From positions 15,424 to 79,423 of the forward strand of contig JANOPA010000014.1 of NCBI GenBank assembly GCA_031421635.1: 64,000 nt of DNA, written 5' to 3'. Source of the stretch: Betaproteobacteria bacterium (lineage in GTDB: Bacteria > Pseudomonadota > Gammaproteobacteria > Burkholderiales > Burkholderiaceae_E). Below, one piece after another: positions 1 through 64,000 of this stretch. The notes beneath the pieces were generated by a model. That model had not been told where the DNA came from. It saw only the letters and a program-made list of their open reading frames with translations, and did not search any database. Numbering within the stretch: position 1 is the first letter of the stretch; each line of letters begins with the position of its first letter. A program made the translations under genes and the position numbers.

Positions 1-3000
1 GACTTTTTTGTTGAAAAAGATGCCGAATTTTTTCCTTTCAAATATGACACTCAATTAGGCATCGAACTTGCGCCCTACTTGCAAATAGAACCCGCTGAGG
101 CTCTGTTAGTTGACTGGCTTGCACGGTTTAAAGCGGATTTGGCGCAAGCGCCGATGGTCACGACCGATTTTCTGGTCATGATCAATCAGCGATTGCAGGC
201 CGATATTGGCTATCTTGTGCGCATGGAACCCGGGGTGCAAACCCCCGAGCAAACCCTGGGATTGCGATGTGGGTCTTGCCGCGACACCAGTTGGCTCTTG
301 GTTCAGATTCTTCGCCAACTTGGCCTGGCGGCTCGCTTTGTATCGGGCTACTTAATTCAATTGGTGGCCGATCAGAAAGCGCTCGATGGACCCTCGGGCA
401 CGGACCGCGATTTTACTGATCTACATGCCTGGGCCGAAGTCTACATTCCAGGCGCTGGCTGGGTGGGCTTGGACCCCACCTCTGGGCTGCTCGTCGGTGA
501 AGGGCATATTCCTCTGGCCTGTACCGCGCAGCCTTCCTCTGCAGCACCGGTCACCGGGCTGGCTGGCTTTGCGAATGTGGAGTTTAGCCATGAGATGAAG
601 ATTACGCGAATTCATGAAGACCCTCGCGTCACTCAGCCGTATTCAGAATCCGCTTGGGCCCAGATCGATGCCCTAGGTCATCAAGTCGACGCCGTTTTGC
701 AAGCTCATGACGTGCGTCTTACCCAAGGAGGCGAGCCGACCTTCGTGTCAGTAGATGATATGGAAGGTGCGCAGTGGAATATCGCAGCCCACGGAGACGC
801 CAAACGAAAGCTGGCAGGAGATCTCCTGCTCAAGCTCAAAGCGCACCACGCTCCTCTTGGGGTCGTGCACTATGGTCAGGGGAAATGGTATCCAGGAGAG
901 CCTCTGCCTCGTTGGGCATTGAACATCTTCTGGCGGCGCGATGAGCAACCAGTGTGGCATGACGAGAGTCTGTTGGCCAAAGATAGTGACATCGATAAAT
1001 TTAACGAAAAGGATGCCCTGCGCTTCGGTGAAGCTTTGGTCACTCAACTCGGATTGCCGCGCGAGTGCCTCATCCCAGCCTACGAAGATGTCATGCAGCA
1101 GGTCTTGATCGAGCAAAAATTACCGGTTAATCTTGATTCGACGCGGGTCAATCTTAGAGACCCGCTAGAGCGTCGACGCCTGGCGATGCTTCTGGAAAAA
1201 GGGTTGGGCGCGGTCGCGGGTTTTGTGGTGCCACTCAAACCCGCGGGCATCATGACGGACCGATATTGGCGGACAAGCCAATGGCCTCTGCGGCGTGAAA
1301 AGCTCTACCTTCTCGCTGGCGATTCGCCACTGGGTCTTCGTTTACCCCTCGAGAGTCTGCCCTGGGTGTTACCTGAAGACATTGAGCCAATTTTCCCGGT
1401 AGATCCTTTTGCCGCTCGCGACGAATTGGCACCCTCTGAGATGGTCTCTGCCGCCCGAAAGAGCAAGAAAAAGGCGCCGCTCGGCAAAGCTTCTCCAGAT
1501 CCAAGAGAAGTCATTCACACCGCGCTTTGTATAGAAGTAAGACAAGGGCGGTTGCATGTCTTTATGTCTCCACTGGAGCGGCTTGAGGACAGTCTGGCGC
1601 TGATCAGTGCCATTGAAGCCACCGCCGCTCAAACCGCCATGCGCGTTCGGCTGGAAGGTTATCCGCCACCTTGGGACACTCGACTACGAGTGCTTAGCGT
1701 GACTCCCGACCCGGGCGTAATTGAAGTCAACGTGCAACCGGCGTCGAGCTGGCCAGAAATCACCTCTAATGTCACCAAGTTGTATGAGCTTGCGCGTGAA
1801 TCTCGTCTAGCGACCGAGAAATTTATGCTCGACGGAAGACACACTGGCACGGGCGGTGGCAACCACGTCACGCTCGGCGGCGCCACACCTGCCGATAGCC
1901 CGATGCTGCGCAGGCCCGATTTGCTGCGCAGTCTGCTCACTTATTGGCAAAATCATCCAGCCCTCTCGTACTTGTTTTCCGGCGCTTTCATCGGCCCGAC
2001 CAGCCAAGCTCCCAGAGTTGATGAGGCGCGTGACGACACACTGTATGAGCTTGGTATCGCCTTCCAGCAAATGGAGGCCGCATTGCCTAAGGCCAAGAAG
2101 AGCGAGCGCCCTTGGCTGGTGGATCGCCTATTGCGCAATCTACTCGTTGACCTAACAGGTAATACACATCGAGCCGAATTCTCGATTGACAAACTGTACT
2201 CACCCGACTCTCCTACCGGCCGCTTGGGGATTGTCGAGTTCAGAGCGTTCGAGATGCCTCCGCATGCTCAAATGAGTCTGGTACAAATGTTGCTGATTCG
2301 CGCCCTTGTTGCCCGCTTCTGGAAGGAACCTTATCGTGCACCATTAATGCCTTGGGGCACAGCCTTGCACGATCGCTGGATGCTACCCCATTTCGTAGCC
2401 CAAGACATTCGCCACGTTGCCGAAGATCTCATCGAAGCCGGTGTTGAGTTCTCTCCAAGTTGGTTTGACCCATTTATTGAATTTCGGTTCCCGCGTTATG
2501 GAACCGTGGTGTACGAGGGCGTCGAAATCGAATTGCGCCAGGCGATTGAACCCTGGAATGTTCTGGGTGAAGAAGTGAGCCGGAGCGGCACCTCACGCTA
2601 CGTCGATTCGTCGGTGGAGCGCCTGCAAGTTCGTGTTAGGGGCCTCACCGATACTCGCCACGTCGTCACTTGCAATGGTCGCCGTTTGCCCTTGCATCCG
2701 ACAGGGGTGCCTGGCGAGGCTGTAGCCGGTGTGCGTTTCCGAGCCTGGGCTCCGCCCAGCGCCTTGCATCCGACGATTGGCGTTCATGCTCCGCTGGTAT
2801 TCGACCTGGTAGATACCTGGAGCCAACGTGCCATTGGCGGATGCACCTATCATGTCAGCCATCCTGGCGGCCGCAACTACGATACTTTCCCAGTGAATGC
2901 AAATTCGGCCGAGGCAAGACGCTTTACCCGCTTTGTGGCACAGGGACATACTCCTGGACCCATCGACGTGCGCGTTGAGCCTCTCAACCCGAAATATCCG

Positions 3001-3030
3001 CTCACCCTGGACATGCGTTGGAATCCATGA
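1..3030 (+). CDS. Large transglutaminase-like protein with DUF2126-type C-terminal extension (5' end outside window)
   Basis: The frame is open from base 1, with no stop upstream of the track start at 79, so the gene begins before the window. It has a transglutaminase-core Cys/His/Asp signature ('GSCRDTSWLL', 'DLHAWAEVYIPGAGWVGLDPTSG'). About 750 aa follow that look typical of the DUF2126 extension. Its stop overlaps the next start (ATGA at 3027-3030). Confidence 0.85.
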   Translation, partial: DFFVEKDAEFFPFKYDTQLGIELAPYLQIEPAEALLVDWLARFKADLAQAPMVTTDFLVMINQRLQADIGYLVRMEPGVQTPEQTLGLRCGSCRDTSWLLVQILRQLGLAARFVSGYLIQLVADQKALDGPSGTDRDFTDLHAWAEVYIPGAGWVGLDPTSGLLVGEGHIPLACTAQPSSAAPVTGLAGFANVEFSHEMKITRIHEDPRVTQPYSESAWAQIDALGHQVDAVLQAHDVRLTQGGEPTFVSVDDMEGAQWNIAAHGDAKRKLAGDLLLKLKAHHAPLGVVHYGQGKWYPGEPLPRWALNIFWRRDEQPVWHDESLLAKDSDIDKFNEKDALRFGEALVTQLGLPRECLIPAYEDVMQQVLIEQKLPVNLDSTRVNLRDPLERRRLAMLLEKGLGAVAGFVVPLKPAGIMTDRYWRTSQWPLRREKLYLLAGDSPLGLRLPLESLPWVLPEDIEPIFPVDPFAARDELAPSEMVSAARKSKKKAPLGKASPDPREVIHTALCIEVRQGRLHVFMSPLERLEDSLALISAIEATAAQTAMRVRLEGYPPPWDTRLRVLSVTPDPGVIEVNVQPASSWPEITSNVTKLYELARESRLATEKFMLDGRHTGTGGGNHVTLGGATPADSPMLRRPDLLRSLLTYWQNHPALSYLFSGAFIGPTSQAPRVDEARDDTLYELGIAFQQMEAALPKAKKSERPWLVDRLLRNLLVDLTGNTHRAEFSIDKLYSPDSPTGRLGIVEFRAFEMPPHAQMSLVQMLLIRALVARFWKEPYRAPLMPWGTALHDRWMLPHFVAQDIRHVAEDLIEAGVEFSPSWFDPFIEFRFPRYGTVVYEGVEIELRQAIEPWNVLGEEVSRSGTSRYVDSSVERLQVRVRGLTDTRHVVTCNGRRLPLHPTGVPGEAVAGVRFRAWAPPSALHPTIGVHAPLVFDLVDTWSQRAIGGCTYHVSHPGGRNYDTFPVNANSAEARRFTRFVAQGHTPGPIDVRVEPLNPKYPLTLDMRWNP

Positions 3031-5597
3031 GTACTCAGCTCCTCGAAAAGTACCTGAGGACTGCGACCCGCTATGACGAGTTGCTATATGCCGACGGAAC
3101 GGCGCGCCTGCACTGGGAGGCGATGCTAAAATTTTTGAGCGAATCGGCCCCCGAAGCCATGGAGCATCGGGTGCAGGTGGTGCGACGTCAGGTGCGTGAA
3201 AACGGGGTGACTTATAACGTCTACGCCGACCCTCTCGGCACAGATCGCCCCTGGGACCTGGACATCGTTCCCATGATTTTGTCGGCTAACGAATGGGCCG
3301 AGATTGAAGCCGGTGTCATTCAGCGCGCAAGCCTAATGAACAAGATTTTGGTCGACGTTTACGGCGATCAACAGTTACTGGCTGATGGACATTTACCGGC
3401 TTCCTTGGTGCATGGACACTCTGGTTTTCTACGCCCGTGCCATGGCATCAAGCATCTTGACGGGGTGGCGCTGCATACTTACGCTGTCGATCTGGCACGC
3501 TCGCCCGATGGGCGTTGGTGGGCGCTCAACGACCGGACCCAAGCCCCCTCGGGGGCTGGCTACGCACTGGAAAATCGGATGGCGATTTCACGTGCCTTCC
3601 CGGAAATGTTTCGGGACCTCAAAATTCAGCGTCTAGCGGGTTTTTTTATCAAGCTCCGTGACAGCTTGGCCCATTGGGGACGCTCTTGTACGCCCTACAT
3701 GGGCCAAGCTTTTGCTGACGACCAAAGGCCGTTGACAGTACTACTGACGCCCGGCCCCTTTAACGAAACCTATTACGAGCAAGCACTCCTGGCGCGCTAC
3801 CTTGGCTTTCCCTTGATCCAGGGCAACGACTTGATGGTGCGAGACGGGTTTGTCTGGCTCAAGACCTTGTCAGGACTGCGACGCGTGCACGTTATCTTGC
3901 GTCGGCTCGATGATGACTATTGCGACCCACTTGAGCTGCGCAGCGATTCGGCCTTAGGTGTTGCAGGTCTGACGGAAGCGGCCAGACGTGGCACCGTACT
4001 AATTGCAAACAGTCTGGGTTCTAATCTACTTGAGTCGGGCACCCTGCTTGGTTTTCTTCCCAAGCTCTGCGAAGTACTGCTCGGCGAATCCTTGAAAATG
4101 CCGTCGATCGCGACTTGGTGGTGCGGTGAGCCCGCGGCCCTCACCGATGTTGTTAACCGAATTGAGCAATTGGTGTTCAAACCTAGTTTTCCTCAGCTTC
4201 GACAAGCGCCTGTGTTTGGTGAAGATCTCGATGAAGCTGCCCGCAGTTTGTTCATTGAGCGACTGCGTGCCGAGCCTCACAATTTTGTGGCTCAAGAGCA
4301 GGTACTCATGTCCCAAGCGCCCATCTGGAATCGGACAGAATATTCTGCAGATGGCGGCGCAGCGAAAGTACGGGCAGGTTTGGATGCTCGCGTCGTGGGG
4401 CTGAGAGTTTTTGCCTGCGCAACGCCCAATGGCTATGTTGTCATGCCCGGGGGGCTGACTCGGGTCGCGACGGGTTCAGACGCTCGCGTTGTCGCTATGC
4501 AGCGCGGGGGTGCGAGCAAGGATACCTGGGTGATGACCGATGGTCTGGTGAATCCTGTCACCCTCTTGCCTCGTCCTACCGAGAACCAGGATTTAATTCG
4601 CGCCGAAACTCATTTGGCGAGCCGCACCGTTGAAAATCTTTTTTGGTTCGGCCGTTACGCAGAGCGCTGTGATAACACCGCACGTCTCATGCGGCGATGC
4701 TTTGACACTTTGATCGAGGCCAACCCGGAAACCCGTGGTGGTGAATGGCCTACCCTCGTGGCTCTTTGCCAATGGCAAGAGCTGCTCGAGGCGCCGGAAC
4801 CGGCTTCGACCGAAAGCGTGGCACCACAAGACCTCAGCGTGCCGAGCGACGCAACGATTGAAGAGCGCCTACTGAGGGCCGTTCATGATACGGACTTGCC
4901 AGGACTGGCGCACCACATCAAGCAATTATTTCGAGTGGCGTTTAATTTGCGGGAGCGCCTTTCTACCGACAATTGGCGCTCTCTCAATCAAATGCTTCAA
5001 CGCCTTGGCAGTCCAGGCCCCGACTTGAATATCGGTGACGCCCTTGTATTGCTTGATCAGGCGGCGGTCTCTTTAATGACGCTGGCGGGTTTTACGCTCG
5101 ACGGCATGACGCGAGACATGGGTTGGCGATTCCTGTCGACGGGGAGAAGAATTGAGCGTCTTCAGTTTATGTGCTCGGCGCTTCAACACGCCTTGACGAT
5201 GCCTCCTAACAGCGGACTAGATTGGTTGCTAGATCTTGGCGACAGCATCATTACTTACCGATCTCGCTATATGGCCCGACCCGAATGGCTGCCTGTACTG
5301 GACTTGCTGATACTCGACAACGGCAACCCGCGCTCAGTCATCTTTCAGCTTGAAGGCTTGATCGGAGCGCTCCGGCGTGTCGCCGCCGTTCACGGCCCGA
5401 GTGGCGAGGAAATCTTTGAACCCTTATTGGCTCAGTTGAAAAGCCTCGACCCGGGTCGAGATCTTCGTCCCGGAGGCGAGGAACTCCTCACCTTGCTTCG
5501 CAACATCTATTCGGCAAGCTATCAAGTTTCCGAGCGCCTTGCGTCACAGTTCTTCAGCTATGCCGGCCATATCGACGCCAGTGTGTTTAAAGCATGA
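3027..5597 (+). CDS. Circularly permuted ATP-grasp (type 2) domain fused to an alpha-E domain
   Basis: The N-terminal ~480 aa carry blocks typical of the DUF404/DUF407 CP-ATP-grasp family ('LLTPGPFNETYYEQALLARYLGFPLIQGNDLMVRDGFVWLKT', 'RRLDDDYCDPLELRSDSALGVAGL', 'GTVLIANSLGSNLLES'). The C-terminal ~330 aa carry alpha-E/DUF403 blocks ('ENLFWFGRYAERCDNTARLMR', 'GWRFLSTGRRIERLQFM'). I take the ATG at 3027 (ATGA overlap) as the start; the track start at 3018 is a TTG. Confidence 0.85.
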   Translation: MSTQLLEKYLRTATRYDELLYADGTARLHWEAMLKFLSESAPEAMEHRVQVVRRQVRENGVTYNVYADPLGTDRPWDLDIVPMILSANEWAEIEAGVIQRASLMNKILVDVYGDQQLLADGHLPASLVHGHSGFLRPCHGIKHLDGVALHTYAVDLARSPDGRWWALNDRTQAPSGAGYALENRMAISRAFPEMFRDLKIQRLAGFFIKLRDSLAHWGRSCTPYMGQAFADDQRPLTVLLTPGPFNETYYEQALLARYLGFPLIQGNDLMVRDGFVWLKTLSGLRRVHVILRRLDDDYCDPLELRSDSALGVAGLTEAARRGTVLIANSLGSNLLESGTLLGFLPKLCEVLLGESLKMPSIATWWCGEPAALTDVVNRIEQLVFKPSFPQLRQAPVFGEDLDEAARSLFIERLRAEPHNFVAQEQVLMSQAPIWNRTEYSADGGAAKVRAGLDARVVGLRVFACATPNGYVVMPGGLTRVATGSDARVVAMQRGGASKDTWVMTDGLVNPVTLLPRPTENQDLIRAETHLASRTVENLFWFGRYAERCDNTARLMRRCFDTLIEANPETRGGEWPTLVALCQWQELLEAPEPASTESVAPQDLSVPSDATIEERLLRAVHDTDLPGLAHHIKQLFRVAFNLRERLSTDNWRSLNQMLQRLGSPGPDLNIGDALVLLDQAAVSLMTLAGFTLDGMTRDMGWRFLSTGRRIERLQFMCSALQHALTMPPNSGLDWLLDLGDSIITYRSRYMARPEWLPVLDLLILDNGNPRSVIFQLEGLIGALRRVAAVHGPSGEEIFEPLLAQLKSLDPGRDLRPGGEELLTLLRNIYSASYQVSERLASQFFSYAGHIDASVFKA

Positions 5598-6535
5598 TTC
5601 CTAGCACCATGATTTTCAGCGCAAGCTTTCACGTCCTCCACGAAACTCGTTATGACTACGCGCATACCGTGAGTTTGTCGCAACAATTGCTACAACTGAA
5701 ACCGAGAACCTTTCAGTTTCAGCATTGCATGGCACATCAAATTAGCGTGACGCCCACGCCGACCGAGCAGCATGATGCCTTCGATTACTTTGGGAACCAC
5801 CGACAGTACTTGTCGATTTCCGAACCTTCAGAATTATTATTGGTCAGCGCAGAATCGACGATATCTCTCTTGGCGAGACCGGGTCACGAGTTGCTCCTTG
5901 ATTCAAAGCCGTGGGAACTCGTACGCGATAATTTACGCGAGATCAGCCGCCCGGTGACCAATGATCCGCAGGGGCTCGAGCCCATGAAGTTTTTATTTGA
6001 GTCGCCTCATGTCAGCCTCAGCGAGGAATTGCGCAAGTACGCGAGCGAGAGTTTTCGCCCTGGTGGTTCGGTCCTAGCCGGCGCGTTAGATCTCACCGAA
6101 AAAATCCATCGCGATTTTGTCTTCGATCCCGAAGCAACCGATATTTCCACGCCTCTTAGTGAGCTCCTTCGCATCCGGCGCGGTGTATGCCAGGATTTCG
6201 CCCACCTCATGATTGGATGTTTACGCAGCCTGGGACTTTCCTGTCGGTATGTGAGCGGATATATTCTGACCAACCCGGCACCGGGCATGCCCAGACTCGT
6301 GGGGGCAGACGCTTCACATGCTTGGGTGTCTGTTTACTGCCCCAGCATCGGATGGGTTGATTTCGATCCGACCAACCGCTGCATGGTGAACCTCGAGCAT
6401 GTCACCCTCGGTTGGGGTCGCGACTTCAGCGATGTCAGCCCCATTCGCGGCGTCATGCTGGGCGGCGGTCAGCAGACGCTCAAGGTCAGTGTCACCGTGA
6501 CGCCACTTAGTCAAGCGACTTCGGTTAACACGTGA
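5594..6535 (+). CDS. Transglutaminase family protein (Bact_transglu_N plus transglutaminase core)
   Basis: N-terminal 'HETRYDYAHTVSLSQQLLQLKPR' is typical of the bacterial transglutaminase N-terminal domain. Core Cys is in 'RGVCQDFAHLMIGCLR'; His/Asp are in 'HAWVSVYCPSIGWVDFDPTN'. The start overlaps the upstream stop (ATGA at 5594-5597). Confidence 0.85.
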   Translation: MIPSTMIFSASFHVLHETRYDYAHTVSLSQQLLQLKPRTFQFQHCMAHQISVTPTPTEQHDAFDYFGNHRQYLSISEPSELLLVSAESTISLLARPGHELLLDSKPWELVRDNLREISRPVTNDPQGLEPMKFLFESPHVSLSEELRKYASESFRPGGSVLAGALDLTEKIHRDFVFDPEATDISTPLSELLRIRRGVCQDFAHLMIGCLRSLGLSCRYVSGYILTNPAPGMPRLVGADASHAWVSVYCPSIGWVDFDPTNRCMVNLEHVTLGWGRDFSDVSPIRGVMLGGGQQTLKVSVTVTPLSQATSVNT

Positions 6536-7740
6536 TCAAATACCTCTTTCTGATTGCGACAATTACCGCCATGGCGGGTACTTCGTTGGCGCAAGTCTCC
6601 TCTCCCGCCGGGATCGATCTACCGTCTTTGAACCGCCCCCTGGCTACTTGGAGTCAGCCTGAGCGAGAGTTCGGTTTCGCGAATTGGGATCGAATTTATC
6701 CCGCGCGGCGGATTGCGCGAGGTAGTCAGGTGCATTTGCTGCCTGAAGGACCTGACTTGCCGACGTTCGCAAACGGCGGCGAAGGTGCCCTTCAACTTCA
6801 GCGCAATATCGAGGCCTTCAAACTAGCGGGCATTGTGGTGTTACAAGACGGCAAATTGCGCTTGGAGCGCTATGCGCTAGGACATAGCGCTTCAGGCCGC
6901 TGGGTGGCGTTCTCCCTGACAAAGTCACTGACCAGTACATTGGTGGGGGCCGCTATTAAAGACGGTTTTATTTCGGGCGTTGACGATCTTGTCACGCGCT
7001 ACATTCCGGAACTAAGTGGAACCGCCTACGACGGCGTGACTTTGCATCAGTTGCTGACAATGTCCTCAGGTGTCAAATGGAATGAGGACTATGCGAGTCC
7101 TGATTCCGACGTGACTCACTTCTACTCCGCACCTGTAGACGCTGGCTTGGATGCGACCGTCAGCTACATGAAAAAACTCAGCCGGGATGTGCCTCCCGGC
7201 CAGAAGTGGCTTTACAACACTGGCGAGACGAATCTCATCGGCGTGATCGTTGCCCGAGCTACCAAGAAGACCTTGGCGAGCTACGCCTCGGAAAAAATCT
7301 GGGCACGCTATGGCATGGAACAGGATGCAACGTGGATGCTTGACCGAACGAGTCAAGAGCATGGTGGATGCTGCATGCACGCCTCCACGCGCGACCTGGC
7401 ACGTCTCGGCCAGTTTATTCTCGATGGTGCGCGCATCGATGGACAATCGATCGTCGCAGACGGCTTTCTGGAGGCCGCGACCCACAAGCAGGCCGACTTT
7501 GGGGACCCCGTAATGAGTTACGGCTATCAGTGGTGGATAAAGAACGATGGGTCATTTAACGCCCTAGGTATTCATGGTCAGCATATTCAGATCGACCCTG
7601 GTCGAAGGTTGGTAATTGTCGTCAACAGTGCATTGCCAAGCGCAGACTTCACAAAGGACTCACTCGCTGCCCGTACGGCGCTCTTCAACGCAATTCGTGC
7701 GGCGCTTGATTCGGAGTTGCTTGGTGGAGGTAAGCAATAG
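6532..7740 (+). CDS. Secreted serine hydrolase (beta-lactamase / DD-peptidase class C-like family)
   Basis: Signal peptide 'MIKYLFLIATITAMAGTSLAQV'. S-x-x-K motif 'FSLTKSL' and Y-x-N motif 'WLYNTGETN'. The GTG start overlaps the upstream stop (GTGA at 6532-6535). Confidence 0.8.
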   Translation: MIKYLFLIATITAMAGTSLAQVSSPAGIDLPSLNRPLATWSQPEREFGFANWDRIYPARRIARGSQVHLLPEGPDLPTFANGGEGALQLQRNIEAFKLAGIVVLQDGKLRLERYALGHSASGRWVAFSLTKSLTSTLVGAAIKDGFISGVDDLVTRYIPELSGTAYDGVTLHQLLTMSSGVKWNEDYASPDSDVTHFYSAPVDAGLDATVSYMKKLSRDVPPGQKWLYNTGETNLIGVIVARATKKTLASYASEKIWARYGMEQDATWMLDRTSQEHGGCCMHASTRDLARLGQFILDGARIDGQSIVADGFLEAATHKQADFGDPVMSYGYQWWIKNDGSFNALGIHGQHIQIDPGRRLVIVVNSALPSADFTKDSLAARTALFNAIRAALDSELLGGGKQ

Positions 7741-7839
7741 CGGAATGTCATCGTCTCTTTGGCGACCAATTCTGACACCGCAGTGTGTCGGAGTTCAGTC
7801 ACTTGCGCCAAAAGTCTGCCAAGCCCTACATGACCGGCT

Positions 7840-8226
7840 TTAGCCATGCGCAACGCTGATCCAGGGCACCTCGTGATATTTCACGGTGACAAATAAGTTT
7901 TGACGATGCAATACTTGATTGTGTTTCAGATTATGAAGTAAGGCTGGGGGTGTGATGTTGGCTTCCCGTGGAGGCAATGACTAAAGTAAACCAACCGCCC
8001 TCATGAATTTTTAGAACGTTGGAGGCCAGAAAAAAAGTTTCAATGGACAGAAAAATCACTGTGATCGAGCCACACCGCCAAAGTGGAAAATTCCAACGAT
8101 AGCGCATGACGTAGAAGGCCATTATCGTGGTCAAGACCATGGTGCCCGTCACCGCAATGCCATAAGCGGATCCCAACGCTGCCGAGGAACCAAACCCGAT
8201 CACGGCGACGACCACCGCGAAGTAGA
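7840..8226 (-). pseudogene. kup: Remnant of KUP-family potassium transporter
   Basis: Two minus-strand frames match internal Kup segments. Frame A (7931-8226) reads '[31 protein letters not shown]...[14 protein letters not shown]'. Frame B (7840-7980) reads '[33 protein letters not shown]'. The first ~340 codons, ~60-70 internal codons and the last ~100 codons are missing. Confidence 0.7.
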
Positions 8227-8539
8227 CGCCATCATGATGATTGATTTCGCGCTCGACGCGGAACGTCAGGACGGCTTGTCGGCACATGAGGCGATTCGCA
8301 AGGCCTGTCTGCTGCGATTGCGACCCATATTAATGACCACGATGGCGGCACTCTTGGGGGCATTGCCCCTAATGCTCGGTAGCGGTATGGGCAGTGAGCT
8401 TCGTCATCCACTGGGTCTCACCATGGTGGGCGGTTTATTGGTGAGCCAAGTGCTGACCTTGTTCACGACACCCGTTATCTACCTCTACTTTGATCGATTG
8501 GCGCGGCGTTTTCGCCCAACTAAGAAGCAGGTCGCCTGA
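8222..8539 (+). pseudogene. mdtB: 3'-terminal remnant (~105 codons) of an MdtB-like RND inner-membrane pump
   Basis: '[91 protein letters not shown]' is the conserved C-terminus of AcrB/MdtB-type pumps. About 930 upstream codons are absent. It abuts the kup remnant back-to-back near 8222-8226. Confidence 0.75.
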
Positions 8540-10134
8540 TGTTTTCTAAAATGAAGGAGCAACGCGATCGTATTGTCGAGCGCAGTGAGAGCATCTCCAA
8601 GATCTTTATCGAGCGACCAGTGGCCACCAGCTTGCTCACCGTTGCTATTGCCCTGTCGGGAGTGTTCATTTATCTACTGCTACCCGTGTCGCCTTTGCCG
8701 CAGGTTGAATTTCCAACGATTTCGGTCACAGCGAATCTGCCTGGGGCAAGTCCTGAAACGATGGCCGCCACGGTGGCGACTCCCTTGGAGCGCGCCCTAG
8801 GCGCCATTGCTGGCGTCAGCGAACTGACCTCTTCAAGTTCACTAGGAAGTACGCGGGTGACCCTGCAATTTGATCTCTCTAAGAATATCGATAGTGCGGC
8901 GCGAGAAGTTCAGGCCGCTATTAACGCGGCCAGAGTGACTTTGCCTAGCAGCTTGCCCAGCAACCCGACTTATCGCAAAGTAAACCCCACCGATTCGCCT
9001 GTGCTGATTTTGTCGCTCACCTCGCCAACAATGAGCCGTGGACAAATGTACGATGCCGCGTCGACTGTGCTGGCGCAACGTATTTCCCAGCTTGAGGGCG
9101 TAGGCCAGGTCACGGTGGGGGGAAGCGCCTTGCCCGCTGTCCGTGTGGCAGTCGATCTCCCGGCCCTCACGGCGCGGGGGATCAGTTTAGAAGGCGTGCG
9201 AACGGCCATTGCTTCAAGCAATGTCAATCGACCCAAGGGCATTATTGAAAACGATGAGCGGGCTTGGCAAATTACGGCCAATGATCAGGCTCGCAAGGCC
9301 TCTGACTACCTGCCGCTGATTGTCGCCTACAAAAATGGCAGTCCGGTGCGATTGAGCGATGTTGCGAAGGTGACGGACGGTGTTCAGGACTCTCGAAATA
9401 TGGGTCTAAGCGATGGTCAACCCTCGATTCTTTTATTGGTCTATCGTGAGAGTGGTGCCAATATTCTTGATACGGTCGAGGGCGTCAATTGGTGTACCTA
9501 CTGCGGTCACGGGGTCGTTTCAGGGAGGAGCCAAGGTATTCAGGCCTCGCTGAGTAGCCAGCCGGTGCTCATTCTGAGTGCTCTGGTAGCAATTTATCTC
9601 ATTTTAGGAATACTTTACGAAAGCCTCATCCATCCTTTAACAATTCTCTCGACCCTGCCTTCGGCCGGAGCCGGCGCAATCTTGGCCTTGATGCTGTTCA
9701 AGATGGACTTCAGCATTATTGCTTTCATTGGTGGCATATTATTAATCGGTATTGTCAAGAAAAACGCCATCGTGATGATTGATGTCGCGATTGACTCCGA
9801 ACGTCGCCAGAATTGCAGTGCCCATGAAGCGATTTTCCAGGCCTGTCTTTTGCGCCTTCGTCCCATTTTGATGACCACCTTGGCGGCCCTGTTTGGTGCC
9901 TTGCCGCTTGCACTGGTGACTGGCGACGGTGCTGAAATGCGCCAGCCGCTGGGCATTTCTATTATTGGTGGACTGCTCGTCAGCCAATTGTTGACGCTTT
10001 ACACCACGCCCGTGATTTACCTCGGTTTGGACGGTTTGCGAACTCGCTTCGTAAATCGCAGGGGAAACCGTGGCAAGCTTATTTCCCAGATCCTGCGCGA
10101 TGCCCCCAAAAGGACCCAATTATCAGAGGCCTGA
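8539..10134 (+). pseudogene. mdtC: MdtC-like RND pump with ~1.6-kb internal deletion
   Basis: Residues 1-~315 align by eye with the E. coli MdtC N-terminus ('LPGASPETMAATVATPLERALGAIAGVSELTSSSSLGSTRVTLQFD'). At ~9485 the sequence jumps to the MdtC C-terminus ('GVPTAVTGSFQGGAKVF' in another frame, then 'QASLSSQPVLILSALVAIYLILGILYESLIHPLTILSTLPSAG...'). The product is 531 aa against ~1025 aa expected. Confidence 0.8.
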
Positions 10135-11452
10135 ACCTTTGCCTGTTCATCAAACGGTTCCAGAGAAATTTAGGGAGGATTTCGCCTACATGCAGACCGC
10201 TCAACCTGCAGATTTAATCCCGCGTGGGGCATGGTGGACCATCTTTAAGGATCCCATGATTGATGGGCTGATGACACAGCTTAAAAATCAGAATCCGAGC
10301 ATTGAACTCGCGGCCGCTAAGTACCGTCAAGCCAACGCTGCGTTCAGCCAGGCGCGGGCCGCTCGTCTGCCCATCCCCACCGGTAATGTCGGTGCTACTC
10401 GTGGCAATTCCAGTGTCATCAGTAATCCAGTGAGCAATTTCAGTGTTGGAACGGCAGCGAGTTGGGAGATTGATCTCTGGGGAAAGATCAGCCGTACCCT
10501 TGAAGGTAGCGCTGCCACTGTTCAGGCCACGGCCGCTGACTTGGCGGCAACGGAGTTAAGCCTTCAGGCGCAACTGGTCAGTAATTATGTTTCGCTCCGT
10601 TTTACGGATGGGCAAGCGGCCCTACTTTCTGAGACCGTTGCAGCCTACGAGCGCTCTTTAAAGCTCACTCAAAATCGTTACTTAGGTGGTGTAGTGTCAA
10701 AAATTGACGTGGTTCAGGCTGAAACGCAGTGGCGTTCAACACGGGCGCAACTCATTGATCTTGGTATTCAACGTGCAACTTTGGAGCATTCGATTGCGAT
10801 ACTTTTAGGGCAAGCTCCTGCCACCTATTCCTTGGCGAAAAGCCAGGCAAGTTTGCCAGAAATTTACCTGCCTGCGCTCAGCGCTGGACTGCCAAGTCAA
10901 TGATTAGAGAGGCGTCCGGATATTGCTGCGGCCGAGCGGCGCGTGGCGGCCGCGAATGCGCAAATTGGCGTGAGCGAGAGTGCGTTTTTTCCCTCACTTA
11001 CTCTCAACGCATTGGCGGGATTACGTGCGCCTTCGCACGCTGACCTATTCAATTTGCCAACGCGGGTTTGGTCGTTGGGGCCTGCGCTCGCCGCGACACT
11101 TTTCGATGCGGGCGCGCGCAAGGCCGTCACGCAGCAGGCGCAGGCAAGCTACGATCAAAGTGTGGCGAGCTACCGTATCACCGTGCTCGCGGCCTTTCAG
11201 GAGGTTGAGGACAACCTCGCCAGCCTACATGTGCTCGAACGCGAATTGGAGGAGCCAAAGCTTGCCGTGCTCGCTGCTACGAAATCGACAGAGCTGGCGA
11301 ACAACCAGTATAAAGCCGGTATTACGAATGACCTCAGCGTGGCTGCCGCGCAAACTGCGGAGCTGGCTGCCAAACGCAGCTCACTGTCCCTGATCGGGCA
11401 GCGCTACGCGTCAACCATTGGACTAATTAAAGCCTTGGGTGGTGGCTTTTAG
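10070..11452 (+). pseudogene. NodT-family RND outer membrane factor, disrupted
   Basis: Two same-frame ORFs (10070-10903 and 10943-11452) are separated by an in-frame TGA at 10901-10903, inside the conserved 'LPSQ*LERRPDIAAAERRVAAANAQIGV' block. Only ~8-13 codons precede the lipobox-like Cys ('FPRSCAMPPKGPNYQRPE'), so the lipoprotein signal peptide is gone. Confidence 0.75.
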
Positions 11453-11866
11453 CAGGGGCGTCCTTGACGCGATGATTGCTAATGCAGCCGCAGTGAGTAA
11501 AGAACTCGAAAGCGCCGGAGATTGGCGCAAAAAAACAGCCAGATCCACGAGTGTCAAAACACGGTACTGTTCAATAAAGGCGACTAGCGATGCAATTTCG
11601 TTGCTGCCGAGCTTCTGAGTATCTTCAGCGAGAACCTGGAATCCAACCCAACCGACGTTTGACAGTGCCCGCCCGATAGCCCCTTCGGCAATTCCGAAAA
11701 CGGACAAAATGCTCAAGGGTCGGAGAAGCAACTGCAAGATGCTGATTCGGTCGGTTGCTGGCGCATTCTGATAGATACTTGCGACAATTTGCGGTAAATC
11801 GTTGGGAGGAAATTTGTGGGCTTCATGCCCAAAAACGAGCTGTGATGAATTTGATACCTCAGACAT
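11423..11866 (-). CDS. Hypothetical protein (147 aa)
   Basis: The ATG at 11866 is preceded by a good SD (GGAAGGTGAAAAAATG). No recognisable family. Same strand as, and directly downstream of, the czc/two-component/barrel genes. Confidence 0.45.
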   Translation of the reverse strand: MSEVSNSSQLVFGHEAHKFPPNDLPQIVASIYQNAPATDRISILQLLLRPLSILSVFGIAEGAIGRALSNVGWVGFQVLAEDTQKLGSNEIASLVAFIEQYRVLTLVDLAVFLRQSPALSSSLLTAAALAIIASRTPLLKATTQGFN

Positions 11867-12005
11867 TTTTTCACCTTCCGTTTGGAACTTCAAGTACGAT
11901 TTTCTTTGGCAGTGCACTCTAATGAATGACATCATCTGCACTTTTGATGACAATTGAAATATTTCGCAGTGCGACTTCAAACATGAGTTGCGGCTCAGTG
12001 TATGG

Positions 12006-12797
12006 TTAGAAGCGGATCCCCGTGGAAATTCTCAACGAGTTATCAGCGCTGAAATTGACATTGGGGTCCCAGGCCACGCGCATAAACCAGCCCGGCCAAT
12101 CGTAGGTCGCACTTAGTCCCCAGCGATGGATGGTAGTACCACCTACCAGTCCAGTCTTATACAAAAGATCCATGCTCAACCGATCTCGTTGGTTGAGTTG
12201 GCGTTTGTAGACAAGATGAAGATGGCGCTGATCCGGATTCTCTCGATTGTCGCGAATGTACTGGACGGCGAAGAGATCTTTCGCAGACAGGTGCTTGCCA
12301 AGGCTCAGCATGTAGGAGTCATTGGGATCAAAATTGAGGTTGAAATAGGGTCTGAGATTGGTCCGTCCAAAGCCCAAGGAAAAGAACCAAGGGTCACCAA
12401 CTTCTGCCTGAATGCTTCCACCCCAAAAGCCGCCGCTCGCCGTTTGAATGGAGGGCGTGATTCGAATATCTTTCCCAAAGCTGTTGTCCCAGCCCGCGCG
12501 CCACTGAGAAATCATTTGATCAGATTGTCCAAAGTATCCGAGCCAAATATTGCCAAGTTCTGAGCTGCGCCGAAGGTTTACGTCCCAGCCCGCCGACTGG
12601 CTAGAAAAACTGTAGTAGCCGGTCGTGAATTTATAACTAGCACTGGTATCGGTTGGGGTAGACGTTTCCTGGGCGACGCATAGTTTTGGGATGAGTGCAA
12701 TTGACGCCGCGCTTATCATAAGGGCTAGCAGGTTATGCCAGCTATTCCAATGACACCCACAAACGCAAAGCCGCGAAAAACGTGCAAACGTGTTCAT
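12006..12797 (-). CDS. Putative outer-membrane beta-barrel protein, unclassified
   Basis: N-terminal signal-like segment, alternating aromatic/polar strand-like pattern, and C-terminal 'ISTGIRF' ending in Phe as in many OMPs. The start overlaps the kinase stop (ATGA at 12794-12797). Confidence 0.55.
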   Translation of the reverse strand: MNTFARFSRLCVCGCHWNSWHNLLALMISAASIALIPKLCVAQETSTPTDTSASYKFTTGYYSFSSQSAGWDVNLRRSSELGNIWLGYFGQSDQMISQWRAGWDNSFGKDIRITPSIQTASGGFWGGSIQAEVGDPWFFSLGFGRTNLRPYFNLNFDPNDSYMLSLGKHLSAKDLFAVQYIRDNRENPDQRHLHLVYKRQLNQRDRLSMDLLYKTGLVGGTTIHRWGLSATYDWPGWFMRVAWDPNVNFSADNSLRISTGIRF

Positions 12798-14251
12798 GAC
12801 TTCTTTACCTCGGATTGCTGAGCCGGAAGAACAAGACGAGCCTGTAATCCCCTTGTCGCGGAGTTCAACAGTTGGATTGTTAACCCATTACGTTCGGCGA
12901 CCGCTTTGACGATTGCCAGCCCTAAGCCACTGCCGTTCCCCGGCGATCCGGGAGGACGATAAAAGCGGTCAAAGATTCTCTCCTGGTACCGCTCATCGAT
13001 GCCGGGCCCCTGATCGGCAATTTCAAAAAAACTGAAAGCTTGCGTTGAGGAAGGGCCGCAGCTGATATTCACCTGAGATCCGACCGGAGAATAGAGCAGT
13101 GCGTTTTCAAGAAGATTATTCATCGCCTCGCCGATCATTGCACGTTGACCATACACCTTACAGGCAAGCAGTTCGAAATTGCAGTCGATGCTGCGCCGTT
13201 CTGCACTTTGCGCCCATTGTGGCGCGAGTTCTTGAATCAGTTCGGTGAGCTGAAAAGTAGAGGCATCGTTGTTTAGTCCAAGGCTTGCTTGTACAGCCGA
13301 CAACGTGAGCAATTGCTGAGCCAGATGAATGGTGCGCTGAGTCGCCTGGCGAGCTTGATCAATACGAGCGTCGCGACTGTTGCTATCACCTTGCGCGGCA
13401 AGCTCCAGCATCATCGAAAGACCCGCAAGAGGGGTTCGGAGTTGATGTGCCGCGTCAGCAATGAAACGCGCTTGCTCTTCTTGGGCGGTATCGAGGCGCT
13501 CAAGTAAATCATTGAGCGAATGTACGAGCGGCCTGAGCTCTTCGACCAGGCGCGGTTCATCAAGCGGCGATAAATTATTAAAGGAGCGCTGCCCAAGCTG
13601 CGTGGTGAGTTGATGGATAGGGGCTAATCCACGACGTGTTCCCCACCAAACGGTGAGGGCCGTGGCGATTGCGAGGAGGCTCAGTGGAGCGAGCAGGCCG
13701 ATCACGAGTTCGACGTCGCGTTGGCGACGTTTTCTTGTGGTTTCGGTGACAAGCACGGTGGCCCTGACATCTCCTCGATCAATCGGCATCAGGAGTACAC
13801 GGACACGGTTGCCGTTAAGGGTTAGATCATGTAATGAGCGTTCGCGAGGCCGTAAGCCAGGCCTCGGAGTCTCCGCGCGAGCTAGCTCGAGTAATTTGGT
13901 GAGATGCTCGTCGCCGATTGCAAATTGATCGTCACTGTCAAAGACGGCGTAGGAAACCGTCTCGAACTCGTCCGAGCGCAAAATAATTTCGGCTTCCTTC
14001 GGAAGTTGTACGACGATTTTCGAGTTCTCCCGCTTGATATACGGTACCAAGGCAAGCGCGGTATCTGCGAGTGATTGATCAAAGGCCTCTCGCATAGGGC
14101 GGGTGATCATGGTGTAACTCGCCGTCGCGGCCAGTAGGACCGCGAGGGAAAGACCCGGCAGGAGGCTAAGCAACAGGCGATTGCGCAGGCTGTTGCTCTG
14201 CATACGACCACTTTGACGAAAGTGGCTTTCGGTCCTTTGCATGACGGTCAT
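12794..14251 (-). CDS. Two-component sensor histidine kinase (2CSK_N / TctE-QseC-like periplasmic domain)
   Basis: Two TM segments flank a ~140-aa periplasmic domain. H-box 'FIADAAHQLRTPLAG'. N/G boxes 'NNLLENALLYSP', 'IADQGPGID', 'GSGLGLAIVKAV'. Confidence 0.85.
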   Translation of the reverse strand: MTVMQRTESHFRQSGRMQSNSLRNRLLLSLLPGLSLAVLLAATASYTMITRPMREAFDQSLADTALALVPYIKRENSKIVVQLPKEAEIILRSDEFETVSYAVFDSDDQFAIGDEHLTKLLELARAETPRPGLRPRERSLHDLTLNGNRVRVLLMPIDRGDVRATVLVTETTRKRRQRDVELVIGLLAPLSLLAIATALTVWWGTRRGLAPIHQLTTQLGQRSFNNLSPLDEPRLVEELRPLVHSLNDLLERLDTAQEEQARFIADAAHQLRTPLAGLSMMLELAAQGDSNSRDARIDQARQATQRTIHLAQQLLTLSAVQASLGLNNDASTFQLTELIQELAPQWAQSAERRSIDCNFELLACKVYGQRAMIGEAMNNLLENALLYSPVGSQVNISCGPSSTQAFSFFEIADQGPGIDERYQERIFDRFYRPPGSPGNGSGLGLAIVKAVAERNGLTIQLLNSATRGLQARLVLPAQQSEVKKS

Positions 14252-14255
14252 GAGC

Positions 14256-14936
14256 TTAGCGCACGGTTGGAGTCGTCGCGCTCAGCAAATAGCCCAGCCC
14301 GCGCAGAGTTCTGACCGTCAGGCCAGCAGGTTCGAGCTTGGCTCTCAGGCGTGAAATGTAGGTGTCTAAAGCATTGCTTGAGAGCTCGTCATCCCAATTG
14401 GCCACCATGGAAATCAGTCTCTCCTTGGGGACAATTCGATCAACATGCTCAATCAGGGCGTTGAGCACGGCCCATTCACGGGCCGGGAGATCGAGCGGTT
14501 CGCTTCCGATCCAAGCGCGCTGCGCATTCATTTCGACACGCAGGCGTCCAAGCTCCCGCACGTTATTACTGATCGGACGATTGCGCCGTCCGAGCGCATC
14601 GATGCGTGCCAGAAGCTCAGCCGTTTCGAAAGGTTTACTTAGGTAGTCGTCGGCTCCCGTCTTCAGCCCTTTAACCCGGTCGGATAGAGCATCGCGCGCG
14701 GTGAGGATCATTGTGAGCAACGAGTCCTGGCGCTCTCTTAGTTTTCTGAGTATGGAAATACCGTCCCCATCGGGCAGGCCAAGGTCAAGCAGAAGCAAAT
14801 CAAAGGAGTGCAATTGCAGTGCGGTCTCAGCATGAGTGATGTCTTCGACACTGTCGGCGACATGCCCATTGCGGCGTAAAACTTCCTGTAGCGACTCGCG
14901 TAGCATGCTGTCGTCTTCCACAATGAGGATTCGCAT
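14256..14936 (-). CDS. OmpR-family response regulator
   Basis: 'MRILIVEDD', 'DLLLLDLGLPDGDG' and 'SKPF' mark the receiver domain. The C-terminus is a winged-helix ('LDTYISRLRAKLEPAGLTVRTLRGLGYLL'). I chose the start at the MRILIVEDD ATG; the track start at 14978 adds 14 aa. Confidence 0.9.
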   Translation of the reverse strand: MRILIVEDDSMLRESLQEVLRRNGHVADSVEDITHAETALQLHSFDLLLLDLGLPDGDGISILRKLRERQDSLLTMILTARDALSDRVKGLKTGADDYLSKPFETAELLARIDALGRRNRPISNNVRELGRLRVEMNAQRAWIGSEPLDLPAREWAVLNALIEHVDRIVPKERLISMVANWDDELSSNALDTYISRLRAKLEPAGLTVRTLRGLGYLLSATTPTVR

Positions 14937-14998
14937 CTTTTTACCTCGACAGGTCTTGATTGTGGCTCGCAGCGCCAATGGTCAAAGCAAGGCCTAAA

Positions 14999-17900
14999 TT
15001 ACGCGATGCTGGGCTTGATCCAGCGCTTCGCAACTAAAGGCAGCAGGAGTAGTGTAGCGATAGTGGCCGAAACGATGCCGCCCACGATCACAACCGCAAA
15101 AGGTCGTTGTGTTTCGGCTCCAATGCCATGAGAGAGGGCGGCGGGCAGTAAGCCGAGGCCGGCCATGAGTGCTGTCATGATGATCGGGCGTAGTCGCTCT
15201 GCAGCGGCTTCGAATGCTGCGCCAGCGTGATCAATCTCCACAATGCGCTCCACCAGGATTAGGCCGTTTTGAACCGCAATGCCTGCGACGGCGATAAAGC
15301 CGACAGCAGCGGATACCGATAGGTGTAGACCTGCTAAAGCCAGTCCGGCGAATCCACCGATCAAGGCAAATGGAAGTACAGCCACGACCAATAATGCTGG
15401 CCGAAGCGCTTTCAATGCTAGGACTAAAAGTGTGAGTACGGCGAGGCAAGCAAGGGGTACGATGGTCCCCAAGCGCTTCATCGCGCGCTGCTGGTTCTCA
15501 AATTGGCCGCCCCATTCCAAGCGATATCCTACGGGCAGCGCAACCTCTTTGGACACCTTCGCCTGTGCTTCGGCCACAAAGCTACCAAGATCTCGACCGC
15601 TCAAGTTTAGTTTGACGGTAACGTTGCGTTCGCCCGCTTCGCGAGTAATTCTAGAAGCACCATCACGTACTTGAACCGTCGCAAGGCTGGACAGAGGCAC
15701 TGATGCCAAGCTACTCGCGGCGCCGTTAGCCGGGATAGGGAGTGGAATAGGGAGTTGGGAAATATCGTCAATGCTGCTACGCGCACTCGCCGATAATCTT
15801 AAAGTGATATCAAACGAGCGTTGCCCGAGGAAGAATGAGCCCACCGGCACGCCACCCAGAGCGCTACCTACCAAACGATTTAAGTCTGCCGCAAGCAGTC
15901 CATAGCGTTCCAACTGATCACGTCGCCATTGAATGTCGATTTCAGGCTGACCGGCGACTGGCAAGGCCGCAACATCTACGGCGCCGCGAAGTTTGGCGAG
16001 AATCTGAGCGACGGTGCTCGCCTTGGCTTCCAGGACGGCGAGATCAGGGCCAAAAATTTTTACGACAACCTCACCCTTGGCGCCTGATAAAGCCTCTTCC
16101 ATATTGTCTTGAATGACTTGTGAAAAGTTTGCACTAATGCCAGGGATCACGTTGAGCTTTTTGGCCATATCAGCAACCAAGGCTTCCTTGTTGTCGAACG
16201 CCCAAGTCTCTCGAGGCGTGAGCTGCGCGAGAATCTCCAAATTGTTCGGTCCTTTCGGATCCGTGCCATCGTCCGGCCGGCCCACTTGACCAATCACGCG
16301 TGAAACTTCTTTATAGCTTTTCAAAATATTTCTGACTTCACGCTCAATGGCCTTGGAATGTTCAAGCGACGATGAGGGCGCCAGACTCACCGTCAGCCAG
16401 ATATTGCCTTCGTCGAGTTTTGGTAAGAACTCGGACCCCAGCAAAGGGGATAGGGCCAAGGTGCCAATCAGTATGGCAAGTGCTGCCGTAATCACAAGTC
16501 CGGTGAAGGACGTTAAGTGCTCAAGCAGGCTCTTGTAATGATTCGAGAGCCAGGTCATCCAACCTAAATGTGCTTCCTCGAGCGGGTGCTTGGCGAGCCA
16601 CTTGGAGAGTAAGGCGGGCACTAGGGTCAGCGTGAGCACTAAACCCGCTGCGAGCGCTAAGGAAAGCGTCAATGCGACCGGCGTGAATATTCGACCCTCC
16701 ACCCTTTGGAAGGAGAAGATGGGCGCGAAGGCCGCGATAATGATTAGTTTAGAAAAGAGAATCGGTTTCGCCATCTGGCCTAAGGTTAGCTCGAGCGCTT
16801 TAAGCCTGTCTTCAGCACTCAATGCACCCGCGCTGAGGCGCACCATGAGGGCTTCAATGAGAACTACGGCCGAGTCGATAATGACTCCAAAATCTACCGC
16901 TCCGAGAGACATCAGATTCGCGGGAACCTTCATGAGCTGCATGCACATAAAGGCCAGCAACAGCGCCACCGGAATCACACAGGCTACGATCAAGGCCGCA
17001 GACCAGCGGCGCAAAAATAAGAACAAAATGGACAACACTAAAGCCGCACCAATCAGTAAGTTTTCCACCACGGTAGCCACGGTGTGGCCGACCAGGTCCG
17101 TTCTGCGATAGATGGGGATTAGTTTTACGCCGGGCGCTTCACGCGCCAGACGCTCGTTAATTTGAACAATCTTGTCATCGACTGCTTTGACCACCACCGC
17201 AGCGTTACTGCCCTTGGTCATTTGTACGATGCCTTCGACGACGTCGTCGGCATTGCCTTCCTTATCCGTATGAGAAACAATCCCGGCTCGGGGCCGCTCC
17301 CCAAAGCTTACTTCGGCGACATCGCCCACGCGCACTGGTTTGCCGTCCTCGGCTGCGATCACCGCTGCAGCAAGATCGGGCGCCGAGCGATAGAGTGCGA
17401 GGCCACGAATTACGAAGCTCTGATCCCCGCGACGCATCAGACCGCCTCCGGCATTGTCGCCACCGGCAGTAATGGCCTTTTGAAGGTCGTCCATAGTTAG
17501 GCGGTAACGCGCCAATTTGTAAGGGTCCACCCGGACTTGGAGTTCGCGAACGGACCCTCCAAAGCTCACAATATCGGCAACTTGCGGTACGACGCGCAAA
17601 GCGGGCCGGATCAGCCAGTCTTGCAGCACCCGTATTTCATCCCTTGGCATGGCCGCCGGTGCCTGAATGACATACCTAAATACCTCACCCACGGCATTGG
17701 AAAGCGGGGCGAGTTGAGGTTGTATGCCGGCTGGAAGCGTGGCATTTTGAATGCGCTCAAGTACTTGCGCCCGAGCGAAGAAGTCATTGGTACCGTCTTC
17801 GAAGGTGGCCGTGACCACGGACAAACCAGTGATCGAGACCGAGCGAATACGCGTCGCTCGAGGCGTTCCGCCAAGCTCTCGCTCAAGCGGTTGGGAAATT

Positions 17901-18109
17901 GAGCGCTCAACTTCCTCGGGAGCCCGGCCGGGGACTTGGGTGATGACTTGAACTTGGGTGTCCTGGACGTCCGGAAAGGCTTCGATAGGAAGGTCAACGA
18001 CGATGAAAGCGCCAATGACGCTTAACACGATCACGGCGAGTAAAATCAGGACGGGTTGGCGAACCACCGTGCTCATGGGTCCGGAGGAATTCGAAGGAGA
18101 ACTGCTCAT
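14999..18109 (-). CDS. czcA: Heavy-metal efflux RND pump, CzcA family
   Basis: 1036 aa with 12-TM RND architecture. TM4 motif 'VDFGVIIDSAVVLIEA' shows the D-x5-D-x6-E pattern of divalent-cation HME-RND pumps. The start overlaps the czcB stop (ATGA). Confidence 0.9.
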   Translation of the reverse strand: MSSSPSNSSGPMSTVVRQPVLILLAVIVLSVIGAFIVVDLPIEAFPDVQDTQVQVITQVPGRAPEEVERSISQPLERELGGTPRATRIRSVSITGLSVVTATFEDGTNDFFARAQVLERIQNATLPAGIQPQLAPLSNAVGEVFRYVIQAPAAMPRDEIRVLQDWLIRPALRVVPQVADIVSFGGSVRELQVRVDPYKLARYRLTMDDLQKAITAGGDNAGGGLMRRGDQSFVIRGLALYRSAPDLAAAVIAAEDGKPVRVGDVAEVSFGERPRAGIVSHTDKEGNADDVVEGIVQMTKGSNAAVVVKAVDDKIVQINERLAREAPGVKLIPIYRRTDLVGHTVATVVENLLIGAALVLSILFLFLRRWSAALIVACVIPVALLLAFMCMQLMKVPANLMSLGAVDFGVIIDSAVVLIEALMVRLSAGALSAEDRLKALELTLGQMAKPILFSKLIIIAAFAPIFSFQRVEGRIFTPVALTLSLALAAGLVLTLTLVPALLSKWLAKHPLEEAHLGWMTWLSNHYKSLLEHLTSFTGLVITAALAILIGTLALSPLLGSEFLPKLDEGNIWLTVSLAPSSSLEHSKAIEREVRNILKSYKEVSRVIGQVGRPDDGTDPKGPNNLEILAQLTPRETWAFDNKEALVADMAKKLNVIPGISANFSQVIQDNMEEALSGAKGEVVVKIFGPDLAVLEAKASTVAQILAKLRGAVDVAALPVAGQPEIDIQWRRDQLERYGLLAADLNRLVGSALGGVPVGSFFLGQRSFDITLRLSASARSSIDDISQLPIPLPIPANGAASSLASVPLSSLATVQVRDGASRITREAGERNVTVKLNLSGRDLGSFVAEAQAKVSKEVALPVGYRLEWGGQFENQQRAMKRLGTIVPLACLAVLTLLVLALKALRPALLVVAVLPFALIGGFAGLALAGLHLSVSAAVGFIAVAGIAVQNGLILVERIVEIDHAGAAFEAAAERLRPIIMTALMAGLGLLPAALSHGIGAETQRPFAVVIVGGIVSATIATLLLLPLVAKRWIKPSIA

Positions 18110-19341
18110 CGGGAAGCAATCTCACTGTCAAGAAGGAGGGCGCCTTGGGTCACCACTTTAGCGCCAGCCGCGACCGACTTGCCTGGCAGGGGTTCAATCC
18201 AAGCCCTCTCAGGATGTTGCGCCAAAATCGCGACAGGAATGCGTTGGTATTGACCCGGTTCGCGTTCGATAAATACTGCCGACTCGGAGCCTCGCGCCGC
18301 AAGTGAGGTCACGGGTAGCTCAAGTGCCATCCTTTGTCGCGCATCGGTGCTGAAGGCCCTGACAAACATCTCCGGGCGAAGCTTGCCTAAATCGTTGTTG
18401 ACATTTGCCCGTACTTGAACCCGACGGGTGAGTGGGTCCACCGAAGGTCCAATTCGACTAATAACAGCTAAAAGGCTTGAACTGTTGCTTTTGTCGTCCG
18501 CTTGGGAAGCGCTGCTCTTGTCGTCTAGTGAAAGTTGAATGGGTTGCCCGACGGCGAACTGGGCAATCTGCCCCTCAGGGGCATCAACAATCATGTTCAG
18601 ATGCTTCAAATCGGAAATGACAAAGAGGTTCAAGGCCTCTTCAGCCCGCACTTGCTGACCCACCGTGACGGCACGTTCCGTCACACTGCCGGCAATTGGG
18701 CTGAGCAAGGTATAGGTACTGCTGTTGCGTCCCAGACTATTGAGCTGGCGCAGGCGGTTGCGTGTGCGATCAAGCTCGGTTTGAGCCTCCGCTGCCTCGG
18801 CCTGTGCGGCTTGCAGCTCCTTAAGCGCAACGGCCCCGACCGAATATAGCTCCTGCATTCTCTGCGCCGCCGAGGTTTTGAGCCCCAGCTCCACCTGGGC
18901 TTTACTGGCCTCGGCCTGCACTCCTGCTAGTTCGGGCGTATCGATGGTGGCAAGTATGTCACCCACGCCGACCCGGTCACCAGGCTCCTTGAATAGTTTT
19001 AGAACGCGTCCAGTGACGGGGGCCGATAGCCGTGCGGTTCTGTTCTCGTCGAGCACAATCTTCCCAGGCAAGGCACCGGACTGCGGCACGGCGGTTATCT
19101 TCAGTGCTTCGGTTTGAATTCGTCCGCTGCGACTCGCTTCGCTTAAACCCACAATGTCGCGAGCTTCATTATCTTCGCGCGGTGCAGATGCTGGTGTAGC
19201 CACGTAACTTGGAGCGGAAACAGTAGCCGCGATTGCCGAGGAGCTCTGCCCCGCCCTCAGTGCGAACCAAGTGGAGGCAACACCCACGGCGAACGCGCCG
19301 ACAGTGAGCGCAATTACGGTGTAGCGTTTAGCGATGATCAT
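18106..19341 (-). CDS. czcB: RND periplasmic adaptor (membrane fusion protein), CzcB/HlyD family
   Basis: N-terminal TM anchor, lipoyl/barrel-sandwich motifs ('PVTGRVLKLFKEPGDRVGVGDILATI') and a coiled-coil hairpin ('AEAAEAQTELDRTRNRLRQL'). Translationally coupled to czcA. Confidence 0.85.
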   Translation of the reverse strand: MIIAKRYTVIALTVGAFAVGVASTWFALRAGQSSSAIAATVSAPSYVATPASAPREDNEARDIVGLSEASRSGRIQTEALKITAVPQSGALPGKIVLDENRTARLSAPVTGRVLKLFKEPGDRVGVGDILATIDTPELAGVQAEASKAQVELGLKTSAAQRMQELYSVGAVALKELQAAQAEAAEAQTELDRTRNRLRQLNSLGRNSSTYTLLSPIAGSVTERAVTVGQQVRAEEALNLFVISDLKHLNMIVDAPEGQIAQFAVGQPIQLSLDDKSSASQADDKSNSSSLLAVISRIGPSVDPLTRRVQVRANVNNDLGKLRPEMFVRAFSTDARQRMALELPVTSLAARGSESAVFIEREPGQYQRIPVAILAQHPERAWIEPLPGKSVAAGAKVVTQGALLLDSEIASR

Positions 19342-19350
19342 TTGGAGTTT

Positions 19351-20718
19351 TCAAGGAGTGGGTTTTTCATGGCCAAGAAGGCTAGGATCTAAAATAAGTG
19401 CGAATGCGGTCGCGGTGCGAAGCCGGTCAGCTCTTGCGCTGATGACTTCGATTTGCACGCTTCGAAGCGTTCGTTCGGCGTCGAGTACCTCCAGTACTGA
19501 GGCCGCACCTCGCTGGAATGAAAATTCGACGGCTTTGGAGTTTCTCACCGCCACGGGTAACGCCTGATCCTGTAACCGGACTTCGCGCTCCGTGGCGAGC
19601 CTCAAACCGTAGCGCAGGCGCACTTGATCTGACTGGATTTGAGACTCAAGCCTACGCGTGTCAAGTTCGGCCGAAATTTGATCGCTGCTCGCCCTTCGAA
19701 TATCGGCGGAATAGTCGTTAAAGATGAGTAAGGGAAACGATACCGAAACTCCCAAAAAGGCCCCCCCAGTGAAAGGCTGTTTTTCAACTTGCAGGCCGAC
19801 GCTAACATCTCGTGTACGCTGGGATTGGGCAAGCTCGACACCCGCCTGAGCGGCAGCTTCGCGCCGCTTTGCTGCCAGGAGTTCAGGTGTGCGCGGGTCG
19901 ACTGTTACAGAGGGTTCATCGGCATTGACGACAAGTTCGGCTACCGGAGGAGCGGGCAGGGTATTGACATCAATATTCTGCAAATCTTGCCCGGAAAGCC
20001 TGTTCGCTCCGAAGAGAAGTTTTAGTGCCTGCTCGGCGTCGAGCAAATCGCCCTGGGCGAGAGTGATATCGTTGAGTGCTCTAATGGCATCGGTACTCAC
20101 ACGATCTGCAGCCACTTCGGACAGGTCTCCGGCGCTGAGCCGCTTGCGTGCGATCGCGGCGGCTCGTTCCAGTGTTGCAGAAATTTCCCTTGAGGCCTTA
20201 AGCTTGAGGCGGGCGCTGTCCAAGTCTACAATGGAAGAGGCAAGTCGAGTCATTATCTGTCGCTCCGCGCGAAGTAACTCGAGTTGCGTCGATTCAAAAA
20301 GTGCGGTGCTTTGTTTTTGGCGAAGTCTAAGCTTCCCACCGCGCTCAATGGTTTGATCGATTCTTGCACTGACGTCCGTCGCATAGCCGAGTGGGCTACG
20401 ATTGAATTTCCACGAGGAGTCAGACAAGGTCAAGGTCGGATTGGGTTTAAGACCGGCACGTTCAAGATCGGCCTGGGCTGCCTCGGTTGATTGGCGCGCA
20501 ATTTGGATTTCGGGATTGCTCTTTCTGATCAATGCCCGCATGTTTTCCCAGGTGACCGATGTTCGAGGCTCTTCTGCTCGTACGATTGCCGACGTGCTTA
20601 AAACGAAGAATAGGGAGGCTTGAAGTAAGCCTCCAAGAAGCGTCGAGTAATAACGAAGCAAAGCTTCGCGCAAAGGTTCATGTGTCATGACCTCGAATTT
20701 AATGCTTAGTGATTGCAC
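19351..20718 (-). CDS. czcC: TolC-family outer membrane efflux protein, CzcC-like
   Basis: Two OEP-type repeats with coiled-coil character and a signal peptide 'LLGGLLQASLFFVLSTSAIVRA'. The start is ambiguous: GTG at 20718 or ATG at 20688. Confidence 0.8.
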   Translation of the reverse strand: MQSLSIKFEVMTHEPLREALLRYYSTLLGGLLQASLFFVLSTSAIVRAEEPRTSVTWENMRALIRKSNPEIQIARQSTEAAQADLERAGLKPNPTLTLSDSSWKFNRSPLGYATDVSARIDQTIERGGKLRLRQKQSTALFESTQLELLRAERQIMTRLASSIVDLDSARLKLKASREISATLERAAAIARKRLSAGDLSEVAADRVSTDAIRALNDITLAQGDLLDAEQALKLLFGANRLSGQDLQNIDVNTLPAPPVAELVVNADEPSVTVDPRTPELLAAKRREAAAQAGVELAQSQRTRDVSVGLQVEKQPFTGGAFLGVSVSFPLLIFNDYSADIRRASSDQISAELDTRRLESQIQSDQVRLRYGLRLATEREVRLQDQALPVAVRNSKAVEFSFQRGAASVLEVLDAERTLRSVQIEVISARADRLRTATAFALILDPSLLGHEKPTP

Positions 20719-20722
20719 GAAT

Positions 20723-20751
20723 CTGTCACGAATCTGTCATGAAACTGTCGA
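20723..20751 (+). promoter_or_regulatory. Three tandem 11-bp-phased CTGTCA repeats (Pho-box-like / OmpR-family regulator site)
   Basis: The sequence reads CTGTCAC-GAAT-CTGTCAT-GAAA-CTGTCGA. This fits the E. coli Pho box pattern (7-bp CTGTCAT repeats with 4-bp spacers). A -10-like TACTAT lies at 20765-20770 on the plus strand. The repeats sit immediately upstream of czcC on the other strand. Confidence 0.45.
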
Positions 20752-20816
20752 CTTATGCCGGTGCTACTATGACCTCAGCGATGAGAAATGACGAGTGGAA
20801 ATGACGGGTCAAATAA

Positions 20817-20939
20817 AAGCGCGGCCTCGTAGTCAATTGGATCGTGGGCACCTCAATTGGGGCGATCAATGGTGCGATCTTCGCTGGTAATAAGCCCGAG
20901 CATCGAGTCAAACAGCTCAGCGAATTTTCCCTTGGATGA
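20817..20939 (+). pseudogene. Remnant (~40 codons) of a patatin-like phospholipase
   Basis: 'VVNWIVGTSIGAINGAIFAGNKPEHRVKQLSEF' contains the patatin G-x-S-x-G nucleophile elbow (GTSIG) and the following helix. The upstream oxyanion GGG segment and everything downstream are absent. Confidence 0.5.
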
Positions 20940-21095
20940 GTTTGGATTTGCACGTGCCGCACGTTCCTACGGTACAGTTATGCGGATAGGCAACGCCGTG
21001 ATCCAAGGCTGCCTGGAAAAGCGTTTGGCCCGCCTGTAAGGCGATGGTGCGAGCCTCCGGTTCAATGCGCAGGGATTGCGCAAGATCGCCAGCCA
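20917..21095 (-). pseudogene. Remnant of a plant-type 2Fe-2S ferredoxin domain
   Basis: The minus-strand frame reads 'SLRIEPEARTIALQAGQTLFQAALDHGVAYPHNCTVGTCGTCKSKLIQGKIR*'. This carries the C-x4-C-x2-C cluster motif and the preceding beta-grasp segment. It is truncated right after the motif, where it meets the patatin remnant. Confidence 0.5.
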
Positions 21096-21437
21096 CAACA
21101 TATGCTGAATCGACCAGCGTCCCAGCCCGCGTTTTTCAAGCGCATCGCTATTGAGTCTTTGAGCATGGATGGACGTTTCCCAGACCGCGCGCGGCGCGAA
21201 GTTATAGAGGGTGAGACCGCGAGCGTGGTATAGCTCGTGCGCAGCAGGGATGAGCGGCAACACCGAAAGCCAAGCACAGCTACGGCCAGCGCCTAGCATT
21301 TGCCAACCACTAAGAGAGTGGTGTGCCACCCCCCAAGCCATCGCAAAGTAGGTCATCGGACCCAGTACTGTCGATATCCAAACCGGAATATTGGCAAACG
21401 CCTGATTCTTGATGGTTCGCGTCGAGAGATCGCGCGC
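21096..21437 (-). pseudogene. Remnant of an AlkB-like membrane di-iron hydroxylase/desaturase
   Basis: 'LIPAAHELYHARG' is a His-box-1-like motif. It is followed directly by 'LYNFAPRAVWETSIHAQRLNSDALEKRGLGRWSIQHML'. Compare P. putida AlkB 'SIYKFSIREIPGAFIRAWGLEEQRLSRRGQSVWSFDNEIL'. The ~40 aa between these blocks, including His box 2, are deleted, and the C-terminal half is absent. Confidence 0.45.
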
Positions 21438-23469
21438 TCAATCGCAATCGCGATTTGACGTGCAGGCGTTTCCAACTGCTGAATCTGCTCTGGGATGAGC
21501 AGCCAGCGCGGCTGGGCGGGCTGGAGCGCGAGCACGCCCCGAATACGAATCGGGGCCTGCAAAGGAACGTAGTGCCAAGCATGAGCGGGCAAAGTAGATG
21601 TTGCAAGGCCCGCACGCTGGCCATGGCGATAGGCCCAGTCAACAATGCCGGTATCAATCGAGTCGGGCAAATTGTCACCAAAAACCAATTTGTCGGTGGC
21701 ATCAGGCAGCAACGCTATGGCTTGACCACCAAAAGTACGATCGACCGCCGCTTTGCCGAGGTCCACGATTTGGACGGCTTGAAGAGCCGCCGATAAGTCT
21801 CGAGTTAATTCGAATAGGCCTCGTGCACGTCGTTCCCGACTGGCGGAGATGCGAGCTGAAAAACGTAGACGTGCGGTGAGTTGACCAATCAGTAAACTCA
21901 CAAACAACATCACGGCAAAGGTCACAAGGTATTGCACGTCATTGACGGCAAAAGAAAACCGGGGGGCTACAAAGAAAAAGTCGAATGAGGCCACGCCGCA
22001 CACGGCTGCAAGCATCGTCGGCCCGCGTCCGAGTTTTAGTGCCACCATAACCACATAAAGCAGAAATAGCATCACGATGTTTGCGATGTCCAGCAGTGGA
22101 TGCAGTGGGAGTACCAGGAGCGTCGTCGCAACGCAACTCGCCGCTGCCAAGGCGTAGCGCTGCCAACCGAAGCGCCCCTCCGGTAAACGTGAAAGCGATG
22201 CCTCACCTTCTTGATGATTACGAGGCACCATCTGGGGAAGTTGACGCGTGCTCGCGGCAATGCCTACTTCAATAATATCGAGAGAGGGTGCTAATTCGGC
22301 CAATTGGCGAGTGATGGTTGGTTGAATCAAGCGCCGCAGCGCTTGCCAGCGCCGCGCACGAGGACGGCCCGTGACCAAGGTAGCGCAATTCAGCGCCTGA
22401 GCCTGTCGAAGGAGTTCGACCGCAATGTTGTCAGCCGACACTACGGCCGTGCTTGCGCCAAGTTCTTCGGCTAACTTAAGTACGCTTAAAGTGCGGTCGC
22501 GCACCGCCGAAGGTAAGCGCTGAAGTGCGGGGGTTTCTACATAAATTGCATGCCAATTGACGTTAAGTTGCGAAGCCAGGCGGGCACTACTGCGCACCGC
22601 ATGTTCGGCCCCATCGTGGGGGCCAACACAGACGAGGAAGGCACCCGAGGTGCTCCATGCTATCGCAGCACTGGCCGCGCCTTGTGACTGCTTATTGCGG
22701 TAACTGCGTACATCGCCTTCCACATGCTCGGCAGTACGGCGCAGCGCAATCTCGCGAAGCGCAATCAGATTGCCTTTTCGAAAAAATTCTGGGCAGCACG
22801 CTCGGCCATCAGGGGAAGGTAGATTTTCCCGGCCTTGAGGCGTGCCAATAACTGGTCTGGCGTAATGTCTACCAGGATGATTTCATCGGCGCGTTCCAAT
22901 ACCTTGTCCGGTATGGTTTCTTGCACGCGAATTCCGGTAATCGCCCCTACTGTGGCGTTAAGGCTTTCTAGATGCTGAACAATGAGAGCACTCCATACCT
23001 CGGTACCGGCGGCCAGTAGTTCTTGCACATCTTGCCATCGCTTTGGGTGGCGCGAACCTTTGGCATTACTGTGTGCAAGTTCGTCAACCAGCAAAACGTC
23101 CGGGTGGGCCGCCAAGGCTCCGTCCAGATCGAACTCCAAACGGCTACCAACCGAGGAGGGCAAGGCACGCAGCGGTAATTGCTTGAGACCCGACAGGAGT
23201 TCCGCGGTTTCGATACGACCATGTGTTTCGATTACGCCGACCAGGATCTCCCGGCCAGCCCGCGCAGCGCGTTGTGCGGCATCTAACATAGCGTAAGTCT
23301 TCCCGACTCCCGCCCCAGCACCGAAGTAAATTATTACCTTGCCCCTGCGAAGTATGCCGCTGGACAATTCGCCGATACTTAGCTCGCTAACCTTTGGCCG
23401 AACCGACTCATCGCTCAATTGGGCAAGCAACTGGTCGGGGTCGGGCCGGGAGTCCTGCCTGCTCGCCAA
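21353..23469 (-). pseudogene. kdpD: Sensor kinase KdpD, frameshifted and 3'-truncated (no kinase core)
   Basis: The N-terminal KdpD domain with P-loop 'GAGAGVGKTYAML' lies in 22765-23469. A frameshift occurs near the T6/A6 run at 22781-22786: 'NFFEKAI*' against the expected 'NFFRKGNLIALREIALRR', which is readable in the next frame. Usp, DUF4118 TM and GAF-like parts lie in 21353-22723. The ORF ends right after '...ARQIAIAIERA', so the HisKA and HATPase domains (~250 aa) are missing. No kdpE follows. Confidence 0.85.
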
Positions 23470-23495
23470 GAGTGAGAGCCTTTCAGAGGATATCG

Positions 23496-24158
23496 TTATC
23501 GACGCGCAAGAGTAGCACTACGGGGAGTAGGAATGTAGGAGTAGCAGTACCGGGTTGGCGGGCGAAGCGTCGCCAAGGCAAGATTGAGCTTGAGCACATT
23601 GATCTGACGTTCACCGATAAAATTGAGGAGCGGCTCTTCCGTCGGCGAGTCCACCAAGTTCTGAACCGTATCGGCAGCCAGGCCGCGAGCTTTGGCGACC
23701 CTGGCTACTTGGTAGCGTGCCGCAGCAGGGCTAATGTGAGGATCGAGACCACTGGCGGAAGACGTCACTAGGTCGACTGGAACAGGTGCCTTATTGCCAG
23801 AATCGGCGCTACGCAAGGCCTCGATCCGCCCTTTTATAGAGTCGATGAGCGCAGGGTTCAATGGACCAAGGTTCGAGCCACTTGAGGCGCTCGCGTTGTA
23901 AGGCATAGGCGCGGTGGCCGAGGGTCGTCCCCAAAAATGTCCTGGGTCCACAAACTGCTGTCCGATCAGCGTCGAGCCGACCGCTTGTCCTTCGCGAAAA
24001 ATTAGGCTGCCACTCGCCTGCACGGGAAATATCGCCTTCGCGAAGCTGGTTACGACCAGTGGGTATGCGAGACCGGTCACAAGAGTGAGTACGAAGAAAA
24101 GCACCAGTGCTGGCCTTAAAAAGGTGTTCATAGCGGTTTTCATTTCAGTTCCATTCAA
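23496..24158 (-). CDS. kdpC: Potassium-transporting ATPase subunit C
   Basis: N-terminal TM '[23 protein letters not shown]'. Conserved 'ASGSLIF', 'FWGRPSA', 'SSGSNLGP' and '[17 protein letters not shown]' blocks. It appears intact. The start is ambiguous (24158 or 24143), and the C-terminus is ~20 aa longer than usual. Confidence 0.85.
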
Positions 24159-24180
24159 AGTCTTAAAAATAGTGCTTGGC

Positions 24181-26178
24181 TTAGGCTAGATGCAAGGCCA
24201 CCAGCACCAGGTCGATGGCTTTAATCCCAAAGAAGGGCACGATTAATCCCCCCAACCCATAGATCAACATATTGCGACGAAGCAGCGCCGCGGCACCAAT
24301 AGCGCGGTACTTGACGCCCTTGAGCGCTAAAGGAATCAAAAAAACAATGATCAAGGCATTAAAAATTACGGCCGACAAAATCGCTAAAGATGGACTGCCC
24401 AGTTGCATAACGTCAAGTGCGGCCAACTGCGGATAGGTGGTTACAAAAATTGCGGGGATGATGGCGAAATACTTGGCGACATCGTTGGCAATTGAAAACG
24501 TGGTGAGCGAGCCGCGTGTCATCAGTAGGGCCTTCCCGGTCTCCACAATTTCTAGCAGTTTGGTGGGGTTTGAGTCTAGGTCCACCATATTGCCGGCTTC
24601 CTTGGACGCCTGCGTGCCGCTATTCATGGCTACGGCTACGTCGGCCTGTGCAAGTGCCGGAGCATCATTGGTGCCATCTCCGGTCATAGCGACAAGGCGA
24701 CCTTCTGCCTGGTACTTACGAATGAGCTTGAGCTTATCTTCAGGCGTGGCCTCAGCTCTACTAGGCCGAGCACGGTGAGGTCACTCGCGACGGCCAGGGG
24801 AGTACTTCCGCGACGTGCTATTTCGTCGGCCGCACGTAGGACTTCGGGAGGCATCACACCACCTAGTGCTTCGACGTGTCTTCTAATTGCATCAACCGCA
24901 CCCTTACGCAATTTTAAAACGCGACCGTCCAGCTGTTGTCGGTCGATACCACTCATACGGGTTTGGGCAGTGAATGCAATCTCGGTAATGGATCCACAGG
25001 AATTCCCAGGCCCTGCTAGCGGCTGAGTAAAGCCCATCTTCTCTGCGAGTACGATGATGCTGCGTCCCTCGGGCGTTTCGTCGGCCTGTGAAGCTTGCAT
25101 GACGCAAACACCCAGTTGACGCTCGCTCACTCCAGGTGCCGGAAAGAAAGCGCTGGCCTGACGGTTTCCATGAGTGATGGTACCGGTCTTGTCTAGCAAC
25201 AGGACATCGACATCGCTAGCGGCTTCGACTGCGCGACCTGAAGTTGCGATCACATTGGCTTGCATCATTCGACTCATGCCCGCCACCCCATCCGCAGAAA
25301 GCAGGCCTCCGATGGTTGTAGGAATCAGGCACACCAGTAAGGCAACAAGTGCTGTGAGACTCACGGCCGTGCCAGCCTTGGCCGCTTCCACACTGAACAG
25401 CGAGTACGGTAGGAGGGTCACGGTGACCATCAGGAATACGATAGTGAGTGCGACCAGCAAAATAGTTAGTGCAATTTCATTCGGCGTCTTTTGGCGTTTG
25501 GTGCCCTCGACCGTACTAATCATGCGATCAAGAAACGATTCGCCGGGATTCACGGTAATACGTACGACCAGCCAGTCGGACAGCACCTGGGTACCACCGG
25601 TCACGGACGAGAAATCCCCGCCCGACTCACGTACAACAGGCGCGGATTCACCCGTGATGGCGCTCTCGTTCACCGAGGCCACACCTTCAATCACTTCGCC
25701 ATCCAGTGGAATCATGTCGCCTGCATTAACGAGGCACACATCCCCTTTACGCAAGTTGAGCGCCTCTTCAGGTAACCAAGTTCTTCCGTAAAAAATATCT
25801 TCTGTAGCGGATATAAATTTTTTTGCCCAGGTGCTTTTTCAAACTGCGAAGCGACTCGGCTTGGGCCTTGCTACGGCCTTCTGCCAAGGCTTCCGCGAAG
25901 TTTGCGAACAACACTGTGAACCAGAGCCAGGTCGCTATGGCAACGATGAAGCCGAAGGGAGCATCCCCGACGCCTTGGAAAGCTTGTACGGCCAGTACAG
26001 TCGTCAAAATGCTACCGATGTAGACCACAAACATGACGGGGTTACGCCACTGGACACTTGGGCTCAGCTTGCGAAATGATGCCTTAATGGCGGGCTTGAG
26101 GAGCACCGGGTCAAAGATCGAAAGAAAAGTTTTTGTTTGCATTGTATTCACCTCAAAAGTTCCGATGTTTGATGACAT
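24181..26178 (-). pseudogene. kdpB: P-type ATPase subunit KdpB, split into three ORFs
   Basis: There are three fragments: 25768-26178, 24684-25754 and 24181-24687. Lesion 1 is a 1-nt frameshift at the A5 run (plus-strand T5 at 25835-25839), between 'ESLRSLKK' and '[13 protein letters not shown]...[13 protein letters not shown]'. Lesion 2, near 24754, is a deletion of ~48 codons plus a frameshift. It removes the 'KDIVK...TGDN...' segment just before '[39 protein letters not shown]'. Confidence 0.9.
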
Positions 26179-26181
26179 GCT

Positions 26182-27981
26182 TCAATGCCCAACCCAAAGC
26201 ATCAGATGCTCAACCATTGGGCCTAGAGCTAGCCCTGGTACGTAGTTAAGTAAACCCACCAATAGCACGGTGCCGATGAGCAAAACGACAAATAGCGGGC
26301 CATGGGTAGGCATCGTGCCTGCAGTCAAAGGTAGGCGGCTTTTGGCGGCCAATGCCCCGGCAATTGCCAGCACCGGCAAGATGACGCCGAAGCGACCAAA
26401 CCAGATCGTCAAAGCCAACATCCAGTTGTAAAATGGGGTATTGGCCGATAGCCCCGCAAATGCGCTGCCGTTGGTGTTGGCCGCGGAGCTAAAGGCATAG
26501 AAAATTTCGGAAAAGCCGTGCGCACCCGGATTGCTGATCCCGGCTTTGCCGTCGGCGGCTATGACTGCAATCGCCGTGCCCAGCAAGACCAGAATCGGGC
26601 TGACCAAAATCGCAATTGAGGTCAGTTTCATTTCATGGGCTTCAATCTTTTTACCCAAATACTCCGGCGTCCGACCGATCATTAGTCCGGCGATAAACAC
26701 GGTGAGAATGGCAAAAAGGAGCATGCCGTAAAGGCCGCTGCCTGTGTCTCCAAAAACCACTTCACCGAGCTGAATCATCACCATGGGTACCATGCCACCA
26801 ATTGGTGTGAAGGAGTCGTGCATGGCGTTCACCGCGCCGCACGAAGCTGCCGTGGTGATCACGGCAAACAAGCTTGAGGCGGTGATGCCGTAACGCACTT
26901 CCTTGCCTTCCATATTCCCGCCGACCTGCATGACGCTCTCGGTCTGATCTACCCCAAGGGTGCTGAGCAGCGGATTGCCGCTTTGTTCGGCTGGTGTAAT
27001 GACCGTTACGGCGATCACAAACATCACGACCATGGCAGCGAGCACCGCCCACCCCTGGCGCTGATCACCAACCAAGCGCCCGAAGGCAAAGCATAAGGCG
27101 CAGGGGATGAGAAATATGGCGAGCATTTGCAATAAATTACTGAGCGCCGTCGGATTCTCGTAAGGGTGGGCCGAGTTGGCGTTGAAGAAGCCGCCGCCAT
27201 TGGTGCCAATCATCTTAATGGCCTCTTGAGAAGCCACTGGTCCCATGGCCAAAGTCTGCTTTTCGGCTTTCAGATCTTCCATGACCGGTGGGCCCTGCGC
27301 GTCTTTAAGCGCTTGCCCGTCAGTGCCATTTTTTGGCTGTTGGTAACTAGTAACTTCCAAGGTGTTCACTTATCGGTACGGGTCGAAGTTTTGAATGACG
27401 CCCTGTCCGACAAGGAAGACGGCCAATAGCACTGATAGCGGCATCAGTAGCCAAGCGATGATACGGGTAACGTCCACCCAAAAATTACCCACCACGCGTG
27501 TGGATTGAGCAGCAAAACCACGGATAAGTGCAAAGGCGACGGCGATCCCGGTGGCAGCGGAAAAATAGTTCTGAACAGTAAGTGCCAGCATTTGCGTTAA
27601 ATAACTCATGGTGGATTCACCGGCGTAGCCTTGCCAATTGGTGTTGGTCACAAAACTGATTGCCGTGTTGAACGCCGAGTGCGGCGAGACCGGTGCCATG
27701 CCCGCTGGGTTCAGTGGTAGCCAGGTTTGCAGACGCTGCATGCCATAGACCACGAACACACCAATAGCATTGAAAGCTAGTACGGCTAATGCATACTGCG
27801 ACCATGACATCGAGTGGTCAGACGAAGTGCCAGCCAAGCTGAATAATAGTCGCTCTGTCCTCCGCATCCAGTTCGGAAGTTGACCCGAACTTAGACGGGC
27901 CAGCCAAGCACCCAGCGGCCAAGCAACGATGCCCAATAGAGCGAGATAGACGGCCAGCAAAGCCCATGACTTAATACTCAT
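26182..27981 (-). pseudogene. kdpA: Potassium-transporting ATPase subunit A with in-frame nonsense codon
   Basis: ORFs 27370-27981 and 26182-27369 are in the same frame, separated only by a TAA at 27370-27372 ('[16 protein letters not shown]'). Compare E. coli 'NFLPYQAVNTVEG'. The sequence is otherwise collinear with KdpA. Confidence 0.9.
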
Positions 27982-28079
27982 CAGAACTCCTCAGCGCGAA
28001 TCAGCGCATAAGCTAAGTAAGCGAATAAAATGAGGGCGCACATACCCGCAAAACCGTAAAGCACGGCGAGGTTGTTCAT
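27981..28079 (-). CDS. kdpF: Potassium-transporting ATPase subunit F (32 aa)
   Basis: Not in the ORF track because it is under 60 aa. It translates to 'MNNLAVLYGFAGMCALILFAYLAYALIRAEEF', matching the KdpF signature 'YL.YALI.AE.F'. Its stop overlaps the kdpA ATG (ATGA). Confidence 0.7.
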   Translation of the reverse strand: MNNLAVLYGFAGMCALILFAYLAYALIRAEEF

Positions 28080-28180
28080 GATCGGGCTGCGCTTGTTTTT
28101 TCGAGGTTGTTAAACCCAAAGGTCAGCAAAACCAATACTGTCCACAGCCCTGCAATTGCGGCGAGATACACGGCATCCAT
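28076..28180 (-). CDS. Small hydrophobic peptide (34 aa) upstream of kdpF
   Basis: 'MDAVYLAAIAGLWTVLVLLTFGFNNLEKTSAARS'. Strong SD (GAAGGAGTTATTCATG). The stop overlaps the kdpF ATG (ATGA). Function is unknown and it is not in the ORF track. Confidence 0.4.
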   Translation of the reverse strand: MDAVYLAAIAGLWTVLVLLTFGFNNLEKTSAARS

Positions 28181-28258
28181 GAATAACTCCTTCGTCAAAT
28201 GAATGACCAAAGTTTGCTGGACACCGTGTAAAAACGGGGATGAGATTGAGCAACGGGT

Positions 28259-28281
28259 TGTAAAGAGAGTGTAAAAACGGG
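28259..28281 (-). promoter_or_regulatory. KdpE-box-like direct repeat upstream of the kdp operon
   Basis: The minus strand reads CCCGTTTTTACA-CTCTC-TTTACAACCCG: two TTTACA half-sites with a 5-bp spacer. The E. coli KdpE site, as I recall it, is TTTATA-N5-TTTACA. It lies ~80-100 nt upstream of the first small ORF. A third TTTTTACA copy is at 28227-28234. Confidence 0.45.
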
Positions 28282-28754
28282 CGGCGGGTCACTAAGTCCT
28301 TCGCTGGCTGTAGGGACGCCGAGGATGTCGACCTACGTTTGCTCGTCAGGTTCGCCATCCGGCGATGCAAAGCACCAGAATGGGCCGCCTAGCTGAGCAA
28401 GCGGAAAATGCACAGTCCAAAGTCGATGAATATTTGACGACTATTAATCCAGAAGTTGTTCGCGAGGGACCGTGCAAAGGCTGGCGCTTGGACCGAGCTC
28501 GCGCTTTGGATACTAATAATCCGATCTTTGGGACCTGGCCATTATCAGAATGGGAGGACGAAGCAAGCACACTGTTAGAGTCGAAAAGCTCGGAAACTCC
28601 GTCCGCCGCGATGGCACTTAGCGACAAGACCGGCTCGGCCTTGTTACTTGACGTACCTGCATTCGACCTTCCAAGAGTCAGATTCAACGACAAGTTCTGA
28701 TTGCCTGCACTTTAGTAACCTCAAAGTGTCTGAAGAAGCAGAAATAAGACTGCA

Positions 28755-29375
28755 CTAGGAGAAATCAGGCGTCTCGCCTCGCAGCCATTTCCTGCCTTGC
28801 GCATACAAGGATTCAACCACCATCCCTCGCAAACCTGGCATGTCGCGCTTTACTTTGAAACCGAGCTCAGTTTGTAAATAGGCTAGGTGACGATAGCCTT
28901 CAGGAAAGCCTTTGAGGACTTCGTCATTCAGCTTCATGAGAACGCTTGGGTCGACGGAATCCATCCGATCTTTTTCATAGATGGGTTGACGTCGAACTAC
29001 GCGCCAGCAATCCTGTCCGTCGATAGAACGCTTTTCGAAAAAATCATAAAAGCGACCCGTACACACTACATCAACCAACTCGCCATGCGCCAGACCCCGC
29101 TGATTAATAGTCATTTTGGTCTGAGCAATTGCGCGTTGGTTTTGCACGTCAATGGTCGTGCCGCCCAGAAAATGCAAAATTGAGACGCCGTTCTCGAAAC
29201 CTTTGCGACTGATTTCAATGAAATCGCTCGCAGTACCCTGAAACCAAGTGGCGCACATCCAACCATCGCTGTGCCAAACCGTGCGAAAACGCTCCCAATC
29301 GCCGGCATCTCGCCACAGCGCCCAGTTGTTAATGGTCTCGGTGATATTCAGTTGGTCGATTTGTTTTGGAGTCAT
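28755..29375 (-). CDS. SnoaL-like / NTF2-fold family protein
   Basis: 'INNWALWRDAGDWERFRTVWHSDGWMCATWFQGTASDFIE' is typical of SnoaL_4/NTF2-like proteins. I chose the start at 'MTPKQ' (29375) to avoid overlapping the MCP. Same strand as, and 59 nt downstream of, the last MCP. Confidence 0.7.
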   Translation of the reverse strand: MTPKQIDQLNITETINNWALWRDAGDWERFRTVWHSDGWMCATWFQGTASDFIEISRKGFENGVSILHFLGGTTIDVQNQRAIAQTKMTINQRGLAHGELVDVVCTGRFYDFFEKRSIDGQDCWRVVRRQPIYEKDRMDSVDPSVLMKLNDEVLKGFPEGYRHLAYLQTELGFKVKRDMPGLRGMVVESLYAQGRKWLRGETPDFS

Positions 29376-29434
29376 GGGGCTGGACGGCGTCTCGGTAATG
29401 ACAGAATTTTCAGCATTGTATTCCTCGTGAAAGT

Positions 29435-30976
29435 TCAGGCCAAAGAGGTTTCTCTTATGTCTTTTCGAATGTCTGAAAAAACTCCGCAACACACCCAGTA
29501 GTCCAGTCCCGGAACTTTCTCAAGATAGGTGCTCTTTAGAGAGGCCCGCCCAGTGGCCGGATTACGGACTTCGTAATCTATCCAGCCATTGCCTTGATCC
29601 CGAGCCACGGTGATCGCGGCCTTGACATAAAAAAATCCTTTGGCGTCGGTCAGCTCGAAGGTGTCGGTGCCGATTAGCGTCGGCTCGCCACCGTGGGCCA
29701 ACAAAAACCCGCGAAAATCGGAAAGCACAACAAACAGGTCGCGTTTATGAAATCCGGCCTCACGGTCGTTGAATTTGGCGGCAGCGGCGCTTGGGCCCCG
29801 GCGCGTCACCTCGGCCACTGCGCGCTGGACAAGTTCAACACAGGCCTCGCGGCTATTAAAGCGCGAGGCCTTCAACCCGACTAGACTTTGATCCAAGGCG
29901 AAGGCCTCCTGCTCAAGACCCGCCGCCAATTTTGCAACTTGATCGACGGCACTTGCGTTACTCTGTGTGAGGTTGGCCATTTGCTCGACCGCACTCTTGA
30001 TCTGTCCAACACCAGTGCTTTGCTCGCTGGAGGCGTTAGCGATGTCGTCGATGAGATCTTGTGCCTGTGCGACTTGAAGTAGAACATCTTCAAGAATTTT
30101 GGCGCTGTTGTTGGAGGCGACCATCCCACCTTGAATTTGCCGGGTGGCCGAAGTGATGCGCTCTCGGATGACTTTGGCGACATCGCCACTTCGATTGGAA
30201 AGCGCTCTGACTTCATCCGCGACCTGCGCAAAGCCTCGACCGTTGTTGCCTGCGCGCGCGGCCTCGATGGTCGCGTTTAGCGCAAGCATATTGGTTTGCG
30301 TAGCGAAGCTTTCAATCAGATCGATAATTGCAATCACCTTTTGGGACTTACGACCTGTTTCGTTGACTGCATTGCTAATTGCGATCACTTGATCGGCTCC
30401 CGCATAGGCAGCCTCCGTTGATTGTTTGGCGAGATCTTTGACTTCACGGCAGTTTTGTGCATTTCGTTCAATTGACGCGGTGAACTGCTCCAGACCTGCG
30501 CCAGTTTCTTCGAGCATCGCGGCGATTTCTTCGGCTTGGGTCAACAATCGATTGGCGTCCTGCGAGGTTTGCTTGCTGTTGTGGAGCAGGTTTTCCGCGA
30601 TCCTTGCGGTCTCGTCAGTCAATACCTTAACTCGCTCAGCATATCCAAGAACGAAGGGAACCACGCCTTGGTTGCGCCACCGGCTGTCGATATCCTTGGC
30701 GTCAAATTTCCAGTCACCGCTCAAGGCGCGCTTCAATAAATCGGCGCCGATGCTCAAATGCCGTTGGCGGTAGTAAGCGAATCCAAGGAAAAGGTAGGTC
30801 CCGGCAATCAATAGACCCACCACAAGCGCGGTTCTAAATTGACCCGGAGGAAAAATCGCTACGGCGAGTAAGGTGATCAAAATGAAGGCGCTACAGATGG
30901 GTCCAAATGCAGTGAGGCCAAAGCGCTGGTAGACCCTCAAGACAGGCCAGCCAAGAATTTCAAGAGTTTTACGCAT
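29435..30976 (-). CDS. Methyl-accepting chemotaxis protein: TM hairpin, signalling domain, C-terminal Cache-like domain
   Basis: Two closely spaced TM helices ('[16 protein letters not shown]' - PPGQFR - '[20 protein letters not shown]') leave no periplasmic domain. MCP hairpin tip '[42 protein letters not shown]'. The last ~150 aa read '[26 protein letters not shown]...[58 protein letters not shown]', which matches the single-Cache-2 pattern. Alternative starts are at 30982 and 31021. Confidence 0.85.
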
Positions 30977-32561
30977 GATCATGCTCCCGCTCAAAAACGC
31001 CGGCCGTGACACAGGCTTCATGGCCTTGAACCAACTGGGCGTAGACTAATTTATCCACAATCTTCCCGCTTGCGGGAAGCTTCACCTTACAGACCTGCCA
31101 GGATTTTTGCGTCGTTCGGAGTTGTTTACGGATAATCTCAATGTCGACGGGCAAATGGGTACGGGCATCGTTACTAAGATCTTTTCCGACGATGTTTGAA
31201 ATCGCGCTATGGGCGAGGCAAGGCCCATCAAAGCTCCAGATCGCGACAGCGTGTTCACACTGGTCCAGACTCGGATTGGCGTTGGAGAGATTAATGCTAT
31301 CGCAGACTTCCTGAAGCCCTCGTTCTTCGATGTCTTGAATGACTTGCTTCACCAGGCCGACAACGGTGTCCGTGTTCTTAAAGCGATCCTCTCCAAAGAC
31401 ATCGATCTTTGCGAGTAAACCAAGCGCGTCTTTGTTGGTGATGGCACTGACTCTCACCATATCATCGGCAGCAGCAGCATTTTGCTGTGTAATGGTGGCC
31501 ATTTGTTCGACGGCTGCCTTGATCTGTTCGGAGCCGCTGGTTTGTTCGGCTGACGCCGAAGCGATGTCTTGAATCAACTGATGAGTTTGCGCCACCAGGT
31601 CTGAAATTATTTTCATGGACTGCGATGCCGCTTCTGTTGACGTGCGGCTCGAGGACAGCTCTTCCAAGCATTCGCCGACTATGAGCTTTGCGTCCGCGGC
31701 GGCGAGAGAGGCGCGCTGGGCGAGCTTGCGCACTTCGGTGGCGACTACGGCAAAGCCACGGCCATGCTCGCCAGCGCGAGCCGCTTCGATGGCCGCATTG
31801 AGCGCCAATAAGTTGGTTTGAAACGCAATGTCCTCAATCATGGCGATAGAGCCCATCACATTCATCGACTCGGTAGAGGAGTCGCCCATGGTGTCCAGTA
31901 AGCTGTCCAACGCACCTTGAGCAGAGAGCACAAGATGACTCGCTTTTTCAGCCCGCTTGGCCGCTTCTTGTGTATTCACCATATTGCGTTCGACGGTCGC
32001 TGAAAACTCTTCCATCGCAGAGGCGCTCTCCTCCAACATACTTGCGATTTCTTCGGCACGATGAGACAAGGCTGCGGTGTTGCTGTCGAGTTGTTTACAT
32101 GAACCCGCCACTTCGTTGGCAGCTTGTCGCGTCGAGCCTGCCAACTGTTGAATTCTCGAATGTAGCTTGTAGGTCAGGTGTTGCACGATGTATTTCGGAT
32201 CTGGCTCTCGCTGTGCTGACCAACGCCCGTTGGTGAGTTTTTCAAAAATTCTTTGGGAAGTTTTTCGAACTTCAACCATATGCATTTGCACTGAAAATGC
32301 CACATAAATCGTGAAGGCCGCAAATAAGCTGAACAGCATGGGATGCGTGTCTGCTATGCCTAGTGAAGCCATACCGAAGAAAAGCACCATCATCACGCCG
32401 ACCACGGCATTTCCAAAGGCAACACCTGCCTTTGACAAGAGCAAGACCATGGGAGCGGTGATTCTCGCTAATAGATATTGAAGGGCTTCGTGCCCGTCAT
32501 GGCCTTTGCCGATCAAATCTTTTGTGATGTGATCTGGCTTACTGTGAAGATCATGTTTCAT
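30969..32561 (-). CDS. Methyl-accepting chemotaxis protein (paralog): TM hairpin, signalling domain, divergent C-terminal Cache-like domain
   Basis: TM hairpin '[17 protein letters not shown]...[16 protein letters not shown]'. Hairpin tip '[42 protein letters not shown]'. C-terminal ~140 aa '[28 protein letters not shown]...[36 protein letters not shown]'. The start overlaps the cheB stop. Confidence 0.85.
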
Positions 32562-33661
32562 GAGGAGAACCGTTGACTAAGTGTATGAATAATTTCTTGA
32601 GGAAAATCTTGAAGACTAATTTGCCGATGCGAGTGGCCGTTCTCAAACACTACCTTAGGCATACCATAGATGGCGCAGCTTGGCTCGTCTTGGCTAAGCA
32701 CGTAGCCGCCGCTCGTAAAAATATCCGCAGTACCGTTAGCACCGTCACGTCCCATGCCCGTGAGCACACAGGCCAAGCTTGCATCACCAAAAGCAAGGGC
32801 GACTGAAGAAAATAGTTTGTCGATGGACGGCCTGTATAGATCGGAGGGCAAGGGCTTGTCCAGTTTTACGTAAACATTCAGCGACTCCCGCCGATGCACT
32901 TGAAAATGGCAACCCCCTGGAGCGATGTAGGCGGTTCCTGGACAAAGTACCTCGCCGTGCTCCGCGAGTTTCACTCTGATGGCCTTTACCGAGCGGCTGA
33001 GCCGGTTGGTATATAGGGTCGTGAAGGATGTGGGCATGTGAATGGCAATCACGATAGGAGGGGAGTGCGCGGGCAGTTTTTCTAAAATGCTTGTGACCGC
33101 GCTTGGACCCCCAGTGGATGCGCCAATAGCGAGAATCGCTTGTGATCGGGGAGCAAGAGTGGAGGCCGCGGCAGGCGCCTTGCGAAGGCGCGTCTGCGCT
33201 GCCGAAATCCTCGCATTTGAATCGCTTAGATTTTGACGAATGCGCTTCGATCTAAAAGCGTGTCCCGCTTCGTATACTTTGATCAGTAATTCCTCGGCAT
33301 AATCTGAGAGGGTGCGTGTGTGCGGCTGCAGCCCTGGTTTGAGCACAAAATCGAGTGCTCCAAGCGCAAGGCAATCCAAGGTAATTTGAGCGCCTTCCCG
33401 AGTCATGCTGGATACCATAATGACGGGTATAGGACACTTGGAGAGGACATGCTTGAGGATTGTCGTCCCTTTCAGGTGTGGCATCTCGACGTCAAGGGTA
33501 ATAACATCGGGACCTAAACGCTCAATTGCTGCAACGACCTCTGATCCGTCCTGGCAAAAGCCGACGACGGAGATTTCGGGGTTCGATCTTAGGATCTTGG
33601 CGATCACACCGCGCGCGACTACTGAGTCGTCTACGATCAGAACTTTGACAGGTGCATCCAT
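32558..33661 (-). CDS. cheB: Chemotaxis response regulator protein-glutamate methylesterase
   Basis: Receiver domain ('VLIVDDS', '[10 protein letters not shown]', 'KP') plus a CheB methylesterase domain ('[12 protein letters not shown]', 'HMP', 'GMGRDG'). Confidence 0.9.
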
Positions 33662-33662
33662 C

Positions 33663-34301
33663 TTAGGATTTTTCGAAGAGGCTGATGTCGGGCTTTAGAG
33701 TGGTGCTGCTTTGCACTAAGGCCGCTGCGTGGCGGCTTTCTCTGTGCTGGACGCGGTTCAAGCTTACTTCGATATGGCGGCACTCAGGTTGGCTGAGCTG
33801 GGTGGCCCAATAGAGTCTGCGTGCAAAAATCCCTCCAGTGTCTTGACCACGTAGCTTTATCCTCTCTTGCCTTAAGTACTGCGCTGCAAATTGAATATTG
33901 CACAGTCCCACATTGGTGAGTTCAGTGAGGATCTGACCTCCCCCGAAAATCCAGGCCAGCATCCGATCCTTCTTGGCACCTTGGGACAAGAGTTCATTGA
34001 TGAGAAGTTCCATGGCGTAACTTCCGTAGCGCGCGTTTCGATTGGTCGGGTCCGCGTTCGATATCTCAGGCAAGCCAATCTCTCGTTGGGCGGGAAGCAT
34101 AAAGTGATTCATGCCGATCAAGCCTGCAGCTTGGTCCGTGAGGCAAACCGCGACACATGAGCCAAGAACCGTCATTAGGCCTTCGGAGGGTTTGGGATTG
34201 ACACCTTCAGACGACGCTTTTCGCGATGTTGCAAACTCACCTGGCAGGAGTCGACGGACCCAACTGGAATGTTCGCGATCAAAAAAGCGATGCGGTTTCA
34301 T
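33663..34301 (-). CDS. cheD: Chemoreceptor glutamine deamidase CheD
   Basis: 'LGSCVAVCLTD' and 'GMNHFMLP' are typical of the CheD family. Coupled to cheR (4-nt overlap). Confidence 0.85.
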   Translation of the reverse strand: MKPHRFFDREHSSWVRRLLPGEFATSRKASSEGVNPKPSEGLMTVLGSCVAVCLTDQAAGLIGMNHFMLPAQREIGLPEISNADPTNRNARYGSYAMELLINELLSQGAKKDRMLAWIFGGGQILTELTNVGLCNIQFAAQYLRQERIKLRGQDTGGIFARRLYWATQLSQPECRHIEVSLNRVQHRESRHAAALVQSSTTLKPDISLFEKS

Positions 34302-35104
34302 AGCGCTCGACGCGGGCTAAACACGGTCCGACCGCGGCTTTGGAATAATTCGTCGGAGTGAATGAGCATCTCCGTGTGCCCAGTGAAAAACAGGCCATCC
34401 ATTTTCAAGTGACGAGCGACGTACTCTGCAAACTGACGTTGTGTGGTCGTATTAAAGTAAATCATGACGTTACGACAGAAGACAGCGTCAAGAGGCTTCC
34501 AAGGGAGAACGCTTCCCTTGGCGGCCAGATTAAAAGGCTTGAACTCGACGAGTCGTTTCAGCTCGGGTTTGACTTGAACTTGGGCTTGATTGATCGAGTC
34601 GAAATACTTTGAGATCAGTCCAGGCTTGAGATGGAGGAGCTCGGACTTCGAATAGATACCTTGCTTCGCGAGGCTTAGTGCGTGGGTGTCAATGTCGCTT
34701 GCTAACACGAAGGCTTGCTTGCGATCAAGTAGACTGGGGTAGGCCTGAGTTAGAGCAATCAGTATGGAATAAGGCTCTTGCCCTGATGAGCATCCCGCGC
34801 TCCAAATCTTGGCGCTGGAAAAGTTTTCCTTGAGATGATCCACCAGGATTGGGAAGTGGTGAGCCTCTCTGAAAAATGAGGTCACATTGGTGGTCATCGC
34901 GTTGACGAAACCTTCGACTTGGGTTCGATCTTTTTCGACCAAGTCGACGTAGTCCGCAAGCTTGGTAAGGCCTAGGCTGCGCATCGGGCGGCTCAAGCGA
35001 TTCGAAGCCATTTGACGCTTACTCGGGTTCAGTTCAATCCCGGCATGTTTTCCAAGTAAGCTGCGAACGGATGCGAACGCCTGATCATCAAGAATCAGGC
35101 TCAT
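34298..35104 (-). CDS. cheR: Chemotaxis protein methyltransferase CheR
   Basis: 'TNVTSFFREAHHF', 'IWSAGCSSGQEPYSI' (SAM-binding) and 'DAVFCRNVMIYF'. 4-nt overlaps on both sides. Confidence 0.9.
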   Translation of the reverse strand: MSLILDDQAFASVRSLLGKHAGIELNPSKRQMASNRLSRPMRSLGLTKLADYVDLVEKDRTQVEGFVNAMTTNVTSFFREAHHFPILVDHLKENFSSAKIWSAGCSSGQEPYSILIALTQAYPSLLDRKQAFVLASDIDTHALSLAKQGIYSKSELLHLKPGLISKYFDSINQAQVQVKPELKRLVEFKPFNLAAKGSVLPWKPLDAVFCRNVMIYFNTTTQRQFAEYVARHLKMDGLFFTGHTEMLIHSDELFQSRGRTVFSPRRAL

Positions 35105-35649
35105 GAGAATGTCGCCTCTTCAGTGACTCGTGCCACCGCGTGGAGTTCTTCGGGTTGGAGGACCTTCTGTAAGTCAATCAGGAGCACAACCTGTTCTCCA
35201 AGCTGAGTCATTCCAATTAAATACCGAATATCAATCGCCATGGTGGTTCGGGGAACCGTCTGAATCGCGGCCGAGTGAATGCTGATGACATCTAGAACGC
35301 TATCCACCTGAATCCCGACTTTCCGAGACTCAAGCTCACTGATCAGCACCAGGTCCTGGCGACCTGCGACCTTTTCACGATTCAGATTGAAGCGCTCCTT
35401 GAGATCGATCACTGGAACAATTTCACCGCGAAGACTGGTGACGCCGACAACATAGGAGGGTGCGTGGGCTACTCGCGTCAGGTGGGCGCCGGTTCGAACT
35501 TCCCGGATTTGCAGCAGGCTAACGGCGTAGGTATGGCCCGAGACCTTGAAGGTCAGGAATGATTGGCTAACAGCATGGTCGGTCGGCTTGGCCATGATCG
35601 AGTCCTCTGGATGTGACGGTTGGGTCGCGTGAACGGAGATCTTGAGCAT
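35101..35649 (-). CDS. cheW: Chemotaxis coupling protein CheW
   Basis: CheW-like domain ('FLTFKVSGHTYAVSLLQIREV', 'VVGVTSLRGEIVPVIDL', 'IGMTQLGEQVVLLIDL'). I chose the start at the ATG at 35649, which has an AGGA SD 16 nt after the cheA stop. The track start at 35784 would overlap cheA. Confidence 0.85.
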   Translation of the reverse strand: MLKISVHATQPSHPEDSIMAKPTDHAVSQSFLTFKVSGHTYAVSLLQIREVRTGAHLTRVAHAPSYVVGVTSLRGEIVPVIDLKERFNLNREKVAGRQDLVLISELESRKVGIQVDSVLDVISIHSAAIQTVPRTTMAIDIRYLIGMTQLGEQVVLLIDLQKVLQPEELHAVARVTEEATFS

Positions 35650-35665
35650 CTTTTTTCCTGGTCGG

Positions 35666-37642
35666 TTACGCTGTGACGAGTTGCGCGGTGCCAATGGTTC
35701 GACCAAGAGCGATCGAATCCAAGACGAAAGTGATTTTCCCAGCGCCGAGTACGGTCGCGCTTTGACAATACTTTGCAGGCCCAAGATTTTTCTCGATGTT
35801 CTTGATCACAATTTGCTTTTCACCAATAATTCGATGCACGCCCAGTAGGCTTAGATCGTCACCGTTGCGTAGAACAATGCCCAGGAGTGATCCGGGTGCC
35901 GGATGTAAGGGTGTCGTTTCCATCAGATCGGCGAGGTGTGCATACGGGACAAGCGCGGTGCGGAGCGGGAAAAGCTTTTGGCCATTCGGCAGCTCTTGCA
36001 AGCCGGAAGGGTGCAGTTGAATGCATTCGGAAATCGAACTCAGCAGGATTGCGTATTGTTCGCCGTCGCATTCGACGATGAGCGCATCGGTCAAAGCCAA
36101 AGTGAGGGGCAGGACGATTGAAAAGCAAGTCCCCCGTCCGGGTGTGCTGTGGACCTGTAGTTCACCATTAAGCGACTTGATCGCTTCGGCTACGGCGTCT
36201 AAGCCGACCCCTCGACCCGACCAATGATCGACCTGAGCAGCGGTTGAAAAGCCCGGCGAGAAAATTAGCTCCGCCCATTGTGCGTCGCTGCGCGGTGTGT
36301 GTTCGTCCGCCAAACCTTTCTGGATTGCTTTGGTACGAATTGCCTGAATATCAAATCCACGTCCATCTTCTTCAATGTGAAGTACGAAGCTTGCGCCGCG
36401 CTGTTCAGCCCGAAGGCGAAGGGTCGCGGTTTCTGCTTTTCCTAAGGAGATGCGTTCGCTGGGTGACTCTAAACCGTGATCCAATGCGTTGCGAATCAAG
36501 TGAGTGACAGGATCGATCAGACGCTCAATGATATTGCTGTCGAGCTCGATTTGCTCACCGACAATGATGACTTGGACTCGTTTGCCGAGTTCAACTTTAG
36601 CGTCGCGCACGACTCGCTCAAAGCGCTTAAACAAAGTCGTGACGGGCGACATGCGCATGGAAAGAATTGCGTCCTGAAGTTGTCGAGTTTGCCGACCGAG
36701 ACGCTCAAAGAGTTCAATAACTTCTTGATCGATCACCTTGCTTTCAAGCTCGGCCTGAAAAATGGCCAGATCTGCGAGATGGCCAAGAAGTAAATCAATT
36801 TTTTCACTTGGAACCTGAATGGCGCGCTGCTCTCGTCGTCGCTCGACTTGGATCGCGGTAGGCTCATCGATATTGGCGTCGTCGTTTTCTTGAACTTCCG
36901 TAATCTCAAGATCGCAAAGGTCGTCGATCCATTCGAATAGGGAGCGAATCTCTTGCGCGGAACGAGTGGTTTCCAGAATGGTTGACCAATGCAGAAAGTT
37001 CGGCTCCGTGGCGTAGCCTGGAGCTTGATTTTCCCAGGCAATAACCTCTTTCTCGTCCCATAAAGCCGTTGTTGTAAGTGTTCCTTGTTCGGCAAGATTG
37101 TCTAGATAACGCAGAGGGTCGTTGCCACAGCTTCGCATGCCAGGATGAGGTCGAAAGCGCAGTACGAATTTATGTGTTCCTGATTTTCGCCTGAAATCAG
37201 AAGAGGATGTTGACTTTGAGAGAGCTTCGCTAGCGTCCAGAGCTTCTTGAATTTGATTCAGCTTCCGACTAAGTGCATCGACACGCTGAGTGGAAACATC
37301 GCCCTGCTTTTGTTGGGCACTACCTACCATTGAGCGCAGAAGATCTAAGGCACTTAAGAAAAGACTGATGTGCTCATCGTTGAGTTTGAGGTGGGAGGCG
37401 CCACTTATACGTCGATAGGTTTCCAGAACGGTTTCAAGTGCGTGCGCAAACTCTGCCATTTGATTAAAGCCGAGCGTTCCTGCAGAACCCTTGATCGAAT
37501 GAATTGCTCGAAATGCGGCATTAATGCTTTCGTTAATTGGGACTTGCTTTTCAATGCAAAGCAATGCCTCTTCGGCTTGATCTAGGCAGTCAAGCACTTC
37601 TTCAAAAAATGCAGAGTGAAATTGACTTAAGTCAATTGACAT
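35666..37642 (-). CDS. cheA: Chemotaxis histidine kinase CheA
   Basis: Hpt domain 'FRAIHSIKGSAGTLGF', a dimerisation domain, HATPase ('HLIRNALDHGLE', 'DDGRGFD', 'GRGVGLDAV') and a C-terminal CheW-like domain. The ATG at 37642 overlaps the end of the upstream cheY by 11 nt; the track start at 37651 is a TTG. Confidence 0.9.
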   Translation of the reverse strand: MSIDLSQFHSAFFEEVLDCLDQAEEALLCIEKQVPINESINAAFRAIHSIKGSAGTLGFNQMAEFAHALETVLETYRRISGASHLKLNDEHISLFLSALDLLRSMVGSAQQKQGDVSTQRVDALSRKLNQIQEALDASEALSKSTSSSDFRRKSGTHKFVLRFRPHPGMRSCGNDPLRYLDNLAEQGTLTTTALWDEKEVIAWENQAPGYATEPNFLHWSTILETTRSAQEIRSLFEWIDDLCDLEITEVQENDDANIDEPTAIQVERRREQRAIQVPSEKIDLLLGHLADLAIFQAELESKVIDQEVIELFERLGRQTRQLQDAILSMRMSPVTTLFKRFERVVRDAKVELGKRVQVIIVGEQIELDSNIIERLIDPVTHLIRNALDHGLESPSERISLGKAETATLRLRAEQRGASFVLHIEEDGRGFDIQAIRTKAIQKGLADEHTPRSDAQWAELIFSPGFSTAAQVDHWSGRGVGLDAVAEAIKSLNGELQVHSTPGRGTCFSIVLPLTLALTDALIVECDGEQYAILLSSISECIQLHPSGLQELPNGQKLFPLRTALVPYAHLADLMETTPLHPAPGSLLGIVLRNGDDLSLLGVHRIIGEKQIVIKNIEKNLGPAKYCQSATVLGAGKITFVLDSIALGRTIGTAQLVTA

Positions 37643-38009
37643 ATTGATCAACCAGAATCTGATTGATTTTGTTGGTTAAGGACTCTTCCGTGAAGGGCTT
37701 GGCGATCCAATCCATTGCACCGGCTTGTTTTGCCTTTTCAATGTTCTCGTCCTTCGCTCCTTTGGCAAGCACCACGATTGGAGTGTTCTTGAAATGCTCG
37801 ATTAACTTCAGACGCTGAATCAAAGTGATCCCGTCCATGCCTGGCATGTTGATATCGGTGATCACCAAGTGAACTCGTCGACCTTTGGCGATGGTCAGAG
37901 CTTCCTCCCCAGAACTTGCATGAAAAACTCGGTGTCCAAATTTCTGGAGGACGGAGGCTACGATATTGCGTATGGACGCAACATCATCAACAATCATAAT
38001 TCTTGCCAT
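37632..38009 (-). CDS. CheY-like single-domain response regulator (atypical switch residue)
   Basis: 'IMIVDDV', 'LVITDINMPGMDG' and 'AKPF' are present. At the position of the conserved Thr/Ser (CheY T87) the sequence is 'VVLAKGAK', i.e. Ala. Confidence 0.85.
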   Translation of the reverse strand: MARIMIVDDVASIRNIVASVLQKFGHRVFHASSGEEALTIAKGRRVHLVITDINMPGMDGITLIQRLKLIEHFKNTPIVVLAKGAKDENIEKAKQAGAMDWIAKPFTEESLTNKINQILVDQYVN

Positions 38010-38015
38010 AGTTTT

Positions 38016-38378
38016 CTACCCTAAGACTCGGGGAAGCACGTCAATCAGTGCCTGTGGGTTAAAGGGTTTCACGATCCATCCTGTGGCTCCTGCCGCTCGG
38101 CCCGCGGCCTTCATGTTGGATCCCGCCTCGGTTGTCAGTACTAAGATGGGTTTGGCCTGAGTGCTTGGCTGAGCCCGTAAGGCCTTGATAAGGTCCAAGC
38201 CACTCATGTTCGGCATGTTCATGTCGGTAATAATCAGATCGAAAGGCTCCGTTTTACAAGCGTCCAGCGCAGCCTCGCCGTCGACAGCGGAGCGGACTTC
38301 ATGGCCCGCCTTTTCAAGCGTGAACACAACCATTTGGCGCATGGTGACTGAGTCGTCGACAATAAGTATTTTTGCCAA
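38016..38378 (-). CDS. cheY: Chemotaxis response regulator CheY
   Basis: Canonical 'ILIVDDS', 'LIITDMNMPNMSG', 'VLTTE' and 'GWIVKPF'. Confidence 0.9.
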   Translation of the reverse strand: MAKILIVDDSVTMRQMVVFTLEKAGHEVRSAVDGEAALDACKTEPFDLIITDMNMPNMSGLDLIKALRAQPSTQAKPILVLTTEAGSNMKAAGRAAGATGWIVKPFNPQALIDVLPRVLG

Positions 38379-38390
38379 AATTTACTCCTT

Positions 38391-39782
38391 TCAGGCGAAC
38401 AGATCGACATGGTTGGATGCCTTCAAACTGGGAGACGCTTTTTCACGCTCAATTCTCGACAGGTCTTGTTCGAATGATGTGCGCTGGCTCGCAGTCGCAC
38501 CGTGCTGTGCGAGGCGATGACTGGCCCCGACGAGATCGACCACAAGTGGTTCTGGGGCCGCATGGAGGTTGGACCCGTTAATGAGATTGCGAGTCCGCAC
38601 TGCAATGGCTTCAAGATGAAGGGCGTCTACTGAAGTGAGTTTTTGCGTCATGATGTCGTGATACTGCATGGCGACAATTGAGGCTTGAATATGTGACTCG
38701 GTGTCTTTGCTCAGTTCGTTGAGCGCCTTGACGGTACTTCGGGTTTCATCGAGTTTCTGTTGAATAGCTGTGCTGACTGCGGCCACTTCGGTGCTTTCTT
38801 TTTGCGCCGTGTGCATGAGACTTGTGAGGTTACTTTGCATGTCCATAGTAACTTGGCTCAGCGCAGTTCGGATCTCTTCGACGTCTGCTCTTAGTTCTTG
38901 CAGTGTCCTTCGATGATTTTTTAGAAAACTCCACGGATCTAGGGTGTTGGAAGATTGTGCGCCGATCTCGATAGGGCTTTCAAGGTCCAAGCCGGAGCCC
39001 ATGACGTTCAAAGCCATTTGTTTGGCGGCTATATCTGCTTCTCCGAGTAGGTCGTCCGCACGAGCTGCAGTCGTCATGGCGGCTTGCTGCTTTTCGATCA
39101 GACGCGCGGCATGCTCGGCGTTATCTAGCAACTGGTAGTTCTGCCGCTTAAGAATTGTGGAAGCCAATAGGGCCAGGTCCGAGAGTGAAGCCTGTTGGTC
39201 GTTTCGTGTGCTGGTTGATTCCAATAGAGTCTTAGAAAGGTGGTTCTGAGTGTCCTGATTTCGTTCGATCTCGCGAATACTATTGGCAAGTTCGAGTGCC
39301 GAATGGGTGGAAATGTTGATCACTGAGCGAATCTCGATTTGAGCGCTATTGCTGCTGGCGAGCGCCTTCCAAGCATAGTTCGACCACTCTTTGCTTTGTA
39401 TCGCGTGGGCACCAAACCTGCTTGGTAGAAAATCTGTTTCAATCCCGAGTTCGGGCTCAGCGCGGTCGATGATTTTTTGTTGTGGGTGTGGAGTCGTTTG
39501 TGATAATGAAGTGAGAGTGGGCTCAATCTCACCCGTAGAACTCGCGTTTACTGATATGGCAGGGGCTGTTTTTTTGATCTTCTTTTTTATGCTTTTTTGT
39601 ACAAATTTAGGCGATAAAACTTCGGCGTAAATAAAGGCAGCGGCGCCCAGCACAGCGATCAAGCTACATGCTATGGCCCAAAGCGGTGCGAACAAAACCG
39701 TGATCAAGGCAGGCGCGCTGACTGCGAGGAGTACTCGGGCCAGACGCGGGCTGCGCCACATCCGTTTGATCAGTTTGTTCAA
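38391..39782 (-). CDS. Membrane-anchored coiled-coil protein; candidate CheZ-like phosphatase (hypothesis)
   Basis: N-terminal TM hairpin 'VLLAVSAPALITVLFAPLWAIACSLIAVLGAAAFIYA' and a long helical, Q/E/L-rich region. The motif 'VAMQYHDIMTQKL' (38637-38669) resembles the CheZ active site 'MAQDFQDLTGQVI' (D-x3-Q). The gene sits directly upstream of two cheY genes. The start may be TTG at 39782 or ATG at 39761. I am moderately confident it is coding and much less confident of the function. Confidence 0.6.
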   Translation of the reverse strand: MNKLIKRMWRSPRLARVLLAVSAPALITVLFAPLWAIACSLIAVLGAAAFIYAEVLSPKFVQKSIKKKIKKTAPAISVNASSTGEIEPTLTSLSQTTPHPQQKIIDRAEPELGIETDFLPSRFGAHAIQSKEWSNYAWKALASSNSAQIEIRSVINISTHSALELANSIREIERNQDTQNHLSKTLLESTSTRNDQQASLSDLALLASTILKRQNYQLLDNAEHAARLIEKQQAAMTTAARADDLLGEADIAAKQMALNVMGSGLDLESPIEIGAQSSNTLDPWSFLKNHRRTLQELRADVEEIRTALSQVTMDMQSNLTSLMHTAQKESTEVAAVSTAIQQKLDETRSTVKALNELSKDTESHIQASIVAMQYHDIMTQKLTSVDALHLEAIAVRTRNLINGSNLHAAPEPLVVDLVGASHRLAQHGATASQRTSFEQDLSRIEREKASPSLKASNHVDLFA

Positions 39783-40045
39783 AACGACACCTCCCTTGCC
39801 GACAGGAATTGCGAGCGCAGGCCGTAACGATCTAGATAGACCGCTAGATGATCAAGGTCGCAAAAGAGCACCTTGTTTCGAAGGCAAAGCATGTCCTGAA
39901 GCGTCGGATATTCGAGACGAAAAAGAGCCTGGCAGCTCACGCTGATGCGTGCAGTCGACGAAGCCATAGCCAGCGGCTCGCTGATCAGCGAGCGCAGCAC
40001 CGGCATGGCATTGCCGTCATCTATCGAAAGACGATGTTCAGTCAC
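39779..40045 (-). CDS. Small protein (88 aa), possibly STAS-like; first gene of the che operon
   Basis: GTG start with a GAGGGA SD 5 nt upstream. The stop overlaps the next gene's start. Weak resemblance to short STAS/anti-sigma-antagonist folds ('ISVSCQALFRLEYPTLQDMLCL...LDHLAVYLDRYGL'). The family assignment is tentative. Confidence 0.4.
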   Translation of the reverse strand: MTEHRLSIDDGNAMPVLRSLISEPLAMASSTARISVSCQALFRLEYPTLQDMLCLRNKVLFCDLDHLAVYLDRYGLRSQFLSAREVSF

Positions 40046-40328
40046 TCAATTCCCTCTAGCTAGTACAGTGGGCCTGGCGTCTAAGCGCGCCTAGGGCTCC
40101 GATAGGTCTATTCTGAGTCGAGTGCGCTCGCCCATCAATGGCTAGCGAATTAGTGAGCGATCAACGTGGAGTAAGTGCAGACGAACGGACTTTTGGGGCG
40201 CTGCTCCTTGGCCAAAACTGTCGTTTTATTTTCTGAAAGGAGTGCCTGGAGCGCGAGCGGTAGAAGGAGGTGAACAACGACCGGCGAGAAATCGGTCCAT
40301 TTTCGGATGCCTTGTGCAGTCCACGCCC

Positions 40329-41162
40329 TTAGGCTGAGACTTGAGCCAGATCTCGAAGCCGCGCCGGGGTGGTGGTCGGCAGGCCAAAAAACTCTAGATA
40401 GGCGGGGATTTGTTCAAAAAGCATGTCCGCGCCTATTTGAACGCTACAGCCGCGGGCGCTGGCGGCTTGAAGAAAGGCGGTGGGCTCTGCACTGAGCACG
40501 ACTTCGCCCACAAAGGAGGCGCTTGATAGTTTTCTGATGTCGAGCGGCAGAGGGTCAGCTTGGCGCATGCCCAGAGGAGTTGCATTGACCACGAGGTCGA
40601 TGCCGCTCGGGTCGTTGCTTCCGGTTTTGATTTTGAGTTTTGGGTAGTGTCTCATTAGCCTGTGACCGAGGGCGATGCTGGCTCCGTCGTCGACGTCGAA
40701 TAAACATAAGGTGTCAATGTCGGCCTTAGCGAGTGCGGCTGCAATCGCCGAACCTACACCGCCACTACCGACGACGAGGGCCGAGCGCCCAACTGGCTCG
40801 AACCCTTTGCGTTTTATACCTCGTACAAAACCTTCTCCATCAAACATATCCCCCTCCAGTTCACCGGCGGCGCTGACGCGCACCGCATTGCAAGCGCCTG
40901 CGATCTGAACAGCCGCGCTGAAGTGATCTAAAAGTGAGAGGGTCGCCACTTTATGGGGCATGGTAATCAGCGCACCTTTAAAGTTCTTCAACTTGCAGAC
41001 CGATTTCAAAAAGTCCGTATAGTCCAGCGCTTCGCAGGCAAAGGGCACCACAATAGTGTCCACCCCAATCGCTTCGAAATACGGGTTGTAAATCATCGGT
41101 GACTTAAACGTAAATGTCGGAAAGCCGATGTGCGCGATGAAAGAGGTGTTACCGGTAATCAA
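40329..41162 (-). CDS. Shikimate/quinate dehydrogenase family protein (AroE/YdiB-like)
   Basis: 'ITMPHK' substrate-binding motif, Rossmann 'VVGSGGVGSAIAAAL' and 'VNATPLGM'. Confidence 0.8.
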   Translation of the reverse strand: MITGNTSFIAHIGFPTFTFKSPMIYNPYFEAIGVDTIVVPFACEALDYTDFLKSVCKLKNFKGALITMPHKVATLSLLDHFSAAVQIAGACNAVRVSAAGELEGDMFDGEGFVRGIKRKGFEPVGRSALVVGSGGVGSAIAAALAKADIDTLCLFDVDDGASIALGHRLMRHYPKLKIKTGSNDPSGIDLVVNATPLGMRQADPLPLDIRKLSSASFVGEVVLSAEPTAFLQAASARGCSVQIGADMLFEQIPAYLEFFGLPTTTPARLRDLAQVSA

Positions 41163-41169
41163 CGCAGTT

Positions 41170-41610
41170 CTATCCTGTTTTTACCGCAGAGACTGCTGCG
41201 CGTAATGCCAGTAGGTAGCTGTCGACGCCGAAACCGCAAATTTGACCTTTCACAATCTCAGCAAATACCGAGACATGTCTGAACGCTTCACGCGCATGAA
41301 TATTGGACATGTGCAGCTCAACAATCGGGCAAGTCAAAATGGCGAGCGCATCGCGGATGCCAAAGCTGTAGTGGGTCCAGGCGCCCGCATTGATGAGAAC
41401 CGCATCCACCTTGTCTGTGAAGCCTTGGTGAATGCGATCACACATTTCGCCTTCCGAATTGGTCTGGAAGTGTTCAATGCTGGCCCCCAGCTCACGGCCC
41501 AAGCTCGAGAGGCTTGTGTTGATCTCATCAAGGGTGACGGTTCCGTACTGAGCCGGATCACGTTTGCCGAACATGTTGTGATTGATACCGTGAAGCATGA
41601 GGATTTTCAT
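41170..41610 (-). CDS. aroQ: Type II 3-dehydroquinate dehydratase
   Basis: 'MKILMLHGINHNMFGKRDPAQYG', 'FQTNSEGEMCDRIH', 'INAGAWTHYS' and 'VELHMSNIHAREAFR' are hallmark AroQ blocks. Confidence 0.9.
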   Translation of the reverse strand: MKILMLHGINHNMFGKRDPAQYGTVTLDEINTSLSSLGRELGASIEHFQTNSEGEMCDRIHQGFTDKVDAVLINAGAWTHYSFGIRDALAILTCPIVELHMSNIHAREAFRHVSVFAEIVKGQICGFGVDSYLLALRAAVSAVKTG

Positions 41611-41628
41611 CGAACACCTTTCTTTTAA

Positions 41629-42633
41629 TTAGCGTAGTTTCGCCAGTTCCAACTGCATAGCCTTGGTGATGCCGGGGCCGACCAACTCCGCATATTTGTC
41701 GATCACCGGTTTCATTTTGTCGCGTAATTTCTTACTTTCTGTGGCATCAAACTCAGTGACTTGCATGCCTGCTTTCTTGAGTTGATCGATTGCATCGGCG
41801 GTTTGCTTGCGTGAGGCGATGCGTTGTACCTTGATGGCTTCAAGTGTCGCTTCTTCGAAAATTTTCTTTTCATCGCCCGACAAAGTATCCCATGTTTTTT
41901 TACTAATGATTACTGACTGCGGGTTGTAGACGTGACGAGTAAGTGCCAAGTGTTTTTGCACCTCATACAGTCTATTGGCGGTAATCACAGTCAAGGGATT
42001 TTCCTGACCGTCAATTGCTTTTTGTTCAAGCGCAGCATAGACCTCTGGAAAGGCTAGGGGGGTCGGATTGGCACCTAAAGCCTTGACCCAATCTAAATTG
42101 ATTGGGTTAGGGATGACGCGAATTTTTAAGCCTGCGATGTCTTCCACTTTCACAAGAGGCCGCTTGCTATTGGTCATATTCCGAAAGCCGAGCTCGAAGT
42201 AGCCCAGACCTACAAGGCCTTTCTCGGGGAGGCGGTTGTGCATCATTTTGCCAAATTGACCGTCGACGACGGCATCAGCTTCTTTTTCATTAGCGAACAT
42301 GAAGGGGAAGTCATAAATGGCGAACTCTTTCACTTGACTCGCCAGAATGCCCGAATTCATCGTCGCCATGTCAATAGTTCCGCCTTGCATGGCAGATACT
42401 GTCGGAGCGTCGCCGCCGAGCACGCCACCCGGAAAAAGGGTGACCTTAATCTTGCCGCCGGACTTGGCCGCAACCACTTCCGCGAACTTTTCCATGCCGA
42501 TAACAAGTGGATGGCCTTTGGGGTTTTGCGTGGCGAATTTAATCGTACGCTCTTTGATGTCGGCTGCATGGGTCAGGCCAAAAGCGGCCATGACCAAAGT
42601 CGCCATTGTTGCCTTAATCATCATTCGTTTCAT
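41629..42633 (-). CDS. dctP: TRAP transporter substrate-binding protein (DctP family)
   Basis: Signal peptide plus DctP-family blocks ('IKFATQNPKGHPLVIGMEKFAE', 'FELGFRNMTN', 'NPLTVITANRLYEVQKHL'). Confidence 0.9.
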   Translation of the reverse strand: MKRMMIKATMATLVMAAFGLTHAADIKERTIKFATQNPKGHPLVIGMEKFAEVVAAKSGGKIKVTLFPGGVLGGDAPTVSAMQGGTIDMATMNSGILASQVKEFAIYDFPFMFANEKEADAVVDGQFGKMMHNRLPEKGLVGLGYFELGFRNMTNSKRPLVKVEDIAGLKIRVIPNPINLDWVKALGANPTPLAFPEVYAALEQKAIDGQENPLTVITANRLYEVQKHLALTRHVYNPQSVIISKKTWDTLSGDEKKIFEEATLEAIKVQRIASRKQTADAIDQLKKAGMQVTEFDATESKKLRDKMKPVIDKYAELVGPGITKAMQLELAKLR

Positions 42634-42682
42634 AACAAGTCTCCTAAAAGTTTTTGCGTTAGAGTATTTTGGTTTTCTCAGG

Positions 42683-43960
42683 CTAGTAGAACCAACGGGC
42701 CGGCACCATCACCAATTCTGGGAAGGCGACCAATAGGAACATCAAAAAAAACTCGGCGATCATGAAAGGAATTACTCCTCTCGTCACTTCGTCCATCGGT
42801 ATTCGACCGACGCCCGCGACGGTGTTGAGCACGGTGCCCACCGGCGGTGTTACTAAGCCAATCGAATTGTTAATGATAAATAGAACACCGAAGTAAATAG
42901 GATCGATGCCCGCGGCCTTGACCACCGGCATGAGGACCGGGGTAAGTAGCAAAATAGTCGGTGTCATGTCGAGCGCGGTGCCGACGACCATTACAAGAAC
43001 CATAATGGCCACCATCAACAACTTCGGGCTTCCTAGAAGAGGTTCTAGCAGGGCAACAATTTTGTCAGGCAACTGCGCAACCGTAATCAGCCACGCGGAC
43101 ACCATGGCCGCCGCCACGAGAAACATCACAACGGCGCTCGTTTTTGCTGCACTGACGAACACAGGAACCAGTTGCTTAATCGTGATTTCCCGGTACACAA
43201 AGACGGTCACGATAAGGGCGTAGACGGCTGCGACCACCGCAGCCTCGGTCGGGGTAAAGATTCCAAATTTCAAGCCGAAGATAATGATGACTGGCAACAC
43301 TAAAGCCCAGGTTGCTTCACGCAAGGCACGTCCTACTTCCGCAAGCGATTTTCTTGGGGGGGTCGTAGTTACTTCCTGGCGTACCAGGTACCACCAGGTT
43401 ACCCAAAGAGCCGCACCCAACATGATTCCTGGGAAAATACCGGCCAGAAAAAGCTTTGAGATTGAAACGTTCGCAGCGACACCAAAAATGACAAATCCGA
43501 TTGACGGTGGAATCACGGGGCCAATAATTCCTGCTGAAGCAATAAGGCCCGCGGAACGAGCTCGATCATGGCCGGCGGCGATCATCATCGGTAAAAGCAA
43601 GGTTGACAAGGCCGCCGCATCGGCTACGGCCGAGCCCGAAAGTGCCGACAAAACACAAGCGGCGATGATCGTGACATAGCCAAGGCCGCCCCTAATATGC
43701 CCCACGATAGCCATTGCGAAATTCACAATGCGCCGTGACAAGCCGCCCGTGTTCATCACCTCGCCCGCAAGCATGAAGAAAGGCACCGCTAGCAACGGGA
43801 AGCTGTCAGCGCCATTGATCACGTTTTGCGCCAAGATTTGAGCGTCGAACATATCGAGATGCCACATCAACGCGGCACCGCAAAGCATCAACGAAAATGC
43901 GATTGGAATACCAAGGGCCATTGCACCCAGCAAGGACCCCAGAAATACGGCAATCGTCAT
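42683..43960 (-). CDS. dctM: TRAP transporter large permease (DctM family)
   Basis: 425 aa, polytopic, with DctM blocks ('PFFMLAGEVMNTGGLSRRIV', 'GSAVADAAAL', 'PPSIGFVIFG'). 4-nt overlap with dctQ. Confidence 0.9.
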   Translation of the reverse strand: MTIAVFLGSLLGAMALGIPIAFSLMLCGAALMWHLDMFDAQILAQNVINGADSFPLLAVPFFMLAGEVMNTGGLSRRIVNFAMAIVGHIRGGLGYVTIIAACVLSALSGSAVADAAALSTLLLPMMIAAGHDRARSAGLIASAGIIGPVIPPSIGFVIFGVAANVSISKLFLAGIFPGIMLGAALWVTWWYLVRQEVTTTPPRKSLAEVGRALREATWALVLPVIIIFGLKFGIFTPTEAAVVAAVYALIVTVFVYREITIKQLVPVFVSAAKTSAVVMFLVAAAMVSAWLITVAQLPDKIVALLEPLLGSPKLLMVAIMVLVMVVGTALDMTPTILLLTPVLMPVVKAAGIDPIYFGVLFIINNSIGLVTPPVGTVLNTVAGVGRIPMDEVTRGVIPFMIAEFFLMFLLVAFPELVMVPARWFY

Positions 43961-44502
43961 TTGCTTGCCCCTAGTTCGTTTGGACTTATCGCTTCCTCCT
44001 CGGAAGCTTTAAAAGTCTGAAGTTCGGTATCAGAAAAACGACCCTGTAAAAGCTTAAGAAGGTCGCGAAAAATAATCAATCCGCCGAGAACTGCGAAAGC
44101 CATTCCCGACCCGTAAAACCAAGCCATCGAAGCCTCCATGGCCGCACTAGTGCTGGTGAAATTGATTTTGGTTTGCTCAAAAGAGCCTTTAAAAATAAGG
44201 CCGCATACGAAGAGCATCATGATGTAGGAGATTCCCAGACAAAACTTCTTGCCCGTCGAGCCAAGCTTGCCTACCAACATATCGGTCCCTAAGTGGCCGC
44301 GATCTTTAAGTGCTGAAACCGCGCCAAGAAATGTGACCCAGACAAACAGCCATCGAGACAGCTCTTCGGATGTGCTGAGACCCGAGTTAAAGCCATAGCG
44401 CAACACGACATTTCCAAAGACTAAAACAACCATCACAGCCAAGGCGGCGGCAATGAAATAATCTAGCCATCTGCAGTACCGTGTAATAAAACTGTCAAGC
44501 AT
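43957..44502 (-). CDS. dctQ: TRAP transporter small permease (DctQ family)
   Basis: Four predicted TM segments; 'GNVVLRYGFNSGLSTSEELSRWLFVWVTFLGA' is typical of DctQ. I chose the start at 'MLDSF' with an AAGGA SD; the track start at 44592 adds 30 aa. Confidence 0.85.
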   Translation of the reverse strand: MLDSFITRYCRWLDYFIAAALAVMVVLVFGNVVLRYGFNSGLSTSEELSRWLFVWVTFLGAVSALKDRGHLGTDMLVGKLGSTGKKFCLGISYIMMLFVCGLIFKGSFEQTKINFTSTSAAMEASMAWFYGSGMAFAVLGGLIIFRDLLKLLQGRFSDTELQTFKASEEEAISPNELGASK

Positions 44503-44734
44503 TTCTGATTCCTTGCAATGCGCAATGAAGTGCAAACTAGTAGCGCTAACGAGGCCCTTAGGCAAATATCCGATTCCAAAATATCCGGCCATTGCTCATG
44601 GAACCCGGGCCTACATCAGTCGATGAAGCGAGAGATGCCCATTAATGTACCAAATGGTTACTTTTATTATATAGTGAAAACGACTTAACGAGGCAGCCGG
44701 AACGCAAAAATTTACGAGTAATCCAACCCGTGGC

Positions 44735-44887
44735 TCAGGCCAAGGGCGGTTCGTCCGCTGCGCTCTCGGTGAACAGCACACCGACCCGTTCCATCGGTGC
44801 AATTGGCACTTCCGAAAACCCAAGTGACTGCGCAATTGAGCGGTTTTGTTCGCCAAGCAGCGGCGCCGAGAGCCCCCCACCCAATAC
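44735..44887 (-). pseudogene. Possible 3' remnant (~45 codons) of a family III (CaiB/BaiF) CoA-transferase
   Basis: A minus-strand frame not in the track reads 'LSAPLLGEQNRSIAQSLGFSEVPIAPMERVGVLF'. This resembles the conserved C-terminal 'aP.LGEHt.evL.eLG.s.eeI..L...GVi' of CaiB-type enzymes. It is bounded by stops on both sides. Confidence 0.35.
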
Positions 44888-45044
44888 TCAGATCTGCAAA
44901 GTCTAGCCCTCCTCAGCGTCAAATCTTACGAAACCTCGGGATTCACAAATACTTGGCGAATACAATGAAAAGAATATGAATTATTAAAACTAATTGCCGT
45001 GGTAATCTAATTTTTGGATCCTTCTACTTTATTGCGCGCCACCT

Positions 45045-45869
45045 ATGTTGCTGAGCCCCAATCACTTCGAACCCCGTCTCGATCTTGCCTTTGAGCCGGA
45101 TTCGCTAGTCCATTTATTCCACCAAGATCAATATATCAACCTGAGCGAGTCGCCCGAGGTTTTCCCGTGGAGTCGCTACCGAGATGCCGGATTTCATGCC
45201 GAGCGTGTGCATTGCATGGGGTCCTTGGATGGACGCCCCCATTTTGCAGTTGGGCTTGCGGACGATTTCGAAACGACGGCTTTGGCGAACCCCTGGCGCT
45301 TGGGAGGCTTACGCTCCTGGTTTGGAGTCTTGGACGACTTATCTCTATCCCTGGCGATGCGGGCGGTGCAGGTGCTCGAATGGGATCGCACGCATCGCTT
45401 TTGCGGCACCTGCGGGACGCCGACGACAATCGCACCCGGTGAACGCGCCAAGAGATGTCCGGCCTGTCAGTTGACGGTCTACCCGAGAATTTCTCCCGCG
45501 ATGATGGTCTTGGTATGCAAAGGGCGCGAGTTGTTACTGGCTCGCGGAGTCAATTTCCCTCCCGGTCGGTTTAGTGCTTTGGCGGGGTTTTTGGAAGCGG
45601 GCGAGACCATCGAGCAGGCCGTGGTGCGCGAAGTCCGCGAAGAGGTCGGCGTTGAGGTTAATCGACTAGAGTATTTCGGAAGCCAGAGTTGGCCGTTCCC
45701 AAATTCATTAATGATTGCCTTTCGAGCCCATTGGGTATCGGGGGACTTAAACCCCGATCTCAACGAAATTGCGGAGGCGCATTGGTATTTGCCTGAGAAT
45801 TTGCCTCAACTACCACCGCCTCTCAGCATTGCCCGTGCGCTCATCGACTCCACGATTCAAGCCTTGTAA
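45045..45869 (+). CDS. nudC: NAD+ diphosphatase (NADH pyrophosphatase)
   Basis: Zinc ribbon 'CGTCGTPT...RCPAC' followed by the Nudix box 'GFLEAGETIEQAVVREVREEVGV' and the NudC-type 'SQSWPFPNSLMI'. Confidence 0.85.
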   Translation: MLLSPNHFEPRLDLAFEPDSLVHLFHQDQYINLSESPEVFPWSRYRDAGFHAERVHCMGSLDGRPHFAVGLADDFETTALANPWRLGGLRSWFGVLDDLSLSLAMRAVQVLEWDRTHRFCGTCGTPTTIAPGERAKRCPACQLTVYPRISPAMMVLVCKGRELLLARGVNFPPGRFSALAGFLEAGETIEQAVVREVREEVGVEVNRLEYFGSQSWPFPNSLMIAFRAHWVSGDLNPDLNEIAEAHWYLPENLPQLPPPLSIARALIDSTIQAL

Positions 45870-45943
45870 GGTTCGCCTCCTGGCACTGACCGACTTGCAG
45901 TAAACCCCGGGTTGTCACAGGGATACACTTGAGCGAGAAGGAA

Positions 45944-46729
45944 ATGAGGACAGAAGGGGCGAGACCTTTGAGGCCGCTGAGCTTGACGCTCTGCTTGACT
46001 GCAATTTTTTTCGCCGTTCCGGTATTTGTGAATGCACAGGTGATGAGTTGTAAGGCAGTGAGCCCGGCTCAGACCCAGGCGCTCGTCGAAGTTTTTACCT
46101 CTGAGGGCTGTAGCTCTTGCCCTCCGGCTGATCGTTGGCTCAGCGCCCTAGTGCAGGTCCCTAATCAAAAGTTGTTGGCTGTGGGCTTGTCCCTTCATGT
46201 TGATTACTGGGATTACATTGGTTGGAAGGATAGTTTTGCCAAGGCCGCTTACACTCAGCGTCAATATGCTTATGCTCGGCAGCGCGGCGTTTCCGGGGTG
46301 TACACGCCGCAAATTGTGCTGGCTGGTCGGGATTTTCGAAACTGGGACTCGTCGAACGCGTTTTTACAAGCGGTGAAGCAAATTAATGACAAGCCATCCC
46401 GGGCCCACATCGAGATTGATGCCAAGGCAGGCAAGCTAGACAGTGATGTGCATGTTTTCTTTAACGCTAACAGCGATCAAAGTGCGCAATTACATGTCGT
46501 GCTTTTTGAGAATGCGCTGAAGACCAAAGTGAATGCTGGCGAGAACCGTGGCGAGCTATTGGGCCATGATCGAGTGGCGCGTGAATTCCTGAAGCTGGAG
46601 AGCCGGACCGGTCAAACCAAGGTTACGCTTGCCAAGGGGCAAAGGATTGAGCTTTCTGGATTGGCTGCGTTTATGCAGACCTCAAGTGGTGAGGTACTAC
46701 AGGCTGTCGCCTGTGAGTTCAAGCCTTAA
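45944..46729 (+). CDS. DUF1223 domain protein (thioredoxin-like, secreted)
   Basis: Signal peptide, then 'VEVFTSEGCSSCPPADRWL' and 'LHVDYWDYIGWKDSFA', which are typical of DUF1223. I chose the ATG at 45944 with an AAGGA SD; the track start at 45929 is a TTG. Confidence 0.75.
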   Translation: MRTEGARPLRPLSLTLCLTAIFFAVPVFVNAQVMSCKAVSPAQTQALVEVFTSEGCSSCPPADRWLSALVQVPNQKLLAVGLSLHVDYWDYIGWKDSFAKAAYTQRQYAYARQRGVSGVYTPQIVLAGRDFRNWDSSNAFLQAVKQINDKPSRAHIEIDAKAGKLDSDVHVFFNANSDQSAQLHVVLFENALKTKVNAGENRGELLGHDRVAREFLKLESRTGQTKVTLAKGQRIELSGLAAFMQTSSGEVLQAVACEFKP

Positions 46730-48283
46730 AGCGGCCTGATCGGTCCGTGGACCACCTCCCTGACTTAGAGTGGGATTCAGTGCAGACACGATACAGCCAC
46801 TTTGCGTCGCGCCATTTTGCATCGCACTCTTGAGTAAGGGCAACACGAGGTGGTAAACATTGATGTCGAAGCTCGGGTCCGAAACAGTGCCCCAGGCCGT
46901 GACTGTTTCATCCTCTGTGGTTAAATCGCCAGCTTCGGTGGCGCTGCTGCCGATCCATTGCCAATTTTTGAAGTGATGCACTCTCGGGCAGGAGTAGTTG
47001 GCAGCGGCTTCAATAATTTTCACCTCGTTCCAAATCCACGCCGGGCGACGTTTCAGCTCTAAGGCATGCTTGAGTCTTGCGGCGAGTGACTTTGAGGACT
47101 CTTTCCCGCAACAGGCACCCAGGCACTTCTGAATTTGAAAGTTAAAGCAAGGGCGGTTAGGGTCGGCCAACTGATCCGCCTTAGAGGTCTTTTCAATGCC
47201 GATGGTCTTCAAACAAATCTGCTCTTTGCGCGCAAGCTCGGTCACGTGATGCTTAACACTCGCCTTTGAGGCAAAAGGACCGAAGTAAGACTCTGGTTCA
47301 TCCTTCTCCTCAGCTTCCGGCAAAGCCTGATTGCACGGGTAGTACATGATGCGTGCGCTATGAGTGTCAATGCTGATCCAGGTGGTTTGCGTGCGCTTTC
47401 TTAGCGCAACGTTGTGGGCGGGCATTTCGGTTTTAATCAACTCTATTTCACGTAGCCGCGCACCGAAATCTCCGGCGGTTTGCTCCCATTCAATACGGCG
47501 AATTTCACTGGCAAGGCGCATGCCGCGCTCCGAGCGATGGTCCACGCAAAAATGCTCGCTTACGCGATCTCGCAAATGGATACTCTTACCGATATAAAGT
47601 GGGTGACGATTAAGCCCAAAAAATTTATAGACACCGGGCGTCTTCGGGATGCGCTCAAGCTGATCTGTCGGCAAGTACGCGGGCAGACTAGGGTGACGCA
47701 TGATCTTTTTCATGGCCATGCTGAGCTCATCGTGCGACTCCTCTCGCATCAATACTTTAATGAACTCCCACAGCACTTCAGCGTCGCCCAAGGCACGGTG
47801 GCGCTGAGTACACGGCAACTGGTGACGGCTGATTACCGCATCCAATGAGTGCGGGCTGCGATCCGGGAACAGGGCTTGCGAGAGGCGCACAGTACATAGT
47901 GTCTTGGCATGAAATGAGCGCTCGCCACGTTCCATCTCAGCCTTGATAAATCCGTAATCAAAGCGCGCAGAATGGGCGACGAAAATCGCGTCCGCACAAA
48001 GACTTGCGATGATTTCACTAACCTCTAAAAACACCGGAGCGTCCTTGACCATACTAGGAGTAATACCGGTGAGTGATTGAATCTCCAGGGGAATGCTTTG
48101 CTCTGGATTGATCAGGCTAGACCAGCGCGTGACTTTGGGATTGTCCTCGGCCCAATTCTCGACGCGAAGAATCCCGACCTCGGTGACTCGGCCTTTTTGT
48201 GCGGATGAACCCGTGGTTTCCACATCCAAAAAACACAGCGTGGGGGGAAGAAGAACGAGGGGTGATGGTTTTGGGGTCGACAA
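46697..48283 (-). CDS. DEDD 3'-5' exonuclease domain fused to a GIY-YIG (Cho/UvrC-N-like) nuclease domain
   Basis: Exo motifs 'FLDVETTG', 'VAHSARFDYGF' and 'HRALGDAEVL'. GIY-YIG 'PGVYKFFGLNRHPLYIGKSIHLRDRV'. UvrC-like Cys cluster 'CFNFQIQKCLGACCG'. Confidence 0.8.
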   Translation of the reverse strand: MSTPKPSPLVLLPPTLCFLDVETTGSSAQKGRVTEVGILRVENWAEDNPKVTRWSSLINPEQSIPLEIQSLTGITPSMVKDAPVFLEVSEIIASLCADAIFVAHSARFDYGFIKAEMERGERSFHAKTLCTVRLSQALFPDRSPHSLDAVISRHQLPCTQRHRALGDAEVLWEFIKVLMREESHDELSMAMKKIMRHPSLPAYLPTDQLERIPKTPGVYKFFGLNRHPLYIGKSIHLRDRVSEHFCVDHRSERGMRLASEIRRIEWEQTAGDFGARLREIELIKTEMPAHNVALRKRTQTTWISIDTHSARIMYYPCNQALPEAEEKDEPESYFGPFASKASVKHHVTELARKEQICLKTIGIEKTSKADQLADPNRPCFNFQIQKCLGACCGKESSKSLAARLKHALELKRRPAWIWNEVKIIEAAANYSCPRVHHFKNWQWIGSSATEAGDLTTEDETVTAWGTVSDPSFDINVYHLVLPLLKSAMQNGATQSGCIVSALNPTLSQGGGPRTDQAALRLELTGDSL

Positions 48284-48544
48284 GCTGGGCCAGTCTTTAA
48301 GTCGCTAAAGACACTGATTGTATATCCAGTGCTTTTAGTCCGCTCGGGCAAATGGAAGTTGATCCCCGGAAAAAGATAAGTGACAATTTAGGGCGGAATA
48401 TTGTGGTTTTGCCCTTAAATAGACGCCAAACACCAACAAAGTCGTCGAAATTGGCTGTAAACGCAAAGAAAGCTTCAACCGTTTTACCTCAAGACAGGGA
48501 AAAGACCCTAAAATCCGCCCTTGAATTGATTTTTAAAGATTTCA

Positions 48545-49963
48545 TTGACCACAACATTCCAAGATTTTGGCCTGAGTGATTCGATCCTCAGAGCCATCAC
48601 CGAGATGGGGTACCAAATACCCACTCCAATTCAGGCCGAAGCCATCCCAGTGGTTTTGCAAGGCCGCGACGTCATGGGTGCCGCTCAAACCGGTACCGGT
48701 AAGACCGCTGGTTTTGGTTTGCCGCTGTTGCAGCGACTTATGCCCCATGCCAGTACGAGCACCTCGCCTGCTCGCCATCCGGTGCGCGCACTGATACTCG
48801 CTCCTACCCGCGAGCTTGCCGACCAAATTTTTGAAAACTTGCGCGACTACGCTAAGCACACGCCGCTGAAATGCGCCGTGGTGTTTGGCGGCGTTGATAT
48901 CAAGCCTCAAATGGCCGCGCTGCGTATGGGTTGCGAAGTGCTGGTGGCTACACCGGGCCGTTTGCTCGACCACATGGAACAGAAGACGGTAAATCTGAGT
49001 CAGGTGGAAGTACTGGTACTCGATGAAGCCGATCGCATGATGGATATGGGCTTCCTGCCGGATCTGCAAAGAATCGTTCGCGCCTTGCCGGTTAAACGTC
49101 AAAGCCTATTGTTCTCGGCTACTTTTTCGAATGAGATCCGCAGATTGGCCGGTACTTTCCTAACCGACCCTCTGACGATCGAAGTGGCGCGCCGTAATGC
49201 CACAGCCGAAAACGTTCAGCAAATTGTGTACAAAGTTGCTACGGCCGATGCCAAGCGCAATGCCGTCGCCACCTTGATCGATAAACATGCCCTGAGTCAG
49301 GTGATTGTGTTTTCGAACACCAAGATTGGCTGTGGGCGCTTGGCGCGGCATTTGCAAAAGTTAGGAATGAATGCCGAAGCCATTCACGGTGACAAGTCAC
49401 AACAAGATCGTCTCGTGACCTTGGATAATTTCAAGAGTGGCAAGATTCGCGTGCTGGTTGCTACCGATGTCGCAGCCCGTGGCCTGGATATTGCCGAGTT
49501 GCCCGCAGTCATCAATTACGATTTGCCCTATTCTCCGGAAGATTATGTTCACCGTATTGGACGCACTGGTCGGGCCGGGGCGAGCGGCATGGCCTTGTCG
49601 ATCATGTCCTCGGAAGACGGACGTCTTTTGGCCGATATCGAGAAGTTGACCAAAAGCAAATTGTTGATTGAATCGCTTGAGATGGCACCACCTCCAGCGG
49701 TGCCATCTGCCGAACGTGCCCTAAGAGAACCAAGAGCACGCGAGCGTGAAGTGCGTGAGCCTCGTCAAACAAACGCAAGACAAACCAAGTCGAGCGGATT
49801 TTCGAACGATCCGTTTTTCTACCAACCTTACGATAGTGAGCAAGCTGGCAACCAGCCGAATGCGGAGGCTGCAGTCGCCGTTGCGGCAGTGGCCGCAAGG
49901 CCGATTACGGGTGTCCGTCGCTCAAATGCCCCAGTCGCTGCTTTATTGGGTGGGAAGCGTTAA
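48545..49963 (+). CDS. rhlE: ATP-dependent DEAD-box RNA helicase
   Basis: Q-motif 'FQDFGL...PTPIQ', 'AQTGTGKTA', 'PTRELA', 'DEAD', 'SAT' and '[10 protein letters not shown]', with a basic C-terminal tail. Apparent TTG start. Confidence 0.9.
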
Positions 49964-50997
49964 TTAATATCGGGCCTCGTGGCGAGCATCCGCTCGCGCC
50001 ATAGGCCAAGCGCTAACTCCCAAAACTGCGTTAAAGTCATCCCGGATAATCGACTGCTTGAAAAGCCGGTTAGACCAAGGTCCGACAAGGCCCGGTTGAG
50101 AGTCGGCAGGGCCAGATCCGAATTGATTGCCTGCGCGCCGTTTTGCTTGGATAGTTTTTGACCGTTCGGCTCCAGCACTAAAGGGCAATGCCAGTACATT
50201 AGGCGACGATAGCCCAGCAGGTTCTGCAAGTAAATTTGGCGACTCGTTGATCCCAAGAGATCCATGCCGCGCACAACATGGCTGACTCCCGACTCTTCAT
50301 CATCCACGACAACGCTGAGCTGATAGGTCCATTCCAAACCTTCGTCATCGCCGGGCCTGCTTGGCCGGGCGATCACGAAATCACCTACCCTGCACGTAAT
50401 TTCCTCGCGCTGTAAATTCGATTTTTCCACTCCTGCACGTCTAGCATTATCGGCAAGAACATGAGGTCTTAGCCAGGCACCCTCTTGCCATTCAATCAGG
50501 GCCGGATCAAGCTTCAGCCGCCATGCCCGTACCGCTTGAATTGGGGGCGACTGGCCTGCTTCAAAGATCTTACGACAGGTGCCGGGGTACACACTTGAAG
50601 CCATCGACGAGTTGTGCACTGCGAGCCGGTGTGAGCCGACCTGGACTGCATTCAGACCTCTTGAATCTGCAATTTCTTTGCGACTACAGATGCAGGCATA
50701 AACTCGACGCATGCTTTGCAACTTATCGAAAGCCCTTTGATAGTGCGGCCCGCGTTGCGACTGATACCAGGGATGAGGTTCAATCTGAAACCCAAGCTTC
50801 AATAGATCTGAAATAATTTGCTGACTGGTCTGAACTCGGCTACGTCCCTGATCGATATCTTCAATGCGTAACAACCAACGGCCGCCATGTGCCTTGGCAT
50901 CGAGATAGCTGGCCATGGCAGCCACCAAGGAGCCGCGATGTAAAGGGCCGCTTGGGCTGGGTGCAAAGCGACCGACGTAGGTAGAGCTAGCGCTCAT
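49960..50997 (-). CDS. gluQ: tRNA glutamyl-Q(34) synthetase
   Basis: '[44 protein letters not shown]' and 'LSKQNG' (KMSKS-like) are present. No anticodon-binding domain is apparent, as expected for GluQRS. 4-nt overlap with the upstream LysR gene. Confidence 0.85.
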
Positions 50998-51932
50998 AAC
51001 GAAGGGCCGAGCGGGCTAAGCAGCAGGCGTCTTCGAACCTGAGCAACATCCAGCTTGGAGAGCCACCAACTCAGGGCCTTTCCCGGCCGCGTGCGCCTCC
51101 ATGCGTAGGTGGTCGAGGACGAAGGCTTAGGCTCGGCCACTCTTCTTTCAATGAGTTGCCCAGATTTGATATGGGCGAGCGCGAGATATTTGGGCAAGTA
51201 GCCGATGCCCAAGCCCGCGATTTGTGCCTCAAGCTTCTGATTCATGGTGGCAACGGTCAATACTGGTTGGCCGCTTAACAGTCCCGTCGTTCGTGCCTTA
51301 AGGCGTCGAGCACTATCGGCCACTGCCACCGCGCGATGGGTTCGAAGGTCTTCTGGCGCTAAGGCTTTGCCAGCATCGCTTTGCGCCAAAGGGTGATCGG
51401 GTGCCATGCAGAAGACAAAATCGATTTTGCCAAACGCTCTGACGCTAATTTGCCCTGAGCTAAAGACTTCACTTGGTGCATCTTCGAGCGCTCCAATCAA
51501 TAGATCGCAGCGCGAGTCAAGCAAGCTCTCCCAGCATCCGTCCAACACCTCTTGTTGAATAGTGATTTGAGTCGGGCAAGCTAGCCGATCAAAATCCCTA
51601 ACGAGAGCGTGTAGCTGAGACAAAGGAAGCGCACCATCGCATGTGATTCTTAAATGTTGCTCCCAACCGCTGGCCAACTCTTTGACCTGCGCCTGGATCA
51701 AGTCAACGGTATTGAGTAATTCTCGGCCCTGCGCGAGAAGCATTTCACCTGCAGTCGTCAGGGTGACCTTCCGTTGGCGCCGATCAAAAATCAGGGCGTC
51801 CAACTCATCTTCGAGCTTGCGAATTTGGTAAGAAAGCGCGGAGGGTACCTTTCCTAACGCCTCGGCGGCAGCCGCGAAGCTGCCCTTGCGGGCGATCATG
51901 TCCAGGGCGACGATGGCGTCGAGAGTCAGCAT
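50994..51932 (-). CDS. LysR-family transcriptional regulator
   Basis: N-terminal HTH 'LDMIARKGSFAAAAEALGKVPSALSYQIRKLEDEL' and a C-terminal LysR substrate-binding fold. Divergent from the pirin gene. Confidence 0.9.
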   Translation of the reverse strand: MLTLDAIVALDMIARKGSFAAAAEALGKVPSALSYQIRKLEDELDALIFDRRQRKVTLTTAGEMLLAQGRELLNTVDLIQAQVKELASGWEQHLRITCDGALPLSQLHALVRDFDRLACPTQITIQQEVLDGCWESLLDSRCDLLIGALEDAPSEVFSSGQISVRAFGKIDFVFCMAPDHPLAQSDAGKALAPEDLRTHRAVAVADSARRLKARTTGLLSGQPVLTVATMNQKLEAQIAGLGIGYLPKYLALAHIKSGQLIERRVAEPKPSSSTTYAWRRTRPGKALSWWLSKLDVAQVRRRLLLSPLGPSL

Positions 51933-51943
51933 TTTTTGGAAAG

Positions 51944-51958
51944 ATCAAATATTTTGAT
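51944..51958. promoter_or_regulatory. Perfect inverted repeat ATCAAA-TAT-TTTGAT (T-N11-A, LTTR-box-like)
   Basis: It lies 12 nt from the LysR start, in the 128-nt divergent intergenic region with pirin. It contains T-N11-A with dyad symmetry. A further TTTGAT half-site follows ~30 nt downstream. Confidence 0.4.
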
Positions 51959-52060
51959 TAATACGTTCTAATAATAGCGCTATTTTGATGTCATAAATTG
52001 ATTATGATGATTCCTCTGGGCAATTTTTAGCTCAAGTTGACGATTAAGATAGGAGCTCAA

Positions 52061-52762
52061 ATGATTCACCTTCGCACATCCAACCAGCGTGGCTTTGCAG
52101 ATCACGGCTGGCTTAAATCTTTTCATAGCTTTTCCTTTGCCGGTTATCACGATCCAAACTTTATGGGCTTTGGTCCCTTACGGGTCATCAATGAGGACCG
52201 GATCGCGCCGGGCACCGGTTTTGGTACCCACGGCCATCGCGATATGGAAATCATCAGCTATGTGTTGGAGGGTGCTTTGGCCCATCAAGATAGTATGGGC
52301 AACGGCTCCGTGATTCGTCCTGGGGATGTACAAAGAATGAGCGCTGGAACCGGTGTACAACACTCCGAGTCCAATCACGAGAAATCCGGAGAGACACACT
52401 TCCTTCAAATATGGATTCAACCTAGCAAGAGTGGAAATCCACCGGGCTACGAGGAAAAGCATTTTGATGAAGCCTCTAAACGCGGTCAGCTCAGGCTCGT
52501 GGCGTCTGAGCATGGCGAGGCCGGCTCGGTGACGATTCAGCAGGATGCGAAGTTTTACTCTGGTTTATTTGATGGAGCGGAAGAGGCTCGTTTGGATCTT
52601 GGTGCCAAGCGAATAGCCTACGTTCATTTAATCAAAGGCCAGCTCATTGCGAATGGACGGTCTTTGCAGGCAGGCGACGCATTAATGATGAAAGATGAGC
52701 CGAGCCTATCTTTGAGCTCCGGTCGGGATGCCGAAGTGCTCGTTTTTGATCTACCCGAATAG
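52061..52762 (+). CDS. Pirin family protein
   Basis: Cupin metal-binding 'FGTHGHRDMEIISYVLEG' and 'HSE' are typical of pirin/YhhW. The ATG at 52061 is preceded by AGGAG (52051-52055); the track start at 52037 is a TTG. Confidence 0.85.
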   Translation: MIHLRTSNQRGFADHGWLKSFHSFSFAGYHDPNFMGFGPLRVINEDRIAPGTGFGTHGHRDMEIISYVLEGALAHQDSMGNGSVIRPGDVQRMSAGTGVQHSESNHEKSGETHFLQIWIQPSKSGNPPGYEEKHFDEASKRGQLRLVASEHGEAGSVTIQQDAKFYSGLFDGAEEARLDLGAKRIAYVHLIKGQLIANGRSLQAGDALMMKDEPSLSLSSGRDAEVLVFDLPE

Positions 52763-52793
52763 TTGAATATATCGAAGAACAAACGGAAAACTC

Positions 52794-53363
52794 ATGAATC
52801 AAAAATCAATCAAGGTGGTGGTTGCCTACCACTCTGGCTACGGTCACACCAAGAAAATCGCTGACGCTGTGGCTGCGGGAGCGCGTTCAGTACAAGGAGC
52901 CCAGGCCGTCTCCATTGACGTCTCTGTCTTGAAGGACAGCGATTGGGAAGAGATGAGTCGCGCCCAGGCGATTGTCTTTGGTGCGCCCACGTACATGGGA
53001 GGCGCGAGTGCTCCCTTCAAGGCTTTTGCGGATGCGAGTGCGAAAGTTTGGTTTACGCAAGGGTGGAAGGACAAGGTTGCAGGCGGATTTACATGTTCAC
53101 TCAACATGAGTGGCGACAAGCTCTCAACCCTAAATTACTTTAATGTTTTGGCGATGCAGCATTCAATGATATGGGTGGGTACCGGCCTGCCACCTTGCGC
53201 CAAGCCAGGTGATCCTAATGCATTGAATCGCTTGGGCTCGAGCGTGGGTGTGATGGCCCAGGCGGATAATCTCCCGCCTGAGCAAAGCCCACCTCAGGGC
53301 GACGTCGACACTGGTTTTTCTTACGGCGCTCGCATTGCAAGCGTCGCCCAAAAACTAGTGTGA
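52794..53363 (+). CDS. Flavodoxin-like fold NAD(P)H-dependent FMN reductase (WrbA-like)
   Basis: 'KVVVAYHSGYGHTKKIADAV' and 'IVFGAPTYMGGASAPFKAFAD' are typical of the flavodoxin-like quinone reductase family. Confidence 0.75.
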   Translation: MNQKSIKVVVAYHSGYGHTKKIADAVAAGARSVQGAQAVSIDVSVLKDSDWEEMSRAQAIVFGAPTYMGGASAPFKAFADASAKVWFTQGWKDKVAGGFTCSLNMSGDKLSTLNYFNVLAMQHSMIWVGTGLPPCAKPGDPNALNRLGSSVGVMAQADNLPPEQSPPQGDVDTGFSYGARIASVAQKLV

Positions 53364-53388
53364 CTCACTTCACTCGATGAGTGCTTAT

Positions 53389-54069
53389 TTAATTTTTCTG
53401 TGCGTGGCCGACACTTTTTCTACGACTGGCGAATAGTCCAAGGCTACCCAGACCGAGTAGGGCCAAAGTGGCCGGAAGCGGCACTTCGGTAATAACTCTC
53501 AGGTGGTCACCGCTGCCCAGCGACGAGGTCAGAAATCGGAAATTCAGAGTGTTGCCGGAGAACGAAAGCTGATCCCCAAGAACGGGTTCGATGCCATATA
53601 GGCCGCCGTACGAATACGCAGTACTCGTGTTTCCTAAAAAGCTTGTGGCACCAAAACCAGGTTGGTTATAGACCACGGCGAGAATCTTTTGTGAGAATGT
53701 GACGTTGCCCTGGACGCCTTGAAAAATGGTGGATGGCTGATAGTCAATCATGAAAGAGTCGACTAAAGTGCCCGCCGCGACTGTGCCGACAAGCGCAGTA
53801 AGAATGCCTGTTCCTGGAATAAGATTGATCGGGTCGTTGATCAGGCTCCCAATCAATGATGTGTTTTGAGCCTCGTTGAAAACTCGCACGGTGCAGTCGG
53901 CGTTGGATGCGGCAGTCCCACTTGAAGAGGGCGCACTGGTGCTAATTGCTACTCCAGCTCCGCACAGCGCAACATTACTAGCCGTTGCTGATACAACTCC
54001 AGCGCTAGCCTGAGCAGACACTAGAGCACCGATGAGGAGGGTGAGACTTGAAAAGGAGAGCTTTTTCAT
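53389..54069 (-). CDS. PEP-CTERM sorting-domain secreted protein
   Basis: Signal peptide 'MKKLSFSSLTLLIGALVSAQASA'. C-terminal 'VPLPATLALLGLGSLGLFASRRK' has the layout of motif, TM helix and basic tail. The motif is a VPLP variant of VPEP. Confidence 0.65.
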   Translation of the reverse strand: MKKLSFSSLTLLIGALVSAQASAGVVSATASNVALCGAGVAISTSAPSSSGTAASNADCTVRVFNEAQNTSLIGSLINDPINLIPGTGILTALVGTVAAGTLVDSFMIDYQPSTIFQGVQGNVTFSQKILAVVYNQPGFGATSFLGNTSTAYSYGGLYGIEPVLGDQLSFSGNTLNFRFLTSSLGSGDHLRVITEVPLPATLALLGLGSLGLFASRRKSVGHAQKN

Positions 54070-54264
54070 TGTTGATCCATTTTGTATTGTCGTTGAGGAG
54101 GCTTGTCTCCATTGTTGAACTGGATACGAATTTTTAAAGAGCACTAATTAACGGGTGTGACGCCGTGTTTTGGGCGAGACGTGAACTAGTTGACGTAAGT
54201 CAATACGAAGTGATTGAAAGCGCCCAATGCAAACTTCGGTCAACGAATTCTGTGCGAAACAAGC

Positions 54265-54294
54265 AAAAAAAAGCCCGGCAGGGGCCGAGCTTTT
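54265..54294 (-). terminator. Rho-independent terminator downstream of the HAD hydrolase gene
   Basis: The minus strand reads AAAAGCTCGGC-CCCT-GCCGGGCTTTTTTTT: a 7-bp GC-rich stem with one mismatch, a 4-nt loop and a T8 tail. A-tracts on the other side make it potentially bidirectional. Confidence 0.7.
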
Positions 54295-54409
54295 AAAATT
54301 ACCTAGGAGTTCAAAACAAACTAACCGGAATGCGCTACCGCTTCCACGTGATAGCGCCGTCCATAGATCGAACTTTATAGACCGTTCGTCGGTATGGGTA
54401 GGGAGTTTC

Positions 54410-55273
54410 TCACGTTTTTGCTGAATGCCGAGATTGCAGGAGTAATTGTGCAAACTCCACAAAACCTTCGCCGTGTGTTGCGCGCGTGAGCCATTTGGGG
54501 CCGTCCTCTCCCAACGCCCCTAAGAAAGGTTGAATGTTCGCCACCGCAACCGATTTTGGGAAAAGTGCAAACATTGAACGGTCGTTCGGTGCGTCGCCGA
54601 TGAATACCCAGCGCTCTTGCGCTTGTTTGCTCGCGAGGATCCTGACTTCCTTCAAATATCTGAGCGCCATCGGGCCTTTGTCGAAGAGGCCGTGCCAAGC
54701 ATTAATATGAACCGTGCTGTTGCGCGCTTGAAATCCTTCGCTACGCAAAGCTTGAATAACTTCTTGGACGATCGCCATCTGAACTCTCGGAATATCCTCG
54801 CAATAGTCGATGGCAACGTCGACTTGCCGCAAATTATTATCGCTTGCAAAGCGCAGCAATGGGTAGTTCAGGAGAATTCGCTCGCAGACTGCCATGAGGC
54901 GCTTGCGCTCGTCGGCGACTCGAACGGGAGTGTCAAAAAACACGACCTTAAGTGGAGCCGGCACTGTTGGGTTTGGGTTGGTCGCTACACTCAAACCAAA
55001 TGGGGAAGCCTCGCGATGAAGATAAACGCCACCACTTTCGGCGATGACCGCCTCCACCGGCCACTGTGACAACATCATGTGCGCCCAACCGTAGGATCGC
55101 CCCGTCACTGGAACCACAGGAATGCTTGCTTCGCGCAAACGCCACAGTGCCGAAAATGTTGCTGCACTGAGTTTGCCGTCTTTTGTAAGTGTGTCGTCGA
55201 TATCGGTAAAAACGCCCTCTACGCCGAGCAAATCGCTGGCTTGGACAAGAGGCGGAACTTTAGTGGGACTCAA
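54410..55273 (-). CDS. HAD-IIB family hydrolase (sugar-phosphate phosphatase-like)
   Basis: Motif I 'FTDIDDTLT', motif II 'VPVTGRS', and motif III/IV 'FIGDAPNDRSMF'. Confidence 0.75.
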   Translation of the reverse strand: MSPTKVPPLVQASDLLGVEGVFTDIDDTLTKDGKLSAATFSALWRLREASIPVVPVTGRSYGWAHMMLSQWPVEAVIAESGGVYLHREASPFGLSVATNPNPTVPAPLKVVFFDTPVRVADERKRLMAVCERILLNYPLLRFASDNNLRQVDVAIDYCEDIPRVQMAIVQEVIQALRSEGFQARNSTVHINAWHGLFDKGPMALRYLKEVRILASKQAQERWVFIGDAPNDRSMFALFPKSVAVANIQPFLGALGEDGPKWLTRATHGEGFVEFAQLLLQSRHSAKT

Positions 55274-55280
55274 GAAACGC

Positions 55281-56093
55281 TTACGAAGTCGCTATGGATG
55301 GCGCTGCACGAAGTGCGGTTTCAAATGTTGAACCCGCAATCTGATCGACTTCTTTTTGATCTGCTTCTTTAATAGGTTTCAAAGCCGGGTCTACGCCGCG
55401 TCGATCATCAAACACAAACAAGCTGCCGCGCCAGTGGTCGGTGCCGACTTCTTCAAAGTAGCGCAGAACACCGCCCTCAAGTTGACTAATGTTGTCGTAG
55501 CCTTGTGCCGCCATGTACAAAGCGGATTTCTCACAGCGAATCCCGCCTGTGCAGAAGCTTACGATTCGCTCGTTTTTAAGACTCTCGCCTTGCTCTGCGA
55601 TCCAGACGGGCAGATCGCTAAATTTTTGAATGTCAGGGTTTAGTGCCTGCTCGAACGTGCCCTGGGCGACTTCAAAATCATTGCGAGTATCGAGAAGCCG
55701 GACGGGCTTGCCTTGGTCATCATGGCCTTGATCCAACCAGCGTTTCAAAGTGGTGGGCGCCACACTCTCTGCGCGTTTTTGCCCAGGGCGAATGCCGTCC
55801 TTTTTAAAGGTGACAATCTCGGGTTTAATTTTGACCTTCCAGCGCTTGAACGACTGGGTTTCTGAAAGACTCTCCTTCCAGTCTAGACCGGCCAGACGAG
55901 GATCACGGTTCAGTTTCTTTTGAAGCCCTTCAAAAGATTCAAGCGTACAGCAAATAAAACTGTTGATGCCTTCGTCAGCGAGAAGCACGGTTCCCTTCAG
56001 TTGAAACTGTTGACCCCATGCTTCGAACTGGGCTTTGAGCTCAGGCAGATTCTGGAGGTCGACAAACCGATAAGTTGCTAGATTGAGGAGCAT
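55281..56093 (-). CDS. trhO: Rhodanese-domain protein of the UPF0176/YceA family (tRNA uridine(34) hydroxylase)
   Basis: N-terminal 'ATYRFVDL...LKGTVLLADEGINSFI' and rhodanese active-site loop 'FCTGGIRCEKS'. Confidence 0.8.
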   Translation of the reverse strand: MLLNLATYRFVDLQNLPELKAQFEAWGQQFQLKGTVLLADEGINSFICCTLESFEGLQKKLNRDPRLAGLDWKESLSETQSFKRWKVKIKPEIVTFKKDGIRPGQKRAESVAPTTLKRWLDQGHDDQGKPVRLLDTRNDFEVAQGTFEQALNPDIQKFSDLPVWIAEQGESLKNERIVSFCTGGIRCEKSALYMAAQGYDNISQLEGGVLRYFEEVGTDHWRGSLFVFDDRRGVDPALKPIKEADQKEVDQIAGSTFETALRAAPSIATS

Positions 56094-56141
56094 GGGACCG
56101 CATTATAAGAGTCCTGTTGAGGAGGCTAGTAAAATGCTGTG

Positions 56142-59100
56142 ATGAACTTCGTGCATTTAAGAGTCCACAGCGAATACTCCGTCACTGATTCCATCGTCCG
56201 CTTGGATGGTTTGGTGGATGCCGCTCTAAAAGATGGTCAGCCAGCGGTAGCAGTTACTGACTTATGTAACACCTTTGGTTGGATCAAGTTTTACAAGACA
56301 GCGCGCGGCAAGGGCATCAAGCCCATTCTAGGCGTGGATATTCAGATCACCAATCTTAAAGAGCGGGATCGTCCGTTTAAGGCCTTACTCCTCGCAAGAA
56401 ATCGTACTGGATACTTGCGCCTTTGTGAGTTGCTGAGCCGGGCCTGGATCGAAAATGAGTATCGAGGTCGCGGTGAGTTCTTGATGGAATGGTTTGATCA
56501 AGGCGATGTTTCGGGCAACCTGGGCTTGATCGTGCTTTCGGGGGCCGCTGATGGTGATGTCGGTCAAAGCTTGAATTCAGGCCGTGAAGCGGCGGCTGAA
56601 GCCTTGGCGCAGGCTTGGTTGAAGCGTTTTCCTGGCGCCTACTTCCTTGAAGTTCAGCGCGCCGGTCGTGAGCAGGACGAACGACACGTGCGCCAGGCCA
56701 CAAAGCTTGCGGCCAAGTTGGGCATTGCCTTGGTGGCGACTCATCCGGTTCAGTTTCTTGCGCACGAAGAATTTCGCGCGCATGAAGCGCGTGTTTGTAT
56801 TGCGGAGGGCGAGATTCTCGCTAATCCCCGGCGCAATAAGCGCTTTAGTGATCAGCAGTATTTCAAGACTCAGGCGGAGATGATTCAGCTCTTCTCTGAT
56901 TTACCTCAGGCTATTGAAAACTCTGTGCGCATCGCTGAAATGTGCAGTGTGACGATGACCTTGGGTAAGGCCTTCTTGCCCGACTTTCCGACGCCCGAGG
57001 GGCAGCCCTTGGATGCCTATATGCGCACGCTTTCAGAGCAGGGATTGCAAGAGCGCATGCTTAAAATATTTCCTGACCCAACGGTGCGCGAGTCAAATCA
57101 GGCGTTTTATAAGGCACGGCTTTCTTTTGAGTGCGACACGATTGTCGAGATGGGTTTCTCGGGCTATTTTCTGATCGTGGCCGACTTTATCAATTGGGCT
57201 AAGAAAAACGAAGTTCCGGTGGGACCTGGGCGCGGCTCGGGGGCTGGATCTTTAGTGGCGTTTTCTTTGGGCATTACCGATCTAGACCCCATTCCCTACG
57301 CCTTACTCTTCGAGCGCTTTTTGAATCCTGAACGGGTTTCTATGCCCGACTTCGATATCGACTTCTGTCAGGACAATCGCTATAAAGTGATTGACTATGT
57401 ACGGCGGCGTTACGGCGCACAAGCCGTTTCGCAAATTGCCACCTTCGGTACGATGGCCTCCAAGGCGGTGATTCGAGATGCGGGTCGAGTGCTCGACATG
57501 GGCTATAACTTTTGTGATCAACTCTCCAAGCTCATTCCTGTTGTACAGAATAAACCTCTGTCCCTGGAGAAAGCACGTGAGCAAGAGCCCTTACTCAAAG
57601 AGCGCGAAGAAAATGAGGATGAAGTGCGTGAGCTTTTGGCCCTGGCCAGACCGCTCGAGGACTTAATTCGTAATGTGGGAATGCATGCCGGTGGTGTCTT
57701 GATTGCGCCGGGCAAGCTGACTGATTTTTGCCCCCTGTACAAGCAACCTGGCGCTGACTCGACGGTCGTAAGCCAGTACGACAAAGACGATGTCGAAGCC
57801 GTAGGCTTGGTGAAGTTCGACTTCTTGGGCTTGCGCAACTTAACAATTATCGATTTGGCAGTTCGCTATATCGCCAACCGCCACCCTGAGTTAGGCCTGG
57901 ATCTACAAACGCTTAAGTTTGACGATCCGGCCGCCTATCAAGTGCTGCGCGATGCCAATACCAATGCCATTTTCCAGGTGGAAAGTGACGGGATGAAGAA
58001 GCTCTTGAAAAAGCTTCAACCAGACCGCTTTGAGGACATCATCGCCGTCCTCGCTTTGTACCGACCCGGGCCGCTAGGCTCAGGCATGGTTGACGACTTT
58101 ATTCTGCGAAAAAAGGGTCAGCAAAAGATTGATTATTTCCATCCTGATCTTCAGAAAACACTTGAGCCGACTTACGGCGTGATTGTGTATCAGGAGCAGG
58201 TGATGCAGATTGCTCAAACCATCGGTGGTTATACCCTGGGTGGTGCCGATTTACTGCGCCGTGCCATGGGTAAGAAAAATGCCGCTGAGATGGCCCAGCA
58301 CCGAAGTATTTTTGTCGAGGGCGCCAAGAAAAAGGAATATAGCGAAGCACTCGCTAATCAGCTCTTTGACCTGATGGCGATGTTCGCCGAGTATGGCTTT
58401 AACAAGTCGCATACCGCAGCTTACGCGGTGGTCACCTATCACACGGCTTGGTTGAAGGCTCACTACCCCGCCGAATTCATGGCAGCGACCTTATCGGCCG
58501 ATATGGACGATACCGACAAAGTGCAACTCTTTGTCGCGGACTCCAAGACGAACGGGGTGCGTGTGTTGGGTCCAGATGTGAACCATTCTCAATACTTTTT
58601 CGAGCCAGTGGACGTGCCTGGAGTGAAGGCCTCATTTCGCTATGGCCTGGGGGCCGTCAAGGGCTGCGGCCAAAATGCGGTGCTCAATATTATCCAAGCC
58701 CGTGAGCAGGCACCCTTTAAAGACTTGTTCGATTTCTGTGCTCGGGTTGACCGTAAACAGGTCAATCGTCGTGCCATTGAAGCACTGGTACGGTCCGGTG
58801 CATTTGATAGCATTAATGCGGACCGTGGCAAACTCCTGGCCAATGTGGGGCGTGCCATGGACTCGGCCGATGCACAATTGGCTTCGATCAATCAGGTCAG
58901 TTTGTTTGGTGAGGACGATCCTTCTTCCGGTTCGGCCCCGCAATGGATCGAAGCCGCCGCTTGGATTGAGCGACAACGCTTGCAAGAGGAAAAGCAGGCA
59001 CTCGGCTTTTACCTGAGTGGGCATCTCTTTACGGAGCACGAAAGAGAAGTGCGCCGCTTTGCGCGAACAAAACTCAAAGATATCGCTCCCGGCCAGCAAC

Positions 59101-59594
59101 TCGTGTGGATCGCTGGTATCGTGGCCTCGCTACGTACACAGATGACACGACGCGGGAAGATGCTGGTGGTGATGTTGGACGATGCCAGTGGGTCTATGGA
59201 AATACCTTTGTACAACGAGCTTTATGAAAAACATAGAAGCATTGTTCGTGAAGACGAGCTGTTGGTGATTCAAGCCAAGATCAGCAAGGACGAGTATTCG
59301 GGTGGTTTTCGTATCAATGTGGATCGGGTGCTCGATCTTGGGCAGGCGCGTCAAGAATTTGGCAAAGCTCTGCGTATTCGCATGAGCGAGGCCCATAACG
59401 GCGTGGATGGCCTCAGCTTGAAAAATGTTTTGAGCCCCTTTTTGGGGGCCTTGCCGGTGATTCTTGATATTCAGGACGCTTGTGGCACCTGTAGTTTGCA
59501 GCTCGGCGACGCCTGGCGAGTTCGAGCAGATCCGGCCCTCGTGAACGAGCTCGCCCAGCGACTCAAGCCTTGCTCCGTGGAAGTGGAGTATTGA
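56142..59594 (+). CDS. dnaE: DNA polymerase III subunit alpha
   Basis: PHP domain 'FVHLRVHSEYS', palm and fingers ('GPGRGSGAGSLVAFSLGITDLDP', 'MPDFDIDF', 'KFDFLGLRNLT') and an OB fold near the C-terminus. ~1150 aa. Confidence 0.95.
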   Translation: MNFVHLRVHSEYSVTDSIVRLDGLVDAALKDGQPAVAVTDLCNTFGWIKFYKTARGKGIKPILGVDIQITNLKERDRPFKALLLARNRTGYLRLCELLSRAWIENEYRGRGEFLMEWFDQGDVSGNLGLIVLSGAADGDVGQSLNSGREAAAEALAQAWLKRFPGAYFLEVQRAGREQDERHVRQATKLAAKLGIALVATHPVQFLAHEEFRAHEARVCIAEGEILANPRRNKRFSDQQYFKTQAEMIQLFSDLPQAIENSVRIAEMCSVTMTLGKAFLPDFPTPEGQPLDAYMRTLSEQGLQERMLKIFPDPTVRESNQAFYKARLSFECDTIVEMGFSGYFLIVADFINWAKKNEVPVGPGRGSGAGSLVAFSLGITDLDPIPYALLFERFLNPERVSMPDFDIDFCQDNRYKVIDYVRRRYGAQAVSQIATFGTMASKAVIRDAGRVLDMGYNFCDQLSKLIPVVQNKPLSLEKAREQEPLLKEREENEDEVRELLALARPLEDLIRNVGMHAGGVLIAPGKLTDFCPLYKQPGADSTVVSQYDKDDVEAVGLVKFDFLGLRNLTIIDLAVRYIANRHPELGLDLQTLKFDDPAAYQVLRDANTNAIFQVESDGMKKLLKKLQPDRFEDIIAVLALYRPGPLGSGMVDDFILRKKGQQKIDYFHPDLQKTLEPTYGVIVYQEQVMQIAQTIGGYTLGGADLLRRAMGKKNAAEMAQHRSIFVEGAKKKEYSEALANQLFDLMAMFAEYGFNKSHTAAYAVVTYHTAWLKAHYPAEFMAATLSADMDDTDKVQLFVADSKTNGVRVLGPDVNHSQYFFEPVDVPGVKASFRYGLGAVKGCGQNAVLNIIQAREQAPFKDLFDFCARVDRKQVNRRAIEALVRSGAFDSINADRGKLLANVGRAMDSADAQLASINQVSLFGEDDPSSGSAPQWIEAAAWIERQRLQEEKQALGFYLSGHLFTEHEREVRRFARTKLKDIAPGQQLVWIAGIVASLRTQMTRRGKMLVVMLDDASGSMEIPLYNELYEKHRSIVREDELLVIQAKISKDEYSGGFRINVDRVLDLGQARQEFGKALRIRMSEAHNGVDGLSLKNVLSPFLGALPVILDIQDACGTCSLQLGDAWRVRADPALVNELAQRLKPCSVEVEY

Positions 59595-59661
59595 ACTTCG
59601 AGATTGAAAAAGTTTCGCCCACCTATCACCAAAATTGCATGCATTTCGCTGAACTTAAACA

Positions 59662-60351
59662 ATGACCCAAAATCAAAAATCTGATCACCCTGTTGATGAT
59701 GCGCGAGCAGTGAATTGTCAAAGTGTTGCTGCCTTTCATGATGCACGACTAGCTGAGACCTCCTGGCCTCCCAAGGAAGAGCTCGATGAATTTAAGGCAC
59801 GCCAAGACGTTTGGCGTTGGATTGCTGAAAATCATCGCAACAATTGCCTGCTGTGGGACGAAGAAGACCTGGCTCGGCGAACCCAAGTCAGTGCGACGGA
59901 GATTGCGCTCAACAAGCGTCATATTGATGGCTTTAATCAGGCTCGAAATGATGCGACTGAGCGTGTTGACGAGTTTTTATTGATTGCCTTGGGTTTGGTC
60001 GCTGCAGAATCGGCAGGCACTAGCTCCCCCGTCAGTCTGGCAAAGCCCGGAGCCAGACTTAATAGCGAAACTGCCGGAAGCATGATTGACCGAATGTCGA
60101 TTATGGCCTTGAAGATTAAAGCGATGAGCTGGCAACTGCGACGCAAAGACGTGGACGCAAAGTTTTTGGAGAATACCGGTGTTAAGTTGGCCAGGCTACT
60201 CGAACAAAGACAAGATCTCGGAACTTGCCTGGACCAACTGCTGGCAGACACTCAAGCCGGTCACGCCTACTTCAAAGTCTATCGTCAGTTCAAAATGTAT
60301 AACGATGCCAGCATGAATCCTGCGCTGCTTGCCGAACGCAAAGCCGGATAG
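59662..60351 (+). CDS. DUF4254 domain protein
   Basis: 'HRNNCLLWDEEDLARR' and the helical remainder match the DUF4254 pattern that is often found next to heptosyltransferase genes. Confidence 0.7.
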   Translation: MTQNQKSDHPVDDARAVNCQSVAAFHDARLAETSWPPKEELDEFKARQDVWRWIAENHRNNCLLWDEEDLARRTQVSATEIALNKRHIDGFNQARNDATERVDEFLLIALGLVAAESAGTSSPVSLAKPGARLNSETAGSMIDRMSIMALKIKAMSWQLRRKDVDAKFLENTGVKLARLLEQRQDLGTCLDQLLADTQAGHAYFKVYRQFKMYNDASMNPALLAERKAG

Positions 60352-60362
60352 AAGATCTCGGT

Positions 60363-61349
60363 ATGCGAGTGCTTGTGGTTCGGGTGACCTCGATGGGGGA
60401 CGTGGTGTTGACCTTGCCCGCGATCAGCGATATGGTCGATCAGGTCCCTGGCATTGAAATTGATTGGCTGGTCGAAAAACCTTTTGCCTCGATTGCCCTT
60501 ATGCATTCCGGCGTCCGCAAGGTGTTCCCTGCGACGTGGCGAAAGTGGCGAAAAACACTTTGGAAAGGTGAAACACGGCGTGCGCTTTCCGAGTTTCGTG
60601 AAGGCCTACGTGCGACACAATATGACCTTGTATTAGATTTTCAGGGCCAGATTGCCAAAAGTGTGATTCTTGGTGCAATGGCCAACGGACCATTGTGCGG
60701 CTTCGCTTGGCAAGGCCTGAGAGAGCCTTTGTCGTCATTGTTTTACAGTCGAAAGGCGCAGGTGAGTAAGTCGCTACATTTGGTGCCAAGATCGCGCGCG
60801 ATGGCCGCCGCCCTCCTCGGGTACGATCTTCCCACTAGCAGGCCCGACTATCGCCTTCAAGTCGCACCGAGCACCTGGCGACCCGAACGTCTTTCCGGTC
60901 TTGAGAGCTTTGCTCTTTTGATTCCGCATGCCAGTCGCCCAGAAAAACATTGGCCAGAGGAGCGTTGGATCGCGATTGGGCAACGTCTACGAGCACTGGG
61001 CCATCAGGTCGTTGTTTTTTGGGGAAGCACCAAAGAAGAAGTGATGGCGAAGCACCTCGCGTCACAATTCGATGGGCAGGTGCCGCCCTTTCTGACGGTT
61101 GCTGAGGCGGCCAGTGTCTTGTCTGAAGCTCACGTGGTGGTGGGACTGGACACAGGCTTTACACATTTAGCGGCAGGGCTGGAACGTCCTACGGTCGGAA
61201 TCTATTGTGACTTTGATCCATTACTTGCAGGCGTGACTGGGCGCGGCTTCACAGAGAGTCTTGGCGGTGTAGGACAGTACCCGGCACTAGCCGATGTAAA
61301 CGCTGCATTGGAGCGCGCATTACAGGCCTCGTGCCCGGGTTCGTTGTAG
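60363..61349 (+). CDS. waaC: Lipopolysaccharide heptosyltransferase I (GT9)
   Basis: 'MRVLVVRVTSMGDVVLTLPAISD', 'RPEKHWPEERW' and 'VVVGLDTGFTHLAAGLERPTVGIY' are typical of GT9 heptosyltransferase I. Confidence 0.8.
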   Translation: MRVLVVRVTSMGDVVLTLPAISDMVDQVPGIEIDWLVEKPFASIALMHSGVRKVFPATWRKWRKTLWKGETRRALSEFREGLRATQYDLVLDFQGQIAKSVILGAMANGPLCGFAWQGLREPLSSLFYSRKAQVSKSLHLVPRSRAMAAALLGYDLPTSRPDYRLQVAPSTWRPERLSGLESFALLIPHASRPEKHWPEERWIAIGQRLRALGHQVVVFWGSTKEEVMAKHLASQFDGQVPPFLTVAEAASVLSEAHVVVGLDTGFTHLAAGLERPTVGIYCDFDPLLAGVTGRGFTESLGGVGQYPALADVNAALERALQASCPGSL

Positions 61350-61384
61350 CCGTTGCTGATCTTCGGCCTATCCCTGGCCTAACG

Positions 61385-62017
61385 TCAGCCTAAGCCCCGC
61401 TTTATGGACTTTAGCTTCGCCGAAAGCTTATGACGCAATTCGTCCTTCTTCACCACCCAGTCCGAAGTGACCCAGTTGAGTTGAATGGCGCGCCGTTCAC
61501 CTTCGAAAGGAGGATGCCCATGCCAGCTTTTGTCACTCCTTTTAAAGGCTAGCAGCATGCCGCCGCTGGGAGGTACCTCCTCGGTGTAGTCGCTTAAATC
61601 TGTACCGCTGCGCAGGATTCTTAGCCGACCAGTTTCTTGGGGCCAAGGGTTCGCGTTAAAGTAAACCAGCACCGTGACGACTTTTGTAGTGCTGTCCGTA
61701 TGAATGTTGCCATCCTTGGCTCGGGTATGGCCGCGAACCGTATAGACCTTAGGGTATTTTGAAAGGTCGAGACTGAAGGCCTTGGACATCGATCGCTCAA
61801 ACTCCTCGCCCATCAGCTCATTCATGGCGAGCGCGAAATGACCGGATATTTTCAACTCGTCCGGCGTATAGAGCCCTGCATCGGCAATCGCCGGAAAATC
61901 TGCCAAGACCTGCGCTTGGTGCTCCAGCTTGATAAAGTTGGGCATGACCACGTGCTCGTAGGGCGTGGTGCGAGAGGGAAGCCGCGAGAGGCCATCAAGA
62001 TCGAGAATCATTGACAT
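61385..62017 (-). CDS. 2OG-Fe(II) oxygenase superfamily protein
   Basis: Candidate H-x-D...H facial triad ('NIHTDS' ... 'WHGH') in a ~210-aa protein with a double-stranded beta-helix-like pattern. The subfamily is unknown. Confidence 0.6.
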   Translation of the reverse strand: MSMILDLDGLSRLPSRTTPYEHVVMPNFIKLEHQAQVLADFPAIADAGLYTPDELKISGHFALAMNELMGEEFERSMSKAFSLDLSKYPKVYTVRGHTRAKDGNIHTDSTTKVVTVLVYFNANPWPQETGRLRILRSGTDLSDYTEEVPPSGGMLLAFKRSDKSWHGHPPFEGERRAIQLNWVTSDWVVKKDELRHKLSAKLKSIKRGLG

Positions 62018-62124
62018 ATTTTAGCGACTTTTTCCAAGAGGTCGTGCGGCGCTCCTTAAAGCTCTTCGAGAAGCGTCGATTAACTCTCGGTTAAACTCGC
62101 AGGTTCATCTTTTCCTGAAAACCT

Positions 62125-63885
62125 GTGACTTCAAGCTTCGCTGTTTATAAGCGCCTTTTGAGCTACACCAAGCCTTATCGGATCGCCTTCGTGGTGGCTC
62201 TGCTGAGTATGGTGATTGCGGCGTTGACTGAGCCACTGTTTCCTGCGCTACTCAAGCCGCTTCTCGATAATGGTTTCGTCAACAAAACCGGCTTCCCGCT
62301 TTGGTATGTCCCTGCGGCGTTAGTCGGGATGTTTCTGGTGCGCGGCATCGCTAGCTTTTTGAGCAACTATGCGATGAATTGGTTAGCCAACAAGATGCTG
62401 ATCGACCTGCGCAGCGAGATGTTCTCAAAGATGATGCGCTTGCCCGCCGAGAATTTCCAGCGTGACGCTTCCGGCTTGCTGATTTCAAAAATTGTTTTTG
62501 AAGTGGGCAACGTGACGATGGCGGCGACCAAGGTGGTGACCGTGGCGATCAAGGACAGTCTCATTGTTCTCAGTTTGATTGCTTGGCTGCTGTACTTGAA
62601 TTGGAAGCTCACTTTGATCGTCTTGGTGCTTGTACCGATCATGGCCTTGATTGTGAGGGTTTATAGTCGACGCATGCATGAGCTGAATCGCTCAAGCTTG
62701 GAGTACACGGGCGAGTTGACACGTGTAGTGAACGAAGCGGTCGCCGGATACAAAGAAATCAAAGTGTTTGGAGCGTACGATCAGGTCGAAGCGGGCTTTC
62801 GCAAGACCATCGATAAACTGCGTAGCTTCGCCATGCGAATCACGATTGCCAGTGGCGCGACCGCACCCATCACTCAGCTCTTGGCGTCGATTGCGGTTGC
62901 CTCAGTGGTCACGATTGCACTTTTGCAAACCCAACGCAATGAAACCACGGTGGGTGGCTTTGTGTCCTTTATTACGGCCATGTTGATGCTGCTGGCTCCC
63001 CTCAAGCACTTAGCGGATATTAACGAGCAATTGCAGCGCGGTATCGCCGCCGCTGAAGGGGTATTCGAGCTGATTGATCGTCAGCCCGAGATTGAGCCGG
63101 GCGGACTGGAATTGCAAAACGTCCAAGGAGCCATCGAGTTTCGCGGGGTGAGTTTTCGATATGAGGCGGCCGAGCAAGATTCACTTGTCAATCTCGACCT
63201 GTTGATTCAACCGAACGAAGTGCTGGCCTTGGTCGGAGAGTCGGGTGGGGGAAAAACGACCCTCATTAATCTCATCCCGAGGCTGCTCCAGCCGACGCAC
63301 GGCAAAATCTTCATTGACGGTGTCGATTGTTCGCAGGTTTCGTTACTCAGTTTGCGCCAGCACATGGCCTTGGTGAGTCAAGACACGATGCTTTTCAATG
63401 AATCTGTGAGACATAATCTTTGCCTCGGCATGAGCTCTCAAGTGAGCGATGATCGGCTTTGGCAAGTACTCGAAGAGGTCGAGCTCAAAGAGGCGATTGC
63501 ACAACTTCCGGGCCAACTGGAGGGCAGTGTTGGTGAGCGTGGCGCGCGCTTTTCGGGCGGCCAAAAGCAAAGACTTGCTTTGGCTCGGGCCTTGCTCCGA
63601 AACGCCCCTATCTTGATTTTGGATGAGGCCACCTCGGCCTTGGATAATCTGACTGAGCAGGCTGTGCAAAGAGCCATTGAAAAAGCGATGAAGGGTCGCA
63701 CTACCATCGTCGTGGCCCATCGCCTGTCTACTATTGAACACGCGGACCGAATCTTGGTTCTTGAGCAAGGCCGAATTGCCGAGCAAGGTAAGCACGCCGA
63801 ACTCTTAGCCAAAGGTGGGATCTATGCCCGTCTTTATGGCCGAGCCGCCGTTCCCGAGAGTGCCGGGATCGCTGACATCACCTGA
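62125..63885 (+). CDS. msbA: Lipid A export ABC transporter (permease/ATPase)
   Basis: Six-TM N-terminal domain, Walker A 'GESGGGKTT', signature 'FSGGQKQRLALARAL' and Walker B 'ILILDEATSALD'. The location next to waaC supports the call. GTG start. Confidence 0.9.
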   Translation: MTSSFAVYKRLLSYTKPYRIAFVVALLSMVIAALTEPLFPALLKPLLDNGFVNKTGFPLWYVPAALVGMFLVRGIASFLSNYAMNWLANKMLIDLRSEMFSKMMRLPAENFQRDASGLLISKIVFEVGNVTMAATKVVTVAIKDSLIVLSLIAWLLYLNWKLTLIVLVLVPIMALIVRVYSRRMHELNRSSLEYTGELTRVVNEAVAGYKEIKVFGAYDQVEAGFRKTIDKLRSFAMRITIASGATAPITQLLASIAVASVVTIALLQTQRNETTVGGFVSFITAMLMLLAPLKHLADINEQLQRGIAAAEGVFELIDRQPEIEPGGLELQNVQGAIEFRGVSFRYEAAEQDSLVNLDLLIQPNEVLALVGESGGGKTTLINLIPRLLQPTHGKIFIDGVDCSQVSLLSLRQHMALVSQDTMLFNESVRHNLCLGMSSQVSDDRLWQVLEEVELKEAIAQLPGQLEGSVGERGARFSGGQKQRLALARALLRNAPILILDEATSALDNLTEQAVQRAIEKAMKGRTTIVVAHRLSTIEHADRILVLEQGRIAEQGKHAELLAKGGIYARLYGRAAVPESAGIADIT

Positions 63886-64000
63886 TCAACGCTTGACCAG
63901 ACTCCCTTGCCGCCTAGAACCGTTGCAGACTGGCTCCATGGACCGGTTTCAGCAGGGTCGCCAGGACCAAAAATCGTGATCTGGTGCTTTGCAACGAGTG

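Follow-up and report, generated by a model that had tools for sequence, protein, structure and literature searches.

Two short stretches of a betaproteobacterial chromosome are the genuine, decaying remains of about 12 accessory transport and enzyme genes. They lie in, or in one case just before, region 7840-44887 of a window, by which I mean the whole 64,000-nt stretch of DNA that was analysed (Betaproteobacteria bacterium GCA_031421635.1 JANOPA010000014.1:15424-79423), and the remnants are packed in two pockets of ~4 and ~8 kb. The genome to which the window belongs, G000, is a draft of 152 contigs with 5.23 Mb, 98.4% completeness and 54% G+C, and its owner looks like a free-living, Comamonadaceae-like betaproteobacterium. 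Because the remainder of this genome is normally dense and unreduced, these graveyards are probably the product of ordinary local gene loss within a structurally variable stretch of chromosome, in a free-living organism and with no genome-wide collapse.

Gene remnants in two pockets

A first-pass annotation had counted at least eleven gene remnants in this region. They are present where it had placed them, together with a twelfth that it missed, a methyltransferase stub. Ten of the twelve, the addition included, are verified against profiles or intact orthologues, support being moderate for a CoA-transferase stub and weak for an AlkB-like one. Profile and orthologue coordinates bear out that the damage consists mostly of deletions of very different sizes, and the local density is as exceptional as had been claimed, with ~12 of ~45 gene loci in the region broken against a genome-wide level of ~1% by the orthologue test to 2.3% by the fragment screen.

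The added remnant (7628..7765, plus strand) keeps the first ~42 of 207 codons of a SAM-methyltransferase gene and has 52% identity to aa 1-42 of a 207-aa gene located after the hydrolase in the closest relative, G004, where the orthologue carries Methyltransf_25/11/12 domains. Next to it lies an internal fragment of kup, a K+ uptake permease gene, with both ends deleted (7855..8224, minus strand). The fragment matches positions 337-421 of 454 of Pfam K_trans (PF02705) at 7931-8287(-) with E = 2.5e-24, and a second match, with aa 509-548 of a Kup from the same genome, reaches down to 7855. It is a third, divergent copy; the two intact kup genes that G000 has in other places share no more than 40-44% identity with it. 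At 8224/8225 it abuts, with no spacer, the last ~104 codons of mdtB (8225..8539, plus strand; ACR_tran 935-1020/1021), which correspond at 82% identity to aa 951-1054 of an intact 1055-aa orthologue in G003. The following mdtC (8539..10134, plus strand) has an internal deletion of ~1.6 kb with its junction near 9485-9511 and an open frame of 531 aa. This ORF lacks ~aa 301-836 of a 1035-aa orthologue and retains ACR_tran 1-299 plus 851-1018, and in a blastn comparison with G003 contig C6 the alignment skips from 31502 to 33088. The outer-membrane factor (OMF) of the same operon (10070..11452, plus strand) is divided by a single in-frame stop at 10901-10903 into two same-frame OEP-domain ORFs, and one tblastn alignment, to aa 53-496 of the 497-aa G003 OMF, is continuous across that stop. 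The ancestry of the mdt remnants is given by G003, in which an intact mdtA-B-C-OMF is followed by the same SnoaL gene. This operon is one of 13 RND pumps in the genome; outside the window G000 has 11 further full-length RND genes, one of which is broken (TAA).

Between the pockets, the backbone is intact. Genes for a 263-aa outer-membrane-like protein, a sensor kinase (with complete Pfam domains) and a response regulator, followed by czcA, czcB and czcC, occupy 12006..20718 on the minus strand, and their products are 82-96% identical, over their full length, to those of G004 contig C657.

The second pocket begins with a patatin stub (20817..20927, plus strand) comprising codons 29-65 of 370, with 81% identity to an intact 370-aa patatin that adjoins czcC in G004. 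Its start was lost by a deletion of ~85 bp and all past codon 65 is missing, and both breakpoints are visible in the DNA alignment. At about 20920-20927 the patatin stub runs without spacer into a stub from the N-terminal 2Fe-2S domain of a ferredoxin-reductase-type protein (20920..21081, minus strand), which covers PF00111 (Fer2) positions 2-51/77 with E = 8.9e-10 and resembles the N-termini of 350-400-aa proteins encoded in the same genome. Here and at the kup/mdtB boundary, the end-to-end joining described in the first-pass annotation is evident. The stub beyond (21078..21353, minus strand) may be the remnant of a membrane desaturase/AlkB-like gene. This weak assignment comes from 22 phmmer hits among 1.84 billion proteins, which match it to aa 75-120 of 230-376-aa proteins; the weakest of the 22, P0022, is alone in matching PF00487 (FA_desaturase), and marginally so, and a Pfam scan of the stub itself returned no hit.

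The kdp operon follows, entirely on the minus strand. kdpD (21353..23505) is frameshifted near 22724-22764 and, from Pfam and an alignment with G009, has lost its last ~256 aa. Its KdpD domain lies on one ORF and DUF4118 and GAF on the next, together aligning to aa 225-881 of the G009 frame, and no kinase domains are found; the lost end is where the HisKA/HATPase domains of KdpD lie. kdpE was not found. kdpC (23496..24158; PF02669 1-181/182) is intact in the G000 assembly, kdpB (24181..26178) is in three pieces, with two frameshifts and with ~41 codons missing that correspond to aa 464-504 in G009, and kdpA (26182..27981) has a single TAA at 27370-27372, with PF03814 2-196 and 197-548 on adjacent ORFs. 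kdpF (27981..28079) is a small intact ORF whose counterpart in the identical loci L145-L149 is a 32-aa gene with a weak Potass_KdpF match, immediately upstream of kdpA.

The last ~45 codons of what appears, with moderate support from a C-terminal alignment, to be a family III CoA-transferase gene occupy 44738..44887 on the minus strand. In five proteins of about 400 aa this stub matches only the extreme C-termini (residues ~370-413); one of the five is a PF02515 member (E = 5e-100), and the stretch that contains it is missing at this site in G004 and G002.

Lesions, junctions and relatives

The lesions are real, not errors of assembly or sequencing, because the same broken products and neighbourhoods recur across independent assemblies. 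At least 13 contigs, with six Logan runs among their sources, encode an identical truncated mdtC protein with the same neighbours, and at least 23 contigs from other assemblies, five ENA assemblies among these, encode the 203-aa kdpA product, again with the same neighbours. These contigs derive from many independently assembled metagenomes, spanning many runs and samples. Chimeric joins or homopolymer errors might mimic deletions and frameshifts in a 152-contig draft, and some of the lesions are indeed single-base (the kdpA TAA, the OMF stop, and the kdpB and kdpD frameshifts). However, besides this recurrence of exactly identical truncated proteins in unchanged order, every affected operon also bears a large deletion and relatives have clean alternative states at the same sites, so that an artefact, already dismissed in the first-pass annotation, is hardly conceivable. 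Decay is also still accumulating. In a sister population (loci L145-L148) KdpC is called at 158 aa only, and alignment of the L145 kdpC reveals a 1-bp deletion that causes a frameshift.

The junctions are free of mobile elements, as had been noticed at the outset. They show no tRNA and no meaningful flanking repeat, no window sequence is repeated elsewhere in the genome, and Pfam detected no mobility domain in the ORFs located at the junctions or between them. The genome's IS66, IS21-like and Y2 transposases and its group II intron are low-copy, each being matched by 1-3 near-identical ORFs, and none of their copies falls within the window. GC3 of the remnants is 0.55-0.65 versus 0.59 +/- 0.05 for the genome, and both GC3 and codon log-odds lie inside the genome's 5-95% range, that is, the composition is native.

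A mobile island or IS-mediated rearrangement was considered and rejected, there being no integrase, transposase, tRNA target or repeats and the composition being typical.

The four closest relatives differ at the remnant sites by whole-operon insertions or deletions. G004 has 30 bp in place of 5.5 kb of the window (6540-12005) and 3.35 kb of other, intact genes in place of 8 kb (20773-28761); in G001 the che cluster and the TRAP genes are both missing from this locus, and in G002 half a cheR remnant alone is left there. All four low-GC relatives are without the mdt operon and kdp. The affected genes are redundant or patchily distributed, as exemplified by the third kup, an RND pump with a dozen counterparts, and kdp, whose KdpA was found in 6 of 31 relatives. 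No close relative yielded an intact orthologue of kdp, kup, the Fer2/desaturase pair or the CoA-transferase, which leaves the ancestral presence of these genes hypothetical.

Such patchiness might reflect failed or spent horizontal transfers, in which kdp, the third kup, the desaturase/reductase pair and the CoA-transferase would have been imported, never or only briefly useful, and are now decaying, making the graveyard mostly imported junk. kdpA is missing in all four genus mates and the nearest kdp copy found, with 67-74% protein identity, is in another genus; the third kup copy, divergent from the residents, is present in no relative; the CoA-transferase stub lies within sequence missing from two of them; and a large share of prokaryotic pseudogenes has been ascribed to failed transfers (PMC522871). 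Nevertheless, the larger remnants are all native in GC3 and codon scores, whereas the other measured Comamonadaceae loci have about 59-69% G+C; their borders show no integrase, tRNA, repeats or IS; and for mdt and patatin the remnants have demonstrable orthologues at the corresponding positions in relatives. I consider import as the main source unlikely.

The rest of the genome

The first-pass annotation took this region as a sign of ongoing reductive evolution through deletional bias, as in recently host-restricted bacteria. The local part of that claim stands, since decay proceeds by deletion and is continuing (kdpC); the genome-wide part and the host-restricted signature do not. G000 has a coding density of 88.3%, with 4872 genes of mean length 317 aa (figures from my own ORF caller, which gives a density of 86-94% on G003 contigs), in line with the ~85-90% of free-living bacteria. 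The genus mates measure 4.0-4.9 Mb at 84-95% completeness, or about 4.5-5.5 Mb corrected, so G000 is equally large. Compared with 780 kb of G003, conserved orthologues are broken in 2 clear cases out of ~300 (~1%), and the reverse control on G003 orthologues gives a similar rate. A fragment screen returned 62 candidates among 2709 genes with homologues (2.3%). Given the ~60 candidates from this crude screen and at least one other dense pocket, C85:68.6-81 kb, the genome-wide load could be nearer 3-4% than 1%. The outcome that the first-pass annotation had itself named as refuting its claim, a normal coding density in the remaining genome with these loci as an anomaly, is largely what is seen. 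The loci are not wholly isolated, however, since a few other decay pockets occur, such as the one on C85 and C20:39.3-41.1 kb.

These pockets, of which at least one is another graveyard, together with other pseudogenes (a pilB nonsense mutation, a sugar ABC operon, a PHB depolymerase, a CheR fusion and an RND pump) and a clade G+C below that of other family loci measured, are what a genome losing genes everywhere after a recent host or niche restriction might display, the window then being representative of the whole. Against this stand the normal coding density and gene length, a size equal to that of completeness-corrected relatives, a proportion of broken orthologues no different from the control genome, the lack of an IS bloom and the assembly of the same population from many stream-biofilm metagenomes; Sodalis glossinidius, by contrast, has almost 50% pseudogenes (PMC7067036). 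Genome-wide reduction therefore seems very improbable. The organism looks free-living because the same DNA occurs in glacier-fed-stream metagenome assemblies. The near-identical contigs were assembled from environmental metagenomes, one series bearing the label BUSI22 ... METAG, and the sample labels of the relatives, which are MAGs, name a glacier or stream. From these labels the link between this organism and glacier-fed-stream biofilms (PMC9021309) is drawn.

The clade has 54% G+C, whereas the other Comamonadaceae loci that were measured have about 59-69%, a difference that might point to selection being somewhat relaxed in the lineage as a whole.

Course of the loss and known systems

Ordinary local loss suggests a course of events, whose order, deletion mechanism and cause (relaxed selection) I infer. 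Dispensable accessory operons would be erased at a few sites of a variable stretch, the targets being the mdtABC-OMF efflux pump, the third kup, kdpFABCDE, the patatin, the desaturase-plus-reductase pair, the methyltransferase and the CoA-transferase. A first hit would release an entire operon from selection, after which the remaining genes would gain nonsense codons, frameshifts and deletions of one base to several kilobases, presumably via ordinary illegitimate recombination or slippage and without mobile elements, until stubs joined end to end are left. In sister lineages the same DNA would already have been fully removed, or other operons lost at the same sites. This would be the deletional bias familiar from bacteria, at work on genes that are local, redundant and niche-dependent.

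Loss might instead have been favoured, inactivation of the efflux pump and of inducible high-affinity K+ uptake saving costs or relieving antagonistic pleiotropy in cold, ultra-oligotrophic streams and then being swept. These lesions are fixed in many samples, and the absence of mdt and kdp from the four low-GC relatives would suggest parallel losses; the G000 mdt loss looks too recent to be shared with them because mdtC keeps its 531-codon open frame. However, nothing in the evidence separates adaptive from neutral loss, unrelated neighbours (patatin, methyltransferase, CoA-transferase) have decayed as well, and the later lesions are polymorphic, as drift predicts. I regard an adaptive origin as highly unlikely.

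Some 12 remnants in 37 kb is a high density for a free-living bacterium, which counts against reading them as ordinary loss, and pseudogenes are expected to be purged fast in bacteria (PMC2916853). It is conceivable, though doubtful, that the low-GC stream clade is a free-living lineage that purges dead DNA unusually slowly, its graveyards persisting, common to geographically separate populations, and gaining polymorphic lesions. If so, it would offer a natural system for rates of pseudogene birth, decay and deletion in the wild, obtainable from existing metagenomes, and slow purging might be among the first signs that selection is relaxed where the habitat is cold and patchy.

The phenomenon itself is already known. 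Regions of genomic plasticity likewise carry gene cargo that differs per close relative between conserved flanks, although here integrase, tRNA target and direct repeats are absent and loss with remnants prevails over insertion of foreign modules. Pseudogenes from failed transfers (Liu, Harrison, Kunin & Gerstein 2004, PMC522871) also include decaying, patchy copies of transporter families in variable regions, and the load here is within their 1-5% range, but the remnants have native codon usage and at least those of mdt and patatin have same-site orthologues in relatives. Sodalis glossinidius and Mycobacterium leprae (PMC7067036, PMC3091646, PMC6211624) show locally the same stubs, frameshifts, nonsense codons and dead operons beside intact ones. 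In that type, however, about half of the genes are inactive, coding density is low, there is often an IS bloom, and there is a host, whereas here 88% is coding, ~1% of orthologues are broken, size is normal, IS elements are few and the source is stream metagenomes. Finally, in studies of deletional bias and pseudogene extinction (Kuo & Ochman, PMC2817411, PMC2916853; Danneels et al., PMC6054270), as here, unselected genes are hit by point lesions and then deleted in many sizes, mobile elements are unneeded and decay stages differ between lineages. Those studies describe the pseudogenes of free-living bacteria as scattered and short-lived, whereas here about a dozen sit in two pockets common to the populations of many samples.

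Gene remnants and the sites where they lie

The TRAP permease and the flanking DNA place the window, C14:15424-79423 of its genome, in the Burkholderiales/Comamonadaceae. Its own genome (G000) is a 5.23-Mb draft of 152 contigs with 53.8% G+C, 98.4% complete and 1.2% contaminated. The nearest DNA is syntenic, 83-86% identical, and belongs to MAGs of stream or glacier metagenomes: G004 (L007), the closest relative, G002 (L008) and G001, all with about 54% G+C. G003 (L006, MAG bin87, 66% G+C) served as the outgroup. Across the loci compared (L006, L092-L133), G+C is 53-55% in the window's genome, G001, G002 and G004 but 59-69% in G003, which is listed in the same genus, and in most other Comamonadaceae loci fetched, so a marked AT shift is a trait of this clade.

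Pfam and orthologue comparison recovered all eleven remnants of the first-pass annotation, the AlkB-like one only weakly, and added a twelfth, the first ~42 codons of a methyltransferase (7628-7765). Next to it lies a kup remnant (7855-8224, reverse strand) that matches K_trans positions 337-421 of 454, with a further piece corresponding to aa 509-548 of the genome's own Kup. It meets, without spacer at 8224/8225, an mdtB stub (8225-8539) comprising the last ~104 codons, which share 82% identity with aa 951-1054 of the unbroken protein in G003. The mdtC gene survives as a 531-codon open frame without about aa 301-836, a deletion that appears in blastn as a 1586-bp jump in G003 at window position 9485/9488, and the OMF gene carries a single in-frame stop at 10901-10903. 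G003 has an intact, translationally coupled mdtA-B-C-OMF, then one gene, then the SnoaL gene that the window has too, which shows the mdt remnants to be ancestral here.

The genome also keeps two full-length kup genes (C68, C74), as do G001 and G004. With no more than 40-44% identity to these residents, the stub was a third kup copy; since both others stay intact, K+ uptake has not been lost. Full-length RND genes elsewhere in the genome number 11, one of them with a TAA. Between the OMF remnant and the backbone lies a 185-aa ORF (11423-11980, reverse strand) without a Pfam match. A full-length paralogue of 36% identity at C20:31982-32512 suggests that it is probably a real, intact gene; in some populations (L140, L144) it is called at 147 instead of 169 aa.

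In the second pocket, the patatin stub retains codons 29-65 of an intact 370-aa patatin that adjoins czcC in G004. DNA alignment puts its breakpoints at a ~85-bp deletion that removed the start codon and at a second break after codon 65. The czcC-patatin intergenic region (window 20723-20770; L086 ~5900-6000) is almost identical in G000 and G004, including its CTGTCA direct repeats, and has been kept in G000 although the patatin gene there is dead. Tail to tail with the patatin stub, again without spacer (about 20920-20927), lies a 2Fe-2S stub (PF00111, E = 9e-10). The AlkB-like identity of the neighbouring stub is doubtful: an exhaustive phmmer search gave 22 hits, and FA_desaturase was found only in the weakest of these proteins. 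A 129-aa ORF over this desaturase-like stub (20967-21356, reverse strand) has a one-residue variant (P0001) and, at 66% identity, short homologues that are 105 and 132 aa long (P0002, P0003) in other public data, so either similar remnants or a conserved short ORF exist elsewhere. Further on, a CoA-transferase stub (44738-44887, reverse strand) can be aligned to the final ~35 residues in five proteins of about 400 aa, one of which was verified as PF02515. Pfam gave no hit on this stub or on the AlkB-like one, in the former case because the model stops short of the C-terminal tail. The 300 bp bearing the CoA-transferase stub are missing from G004 and G002, and an intact CoA-transferase sought at the same site in G003 was not found, a different gene lying there.

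The remnants fall exactly at sites of operon-sized insertion or deletion among close relatives. In G004 only 30 bp separate the end of the transglutaminase gene from the 263-aa gene, and window 6540-12005 is therefore missing there. From czcC to SnoaL, G004 has 3.35 kb containing an intact patatin, a short-chain dehydrogenase and two small ORFs, where the window has 8 kb of stubs and kdp. In G001, nudC, aroQ-aroE and SnoaL directly adjoin, without TRAP or the che cluster. G002 (L138, G002:C76, 646-1053) has lost the whole che cluster (window ~29.4-38.4 kb) but for the C-terminal half of cheR, which is joined directly to a 463-aa gene on one side and SnoaL on the other; the half-cheR is a deletion remnant of that lineage's own, of the same kind and at the same site. 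The czc, two-component, che, aroE/aroQ and TRAP genes of the window have kept their full length and share 80-96% identity with their G004 counterparts, which bears out the earlier description of the neighbouring operons as intact.

Decay of kdp and its traces in public assemblies

In the kdp operon, kdpD is frameshifted and has lost its final ~256 residues, the part with the kinase domains; kdpB has two frameshifts and a 41-codon loss; kdpA has one TAA; kdpC and kdpF are intact in the window. A search for kdpE found none, nor is there a second kdp in G000. KdpA itself is patchily distributed: only 6 of 31 relatives have it, and all four genus mates lack it.

I looked up the exact broken proteins in independent public assemblies. 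The 531-aa mdtC deletion product lies on at least 13 contigs, with six Logan runs among those listed, and the listed contigs that reach far enough have the same neighbours: the hydrolase, a 494-bp gap, the 101-aa mdtB stub, the split OMF and the backbone genes. The 203-aa N-terminal kdpA product lies on at least 23 contigs (with five ENA metagenome assemblies among those listed, some labelled BUSI22 ... METAG), which share kdpF, kdpA in pieces of 203 and 395 aa, a three-piece kdpB, kdpD in pieces of 234 and 456 aa, the 129-aa ORF and czcC. Identical broken proteins with identical neighbours mean that the lesions belong to a natural population; an assembly artefact, already rejected in the first-pass annotation, is disfavoured.

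One population has gone further. In four loci (L145-L148) kdpC is called at only 158 aa, and in L145, whose DNA is 99% identical to the window, it has lost one further base pair and, near the 3' end, has TAG in place of TAC (L145:12760-13540 aligned with window 23440-24230), whereas in L149 it is intact as in the window. Decay of the dead operon is thus polymorphic in nature and still continuing.

Probable local erasure without mobile elements

Searches for tRNA genes in the window, for meaningful direct or inverted repeats flanking the two pockets, and for window sequence recurring elsewhere in G000 (mdtB/mdtC paralogy aside) were all empty, in agreement with the earlier observation that no IS or repeat marks the junctions. 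The genome does have transposases (IS66, IS21-like, Y2-type) and a group II intron maturase, none inside the window and all low-copy, with 1-3 near-identical matching ORFs each. Upstream of the window, 15 kb (C14:1-15400) have low coding density, gaps of 0.4-1.7 kb and small ORFs with near-identical or similar copies on C15, C26 and C73; this stretch lies at least ~11 kb away from the first remnant and may be an island, either mobile or in decay.

What was lost are accessory genes that are either redundant or patchy in their distribution. The kdp operon, the third kup, the Fer2/desaturase pair and the CoA-transferase could be spent horizontal acquisitions, although the remnants match the genome in GC3 and codon log-odds, which speaks against recent import from outside. 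The favoured reading is that a free-living stream bacterium is locally erasing accessory operons it can do without, in a plastic part of its chromosome. The erasure would be driven by ordinary bacterial deletional bias (PMC2817411, PMC2916853, PMC6054270), with no part for mobile elements. I would argue that inactivation was recent relative to the ~15% DNA divergence from G004, because the mdtC frame is still open at 531 codons and codon usage is native, and yet probably predated the spread of today's population, because the lesions are common to many samples.

The phenomenon itself is already known, and the locus is a tidy natural example of it: a clean, mobile-element-free case of stepwise operon erasure with all stages visible, while intact or fully deleted states of the same operons survive in sister lineages. 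Since the same lesions, and at least one newer one, can be traced in many public stream metagenomes, rates of decay and deletion could be estimated in a free-living population. In annotation, kdp, the mdt pump and the third kup should be labelled pseudogenes.

Pseudogene load of the whole genome

A local cluster of dead genes does not make a reductive genome without a genome-wide check, and here the check was negative. A codon-scored ORF caller gave 4872 genes in G000, averaging 317 aa, with 88.3% of the sequence coding, and the genome's size equals the completeness-corrected sizes of its relatives. Against 780 kb of G003, with over-long-ORF artefacts removed, only two of the ~300 orthologues judged were clearly broken: a PilB-type (PilB/T2SSE) ATPase that a stop divides (C115:59285-61021) and an RND pump interrupted by one TAA (C124:19904-23008). 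The reverse comparison gave a similar rate. A first version of the test had suggested ~9% broken genes, a figure dropped because nearly all of it came from longest-ORF calling in a 66% G+C reference (shadow ORFs, and genes extended at the N-terminus across antisense ones).

A looser screen left 62 fragment candidates among 2709 genes with homologues (2.3%). Several were confirmed by Pfam as broken, including a sugar ABC operon with an internal deletion in the binding protein and a split permease (C20:39269-41103), a split PHB depolymerase (C23:41164-42471) and a CheR-fusion protein in about four pieces (C37:12231-14552). A further graveyard, no less dense than the window's, lies at C85:68600-81000, where 12 kb of 45-208-aa ORFs include at least eight fragments of longer proteins, among them three pieces of one SDR and a truncated copy of 205 aa that shares 90% identity with C125:36728.

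Other screens served less well. Adjacent-ORF split detection through the genome's own paralogues returned mostly false positives (fused ABC and oxidase subunits) and was kept as a source of candidates only; a PF00005 survey across relatives, in which the best matches listed were all intact, is unfit for counting pseudogenes. Long-ORF coverage in 8-kb windows left the present region unflagged (0.78-0.95), because pieces of young pseudogenes are still long ORFs, and flagged 13 others, of which the three inspected resemble islands of small accessory or mobile genes. No look-alike stretch was seen in the other genomes scanned.

The flagged span nevertheless stands out: among its ~45 gene loci ~12 are broken, against about 0.5-1 expected at a background of 1-2.3%, and grouped by operon these form about seven independent units. 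The first-pass annotation had taken the cluster for a sign of ongoing reductive evolution of the kind seen in recently host- or niche-restricted bacteria. Its description of the process as deletional, IS-free and continuing holds, the last through the extra kdpC lesion; host restriction and genome-wide reduction do not, and the latter is disfavoured by the coding density, the genome size and the few broken orthologues. Together, the genome-wide figures put the overall load within 1-5%, the range reported for ordinary prokaryotes (PMC522871) and far below the ~50% pseudogenes of Sodalis glossinidius (PMC7067036).

Follow-up and report, generated by a model that had tools for sequence, protein, structure and literature searches.

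A putative cytoplasm-sensing F7 chemosensory module with a candidate CheZ-type phosphatase in an uncultured betaproteobacterium

We analyzed an 11-gene chemosensory operon within a 64-kb stretch of DNA (hereafter the window) from an uncultured betaproteobacterium. We propose, with a probability of roughly 0.6, that it encodes a self-contained, cytoplasm-sensing F7 module of the ancestral stage 1/2 type with a built-in CheZ-like phosphatase, where F7 is assigned from heptad class, gene order, and neighbors rather than from MiST class HMMs. The operon had been described in an earlier, sequence-only reading; its observations were confirmed and its interpretation was partly supported.

Gene content, conservation and relation to known F7 systems

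The ORF listing, Pfam and NCBIfam scans, and independent gene calls reproduced the gene list, order, and packing reported before: a tight minus-strand run of 11 genes extending from 39779–40045 down to 29435 (Table 1). In the independent gene calls, 4-nt overlaps join orf88/p463, cheW/cheR, cheR/cheD, and cheB/MCP1, longer overlaps join MCP1/MCP2 (8 nt) and cheY-b/cheA (11 nt), and the remaining junctions within the run are gaps of 12, 6, 16, and 1 nt. CheA, CheW, CheR, CheD, and CheB are complete, and the best NCBIfam model for cheA is the E. coli-type CheA PRK10547 (350 bits). The product of cheY-a has equivalents of D12, D13, D57, T87, and K109. In cheY-b, 'VVLAKG' replaces 'MVTAEA' and the T87 position is Ala in 4/4 orthologues, in keeping with its earlier description as atypical. 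The position and sequence of orf88 are kept in contigs L010, L011, and L012 (30–44% identity); Pfam STAS_2 matched three of its four orthologues (best E 1.6e-3) and no Pfam family matched the window copy, making orf88, as suggested, weakly STAS-like. The leader upstream of orf88 matched no Rfam family, and no promoter signal in it exceeded chance.

Table 1. Window coordinates of the operon's genes and of selected features.
Feature	Coordinates	Strand	Basis or comment
Conserved leader, ~200 nt, upstream of orf88	40046..40250	-	Blocks shared with L005, L006, L010
orf88, small STAS-like, first gene of module	39779..40045	-	4-nt overlap of its stop with the p463 start
p463, divergent McpA-like membrane protein, proposed CheZ-type CheY~P phosphatase	38391..39782	-	
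p463 TM hairpin, residues 13-55	39618..39746	-	Hydropathy, alignment A1, AF2 helices
p463 AMQYHDIMTQK, residues 371-381 (DxxxQ = D376/Q380)	38640..38672	-	Invariant in A1
p463 C-terminal peptide VDLFA, residues 459-463	38394..38408	-	Conserved in A1
cheY-a, canonical single-domain response regulator	38016..38378	-	Pfam Response_reg 1.2e-28
cheY-b, CheY paralogue, Ala at T87 position	37632..38009	-	Pfam Response_reg 2.8e-28
cheA: Hpt, dimerisation, HATPase_c, CheW-like domains	35666..37642	-	Pfam
cheW, 182 aa	35101..35649	-	Pfam CheW 1.5e-32; gene call
cheR	34298..35104	-	Pfam CheR 8e-50 and CheR_N
cheD	33663..34301	-	Pfam CheD 2.7e-22; NCBIfam CheD PRK13487 4e-45
cheB, receiver and methylesterase	32558..33661	-	Pfam CheB_methylest 3.7e-52 and Response_reg
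MCP1	30969..32561	-	MCPsignal 8.5e-36
MCP1 diverged Cache-like domain, C-terminal, residues ~395-530	30972-31379	-	Likeness to MCP2 domain
MCP2	29435..30976	-	MCPsignal 2e-34; sCache_2 8e-14
MCP2 sCache_2 domain, residues 376-501	29474..29851	-	Pfam, phmmer, Foldseek
SnoaL_4 gene, downstream neighbor	28755..29375	-	Pfam SnoaL_4 4.8e-12

The same 11 genes occur in identical order on four further metagenomic contigs (L010, L011, L012, and L014), the orthologous loci reach down to 40% identity, and the complete unit was found in two differing genomic contexts. Estimates of dN/dS were 0.06–0.12 for p463 and 0.29–0.41 for orf88. Because the gene order recurs and dN/dS is low, the arrangement is not due to chance; the intact operon is under purifying selection, as previously argued. 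Its placement between heavily decayed loci was right for the kdp side (21353–27981), which is broken, but not for the aroE/aroQ/dctPQM/nudC side, which is intact. Similarly, the SnoaL-like gene does lie 59 nt beyond MCP2 but is a neighbor outside the conserved module, being present in the window and L010 but with other genes in its place in L011 and L014. The p463 family was found in only 3 of 185,579 species genomes, all three betaproteobacterial MAGs.

Ancestral stage 1/2 F7 systems include P. aeruginosa Che2 (PA0173–PA0180), V. cholerae cluster III (VCA1088–VCA1096), and S. oneidensis Che1 (SO_2117–SO_2126), and are without CheZ (Ortega et al., 2020, PMC7184735). In the window, the succession STAS...cheY-cheA-cheW...cheR-cheD-cheB next to an McpA-like gene agrees with stages 1/2 of that scheme. 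With these three systems the locus shares 36H receptors without a periplasmic domain, a core ordered cheY-cheA-cheW...cheR-cheD-cheB, a 5'-terminal STAS gene (anti-sigma antagonist-like), an adjoining McpA-like gene, and the lack of a canonical cheZ and of nearby flagellar genes, which agrees with the earlier comparison to Che2/F7-like systems over a classical flagellar set. There are also clear differences. Descriptions of McpA-like and stage 1/2 systems come from gammaproteobacteria, whereas the host here is a betaproteobacterium; between their cheW and cheR, these systems have an Aer2 receptor (PAS-haem, poly-HAMP), which the window locus lacks, as it does a serine phosphatase gene; and, unlike them, it has two membrane-anchored receptors with C-terminal sCache_2 domains after cheB, a second, T87A-type cheY, and an McpA-like protein that has lost its MCP tip.

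Receptors with a C-terminal Cache domain

Hydropathy and AF2 models gave each of the three membrane proteins a single two-helix hairpin with a loop of 2–6 residues, as noted earlier (residues 12–31/34–55 in p463, 10–41/46–85 in MCP2, and about 45–68/74–93 in MCP1). Lys/Arg-rich segments flank both hairpin ends in all three proteins, and therefore nothing substantial should be periplasmic. MCP1 and MCP2 share the order TM hairpin, HAMP-like linker, 36H signalling domain, and C-terminal Cache-type domain. In the NCBIfam scan both receptors aligned gap-free to Tar, Tsr, Trg, Tcp, and Aer2 models, and in Foldseek the MCP2 model matched Tsr (3zx6) with a TMt of 0.86 and rmsd of 2.8, against only 0.40 for the 44H receptor 2ch7. 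Judged by these alignments and models, both receptors are of the 36H class and Tsr-like.

The sequence-only reading had named no input domain in the receptors, but they are not input-less. Residues 376–501 of the MCP2 AF2 model (pLDDT 77) form an alpha/beta domain (pLDDT 80–90) that coincides with the Pfam sCache_2 match. Searching this domain against the PDB with phmmer returned 5g4y (6e-5), 2qhk, 4exo, and 4k08, and Foldseek returned 4k08, 4exo, 2qhk, and 5g4y (TMt 0.74, rmsd 2.4). The C-terminal 139 aa of MCP1 are 26% identical to the MCP2 domain (BLASTP 2e-10). The MCP2-type Cache domain is kept across ~30 homologue clusters, with W465, P473, and K481 invariant and AHGGEP conserved, and its His, Lys, Trp, Pro core is retained in all orthologues down to 30% identity. 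Compared with the pocket of PscD, the carboxylate ligands His103 and Lys156 are kept and Tyr143 is Tyr or Phe, whereas Tyr90 and both sandwiching Trp are substituted. Because the sCache_2 domain of MCP2 is placed after the signalling hairpin, it is predicted to be cytoplasmic. On this combination of homology and modelled fold, both receptors are assigned a cytoplasmic sCache_2-type sensor domain and are not sensor-less, and their input is likely cytoplasmic.

Elsewhere sCache_2 sits between TM1 and TM2, as in PscD, McpP, and Adeh_3718. Known sensor domains on the cytoplasmic side of chemoreceptors are a PAS beside HAMP in Aer and C-terminal CZB, PilZ, and hemerythrin domains in H. pylori TlpD, Azospirillum Tlp1, and Desulfovibrio DcrH, respectively. 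As in these four receptors, the cytoplasmic sensory domain of MCP1 and MCP2 would act laterally on the signalling bundle and not via a TM helix; unlike in them, it is an sCache_2, a principally extracellular family (Upadhyay et al., 2016, PMC4822843).

p463, an McpA-like protein with a CheZ-like motif

The protein encoded between orf88 and cheY-a had been called a membrane coiled-coil protein, which is correct as to the membrane but incomplete as to identity. Pfam (CheZ and MCPsignal included), NCBIfam, and PDB sequence searches gave no match for p463, which belongs to a small family (18 close homologues, 55 representatives among 1.84e9 proteins). In its AF2 model the TM hairpin leads through a disordered linker into long helices at 124–192, 200–262, and 283–401, which are followed by a disordered tail; Foldseek matched the model to generic helical bundles only. 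The hairpin region of close homologues carries an invariant pattern, SPRLxR...P..P.W...YAE.LSPK (alignment A1). Among 46 distant relatives, 19 match MCPsignal, and the MCP tip grades from intact to decayed in the distant members, just the remnant 'QMALNVMGSG' being left in p463. The family grades into MCP-like proteins ending xVELF, the McpA-like signature, and 38 of the 46 relatives end in [VILF][ED][LIF]F. All 39 McpA-like receptors in Suppl. Table 12 of Ortega et al., 2020 end in a motif of the same type, including PA0180 (EVELF), VCA1088 (EVELF), and SO_2117 (EIELF) (PMC7184735). Like PA0180/CttP, VCA1088/Mlp44, and SO_2117, p463 is always the neighbor of an F7 cluster, has a TM region without a sizeable periplasmic domain and a short or unclassifiable signalling region, and ends in a comparable peptide, HVDLFA, likened to the McpA-like [DET][VIL][ED]L[FY]; it differs from them in having no detectable MCPsignal domain. 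On sequence grounds, p463 is thus probably a divergent member of the McpA-like, F7-associated receptor family with a decayed MCP tip.

The sequence AMQYHDxxxQK is invariant among close homologues of p463 (alignment A1), and Q373, D376, and Q380 are nearly invariant in the 46 distant relatives despite a mean identity of 18%, with Q[FY]xD[IVLFM]xxQ present in 43. Across the whole superfamily the near-invariant residues are only these three and the terminal Phe. DxxxQ is the catalytic pair of CheZ and of NarX-type (NarX/HisKA_3) phosphatases (PMC3510030). In p463 and E. coli CheZ (PDB 1KMI) alike, ...QF(Q/H)D(I/L)TxQ... is carried by a long helix within a helical bundle and is followed by a disordered linker of ~50–80 residues and a short conserved hydrophobic/acidic terminal peptide with Phe as its last residue, and the gene adjoins cheY. 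Between the Asp and the C-terminus lie a median of 87 residues, compared with 71 in CheZ. Unlike CheZ, p463 has an N-terminal TM hairpin as its membrane anchor; it is also twice the length and traces back to an MCP-like hairpin.

Global similarity between the two proteins is not significant. The best natural PDB match to the motif-region profile of p463 was CheZ (1KMI_Z; E 0.36 over a 60-residue stretch), and hhalign placed D376 on CheZ D143 and Q380 on Q147, at a probability below 10%. Pfam CheZ matched 18 of the 46 relatives (best 1.3e-4), all below the Pfam gathering score; matches also came from further coiled-coil families (DUF948), and composition bias may contribute to the CheZ matches. 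An HMM of the whole family scored E. coli CheZ at just 2.3 bits, a score also reached by 84 of 2000 shuffles. Two cheY genes follow the p463 gene immediately, and no CheY phosphatase is encoded elsewhere in the system. From this pattern of conserved residues and gene context, we infer that p463 is a membrane-anchored CheZ-type CheY phosphatase. No description of a CheZ-like DxxxQ motif in McpA-like receptors was found in the literature searched.

Alternative readings and a proposed mechanism

The sub-threshold statistics linking p463 to CheZ leave room for a different role, in which p463 is a decayed, non-catalytic McpA-like remnant serving as scaffold or adaptor, for example by tethering CheR, CheB, or CheD or docking into another array. 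We regard this as a genuine though doubtful possibility. McpA-like receptors become part of F6 arrays, none of them has a reported enzymatic function, and loss of the MCP tip suggests decay. The dN/dS of p463, however, speaks against decay, the near-invariant residues correspond to a catalytic pair and tether as in CheZ, the gene position beside two cheY genes favors a phosphatase, and the McpA pentapeptide binds no P. aeruginosa CheR (PMC7184735).

A CheZ-like function beside cheY would also fit motor control, and the locus might be a plain flagellar chemotaxis system in which CheY-a binds FliM and p463 plays CheZ. The host is a betaproteobacterium, the E. coli flagellar system also belongs to F7/36H (PMC7184735), and motor control is the predicted role of F7 systems in betaproteobacteria (stages 3/4). 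In stage 3/4 clusters, however, a Tar-like receptor bearing a periplasmic domain lies between cheW and cheR and a cheY/cheZ pair of F6 origin is present, with flhDC-motAB added in stage 4, and STAS and McpA-like genes are missing (PMC7184735); the window's gene content is stage 1/2-like instead. This, the apparent cytoplasmic sensing, and the absence of flagellar genes from the 64-kb window, as first noted by the sequence-only reading, make a plain flagellar role unlikely. More improbable still are receptors without a dedicated sensor domain, sensing membrane state or proton motive force through their membrane hairpins, or acting only as a scaffold. The missing periplasmic domain would suit such receptors, as would the absence by Pfam of a HAMP or PAS N-terminal to the signalling domain in either receptor and of a Pfam match for the MCP1 C-terminal domain itself. 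Against this, the last 130 residues of MCP2 are confidently sCache_2 by both sequence and fold, the MCP1 tail is homologous to them, and the Cache core is conserved in all orthologues.

For the F7 module that we favor, the C-terminal Cache domain would lie beside the HAMP and adaptation region, in the place of PAS in Aer, since the receptor hairpin's C-arm returns to the membrane. Binding of a small cytoplasmic molecule to the Cache domain, perhaps of a metabolite with a carboxylate group, would modulate CheA by lateral contacts, with adaptation supplied by CheR, CheB, and CheD. CheA would phosphorylate CheY-a as the output; CheY-b may serve as sink or modulator, as receivers of the T87A type can be phosphorylated but are signalling-defective. 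As a dimeric, membrane-tethered helical bundle, p463 would capture CheY~P by its C-terminal VDLF peptide and dephosphorylate it through D376/Q380, as D143/Q147 do in CheZ. If true, this would fill an activity otherwise missing from F7 stage 1/2 systems. Finally, the STAS-like orf88 may connect the module to a partner-switching output.

Operon layout and receptor architecture

Twelve ORFs run along the minus strand from 40045 down to 28755 (ORF listing with Pfam and NCBIfam). Adjacent genes of the operon overlap by 4, 8 or 11 nt or are separated by gaps of 1–16 nt, the one exception being the 59 nt that precede the SnoaL gene. The 463-aa membrane protein p463 and the two receptors, MCP1 and MCP2, each contain a single helical hairpin whose loop spans 2–6 residues, as judged by hydropathy and two AlphaFold models. 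Lys/Arg-rich segments flank the hairpin at both ends, so both termini of all three proteins are predicted to be cytoplasmic. The gene set, its tight packing and a topology without periplasmic domains, as described by the sequence-only reading, were therefore correct by Pfam/NCBIfam, gene calls, hydropathy and AlphaFold models; the interpretation that it attached to them held only in part.

Features of the operon and its surroundings; the starts of cheA, cheW, MCP2 and the SnoaL gene come from gene calls made independently on metagenomic contigs of identical sequence
Feature	Position	Strand	Family or state
orf88, 88-aa STAS-like ORF		minus	no family by Pfam/NCBIfam
p463, 463 aa		minus	no family by Pfam/NCBIfam
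cheY-a, cheY-b		minus	single-domain response regulators (Pfam/NCBIfam)
cheA	start 37642	minus	Hpt, dimerisation, HATPase_c, CheW-like domains (Pfam/NCBIfam)
cheW	start 35649	minus	CheW (Pfam/NCBIfam)
cheR, cheD, cheB		minus	CheR, CheD, CheB (Pfam/NCBIfam)
MCP1		minus	MCP (Pfam/NCBIfam)
MCP2	start 30976	minus	MCP (Pfam/NCBIfam)
SnoaL gene	start 29375	minus	SnoaL_4 (Pfam/NCBIfam)
orf88 leader, ~200 nt	40046-40250
Region between kdpA and SnoaL	28110-28700		overlapping ORFs
ORF in this region	28346-28693	minus	no family
ORF in this region	28365-28700	plus	no family
kdp operon	21353-27981	minus	pseudogenised, broken ORFs
kdpA	break at 27369/27370	minus	split in two ORFs
kdpB	24181-24687, 24684-25754, 25768-26178	minus	three pieces
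kdpC		minus	intact
kdpD	22765-23469, 21353-22723	minus	split
RND system	14999-20718	minus	intact; OEP, HlyD_D23, AcrB
Two-component pair	12794-14978
RND efflux remnant	8539-10903	plus	531-aa AcrB fragment, then truncated outer-membrane factor
DUF2126 gene and two neighbours	79-6535	plus	three genes

To assign the receptors to a heptad class, we compared them with characterized signalling domains. MCP1 141-390 aligned with positions 266-515 of the NCBIfam Tcp model and MCP2 150-410 with positions 281-541, both gap-free, as were the alignments of both receptors to the Tsr, Tar, Trg and Vibrio Aer2 models. In Foldseek, the MCP2 model superposed on the cytoplasmic domain of Tsr (3zx6) with a TMt of 0.86 and an rmsd of 2.8 Å over 302 of 303 columns, and the 44H Thermotoga receptor 2ch7 fitted it poorly (TMt 0.40). 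The gap-free alignments to 36H models, together with the Tsr superposition, indicate that MCP1 and MCP2 belong to class 36H.

The view of these receptors as sensor-less did not survive, as a 130-residue sCache_2 domain follows the signalling hairpin of MCP2 and the tail of MCP1 is homologous to it. The MCP2 domain scored 52.3 bits against Pfam sCache_2 (PF17200; cutoff 25), showed sequence similarity to carboxylate-sensing Cache domains in the PDB, namely 5g4y (PscD), 2qhk/4exo and 4k08, and was modelled by AlphaFold at a pLDDT of 80–90 as helices and a five-stranded sheet. Its closest structures in Foldseek were 4k08, 4exo, 2qhk, 5g4y (TMt 0.74, rmsd 2.4) and TlpB (3ub6). The MCP1 tail had no Pfam match of its own and was 26% identical to the MCP2 domain (2e-10). 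Every full-length homologue, even three that are only 30% identical, keeps a C-terminal Cache domain.

Because both transmembrane helices precede it, the Cache domain is predicted to be cytoplasmic. Cache families are principally extracellular (PMC4822843), and sCache_2 domains usually lie outside the cytoplasm between two transmembrane helices, whereas that of MCP2 stands C-terminal to the signalling hairpin and after both helices, a counter-example to Cache domains being extracellular sensors. Since the C-terminal arm of a 36H hairpin returns towards the membrane, the domain would be placed beside the HAMP-like linker and the adaptation region, where the PAS domain of Aer acts. We consider these Cache-tailed receptors, which may represent a re-internalised C-terminal sensor reading the cytoplasm, a feature worth pursuing.

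To ask what such a domain might bind, we mapped the ligand residues of PscD (PMC5062169) onto MCP2 through a HMMER alignment. Within the carboxylate-binding triad of PscD (Tyr90, His103 and Lys156; PMC5062169), His103 (in AHGGEP) and Lys156 (K481, invariant) are retained and Leu stands in place of Tyr90; the residue at Tyr143 is Y or F, and Val takes the place of both Trp92 and Trp145. With the His and Lys kept and Tyr90, Trp92 and Trp145 changed, a carboxylate-type ligand is plausible for a pocket that differs from that of PscD and is probably larger.

Many MCP2 orthologues (e.g. P0026 and P0029-P0043) carry a further conserved tail after the Cache domain, ...(V/L)T(G/A/D)L(R/P)ENS, which the copy in the window lacks, and every MCP1 orthologue terminates in E(R/K/Q)(E/D)xxHA. 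Neither of these ends is a CheR-type xWxxF pentapeptide.

Comparison with F7 systems and conservation of the module

The function, input and output of the ancestral F7 systems (Che2, cluster III and Che1) are a standing question. In stage 1 of this class the gene order is STAS antagonist, cheY, cheA, two cheW, aer2, cheR, cheD and cheB, then one mcpA-like gene, STAS and a Ser phosphatase; in stage 2 the last three genes have moved to the front and one cheW has been lost, and neither stage has cheZ (Ortega et al., 2020; PMC7184735). Our operon resembles stage 2 in having STAS and mcpA-like genes in front, a single cheW, a retained cheD and no cheZ. It differs from stages 1 and 2 in lacking Aer2 and the Ser phosphatase, in having a second cheY, in taking its input from two Cache-tailed receptors at the 3' end, after cheB, and in an McpA-like protein, p463, without a tip. 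No Aer2-like soluble PAS-haem/poly-HAMP receptor was found, as cheR follows cheW with nothing encoded in between and Pfam matched no PAS or HAMP domain in the cluster. It also sits in a betaproteobacterium, a group reported to have the stage 3/4 form (PMC7184735). Among NCBIfam models, CheA scored best against the equivalog of E. coli (F7) CheA, with 350 bits, below that model's cutoff. Judged by heptad class, gene content and gene order, we classify the operon as a probable ancestral-type F7 system and not the stage 3/4 form.

The active-site quintet is complete in CheY-a. CheY-b carries Ala at the position of Thr87 in all four orthologues, which argues for a fixed feature and not decay. T87 mutants of E. 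coli CheY can be phosphorylated and are impaired in conformational signalling, a behaviour that by analogy suggests a role for CheY-b as a sink or modulator. The 88-aa ORF, orf88, is conserved and matched STAS_2 weakly in three of four orthologues (best 1.6e-3) and not at all in the window; its segment equivalent to the DSSG motif is EYPT, in which the Tyr and the Pro are invariant and a conserved, phosphorylatable Ser is missing.

The identical 11-gene order, ending in an MCP and an MCP with sCache_2, recurs on four further metagenomic contigs (L010, L011, L012 and L014), with p463 between orf88 and cheY-a at all five loci. Relative to the copy in the window, the p463 homologue is 53% identical in L010 and about 40% identical in the other three. 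The module is found in two contexts: between nudC-aroQ-aroE and SnoaL in the window and L010, and, in L011, L012 and L014, between a tRNA-Met gene some 230 nt upstream and rpoD/dnaG on the downstream side. Given these different flanks, SnoaL is a neighbour and not a member of the 11-gene unit, and the changed context of the latter three loci suggests that the module moved as a unit. Comparison with relatives of 79–87% identity gave dN/dS values of 0.06–0.12 for p463 and 0.29–0.41 for orf88. We conclude from these sequence comparisons that the 11-gene operon is a conserved unit under selection. It is also rare: a scan covering 185,579 species, each represented by a single genome, recovered the p463 family in only three, all labelled 'MAG: Betaproteobacteria bacterium' and from stream or glacier metagenomes, and the contigs identical to the window come from similar metagenomes.

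In this more distant lineage, the tRNA-Met(CAT) gene next to the module lies at 9424-9500 in L011, 622-698 in L012 and 654-730 in L014. Beyond it comes either a giant adhesin/RTX gene or genes for ABC transporters, with rpoD/dnaG on the other side of the module.

p463 and the CheZ-like motif

The close family of p463 comprises 18 clusters among 5.8 billion proteins, and when 1.84 billion representatives were scanned in full with an HMM, 55 proteins scored at E below 1e-3. In the close family, alignment and AF2 model show an invariant N-terminal hairpin, a disordered linker and three long helices, followed by an invariant AMQYHDxxxQK, ~55 disordered residues and a conserved VDLF end. Among 46 distant relatives, with a mean identity of 18%, the only near-invariant positions are Q373, D376, Q380 and the terminal Phe: Q[FY]xD[IVLFM]xxQ is present in 43 of the 46, and [VILF][ED][LIF]F stands at the C-terminus of 38, as VDLF, IDLF, VEIF or VELF. 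p463 itself ends in HVDLFA.

Several results connect this family to chemoreceptors. Pfam MCPsignal matched 19 of the 46 distant relatives (best 5e-31) and neither p463 nor its close family, and across the alignment the MCP tip decays by grades, from 'QTSLLALNADIEAARVGEFGRGF' in the relative P0162 to 'QMALNVMGSG' in p463. McpA-like receptors are always encoded beside F7 clusters, fit no heptad class, and end in a peptide [DET][VIL][EDV]L[FY] distinct from the CheR-binding xWxxF pentapeptide, for example EVELF in PA0180 and VCA1088 and EIELF in SO_2117 (PMC7184735, Suppl. Table 12). Two features of p463 match theirs exactly, the type of its C-terminal peptide and its position beside an F7 cluster. 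McpA-like receptors combine a transmembrane region with a short (24H or unclassifiable) MCP domain; p463 has a transmembrane hairpin, no MCPsignal match and a remnant of the tip. A reading of its C-terminal peptide as a CheR/CheB pentapeptide was discarded, since position 2 is Val and not aromatic, and the McpA peptide binds no CheR (PMC7184735).

By hhalign, the p463 family showed no similarity to the operon's MCP family beyond the transmembrane loop, and p463 and its close-family profile found nothing in Pfam, NCBIfam or PDB sequences. The p463 AF2 model (pLDDT 65) was uninformative in Foldseek, where its matches were all helical bundles of a generic kind, namely designed ones, ClyA, TolQ and one MCP at rmsd 58. 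Generic MCPs swamped a protein search with the broad profile, which returned no named McpA; cluster look-ups gave only 'Acidiferrobacterales MCP', and tblastn against plasmids gave no match.

The conserved motif resembles the active site of CheZ. The family consensus, I-I-A-M-Q-F-Q-D-I-T-x-Q-K-L, is similar to I-M-M-A-Q-D-F-Q-D-L-T-G-Q-V-I in CheZ (reference sequence checked as 1KMI chain Z), and hhalign placed D376 in register with CheZ D143 and Q380 with Q147. Both residues are invariant in the close family, spaced as DxxxQ on a bundle helix, and DxxxQ is the catalytic pair in CheZ and in NarX-type kinases (PMC3510030). The layout of p463 also copies that of CheZ, with a helix bearing the putative catalytic positions, a flexible linker (residues 402-455, disordered in the AF2 model) and a short terminal peptide ending in Phe (the conserved VDLF), and its gene directly precedes the two cheY genes. 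Pfam CheZ (PF04344) weakly matched 18 of the 46 relatives (E 1.3e-4 to 0.1), centred on the active-site region and all below the 30.7-bit cutoff; in the best match, P0189 (E 1.3e-4), 133 of the model's 203 positions were covered, and p463 itself gave none. When a profile of the motif region was searched against 177,635 distinct PDB sequences, CheZ (1KMI_Z) was the best natural protein (60 residues, E 0.36), ranked below only designed repeat proteins that scored through summed repeats. The whole-family HMM of the distant relatives gave E. coli CheZ 2.3 bits, not significant against 2000 shuffles (p about 0.04). Every statistical link between p463 and CheZ is sub-threshold, and DUF948 matches among the relatives make a coiled-coil bias evident, which also counts against the relationship. 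On balance, we put the chance that p463 is a CheZ-type phosphatase at a little short of even.

More broadly, we hypothesized that McpA-like proteins, p463 among them, derive from MCPs and are phosphatases of the CheZ type anchored in the membrane, a reading to which we give a probability of roughly 0.4. In such proteins QFxDxxxQ would be the active site and the xVELF/xVDLF tail would tether CheY, and an McpA-like protein in the array of another system would serve to remove the phosphate from CheY at an array. In the lineage of the window, loss of the MCP tip would have left a dedicated phosphatase, paired with receptors carrying a re-internalised Cache domain for the cytoplasm. Such phosphatases would explain both the lack of cheZ in stage 1/2 F7 systems and the presence of McpA-like proteins in another system's array. 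A candidate of this type, likewise worth pursuing, may account for the whole McpA-like family, which would gain a biochemical role (PA0180, VCA1088 and SO_2117 included), and the DxxxQ mechanism would gain a third structural context, after CheZ and HisKA_3. In the literature searched, we found no description of a DxxxQ or CheZ-like motif in McpA-like proteins.

The operon can be seen as a stripped-down natural variant of an ancestral F7 system, in which the receptors would take their input through a recognisable small-molecule domain facing the cytoplasm, the McpA-like partner has lost its receptor tip and kept the CheZ-like DxxxQ motif and tail, and a T87A second CheY is fixed.

Three of the p463 relatives (P0177, P0189 and P0191) are only 200–250 aa long, have no transmembrane segment and give the best Pfam CheZ matches. 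They may be soluble CheZ-like bridges between CheZ and McpA-like proteins, or truncated gene calls.

Surroundings of the operon

We found no flagellar, pilus or further che genes within the 64-kb window, bearing out the reported absence of flagellar genes nearby. The description of the operon as lying between decayed loci was true of one side: the kdp operon downstream is broken, whereas aroE, aroQ, dctPQM, nudC and the genes that follow are intact upstream.

Blocks of sequence in the orf88 leader are conserved among the closer relatives, down to L010, whose proteins are only about 53% identical; examples are TCCGTTCGTCTG and CATTGATGGGC.AGC. An Rfam scan of the whole window, leader included, gave no match. 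Scans for sigma-70 promoters and terminators did not rise above shuffles, a convincing promoter was not found in the leader, and a sigma-54-like pattern is not present there. A sigma-28-like element considered in the leader was dropped because its spacing did not fit.

Elsewhere in the window, the remnant of one RND efflux system lies on the opposite strand to an intact one. The DUF2126 protein (putative amidoligase plus transglutaminase domain) is encoded with a circularly permuted ATP-grasp/Alpha-E protein and a transglutaminase-like protein, a conserved and poorly characterised trio. Between kdpA and SnoaL, the identical contigs carry a gene call for the plus-strand ORF of the overlapping pair.

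Follow-up and report, generated by a model that had tools for sequence, protein, structure and literature searches.

The receptor MCP1 carries an sCache_2 sensor domain behind its signalling domain, at the C-terminus of the protein. The gene lies in a 64,000-nucleotide stretch of Betaproteobacteria DNA, referred to here as the window. MCP1 is a membrane-anchored chemoreceptor without a periplasmic domain, and sCache_2 is its sole recognisable input module. With a paralogue, MCP2, it makes up the two dedicated receptors of a conserved che operon. The layout has already been catalogued but is functionally uncharacterised. Hence, MCP1 is an unstudied member of a known receptor class.

Layout of the MCP1 receptor

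The MCP1 gene and its parts are listed below. Residue numbers here and throughout follow the 513-aa protein unless the 528 numbering is stated; Pfam coordinates are in the 528 numbering.

29435..30976, minus strand: MCP1 coding sequence, 513 aa plus stop (ORF list, translation, database representative P0001)
30770..30925, minus strand: N-terminal membrane hairpin, hydrophobic helices 18-41 and 46-69 (hydropathy, AF2)
30662..30769, minus strand: membrane-to-bundle linker, residues 70-105 (AF2, Pfam)
29870..30661, minus strand: kinase-control hairpin (AF2; the Pfam MCPsignal part is 29966-30436)
29852..29869, minus strand: linker ASRFNS, residues 370-375, non-helical by DSSP of the full-length model
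29474..29851, minus strand: C-terminal sCache_2 domain, residues 376-501 (Pfam, profile, AF2, Foldseek)
29438..29473, minus strand: C-terminal tail of 12 residues, disordered (AF2 pLDDT <50 at 503-513)

An alternative first ATG at 31021 gives a 528-aa ORF (29435..31021, minus strand) in the ORF list. The database representative P0001 (513 aa, 100% identity) starts at 30976, six bases from the stop of the upstream gene.

MCP1 has the two marks of a methyl-accepting chemotaxis protein. These are a Pfam MCPsignal match (PF00015; residues 196-352 in the 528 numbering, 119 bits) and, in the AF2 model, an antiparallel helical hairpin. The full-length model has a pLDDT of 82.5. In this model the membrane helices (10-41 and 46-85) are joined by a 4-residue outer loop, FPPG (42-45). 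The region at the HAMP position is modelled as a helix extension followed by coil (86-105). Pfam calls no HAMP domain in this linker (residues 70-105); more distant family members do have one at the matching position. The hairpin comprises a descending helix of 136 residues (106-241) and an ascending helix of 127 residues (243-369). MCP1 residues 150-410 (528 numbering) align with residues 281-541 of the Salmonella Tcp model, and both spans are 261 residues long. These arm lengths and equal spans are consistent with the 36-heptad (36H) class.

Behind the hairpin, the six-residue linker is kept as ASRFNS or ASRLSS in alignments of the close clade. The Cache domain follows, in the place taken by a flexible linker and pentapeptide in Tar/Tsr-type receptors. 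The MCP1 tail contains no aromatic residue. Hence, a pentapeptide of the NWETF type (x[HFYW]xx[HFYW]) is absent.

The C-terminal domain belongs to the sCache_2 family

An initial annotation, made from the sequence alone, had proposed that the last ~150 aa follow the sCache_2 pattern. The domain is indeed a genuine sCache_2, with a match far beyond chance. Pfam places sCache_2 (PF17200) at residues 429-521 (528 numbering) with 52.3 bits and an E-value of 8e-14; the gathering cut-off is 25 bits. An overlapping dCache_2 match (434-517, 528 numbering) scores 40.5 bits against a cut-off of 26.5 bits. Only positions 55-148 of the 155-position sCache_2 profile are matched. No family of the PAS clan was found in MCP1, even at E<=1.

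An alignment of 34 homologous C-terminal domains gave a profile, which was compared, by sequence, with solved sCache_2 domains. The profile matched PscD (5G4Y; 1.6e-15), Adeh_3718 (4K08; 8.9e-15), the V. parahaemolyticus structures 2QHK and 4EXO (about 5e-12) and TlpB (3.6e-7). The same alignment was used for an AF2 model of the domain (29438-29869, minus strand; pLDDT 92.6, pTM 0.85). The model has two N-terminal helices, then a PAS-like core of five strands and one long helix. The four sequence segments quoted in the initial annotation all find a place in it: helices 376-393 and 395-403, strands 417-428 with the His loop, the loop before helix 450-460, and strands 463-501. The N-terminal helical part is short (18 and 9 residues) compared with periplasmic members.

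A Foldseek search of this model against the PDB, as had been proposed, returned sCache_2 chemoreceptor domains for all of the best 11 matches (TMq 0.62-0.74). The carboxylate-binding domains 4EXO, 5G4Y and 4K08 were the best of these, with TM about 0.7. Double-Cache kinase sensors came next; PAS and PYP domains ranked lower (TMq 0.39-0.50). We also considered a PAS domain mis-scored as Cache. This is ruled out by the lack of any Pfam PAS match together with the weaker PAS fold match.

Cytoplasmic location of the Cache domain

MCP1 has only two hydrophobic segments in a hydropathy scan, and both are N-terminal. None was detected between MCPsignal and the Cache domain, or on either side of the Cache domain. 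Since no membrane segment separates the signalling and Cache domains, the latter is cytoplasmic. The initial annotation had argued the same from the transmembrane hairpin, and the full-length AF2 model agrees with it. In this respect MCP1 departs from the typical trait of the family, which is extracytoplasmic placement between two transmembrane helices. By the models, which are of monomers, the Cache domain would sit at the bundle's membrane-proximal end, next to the linker at the HAMP position.

Upadhyay et al. 2016 (PMC4822843) describe the Cache families as mainly extracellular. Of 2243 sCache_2 domains tabulated in that study, 1783 (about 80%) lie between transmembrane segments and 174 are in proteins without any (S9 Table).

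Two dedicated receptors in a conserved che operon

In the direction of transcription, the operon encodes an 88-aa ORF, a 463-aa protein, CheY, CheY, CheA, CheW, CheR, CheD, CheB, MCP2 and MCP1, all on the minus strand. The genes upstream of MCP1 are as follows.

30969..32561, minus strand: MCP2, 530 aa, immediately upstream of MCP1 and with the same layout
30981-31388, minus strand: Cache-like C-terminal domain of MCP2, diverged (Pfam, family HMM)
32558-33661, minus strand: CheB (Pfam)
33663-34301, minus strand: CheD (Pfam)
34298-35104, minus strand: CheR (Pfam)
35101-35784, minus strand: CheW (Pfam)
35666-37651, minus strand: CheA (Pfam)
37632-38009, minus strand: CheY (Pfam)
38016-38378, minus strand: CheY (Pfam)
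38391-39782, minus strand: 463-aa membrane-anchored protein of no known family
39779-40045, minus strand: 88-aa ORF, first gene of the operon (ORF)

The 463-aa protein had no match in Pfam, NCBIfam or, by sequence, the PDB, even at E<=10. Three other metagenome loci (L002, L004 and L005) have an identical gene order, including the small ORF and the tandem receptors. Each encodes a counterpart of the 463-aa protein, of 410-462 aa, at the matching position. The MCP1 homologues from these three loci (P0025, P0008 and P0006) are 53-60% identical to MCP1. Another homologue, P0048, closes a CheA-MCP-CheW-CheR-CheD-CheB cluster. A genome scan identified one locus, at 91% identity, in an uncultured Betaproteobacteria MAG, on a contig that ends 340 nt upstream of the gene and so carries no information on the operon.

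The operon is flanked upstream by TRAP transporter and quinate/shikimate genes. Downstream of MCP1 are a SnoaL_4 gene and then a degraded kdp operon, in which an in-frame TAA interrupts kdpA, and kdpB and kdpD are broken into fragments. Neither a terminator nor a promoter signal rose above background between the MCP1 and SnoaL_4 genes. A functional link between MCP1 and SnoaL_4 was considered and rejected because SnoaL_4 is not conserved in L002, L004 and L005. There, its place is taken by rpoD/dnaG or by a gene of unknown family.

The C-terminal domain of MCP2 scores only 14.9 bits against Pfam sCache_2. However, it is matched with 39.3 bits, from position 2 to 134 of the 138-position profile, by a family HMM from which MCP2 had been left out. 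Hence, matched end to end, the domain is a diverged copy of that in MCP1. The MCP2 tail, ending EREHDHA, has no aromatic pair and does not fit the pentapeptide motif.

Spread of the layout

Signalling domain first and sCache_2 second is the order in 53/120 of the best homologue clusters of full-length MCP1. An sCache_2-type domain precedes MCPsignal in only 3 of these 120. Three topologies occur among the homologues with a C-terminal Cache. Some have the membrane hairpin only, like MCP1; others are soluble, for example that of Marinobacterium zhoushanense; a third type has HAMP together with either a periplasmic 4HB or ~270 aa of periplasmic sequence. No membrane segment lies ahead of the Cache domain in any of the three. 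Named sources of the layout include Rhodoferax, a Burkholderiales MAG and two Marinobacterium species. Close relatives without a Cache domain also exist, such as P0028 (375 aa, on a 105-kb contig). Hence, the C-terminal Cache module has been gained or lost.

The profile of the C-terminal domain alone was also run against 1.84 billion representatives. It gave 12,939 matches at E<=0.001, of which 919 reached E<=1e-30. The best-ranked matches are dominated by secreted proteins with 2-16 tandem sCache_2 copies; among the matches listed, 0/150 contain MCPsignal.

Earlier catalogues contain the layout. The S5 Data of Upadhyay 2016 (PMC4822843) contain proteins of Acidovorax, Rhodoferax and Curvibacter in which MCPsignal is followed by sCache_2, together with HAMP~MCPsignal~Cache_1 and HAMP~MCPsignal~Cache_2 as Pfam-27 architectures. 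Ortega & Krell 2020 count sCACHE2 among at least 17 domain types found C-terminal to MCPsignal. In their Supplementary Fig. 2 the order is CZB, PilZ, hemerythrin and then sCACHE2. MCP1, with a recognised ligand-binding domain after PF00015, belongs to this C-terminal class. The rarity implied by the initial annotation was thus overstated, as the homologue clusters and the Pfam-27-era architectures both attest. The annotation had allowed that the architecture might prove common and already characterised: it is catalogued and not rare, but no characterised case was found. In the full-text literature searched, C-terminal or cytoplasmic Cache domains of chemoreceptors appear as catalogue mentions only, and the annotators likewise knew of no characterised C-terminal Cache.

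The binding pocket is partly conserved

In PscD, the hydrogen-bond donors to the carboxylate are Tyr90, His103, Tyr143 and Lys156, and the carboxylate is sandwiched by Trp92 and Trp145 (Brewster et al. 2016, PMC5062169). The same Lys and His bind carboxylate in PscD, McpP and Adeh_3718. TlpB is an sCache_2 domain able to bind a non-carboxylate, for example urea (PMC5062169). We mapped the pocket columns over 53 C-terminal Cache domains, comprising the che-operon (close) clade (n=27) and distant members (n=26). Columns are named by the PscD residue.

Lys156: Lys in 53/53; K481 in MCP1; Lys in MCP2
His103: His in 45/53, and in 27/27 of the che-operon clade; H428 in MCP1; His in MCP2
Tyr143: Tyr or Phe in 50/53; Y468 in MCP1; Cys in MCP2
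Tyr90: Tyr in 25/26 distant members, Phe in 26/27 of the close clade; F415 in MCP1; Ala in MCP2
Trp92 and Trp145: not conserved; Val and Val in MCP1; Ala and Val in MCP2
Met140: Trp in 53/53; W465 in MCP1; Trp in MCP2

This pattern of conservation looks like that of a working binding site. In MCP2, only the His, Lys and Trp are kept. MCP1 retains 3/4 of the hydrogen-bond donors and 0/3 of the hydrophobic wall residues of the C2/C3-carboxylate set; its equivalent of PscD F126 is Val. Because Tyr90 is replaced by Phe and both sandwich Trp residues by Val, the MCP1 pocket differs in detail from that of a C2/C3 carboxylate binder.

Gene neighbourhoods were also considered. P0047, from Rhodoferax, is encoded directly upstream of lutABC and a FAD/FeS oxidase gene; the pocket His is replaced by Phe in this protein. 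P0040 lies directly downstream of a DUF485 and SSF gene pair that resembles the yjcH-actP acetate permease pair. The members with these lactate and acetate contexts share only about 30-36% identity with MCP1. A lactate permease occurs fused to a related tandem-Cache protein. The neighbours of MCP1 itself in the window (SnoaL_4, kdp and TRAP/quinate genes) give no clear ligand hint.

Conservation of the pocket Lys and His, taken with the lutABC and actP-like neighbours of distant members, points to intracellular carboxylate sensing. From these sequence comparisons we infer that the C-terminal sCache_2 family senses small monocarboxylates inside the cell. For MCP1, the most likely candidate ligand would be a C2/C3 monocarboxylate such as acetate, lactate or pyruvate.

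Discussion

In the usual account, Cache domains are the chief extracellular sensors of prokaryotes and signal via a transmembrane helix. That route is not open to a cytoplasmic Cache domain at the far end of an MCP. On balance, we favour a model in which the cytoplasmic sCache_2 domain of MCP1 senses an internal monocarboxylate and acts on the bundle cap to control CheA, as part of a dedicated che operon. A small metabolite would sit in the canonical sCache_2 pocket, lined by H428, Y468, K481 and the family-specific W465. In periplasmic Cache domains the signal passes from the C-terminal helix into TM2; in MCP1 the C-terminus of the Cache domain is free. Hence, the signal would exit via the N-terminal side and linker, or by packing on the bundle cap. 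It would enter the four-helix bundle at its membrane-proximal cap. Altered bundle packing could then control CheA, by analogy with the C-terminal CZB domain of H. pylori TlpD. In full-length structures of that receptor, the MA helices run between the CZB domains and a hinge marks the junction (preprint 10.64898/2026.01.16.699579). The output of MCP1 may be metabolism-dependent (internal-state) taxis or a chemosensory response, with adaptation through CheR, CheB and CheD. More tentatively, and we hold this to be possible rather than probable, the operon may form a dedicated internal-state pathway. It would combine the "backwards" Cache input of MCP1 and MCP2, reading cytoplasmic monocarboxylate levels, with an F7-like CheD cluster, and would encode a hitherto unrecognised membrane-anchored CheZ-like phosphatase. 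If such a pathway exists, it would give the first mechanistic case of a Cache signal taking a route other than a transmembrane helix.

The Cache domain could be a real sensor of something other than a carboxylate. Candidates are another small molecule (amide- or urea-like), pH or redox, or a protein partner. Loss of the aromatic sandwich and of Tyr90 in the MCP1 clade would fit this reading. So would the invariant Trp (W465), which is specific to the family and replaces Met140 of PscD, and the strong fold match to TlpB, whose ligand is different. However, the carboxylate-binding Lys and His are the best-conserved pocket residues here, and two independent gene contexts favour lactate or acetate metabolism. 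We consider a non-carboxylate sensor unlikely. A role without any sensing, which we judge to be distinctly unlikely, would make the domain a dimerisation cap, a means of localisation to arrays or partners, or a docking site for CheR, CheB or CheD in place of linker and pentapeptide. The domain does occupy the position of the Salmonella Tcp C-terminal linker and pentapeptide, and MCP1 has no pentapeptide. The degenerate pocket of MCP2, and close relatives such as P0028 that have no Cache domain, point the same way. Against this, Lys in 53/53, Trp in 53/53 and His in 27/27 of the clade are the pattern expected of a working site, and AF2 predicts a compact, confident sCache_2 fold.

It is very improbable that the architecture is an artefact, whether an assembly or frameshift fusion, a mis-scored PAS domain or an exported domain. 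The broken kdp genes nearby indicate that sequence or assembly errors, or pseudogenisation, do occur in the window. Conversely, the architecture is uninterrupted in 53 independent protein clusters, which include isolate genomes (Marinobacterium zhoushanense), and it recurs in four syntenic loci. Such recurrence in independent genomes rules out a fusion artefact. The sCache_2 fold match is much better than that to PAS, for which Pfam has no match, and a hydrophobic segment is absent after the signalling domain. This explanation is largely refuted.

Once characterised, such a receptor would reveal how a Cache fold couples to a four-helix bundle with no membrane in between, and metabolism-dependent taxis would gain a further type of sensor. 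Conserved across several uncultured Betaproteobacteria-like genomes, the operon is a simple system for such tests, since it has two receptors without any other recognisable input domain and a complete Che set. As a database observation, the layout is already on record. What is new here is the dedicated two-receptor operon, the map of pocket conservation, the geometry of the 6-residue linker and the lactate and acetate contexts of distant members.

Comparison with known systems

The closest relatives of the domain by Pfam family and fold are the periplasmic sCache_2 ligand-binding domains of PscD (5G4Y), Adeh_3718 (4K08), V. parahaemolyticus 4EXO/2QHK, P. putida McpP and H. pylori TlpB. The MCP1 domain retains their pocket His, Tyr and Lys. 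In these relatives the domain is held outside the cell, flanked by TM1 and TM2, and its output goes via the C-terminal helix. The MCP1 domain, in contrast, is found in the cytoplasm behind the signalling domain, and its C-terminus is free. It also differs from PscD in three substitutions (Tyr90 to Phe, Trp92 to Val and Trp145 to Val) and in its short N-terminal helices. Diacid_rec and YkuI_C are intracellular branches of the Cache superfamily. They indicate that Cache-type folds work inside the cell. However, they are different families with different partners, and neither is joined to an MCP signalling domain.

Receptors of the Aer2/McpB type belong to CheD-containing F7 clusters (P. aeruginosa Che2 and V. 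cholerae cluster III). Like MCP1, they are dedicated receptors encoded in an operon together with CheY, CheA, CheW, CheR, CheD and CheB. They share with MCP1 the lack of a periplasmic sensor and the use of a cytoplasmic sensor of the PAS/Cache superfamily. Aer2 has its haem-PAS domain ahead of the signalling domain, flanked by HAMP domains, and a pentapeptide end. The MCP1 sensor is instead C-terminal and of the Cache type, and there is no pentapeptide.

In arrangement, MCP1 resembles TlpD (CZB) and the PilZ and hemerythrin classes. In all of these the sensor comes after the signalling domain, at the bundle end far from the kinase. TlpD differs from MCP1 in two respects. Its sensor is a four-helix CZB domain, whereas that of MCP1 is a PAS-like alpha/beta domain; and TlpD is soluble, whereas MCP1 is anchored in the membrane.

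Tandem sCache_2 proteins and the cytoplasmic Cache branch

Top scores for our C-terminal Cache domain profile belonged to proteins with 2 to 16 tandem copies of sCache_2 (cluster representatives P0121-P0270). Among these listed matches, most tandem proteins had signal-peptide or lipoprotein-like N-termini and none contained MCPsignal. Fusions also occurred among the same listed matches: P0200 is joined to an L-lactate permease, a second protein to SBP_bac_3, and a third carries a 5'-nucleotidase C-terminal domain. Per-domain scores of the tandem proteins appear higher than those of solved periplasmic MCP sensor domains. This difference in sequence score suggests that the cytoplasmic Cache branch may stem from the stalk-less, secreted tandem type.

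Among the operon-type MCP-Cache receptors, one sub-clade (P0008, P0011-P0025) shares a conserved C-terminal tail, ...(L/P/R)ENS, preceded by a variable linker. This tail may offer an adaptation enzyme a non-canonical tether. It is absent from MCP1, the receptor encoded at 29435-30976 in the window, which ends ...RETSLA.

Gene neighbourhoods

Distant MCPs with a C-terminal Cache were found in three settings.

L006 (Rhodoferax MAG), 6117-13466: MCP beside lutABC and an FAD/FeS oxidase gene
L009, 1-7962: MCP as last gene, closing a CheA-MCP-CheW-CheR-CheD-CheB cluster
L010, 3204-7947: MCP beside a DUF485 and SSF permease pair

The pair in L010 resembles yjcH-actP.

In the window, we noted the following around the che operon.

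40329-44592 (-): shikimate/quinate dehydrogenase-like gene, type II dehydroquinase and TRAP transporter genes
39779-40045 (-): 88-aa ORF at the operon start
21353-27981 (-): kdp operon, degraded in appearance

The genes at 40329-44592 are the immediate upstream neighbours of the che operon. Of the TRAP components, DctP and DctM were found by scan and a 211-aa ORF adjoins DctM. Locus L004, which shares the che operon order, likewise has DctPQM, ~8 kb from its MCP.

An in-frame TAA (27370-27372) divides kdpA into ORFs of 203 aa and 395 aa, and kdpB is broken into three. The KdpD sensor domain lies on a 234-aa ORF that is not joined to the next one, of 456 aa. The broken genes could be pseudogenes or assembly errors.

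A candidate CheY-P phosphatase

The 88-aa ORF and the beginning of the next gene share 4 nt. In L002, L004 and L005, a gene of 91-122 aa, with no known family, occupies the equivalent position. In the window, the next gene is the che operon's first large one and encodes a 463-aa protein.

Window, 38391-39782 (-): 463-aa protein gene
L002, 1199-2569: orthologue
L004, 1225-2613: orthologue
L005, 1450-2682: orthologue

The protein carries a membrane segment at its N-terminal end, and its sequence gave no match in Pfam, NCBIfam or PDB. Across the four orthologues, the patch VAMQY(H/N)DI(T/M)(T/S)QK is invariant and the extreme C-terminus, V(D/E)(L/I)F-x, is also conserved. Judged by sequence, the protein could be a CheZ-like phosphatase of CheY-P, anchored in the membrane. 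The catalytic Asp/Gln pair of CheZ has D-x-x-x-Q-like spacing, and the D-x-x-x-Q within the invariant patch resembles it.

Follow-up and report, generated by a model that had tools for sequence, protein, structure and literature searches.

The Asp/Gln mechanism of CheY-P dephosphorylation is established for CheZ, and the same DxxxQ logic is found in HisKA_3 kinases and in CheT of S. meliloti. For the ancestral F7 chemosensory systems (P. aeruginosa Che2, V. cholerae cluster III and S. oneidensis Che1), we know of no CheY-P phosphatase that has been assigned, nor of an output that is agreed upon. The McpA-like receptor encoded in the F7 clusters is conserved, co-evolves with the F7 genes and is dispensable for the F7 array (PMC7184735). 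Deletions of mcpA-like genes do not abolish F7 arrays, and McpA enters F6 arrays in the manner of a receptor (PMC7184735). One protein of this group, CttP, has been reported as a chemotaxis transducer. McpA-like proteins end in DIELF, EVELF, EIDLF and similar motifs (Supplementary Table 12 of PMC7184735), a strikingly conserved tail of unknown role, with no known partner; the McpA tail, whose position 2 is not aromatic, bound no CheR (PMC7184735).

The window analyzed here, by which we mean the whole stretch of 64,000 nucleotides, contains a che operon with F7-type content (STAS, cheY, cheA, cheW, cheR, cheD and cheB) that encodes a protein of 463 amino acids, denoted X463:

39779..40045, minus strand: degenerate STAS-like ORF of 88 aa; in relatives, the same operon slot holds a graded STAS series
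38391..39782, minus strand: X463 gene (463 aa), predicted tip-less McpA-like protein with a CheZ-like box
38016..38378, minus strand: cheY, 120 aa (PF00072, 1e-28), keeping DxNMP, LTTE and KPF
37632..38009, minus strand: second cheY paralogue, 125 aa (PF00072), with Ala replacing the switch Thr
29435..37651, minus strand: remainder of the operon, cheA, cheW, cheR, cheD, cheB and two receptors (Pfam matches)

The start codon of the X463 gene is a TTG preceded by GGGAGG, and it overlaps the stop of the upstream 88-aa ORF in a TTGA; the resulting N-terminus, MNKLIKRMWRSPRL, agrees with MSKLLKRMWRSPRL in the homologues. The original prediction had this gene first in the operon, but it is actually second, behind the degenerate STAS-like ORF at 39779-40045. 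Among relatives, the occupant of that slot ranges from a clear PF13466 match in L026 (7e-16), through a weaker STAS match in L023 (4e-7), to a sub-threshold one in L020 and L021 (0.02); the 88-aa ORF of the window gave no match to the STAS profile. A simple scan detected no promoter-like site upstream of this ORF. Gene order in L020 and L021 is the same as in the window operon, and a cheY directly follows the X463-type gene in all contexts examined. The first CheY of the window (54-59% identical to the CheYs of L026 and L024) is the orthologue of the CheY that follows the McpA-like genes in F7 clusters, and is likely to be the substrate of X463. The VLAKGA of the second CheY is kept in orthologous operons, and the two receptors of the operon have no periplasmic domain. 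The runs that hold the X463 locus are, without exception, DNA metagenome runs.

A search of the genome, which is 98.4% complete, found no CheZ, CheC, CheX or FliM. The genome encodes neither flagella nor an F6 system, and the earlier description of the che operon as non-flagellar agrees with the absence of FliM. Gene decay is seen elsewhere in this genome, in the kdp locus.

The ORF, the hydropathy profile and AlphaFold models all agree with the initial view of X463 as a protein of 463 aa with an N-terminal transmembrane (TM) hairpin and a long helical region; in the models, this region forms a long antiparallel helical hairpin. Its parts, from the N-terminus on, are as follows:

39618..39749, minus strand: TM hairpin, aa 12-55, predicted from hydropathy, flanking basic residues and model helices 12-31 and 34-55
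39414..39617, minus strand: juxtamembrane linker, aa 56-123, predicted disordered (pLDDT about 30), unalignable among homologues
38997..39413, minus strand: N-arm, aa 124-262, modelled as two helices interrupted at 193-199, aligning to the N-arm of the receptor signalling domain
38937..38996, minus strand: degenerate hairpin tip, aa 263-282, in place of the receptor tip (pLDDT <50)
38574..38936, minus strand: C-arm, aa 283-403, modelled as a single helix of 120 residues that bears the box
38637..38675, minus strand: CheZ-like box VAMQYHDIMTQKL, aa 370-382, with invariant residues, aligned to the CheZ Asp/Gln
38415..38573, minus strand: C-terminal linker, aa 404-456, predicted flexible (pLDDT 40-55, two short helices and no others)
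38394..38414, minus strand: conserved terminal peptide, aa 457-463, NHVDLFA, which is an x-V-D/E-L-F end of the McpA type followed by one further residue

The hydrophobic run of ~39 residues (aa 16-54) is interrupted by the invariant P24 and P33 and, given the basic residues on both sides, is predicted to form a TM hairpin whose two ends are cytoplasmic; its loop is ~2 residues long and there is no periplasmic domain. The family-invariant residues of this region are S11-R16, P24, P33, W35 and Y52-K59, and no TM hairpin common to X463 and the two receptors of the operon was seen. In the models, helices span residues 12-31, 34-55, 124-192, 200-262 and 283-401/403, with residues 56-123 and about 404-463 disordered. 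The first of these disordered segments starts out basic, is rich in Ser, Thr and Pro further on, and differs among homologues in length as well as sequence; the linker at aa 404-456 also differs in length and sequence among relatives. Conserved residues of the N-arm include N175, Q179, L186 and L187, and the pLDDT around the box is 95-97.

Profile-profile comparison of the X463 superfamily with canonical MCPs yielded a probability of 99.3% (E 3e-20) over the whole hairpin. X463 itself has no match to PF00015, and the intermediates show full-length MCPsignal matches of 17-27 bits, below the cut-off of 34.6. The published McpA-like set is defined by a PF00015 match; given that X463 lacks one and that its homology is apparent in profile-profile comparison only, X463 is a derivative of this lineage rather than a member as published. 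Judging from its sequence, X463 derives from chemoreceptors; gene position, box and tail place it with the McpA/CttP-like receptors of F7 clusters, as an offshoot with a degenerate tip. The slot between the STAS gene and cheY, where X463-type genes are located, also holds P0031, a true MCP with both box and tail, and P0070 displays the stage-2 arrangement of the locus. In X463, the segment aligned under the receptor tip is KQMALNVMGSGLDLES (the tip reads KQMALNVMGSGLDLES...SSNTLDPW), the consensus of the CheA/CheW-binding tip is absent, and the turn is predicted to be disordered. Along this lineage, the tip decayed, and the box and the tail stayed invariant.

X463 shares with the McpA-like receptors (P. 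aeruginosa McpA/CttP PA0180, V. cholerae VCA1088 and S. oneidensis SO_2117) the N-terminal TM region without a sensor domain, the helical hairpin, in which the LALN-to-box-Asp spacing is constant at 118 residues in the relatives, and the terminal (D/E)(I/V)(D/E)LF after a variable linker, with one extra residue past the Phe in X463. The neighbours are also the same, a STAS gene and a cheY within a cheA/cheW/cheR/cheD/cheB cluster. The box of these receptors, LQFQDxxxQ, is altered in X463, which has QYHD in place of QFQD. Furthermore, unlike the McpA-like receptors, X463 has a degenerate tip and no PF00015 match, its operon includes a second cheY paralogue, and its host has neither a flagellum nor an F6 array to join. 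In canonical MCPs, the hairpin of which is homologous to that of X463 throughout, the box QM(D/A)x(I/V)TQQNA lies just below the second methylation helix. Compared to these receptors, X463 lacks the conserved tip, has an invariant Asp at a position where they vary and an aromatic residue instead of the box Met, and ends in a tethered x-V-D-L-F, whereas they end in an xWxxF pentapeptide or have no extension. In the literature searched, the coverage of which was incomplete so that an earlier description is possible, we found no CheZ-like motif or domain in chemoreceptors.

The box motif is present where it was originally noted, starting at 38637, but it ends at 38675, 6 nt beyond the 38669 given earlier; the codons of D376 and Q380 are at 38655-38657 and 38643-38645, respectively. 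The pattern A..[FY][QH]D[ILM]..Q has a single match, X463 itself, among the 2.64 million residues of the stop-to-stop ORFs of at least 100 aa in the genome. As anticipated, the motif is conserved among orthologues: 18 homologues, the most distant at 37% identity, all keep A371, M372, Q373, Y374, D376, Q380 and K381. H375 is nearly invariant in this 18-member family, and the wider superfamily has Gln, Asn, Phe or Glu at this position. Across 33 relatives that extend from true receptors to X463, and also in a set of 47 sequences with 15-87% identity, the only invariant columns are Q373, D376 and Q380. The box aligns to that of ordinary receptors, QM(D/A)x(I/V)TQQNA, and departs from it by changes specific to the family; the Q, the hydrophobic residue, I/V, T and Q come from the receptor box, so that the conservation of these residues could be structural. 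In the canonical receptors of the same loci, the D376 counterpart is variable (T, N, G), so that the Asp is a family-specific gain; at the Q380 counterpart, canonical receptors carry Q, S or N, against an invariant Gln in the X463 superfamily. That the motif is generic to receptors is ruled out by its uniqueness in the genome and by the failure of canonical receptors to align to the CheZ box.

When the superfamily was compared with 19 CheZ proteins using hhalign, D376 and Q380 fell in register with the catalytic Asp and Gln of CheZ (90%, E 1.6e-6), as had been proposed from the motif. The same comparison gave 22%, in the wrong register, for canonical receptors and 6% for a reversed CheZ alignment. 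The superfamily consensus IIVAMQFQDITQQKL agrees with CheZ MMAQDFQDLTGQVI at A, F, Q, D, I/L, T and Q, and these positions take in the two motifs known from CheZ, AXXFQ and DXXXQ. In X463, the motif reads A371-x-x-Y374-H-D376-x3-Q380, with the i/i+4 pair on the C-terminal helix of the hairpin as in CheZ; the residue preceding the Asp is His in X463 and Gln in CheZ and most relatives. The similarity is, however, restricted to ~35 residues. Deletion of the 15 box columns reduced the CheZ probability from 90% to 7.4%, and the remainder of the alignment paired the C-arm of X463 with the N-arm of CheZ, which is topologically inconsistent. An N-arm to N-arm echo of the CheZ signature PDAxxRLxYVxxxTEQAA that was detected after the motif deletion is a hint only (P 0.005). 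X463 does not match PF04344 at E up to 1 (the curated cut-off is 30.7 bits), and its own narrow family reached a non-significant 5.7% against CheZ; sub-threshold PF04344 matches occur in 12 of the 33 relatives (best E 4.7e-4), and P0031 scores 13.5 bits, likewise sub-threshold. Searches of Pfam, NCBIfam and PDB, the latter with both phmmer and a profile, found no match for X463, and Foldseek searches with two AlphaFold models retrieved generic helical bundles and antiparallel coiled coils, none at E 0.001, with CheZ not in the top 50.

Homology to CheZ over the whole domain, that is, the hairpin of the four-helix bundle, is ruled out because the motif deletion and the reversed control are both at background. 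The suggestion that X463 is a longer, membrane-tethered variant of CheZ has to be abandoned, given the lack of a PF04344 match, the 5.7% for its own family and the loss of similarity without the 15 columns; by all these comparisons, X463 is outside the CheZ family. What it has in common with CheZ (PF04344; E. coli, 1KMI; the remote forms of Azorhizobium and Helicobacter) is AxxF/Y-x-D-x3-Q on the C-terminal helix of the hairpin, the register of hydrophobic residues on either side of it, and a gene located next to cheY; a linker of predicted flexibility leading to a short acidic/hydrophobic terminal peptide that ends in Phe, plus the extra residue in X463, is a further resemblance. Unlike CheZ, X463 is predicted to be membrane-anchored, and its hairpin arms, of ~120 residues, are receptor-derived.

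The terminal peptide was the second reason to compare X463 with CheZ, and the arrangement resembles that of CheZ: a conserved end follows a variable linker that is predicted to be disordered. The family ends in SN(D/E)VDLF, with F462 nearly invariant, and the wider superfamily in xVELF; among CttP-like receptors, which carry LQFQD[LM]xxQ, 120 of the 121 end in G[DE][IV][ED]LF. The X463 end resembles the CheZ ends EIDALFN and VDDLLxSLGF, yet is one residue shorter than the CheZ (E/D)(I/V)D(A/D)L(L/F), which alters the helical register. As a pentapeptide that tethers CheR or CheB, the tail is ruled out because its position 2 is not aromatic and because of the published absence of CheR binding.

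The combination of a CheZ-like invariant motif with a conserved, tethered tail suggests that X463 probably switches CheY off. The best explanation of these observations is that X463 is a CheY-P phosphatase, tethered to the membrane and constructed from a receptor scaffold, a tentative reading to which we assign a probability of roughly 45%; we infer the phosphatase activity from sequence comparison. X463 has lost the CheA/CheW-binding tip and kept the TM-hairpin anchor, the long, dimer-type helical hairpin and the tethered C-terminal peptide. Under this scenario, the SN(D/E)VDLF peptide, on a flexible leash of ~55 residues, would capture phosphorylated CheY, the likely target being the CheY encoded at 38016-38378. 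The predicted exposed D376 and Q380, which occupy heptad positions c and g on the C-arm and are separated by one turn as in CheZ, would then enter the active site of the receiver, where the Gln would orient the water for hydrolysis, with the Asp pairing with the conserved Lys of the receiver. Dephosphorylation of CheY-P would thus take place at the membrane, beside the receptor array of the same operon.

In favour of a phosphatase are also the lack of any other known CheY-P phosphatase in the genome and the cheY that directly follows. Counted against it are the local character of the CheZ likeness, the low score of the narrow family against CheZ, the uninformative structure searches, the inherited box residues, the His before the Asp and the shorter tail, as well as the published retention of F7 arrays in mcpA-like deletions and the receptor-like behaviour of McpA in F6 arrays. 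With two CheYs in the operon, a phosphate sink could end the signal, leaving a phosphatase unneeded. A precedent is CheT, which, as summarised in PMC12654446, carries DXXXQ without detectable homology to CheZ and selectively dephosphorylates one of two CheYs. Like X463, CheT (Agbekudzi et al. 2024, via the same summary) comes from a che operon that also encodes two CheYs and a STAS protein (CheS); going by that published description, CheT differs from X463 in being small, soluble and CheR-binding (PMC12654446).

In this non-flagellated sediment betaproteobacterium, the anchor, the box and the tail have stayed strictly conserved despite the decay of the tip, which suggests that the box and the tail constitute the core function. 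It is conceivable, although doubtful, that the entire McpA-like superfamily, including PA0180/CttP, VCA1088, SO_2117 and the tip-less offshoots, consists of array- or membrane-tethered CheY-P phosphatases that are not primarily sensors. If so, the McpA-like C-terminus would be a CheY-docking peptide and the LQFQDxxxQ box an active site, and the ancestral F7 pathways, which lack CheZ, would have the signal terminator they are missing. Shared ancestry would then be suggested for the catalytic helix of CheZ and the receptor box QMDxVTQQNA, and X463 would be a natural minimal form, showing what stays once array integration is unneeded. The CheZ-type Asp/Gln pair and tethered peptide on an McpA-like scaffold offer a concrete hypothesis for the F7 puzzle; if confirmed, they would represent a further, receptor-based route to response-regulator dephosphorylation and bear on the origin of CheZ.

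The main rival to the phosphatase reading, which we consider rather unlikely, is that X463 is a non-catalytic docking or scaffold protein that retains the box because it is a structurally important receptor box. The tail would bind CheY, CheA, CheD, CheB or the STAS-like protein, so that the partner is localized or sequestered at the membrane, and dephosphorylation would not be accelerated. The positional equivalence of the X463 box with the canonical receptor box and the local nature of the similarity to CheZ are compatible with such a role, as is the entry of McpA-like proteins into arrays. The STAS gene, which always adjoins and in the window is translationally coupled, also points in this direction, and S. 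meliloti CheS, a STAS protein, works via CheA binding (PMC12654446). A purely structural box, however, would need no invariant, surface-type Asp where canonical receptors vary, and the Gln, the counterpart of which varies (Q, S, N) in those receptors, is likewise invariant here. Moreover, the part of X463 that has decayed is precisely the tip required for array integration.

It is less probable still that X463 remains a sensor, its altered tip coupling to the CheA/CheW of the operon or joining the trimers of neighbouring receptors, with the box and the tail serving adaptation by tethering CheR, CheB or CheD. The McpA tail, which has no aromatic residue at position 2, bound no CheR (PMC7184735). 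The receptor ancestry of X463, the sub-threshold full-length MCPsignal matches of the intermediates, the report of CttP as a chemotaxis transducer and the presence of cheR, cheD and cheB in the operon would fit a sensor. Conversely, the tip consensus is lost and the turn predicted disordered, X463 has no sensory domain and only a minimal TM loop, and its TM hairpin differs from those of both operon receptors.

A phosphotransfer or phosphate-sink element, in which His375 would take the phosphoryl group back from CheY-P, appears highly improbable. The H-box of HisKA_3 (NarX/DesK-type) kinases is HDxxxQ, resembling the X463 box H375-D376-x3-Q380-K-L, and H375 is nearly invariant in the 18-member family. 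The His gives way to Gln, Asn, Phe or Glu in superfamily members with the same box and tail, and this lack of conservation outside the subfamily makes it an unlikely phospho-acceptor; Pfam searches, furthermore, found no HisKA_3 or ATPase domain in X463. Least probable of all is a functionless, decaying pseudo-receptor: despite the degeneration of both the tip and the adjoining STAS gene and the gene decay in the kdp locus, the X463 frame is intact, homologues at 37-83% identity retain at least 60 invariant positions, and the same operon is kept in differing genomic surroundings.

X463 is the 463-aa product of a predicted gene that begins with TTG behind the Shine-Dalgarno sequence GGGAGG, as judged by sequence inspection. 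It belongs to a tight operon with the order ORF88 (a STAS-like ORF of 88 aa), X463, cheY, second cheY, cheA, cheW, cheR, cheD, cheB and two receptors, both without periplasmic domains; its start overlaps the ORF88 stop as TTGA, and its homologues share the N-terminus MxKLxKRMWRSPRL. We derived the protein architecture from hydropathy and two AlphaFold models, one of the full-length protein (mean pLDDT 65) and one of the cytoplasmic part built from a 47-sequence alignment (mean pLDDT 79; 95-97 near the box).

Features of X463 (all on the minus strand)
38391-39782: X463 ORF, 463 aa (ORF call)
aa 12-55: transmembrane (TM) hairpin (hydropathy and AlphaFold)
aa 56-123: disordered linker (AlphaFold)
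aa 124-192 and 200-262: N-arm helices (AlphaFold)
aa 263-282: low-confidence turn (AlphaFold)
aa 283-403: C-arm, a single helix of ~120 residues (AlphaFold)
aa 370-382, 38637-38675: CheZ-like box, VAMQYHDIMTQKL (translation)
C-terminal end: disordered region containing two short helices, followed by the tail NHVDLFA (AlphaFold and sequence)

The original prediction, a membrane-anchored protein with a CheZ-like D-x3-Q motif encoded ahead of two cheY genes, numbered D376 and Q380 correctly but ended the box 6 nt too early. Some of the strongest conservation in the narrow family (X463 and its close homologues) falls on the TM hairpin and the segments that border it (SPRLxR..., YAE(V/I)LSPKF; aa 11-59, 39618-39749, minus strand); it exceeds the need of a mere anchor and may reflect a specific membrane partner.

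Neither Pfam nor NCBIfam nor PDB gave a match when X463 was queried alone. When 1.84 billion representative proteins were searched with a profile, only 55 relatives came up, which form a graded series from X463-like proteins through intermediates to bona fide receptors. The intermediates combine the X463-type TM hairpin with a half-decayed tip (the CheA/CheW-binding hairpin end), IIVAMQFQDITQQKLE and a VELF end, and match MCPsignal over their full length, but below threshold; the receptor end of the series, where one homologue is annotated as CttP, has the conserved tip sequence, LQFQDxTxQ and GD(I/V)ELF. At the level of sequence profiles, the chemoreceptor ancestry of X463 is settled by comparison of the superfamily, that is, this entire series, with 7 canonical receptors from the X463 locus and related loci (99.3%, E 3e-20, 229 columns, both arms).

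This receptor end is the McpA/CttP-like group. In two of its members, the gene orders are STAS, MCP, cheY, cheA, cheW, MCP, MCP, cheR, cheD, cheB (P0031) and MCP, STAS, RR-PP2C, cheY, cheA, cheR, cheD, cheB (P0070, from a Sulfuricellaceae genome), in agreement with the F7 "stage 1/2" clusters of Ortega et al. 2020 (PMC7184735). McpA-like receptors have a TM region, lie outside the heptad classes and associate with F6 arrays, F7 arrays forming without them; their strikingly conserved C-terminal motif, with Val rather than an aromatic residue at position 2, shows no binding to CheR, and no role is known for it (PMC7184735). The ends listed include DIELF, EVELF, EIDLF and similar (Supplementary Table 12, PMC7184735), and, judging by its residues, the X463 end HVDLF(A) is this motif. 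Among the P0070 homologues retrieved, LQFQD[LM]xxQ is present in 121 of 121 and a G[DE][IV][ED]LF end in 120. The X463 operon is kept in homologues with different flanks, and its small upstream ORF follows a gradient parallel to tip decay, from a clear STAS match (7e-16) through 4e-7 and 0.02 to no match in the window. We read ORF88 (39779-40045, minus strand) as the last step in the decay of a STAS gene invariably located ahead of the McpA-like gene. In the STAS relatives aligned from these operons, the Ser usually available for phosphorylation is already missing (RVDGAAL, RVDAAAL, RLEYPTL).

Given the receptor alignment, the operon slot, the tail motif and the STAS gradient, X463 is an offshoot of the McpA-like lineage with a degenerate tip and sits in the same operon slot. 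The flagellar F6 system, whose array could take an McpA-like protein, is absent from the genome, which fits the loss of the tip; beside this loss, a still-active receptor is a minor alternative despite the ancestry. Neither CheZ nor CheC, CheX or FliM was found in the genome, which is 98.4% complete. It has only two other CheA-like genes:

C32:16882-25379: ChpA-like gene, 2048 aa, beside a 763-aa receptor gene
C26:142114-148883: CheA-receiver hybrid gene, 1228 aa, beside an 834-aa receptor-like ORF

With FliM absent as well, this set suggests pilus-type and alternative-function pathways only. The first CheY of the X463 operon is the orthologue (54-59% identity) of the CheY encoded after McpA-like genes in other loci and retains DxNMP, LTTE and KPF. 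The second (37632-38009, minus strand) is a lineage-specific paralogue with Ala at the switch Thr/Ser position (VLAKGA); this Ala is kept in three orthologous operons (L020, L021, L023) and is thus a stable trait of tip-less-type operons, not a local mutation.

All long ORFs of the genome (2.64 million residues) yield a single match to A..[FY][QH]D[ILM]..Q, namely X463. Conservation of the motif among orthologues, on which the original prediction hinged, is evident: A371, M372, Q373, Y374, D376, Q380 and K381, along with the terminal VDLF, are unchanged in 17 homologues of 37-83% identity, a pattern beside which a decaying gene, as ORF88 next to it seems to be, is only a minor alternative. Across the series (33 sequences), Q373, D376 and Q380 are the sole invariant columns and F462 is nearly invariant; the 47-sequence alignment gave the same outcome. 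In the distant relative P0064 (660 aa, ending in GDNVELF), the box SLQYQDITRQKVEHV lies in the first half and a second tip-like segment, LIALNAQVLAAQAGHQGAG, in the second; it resembles a soluble version of the superfamily with two hairpins.

The box is a remodelled receptor box rather than an inserted piece of CheZ, because QYHDIMTQKL falls opposite the canonical box QM(D/A)x(I/V)TQQNA and the constant distance from LALN to the box Asp (118 residues in the X463 family, 103-104 for the equivalent in the receptors of the window) differs by ~14 residues, or two heptads. Q373, I/V, T and, largely, Q380 are inherited from receptors, which weakens the argument that only catalytic residues are invariant. 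The new and invariant residues are the Asp (T, N or G at this position in the canonical receptors that were compared), which, by this alignment, was gained exactly one turn ahead of the Gln, and the aromatic residue replacing Met.

For comparison with CheZ, we built a profile from 19 CheZ genes in genomes of the same phylum.

Profile comparisons with CheZ
Superfamily: 90%, E 1.6e-6; D376 and Q380 align with the invariant CheZ Asp and Gln
Superfamily minus 15 box columns: 7.4%
Superfamily against reversed CheZ: 6.1%
Canonical receptors: 22%, with a gap opposite the CheZ box
X463 family alone: 5.7%, same register

From these five comparisons, the similarity is real and specific to the superfamily, yet local: the match spans only ~35 residues and does not establish domain homology. 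The superfamily consensus IIVAMQFQDITQQKL and CheZ MMAQDFQDLTGQVI share A, F, Q, D, I/L, T and Q, which includes both published CheZ motifs, DXXXQ and AXXFQ. Tyr in the aromatic slot is also a feature of epsilonproteobacterial CheZ. The hydrophobic register around the box is the same, and the box Asp and Gln, read from sequence, occupy exposed c and g positions. With the box deleted, the best, non-significant match (P 0.005; aa 140-177, 39252-39365, minus strand) sets the N-arm, with consensus QxEIxxVixxTExAVlxI, against ARDRLxYVxxxTEQAAxxxL of the conserved N-arm in CheZ, a topologically consistent pairing that could hint at deeper hairpin homology.

We regard X463 as a candidate DxxxQ-type response-regulator phosphatase built on a receptor scaffold that is membrane-anchored and lacks the tip. 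The terminal peptide on its tether would capture CheY-P, and D376 and Q380 of the dimeric bundle would hydrolyse it at the membrane, with chemistry as in the CheZ mechanism; we put this reading at roughly 45%. S. meliloti CheT (Agbekudzi et al. 2024, as summarised in PMC12654446) offers a precedent: a DXXXQ protein with no detectable CheZ homology that dephosphorylates one of two CheYs, from an operon also encoding a STAS protein. The main rival, a non-catalytic docking or scaffold protein, could share the tail and the receptor-derived part of the box, and is the less likely of the two beside the new, invariant Asp. The narrow-family box reads H-D-x3-Q-K-L (aa 375-380, 38643-38660, minus strand), resembling another DxxxQ phosphatase motif, the HisKA_3 H-box (HDxxxQ). 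Phosphotransfer through His375 is a minor alternative, given that this His is sporadic outside the X463 subfamily (P0037, P0047, P0052, P0056, P0059).

The searchable literature yielded no account of McpA-like receptors with a CheZ-like box, and the key papers on these receptors, including PMC7184735, are silent on it. Relatives come only from uncultured Betaproteobacteria genomes. Freshwater-sediment metagenomes from two studies contain the locus; the search gave no RNA runs. One receptor (29435-31021, minus strand) carries a C-terminal sCache_2/dCache_2 domain behind its signalling domain (aa 196-352), a layout shared by L020 and L021. Elsewhere in the window, the kdp locus (26182-27981 and 24684-25754, both minus strand) appears to be decaying, with kdpA split into two ORFs, one of 203 aa (profile positions 2-196) and one of 395 aa (197-548), and a kdpB-like ORF spanning only part of the E1-E2 ATPase.
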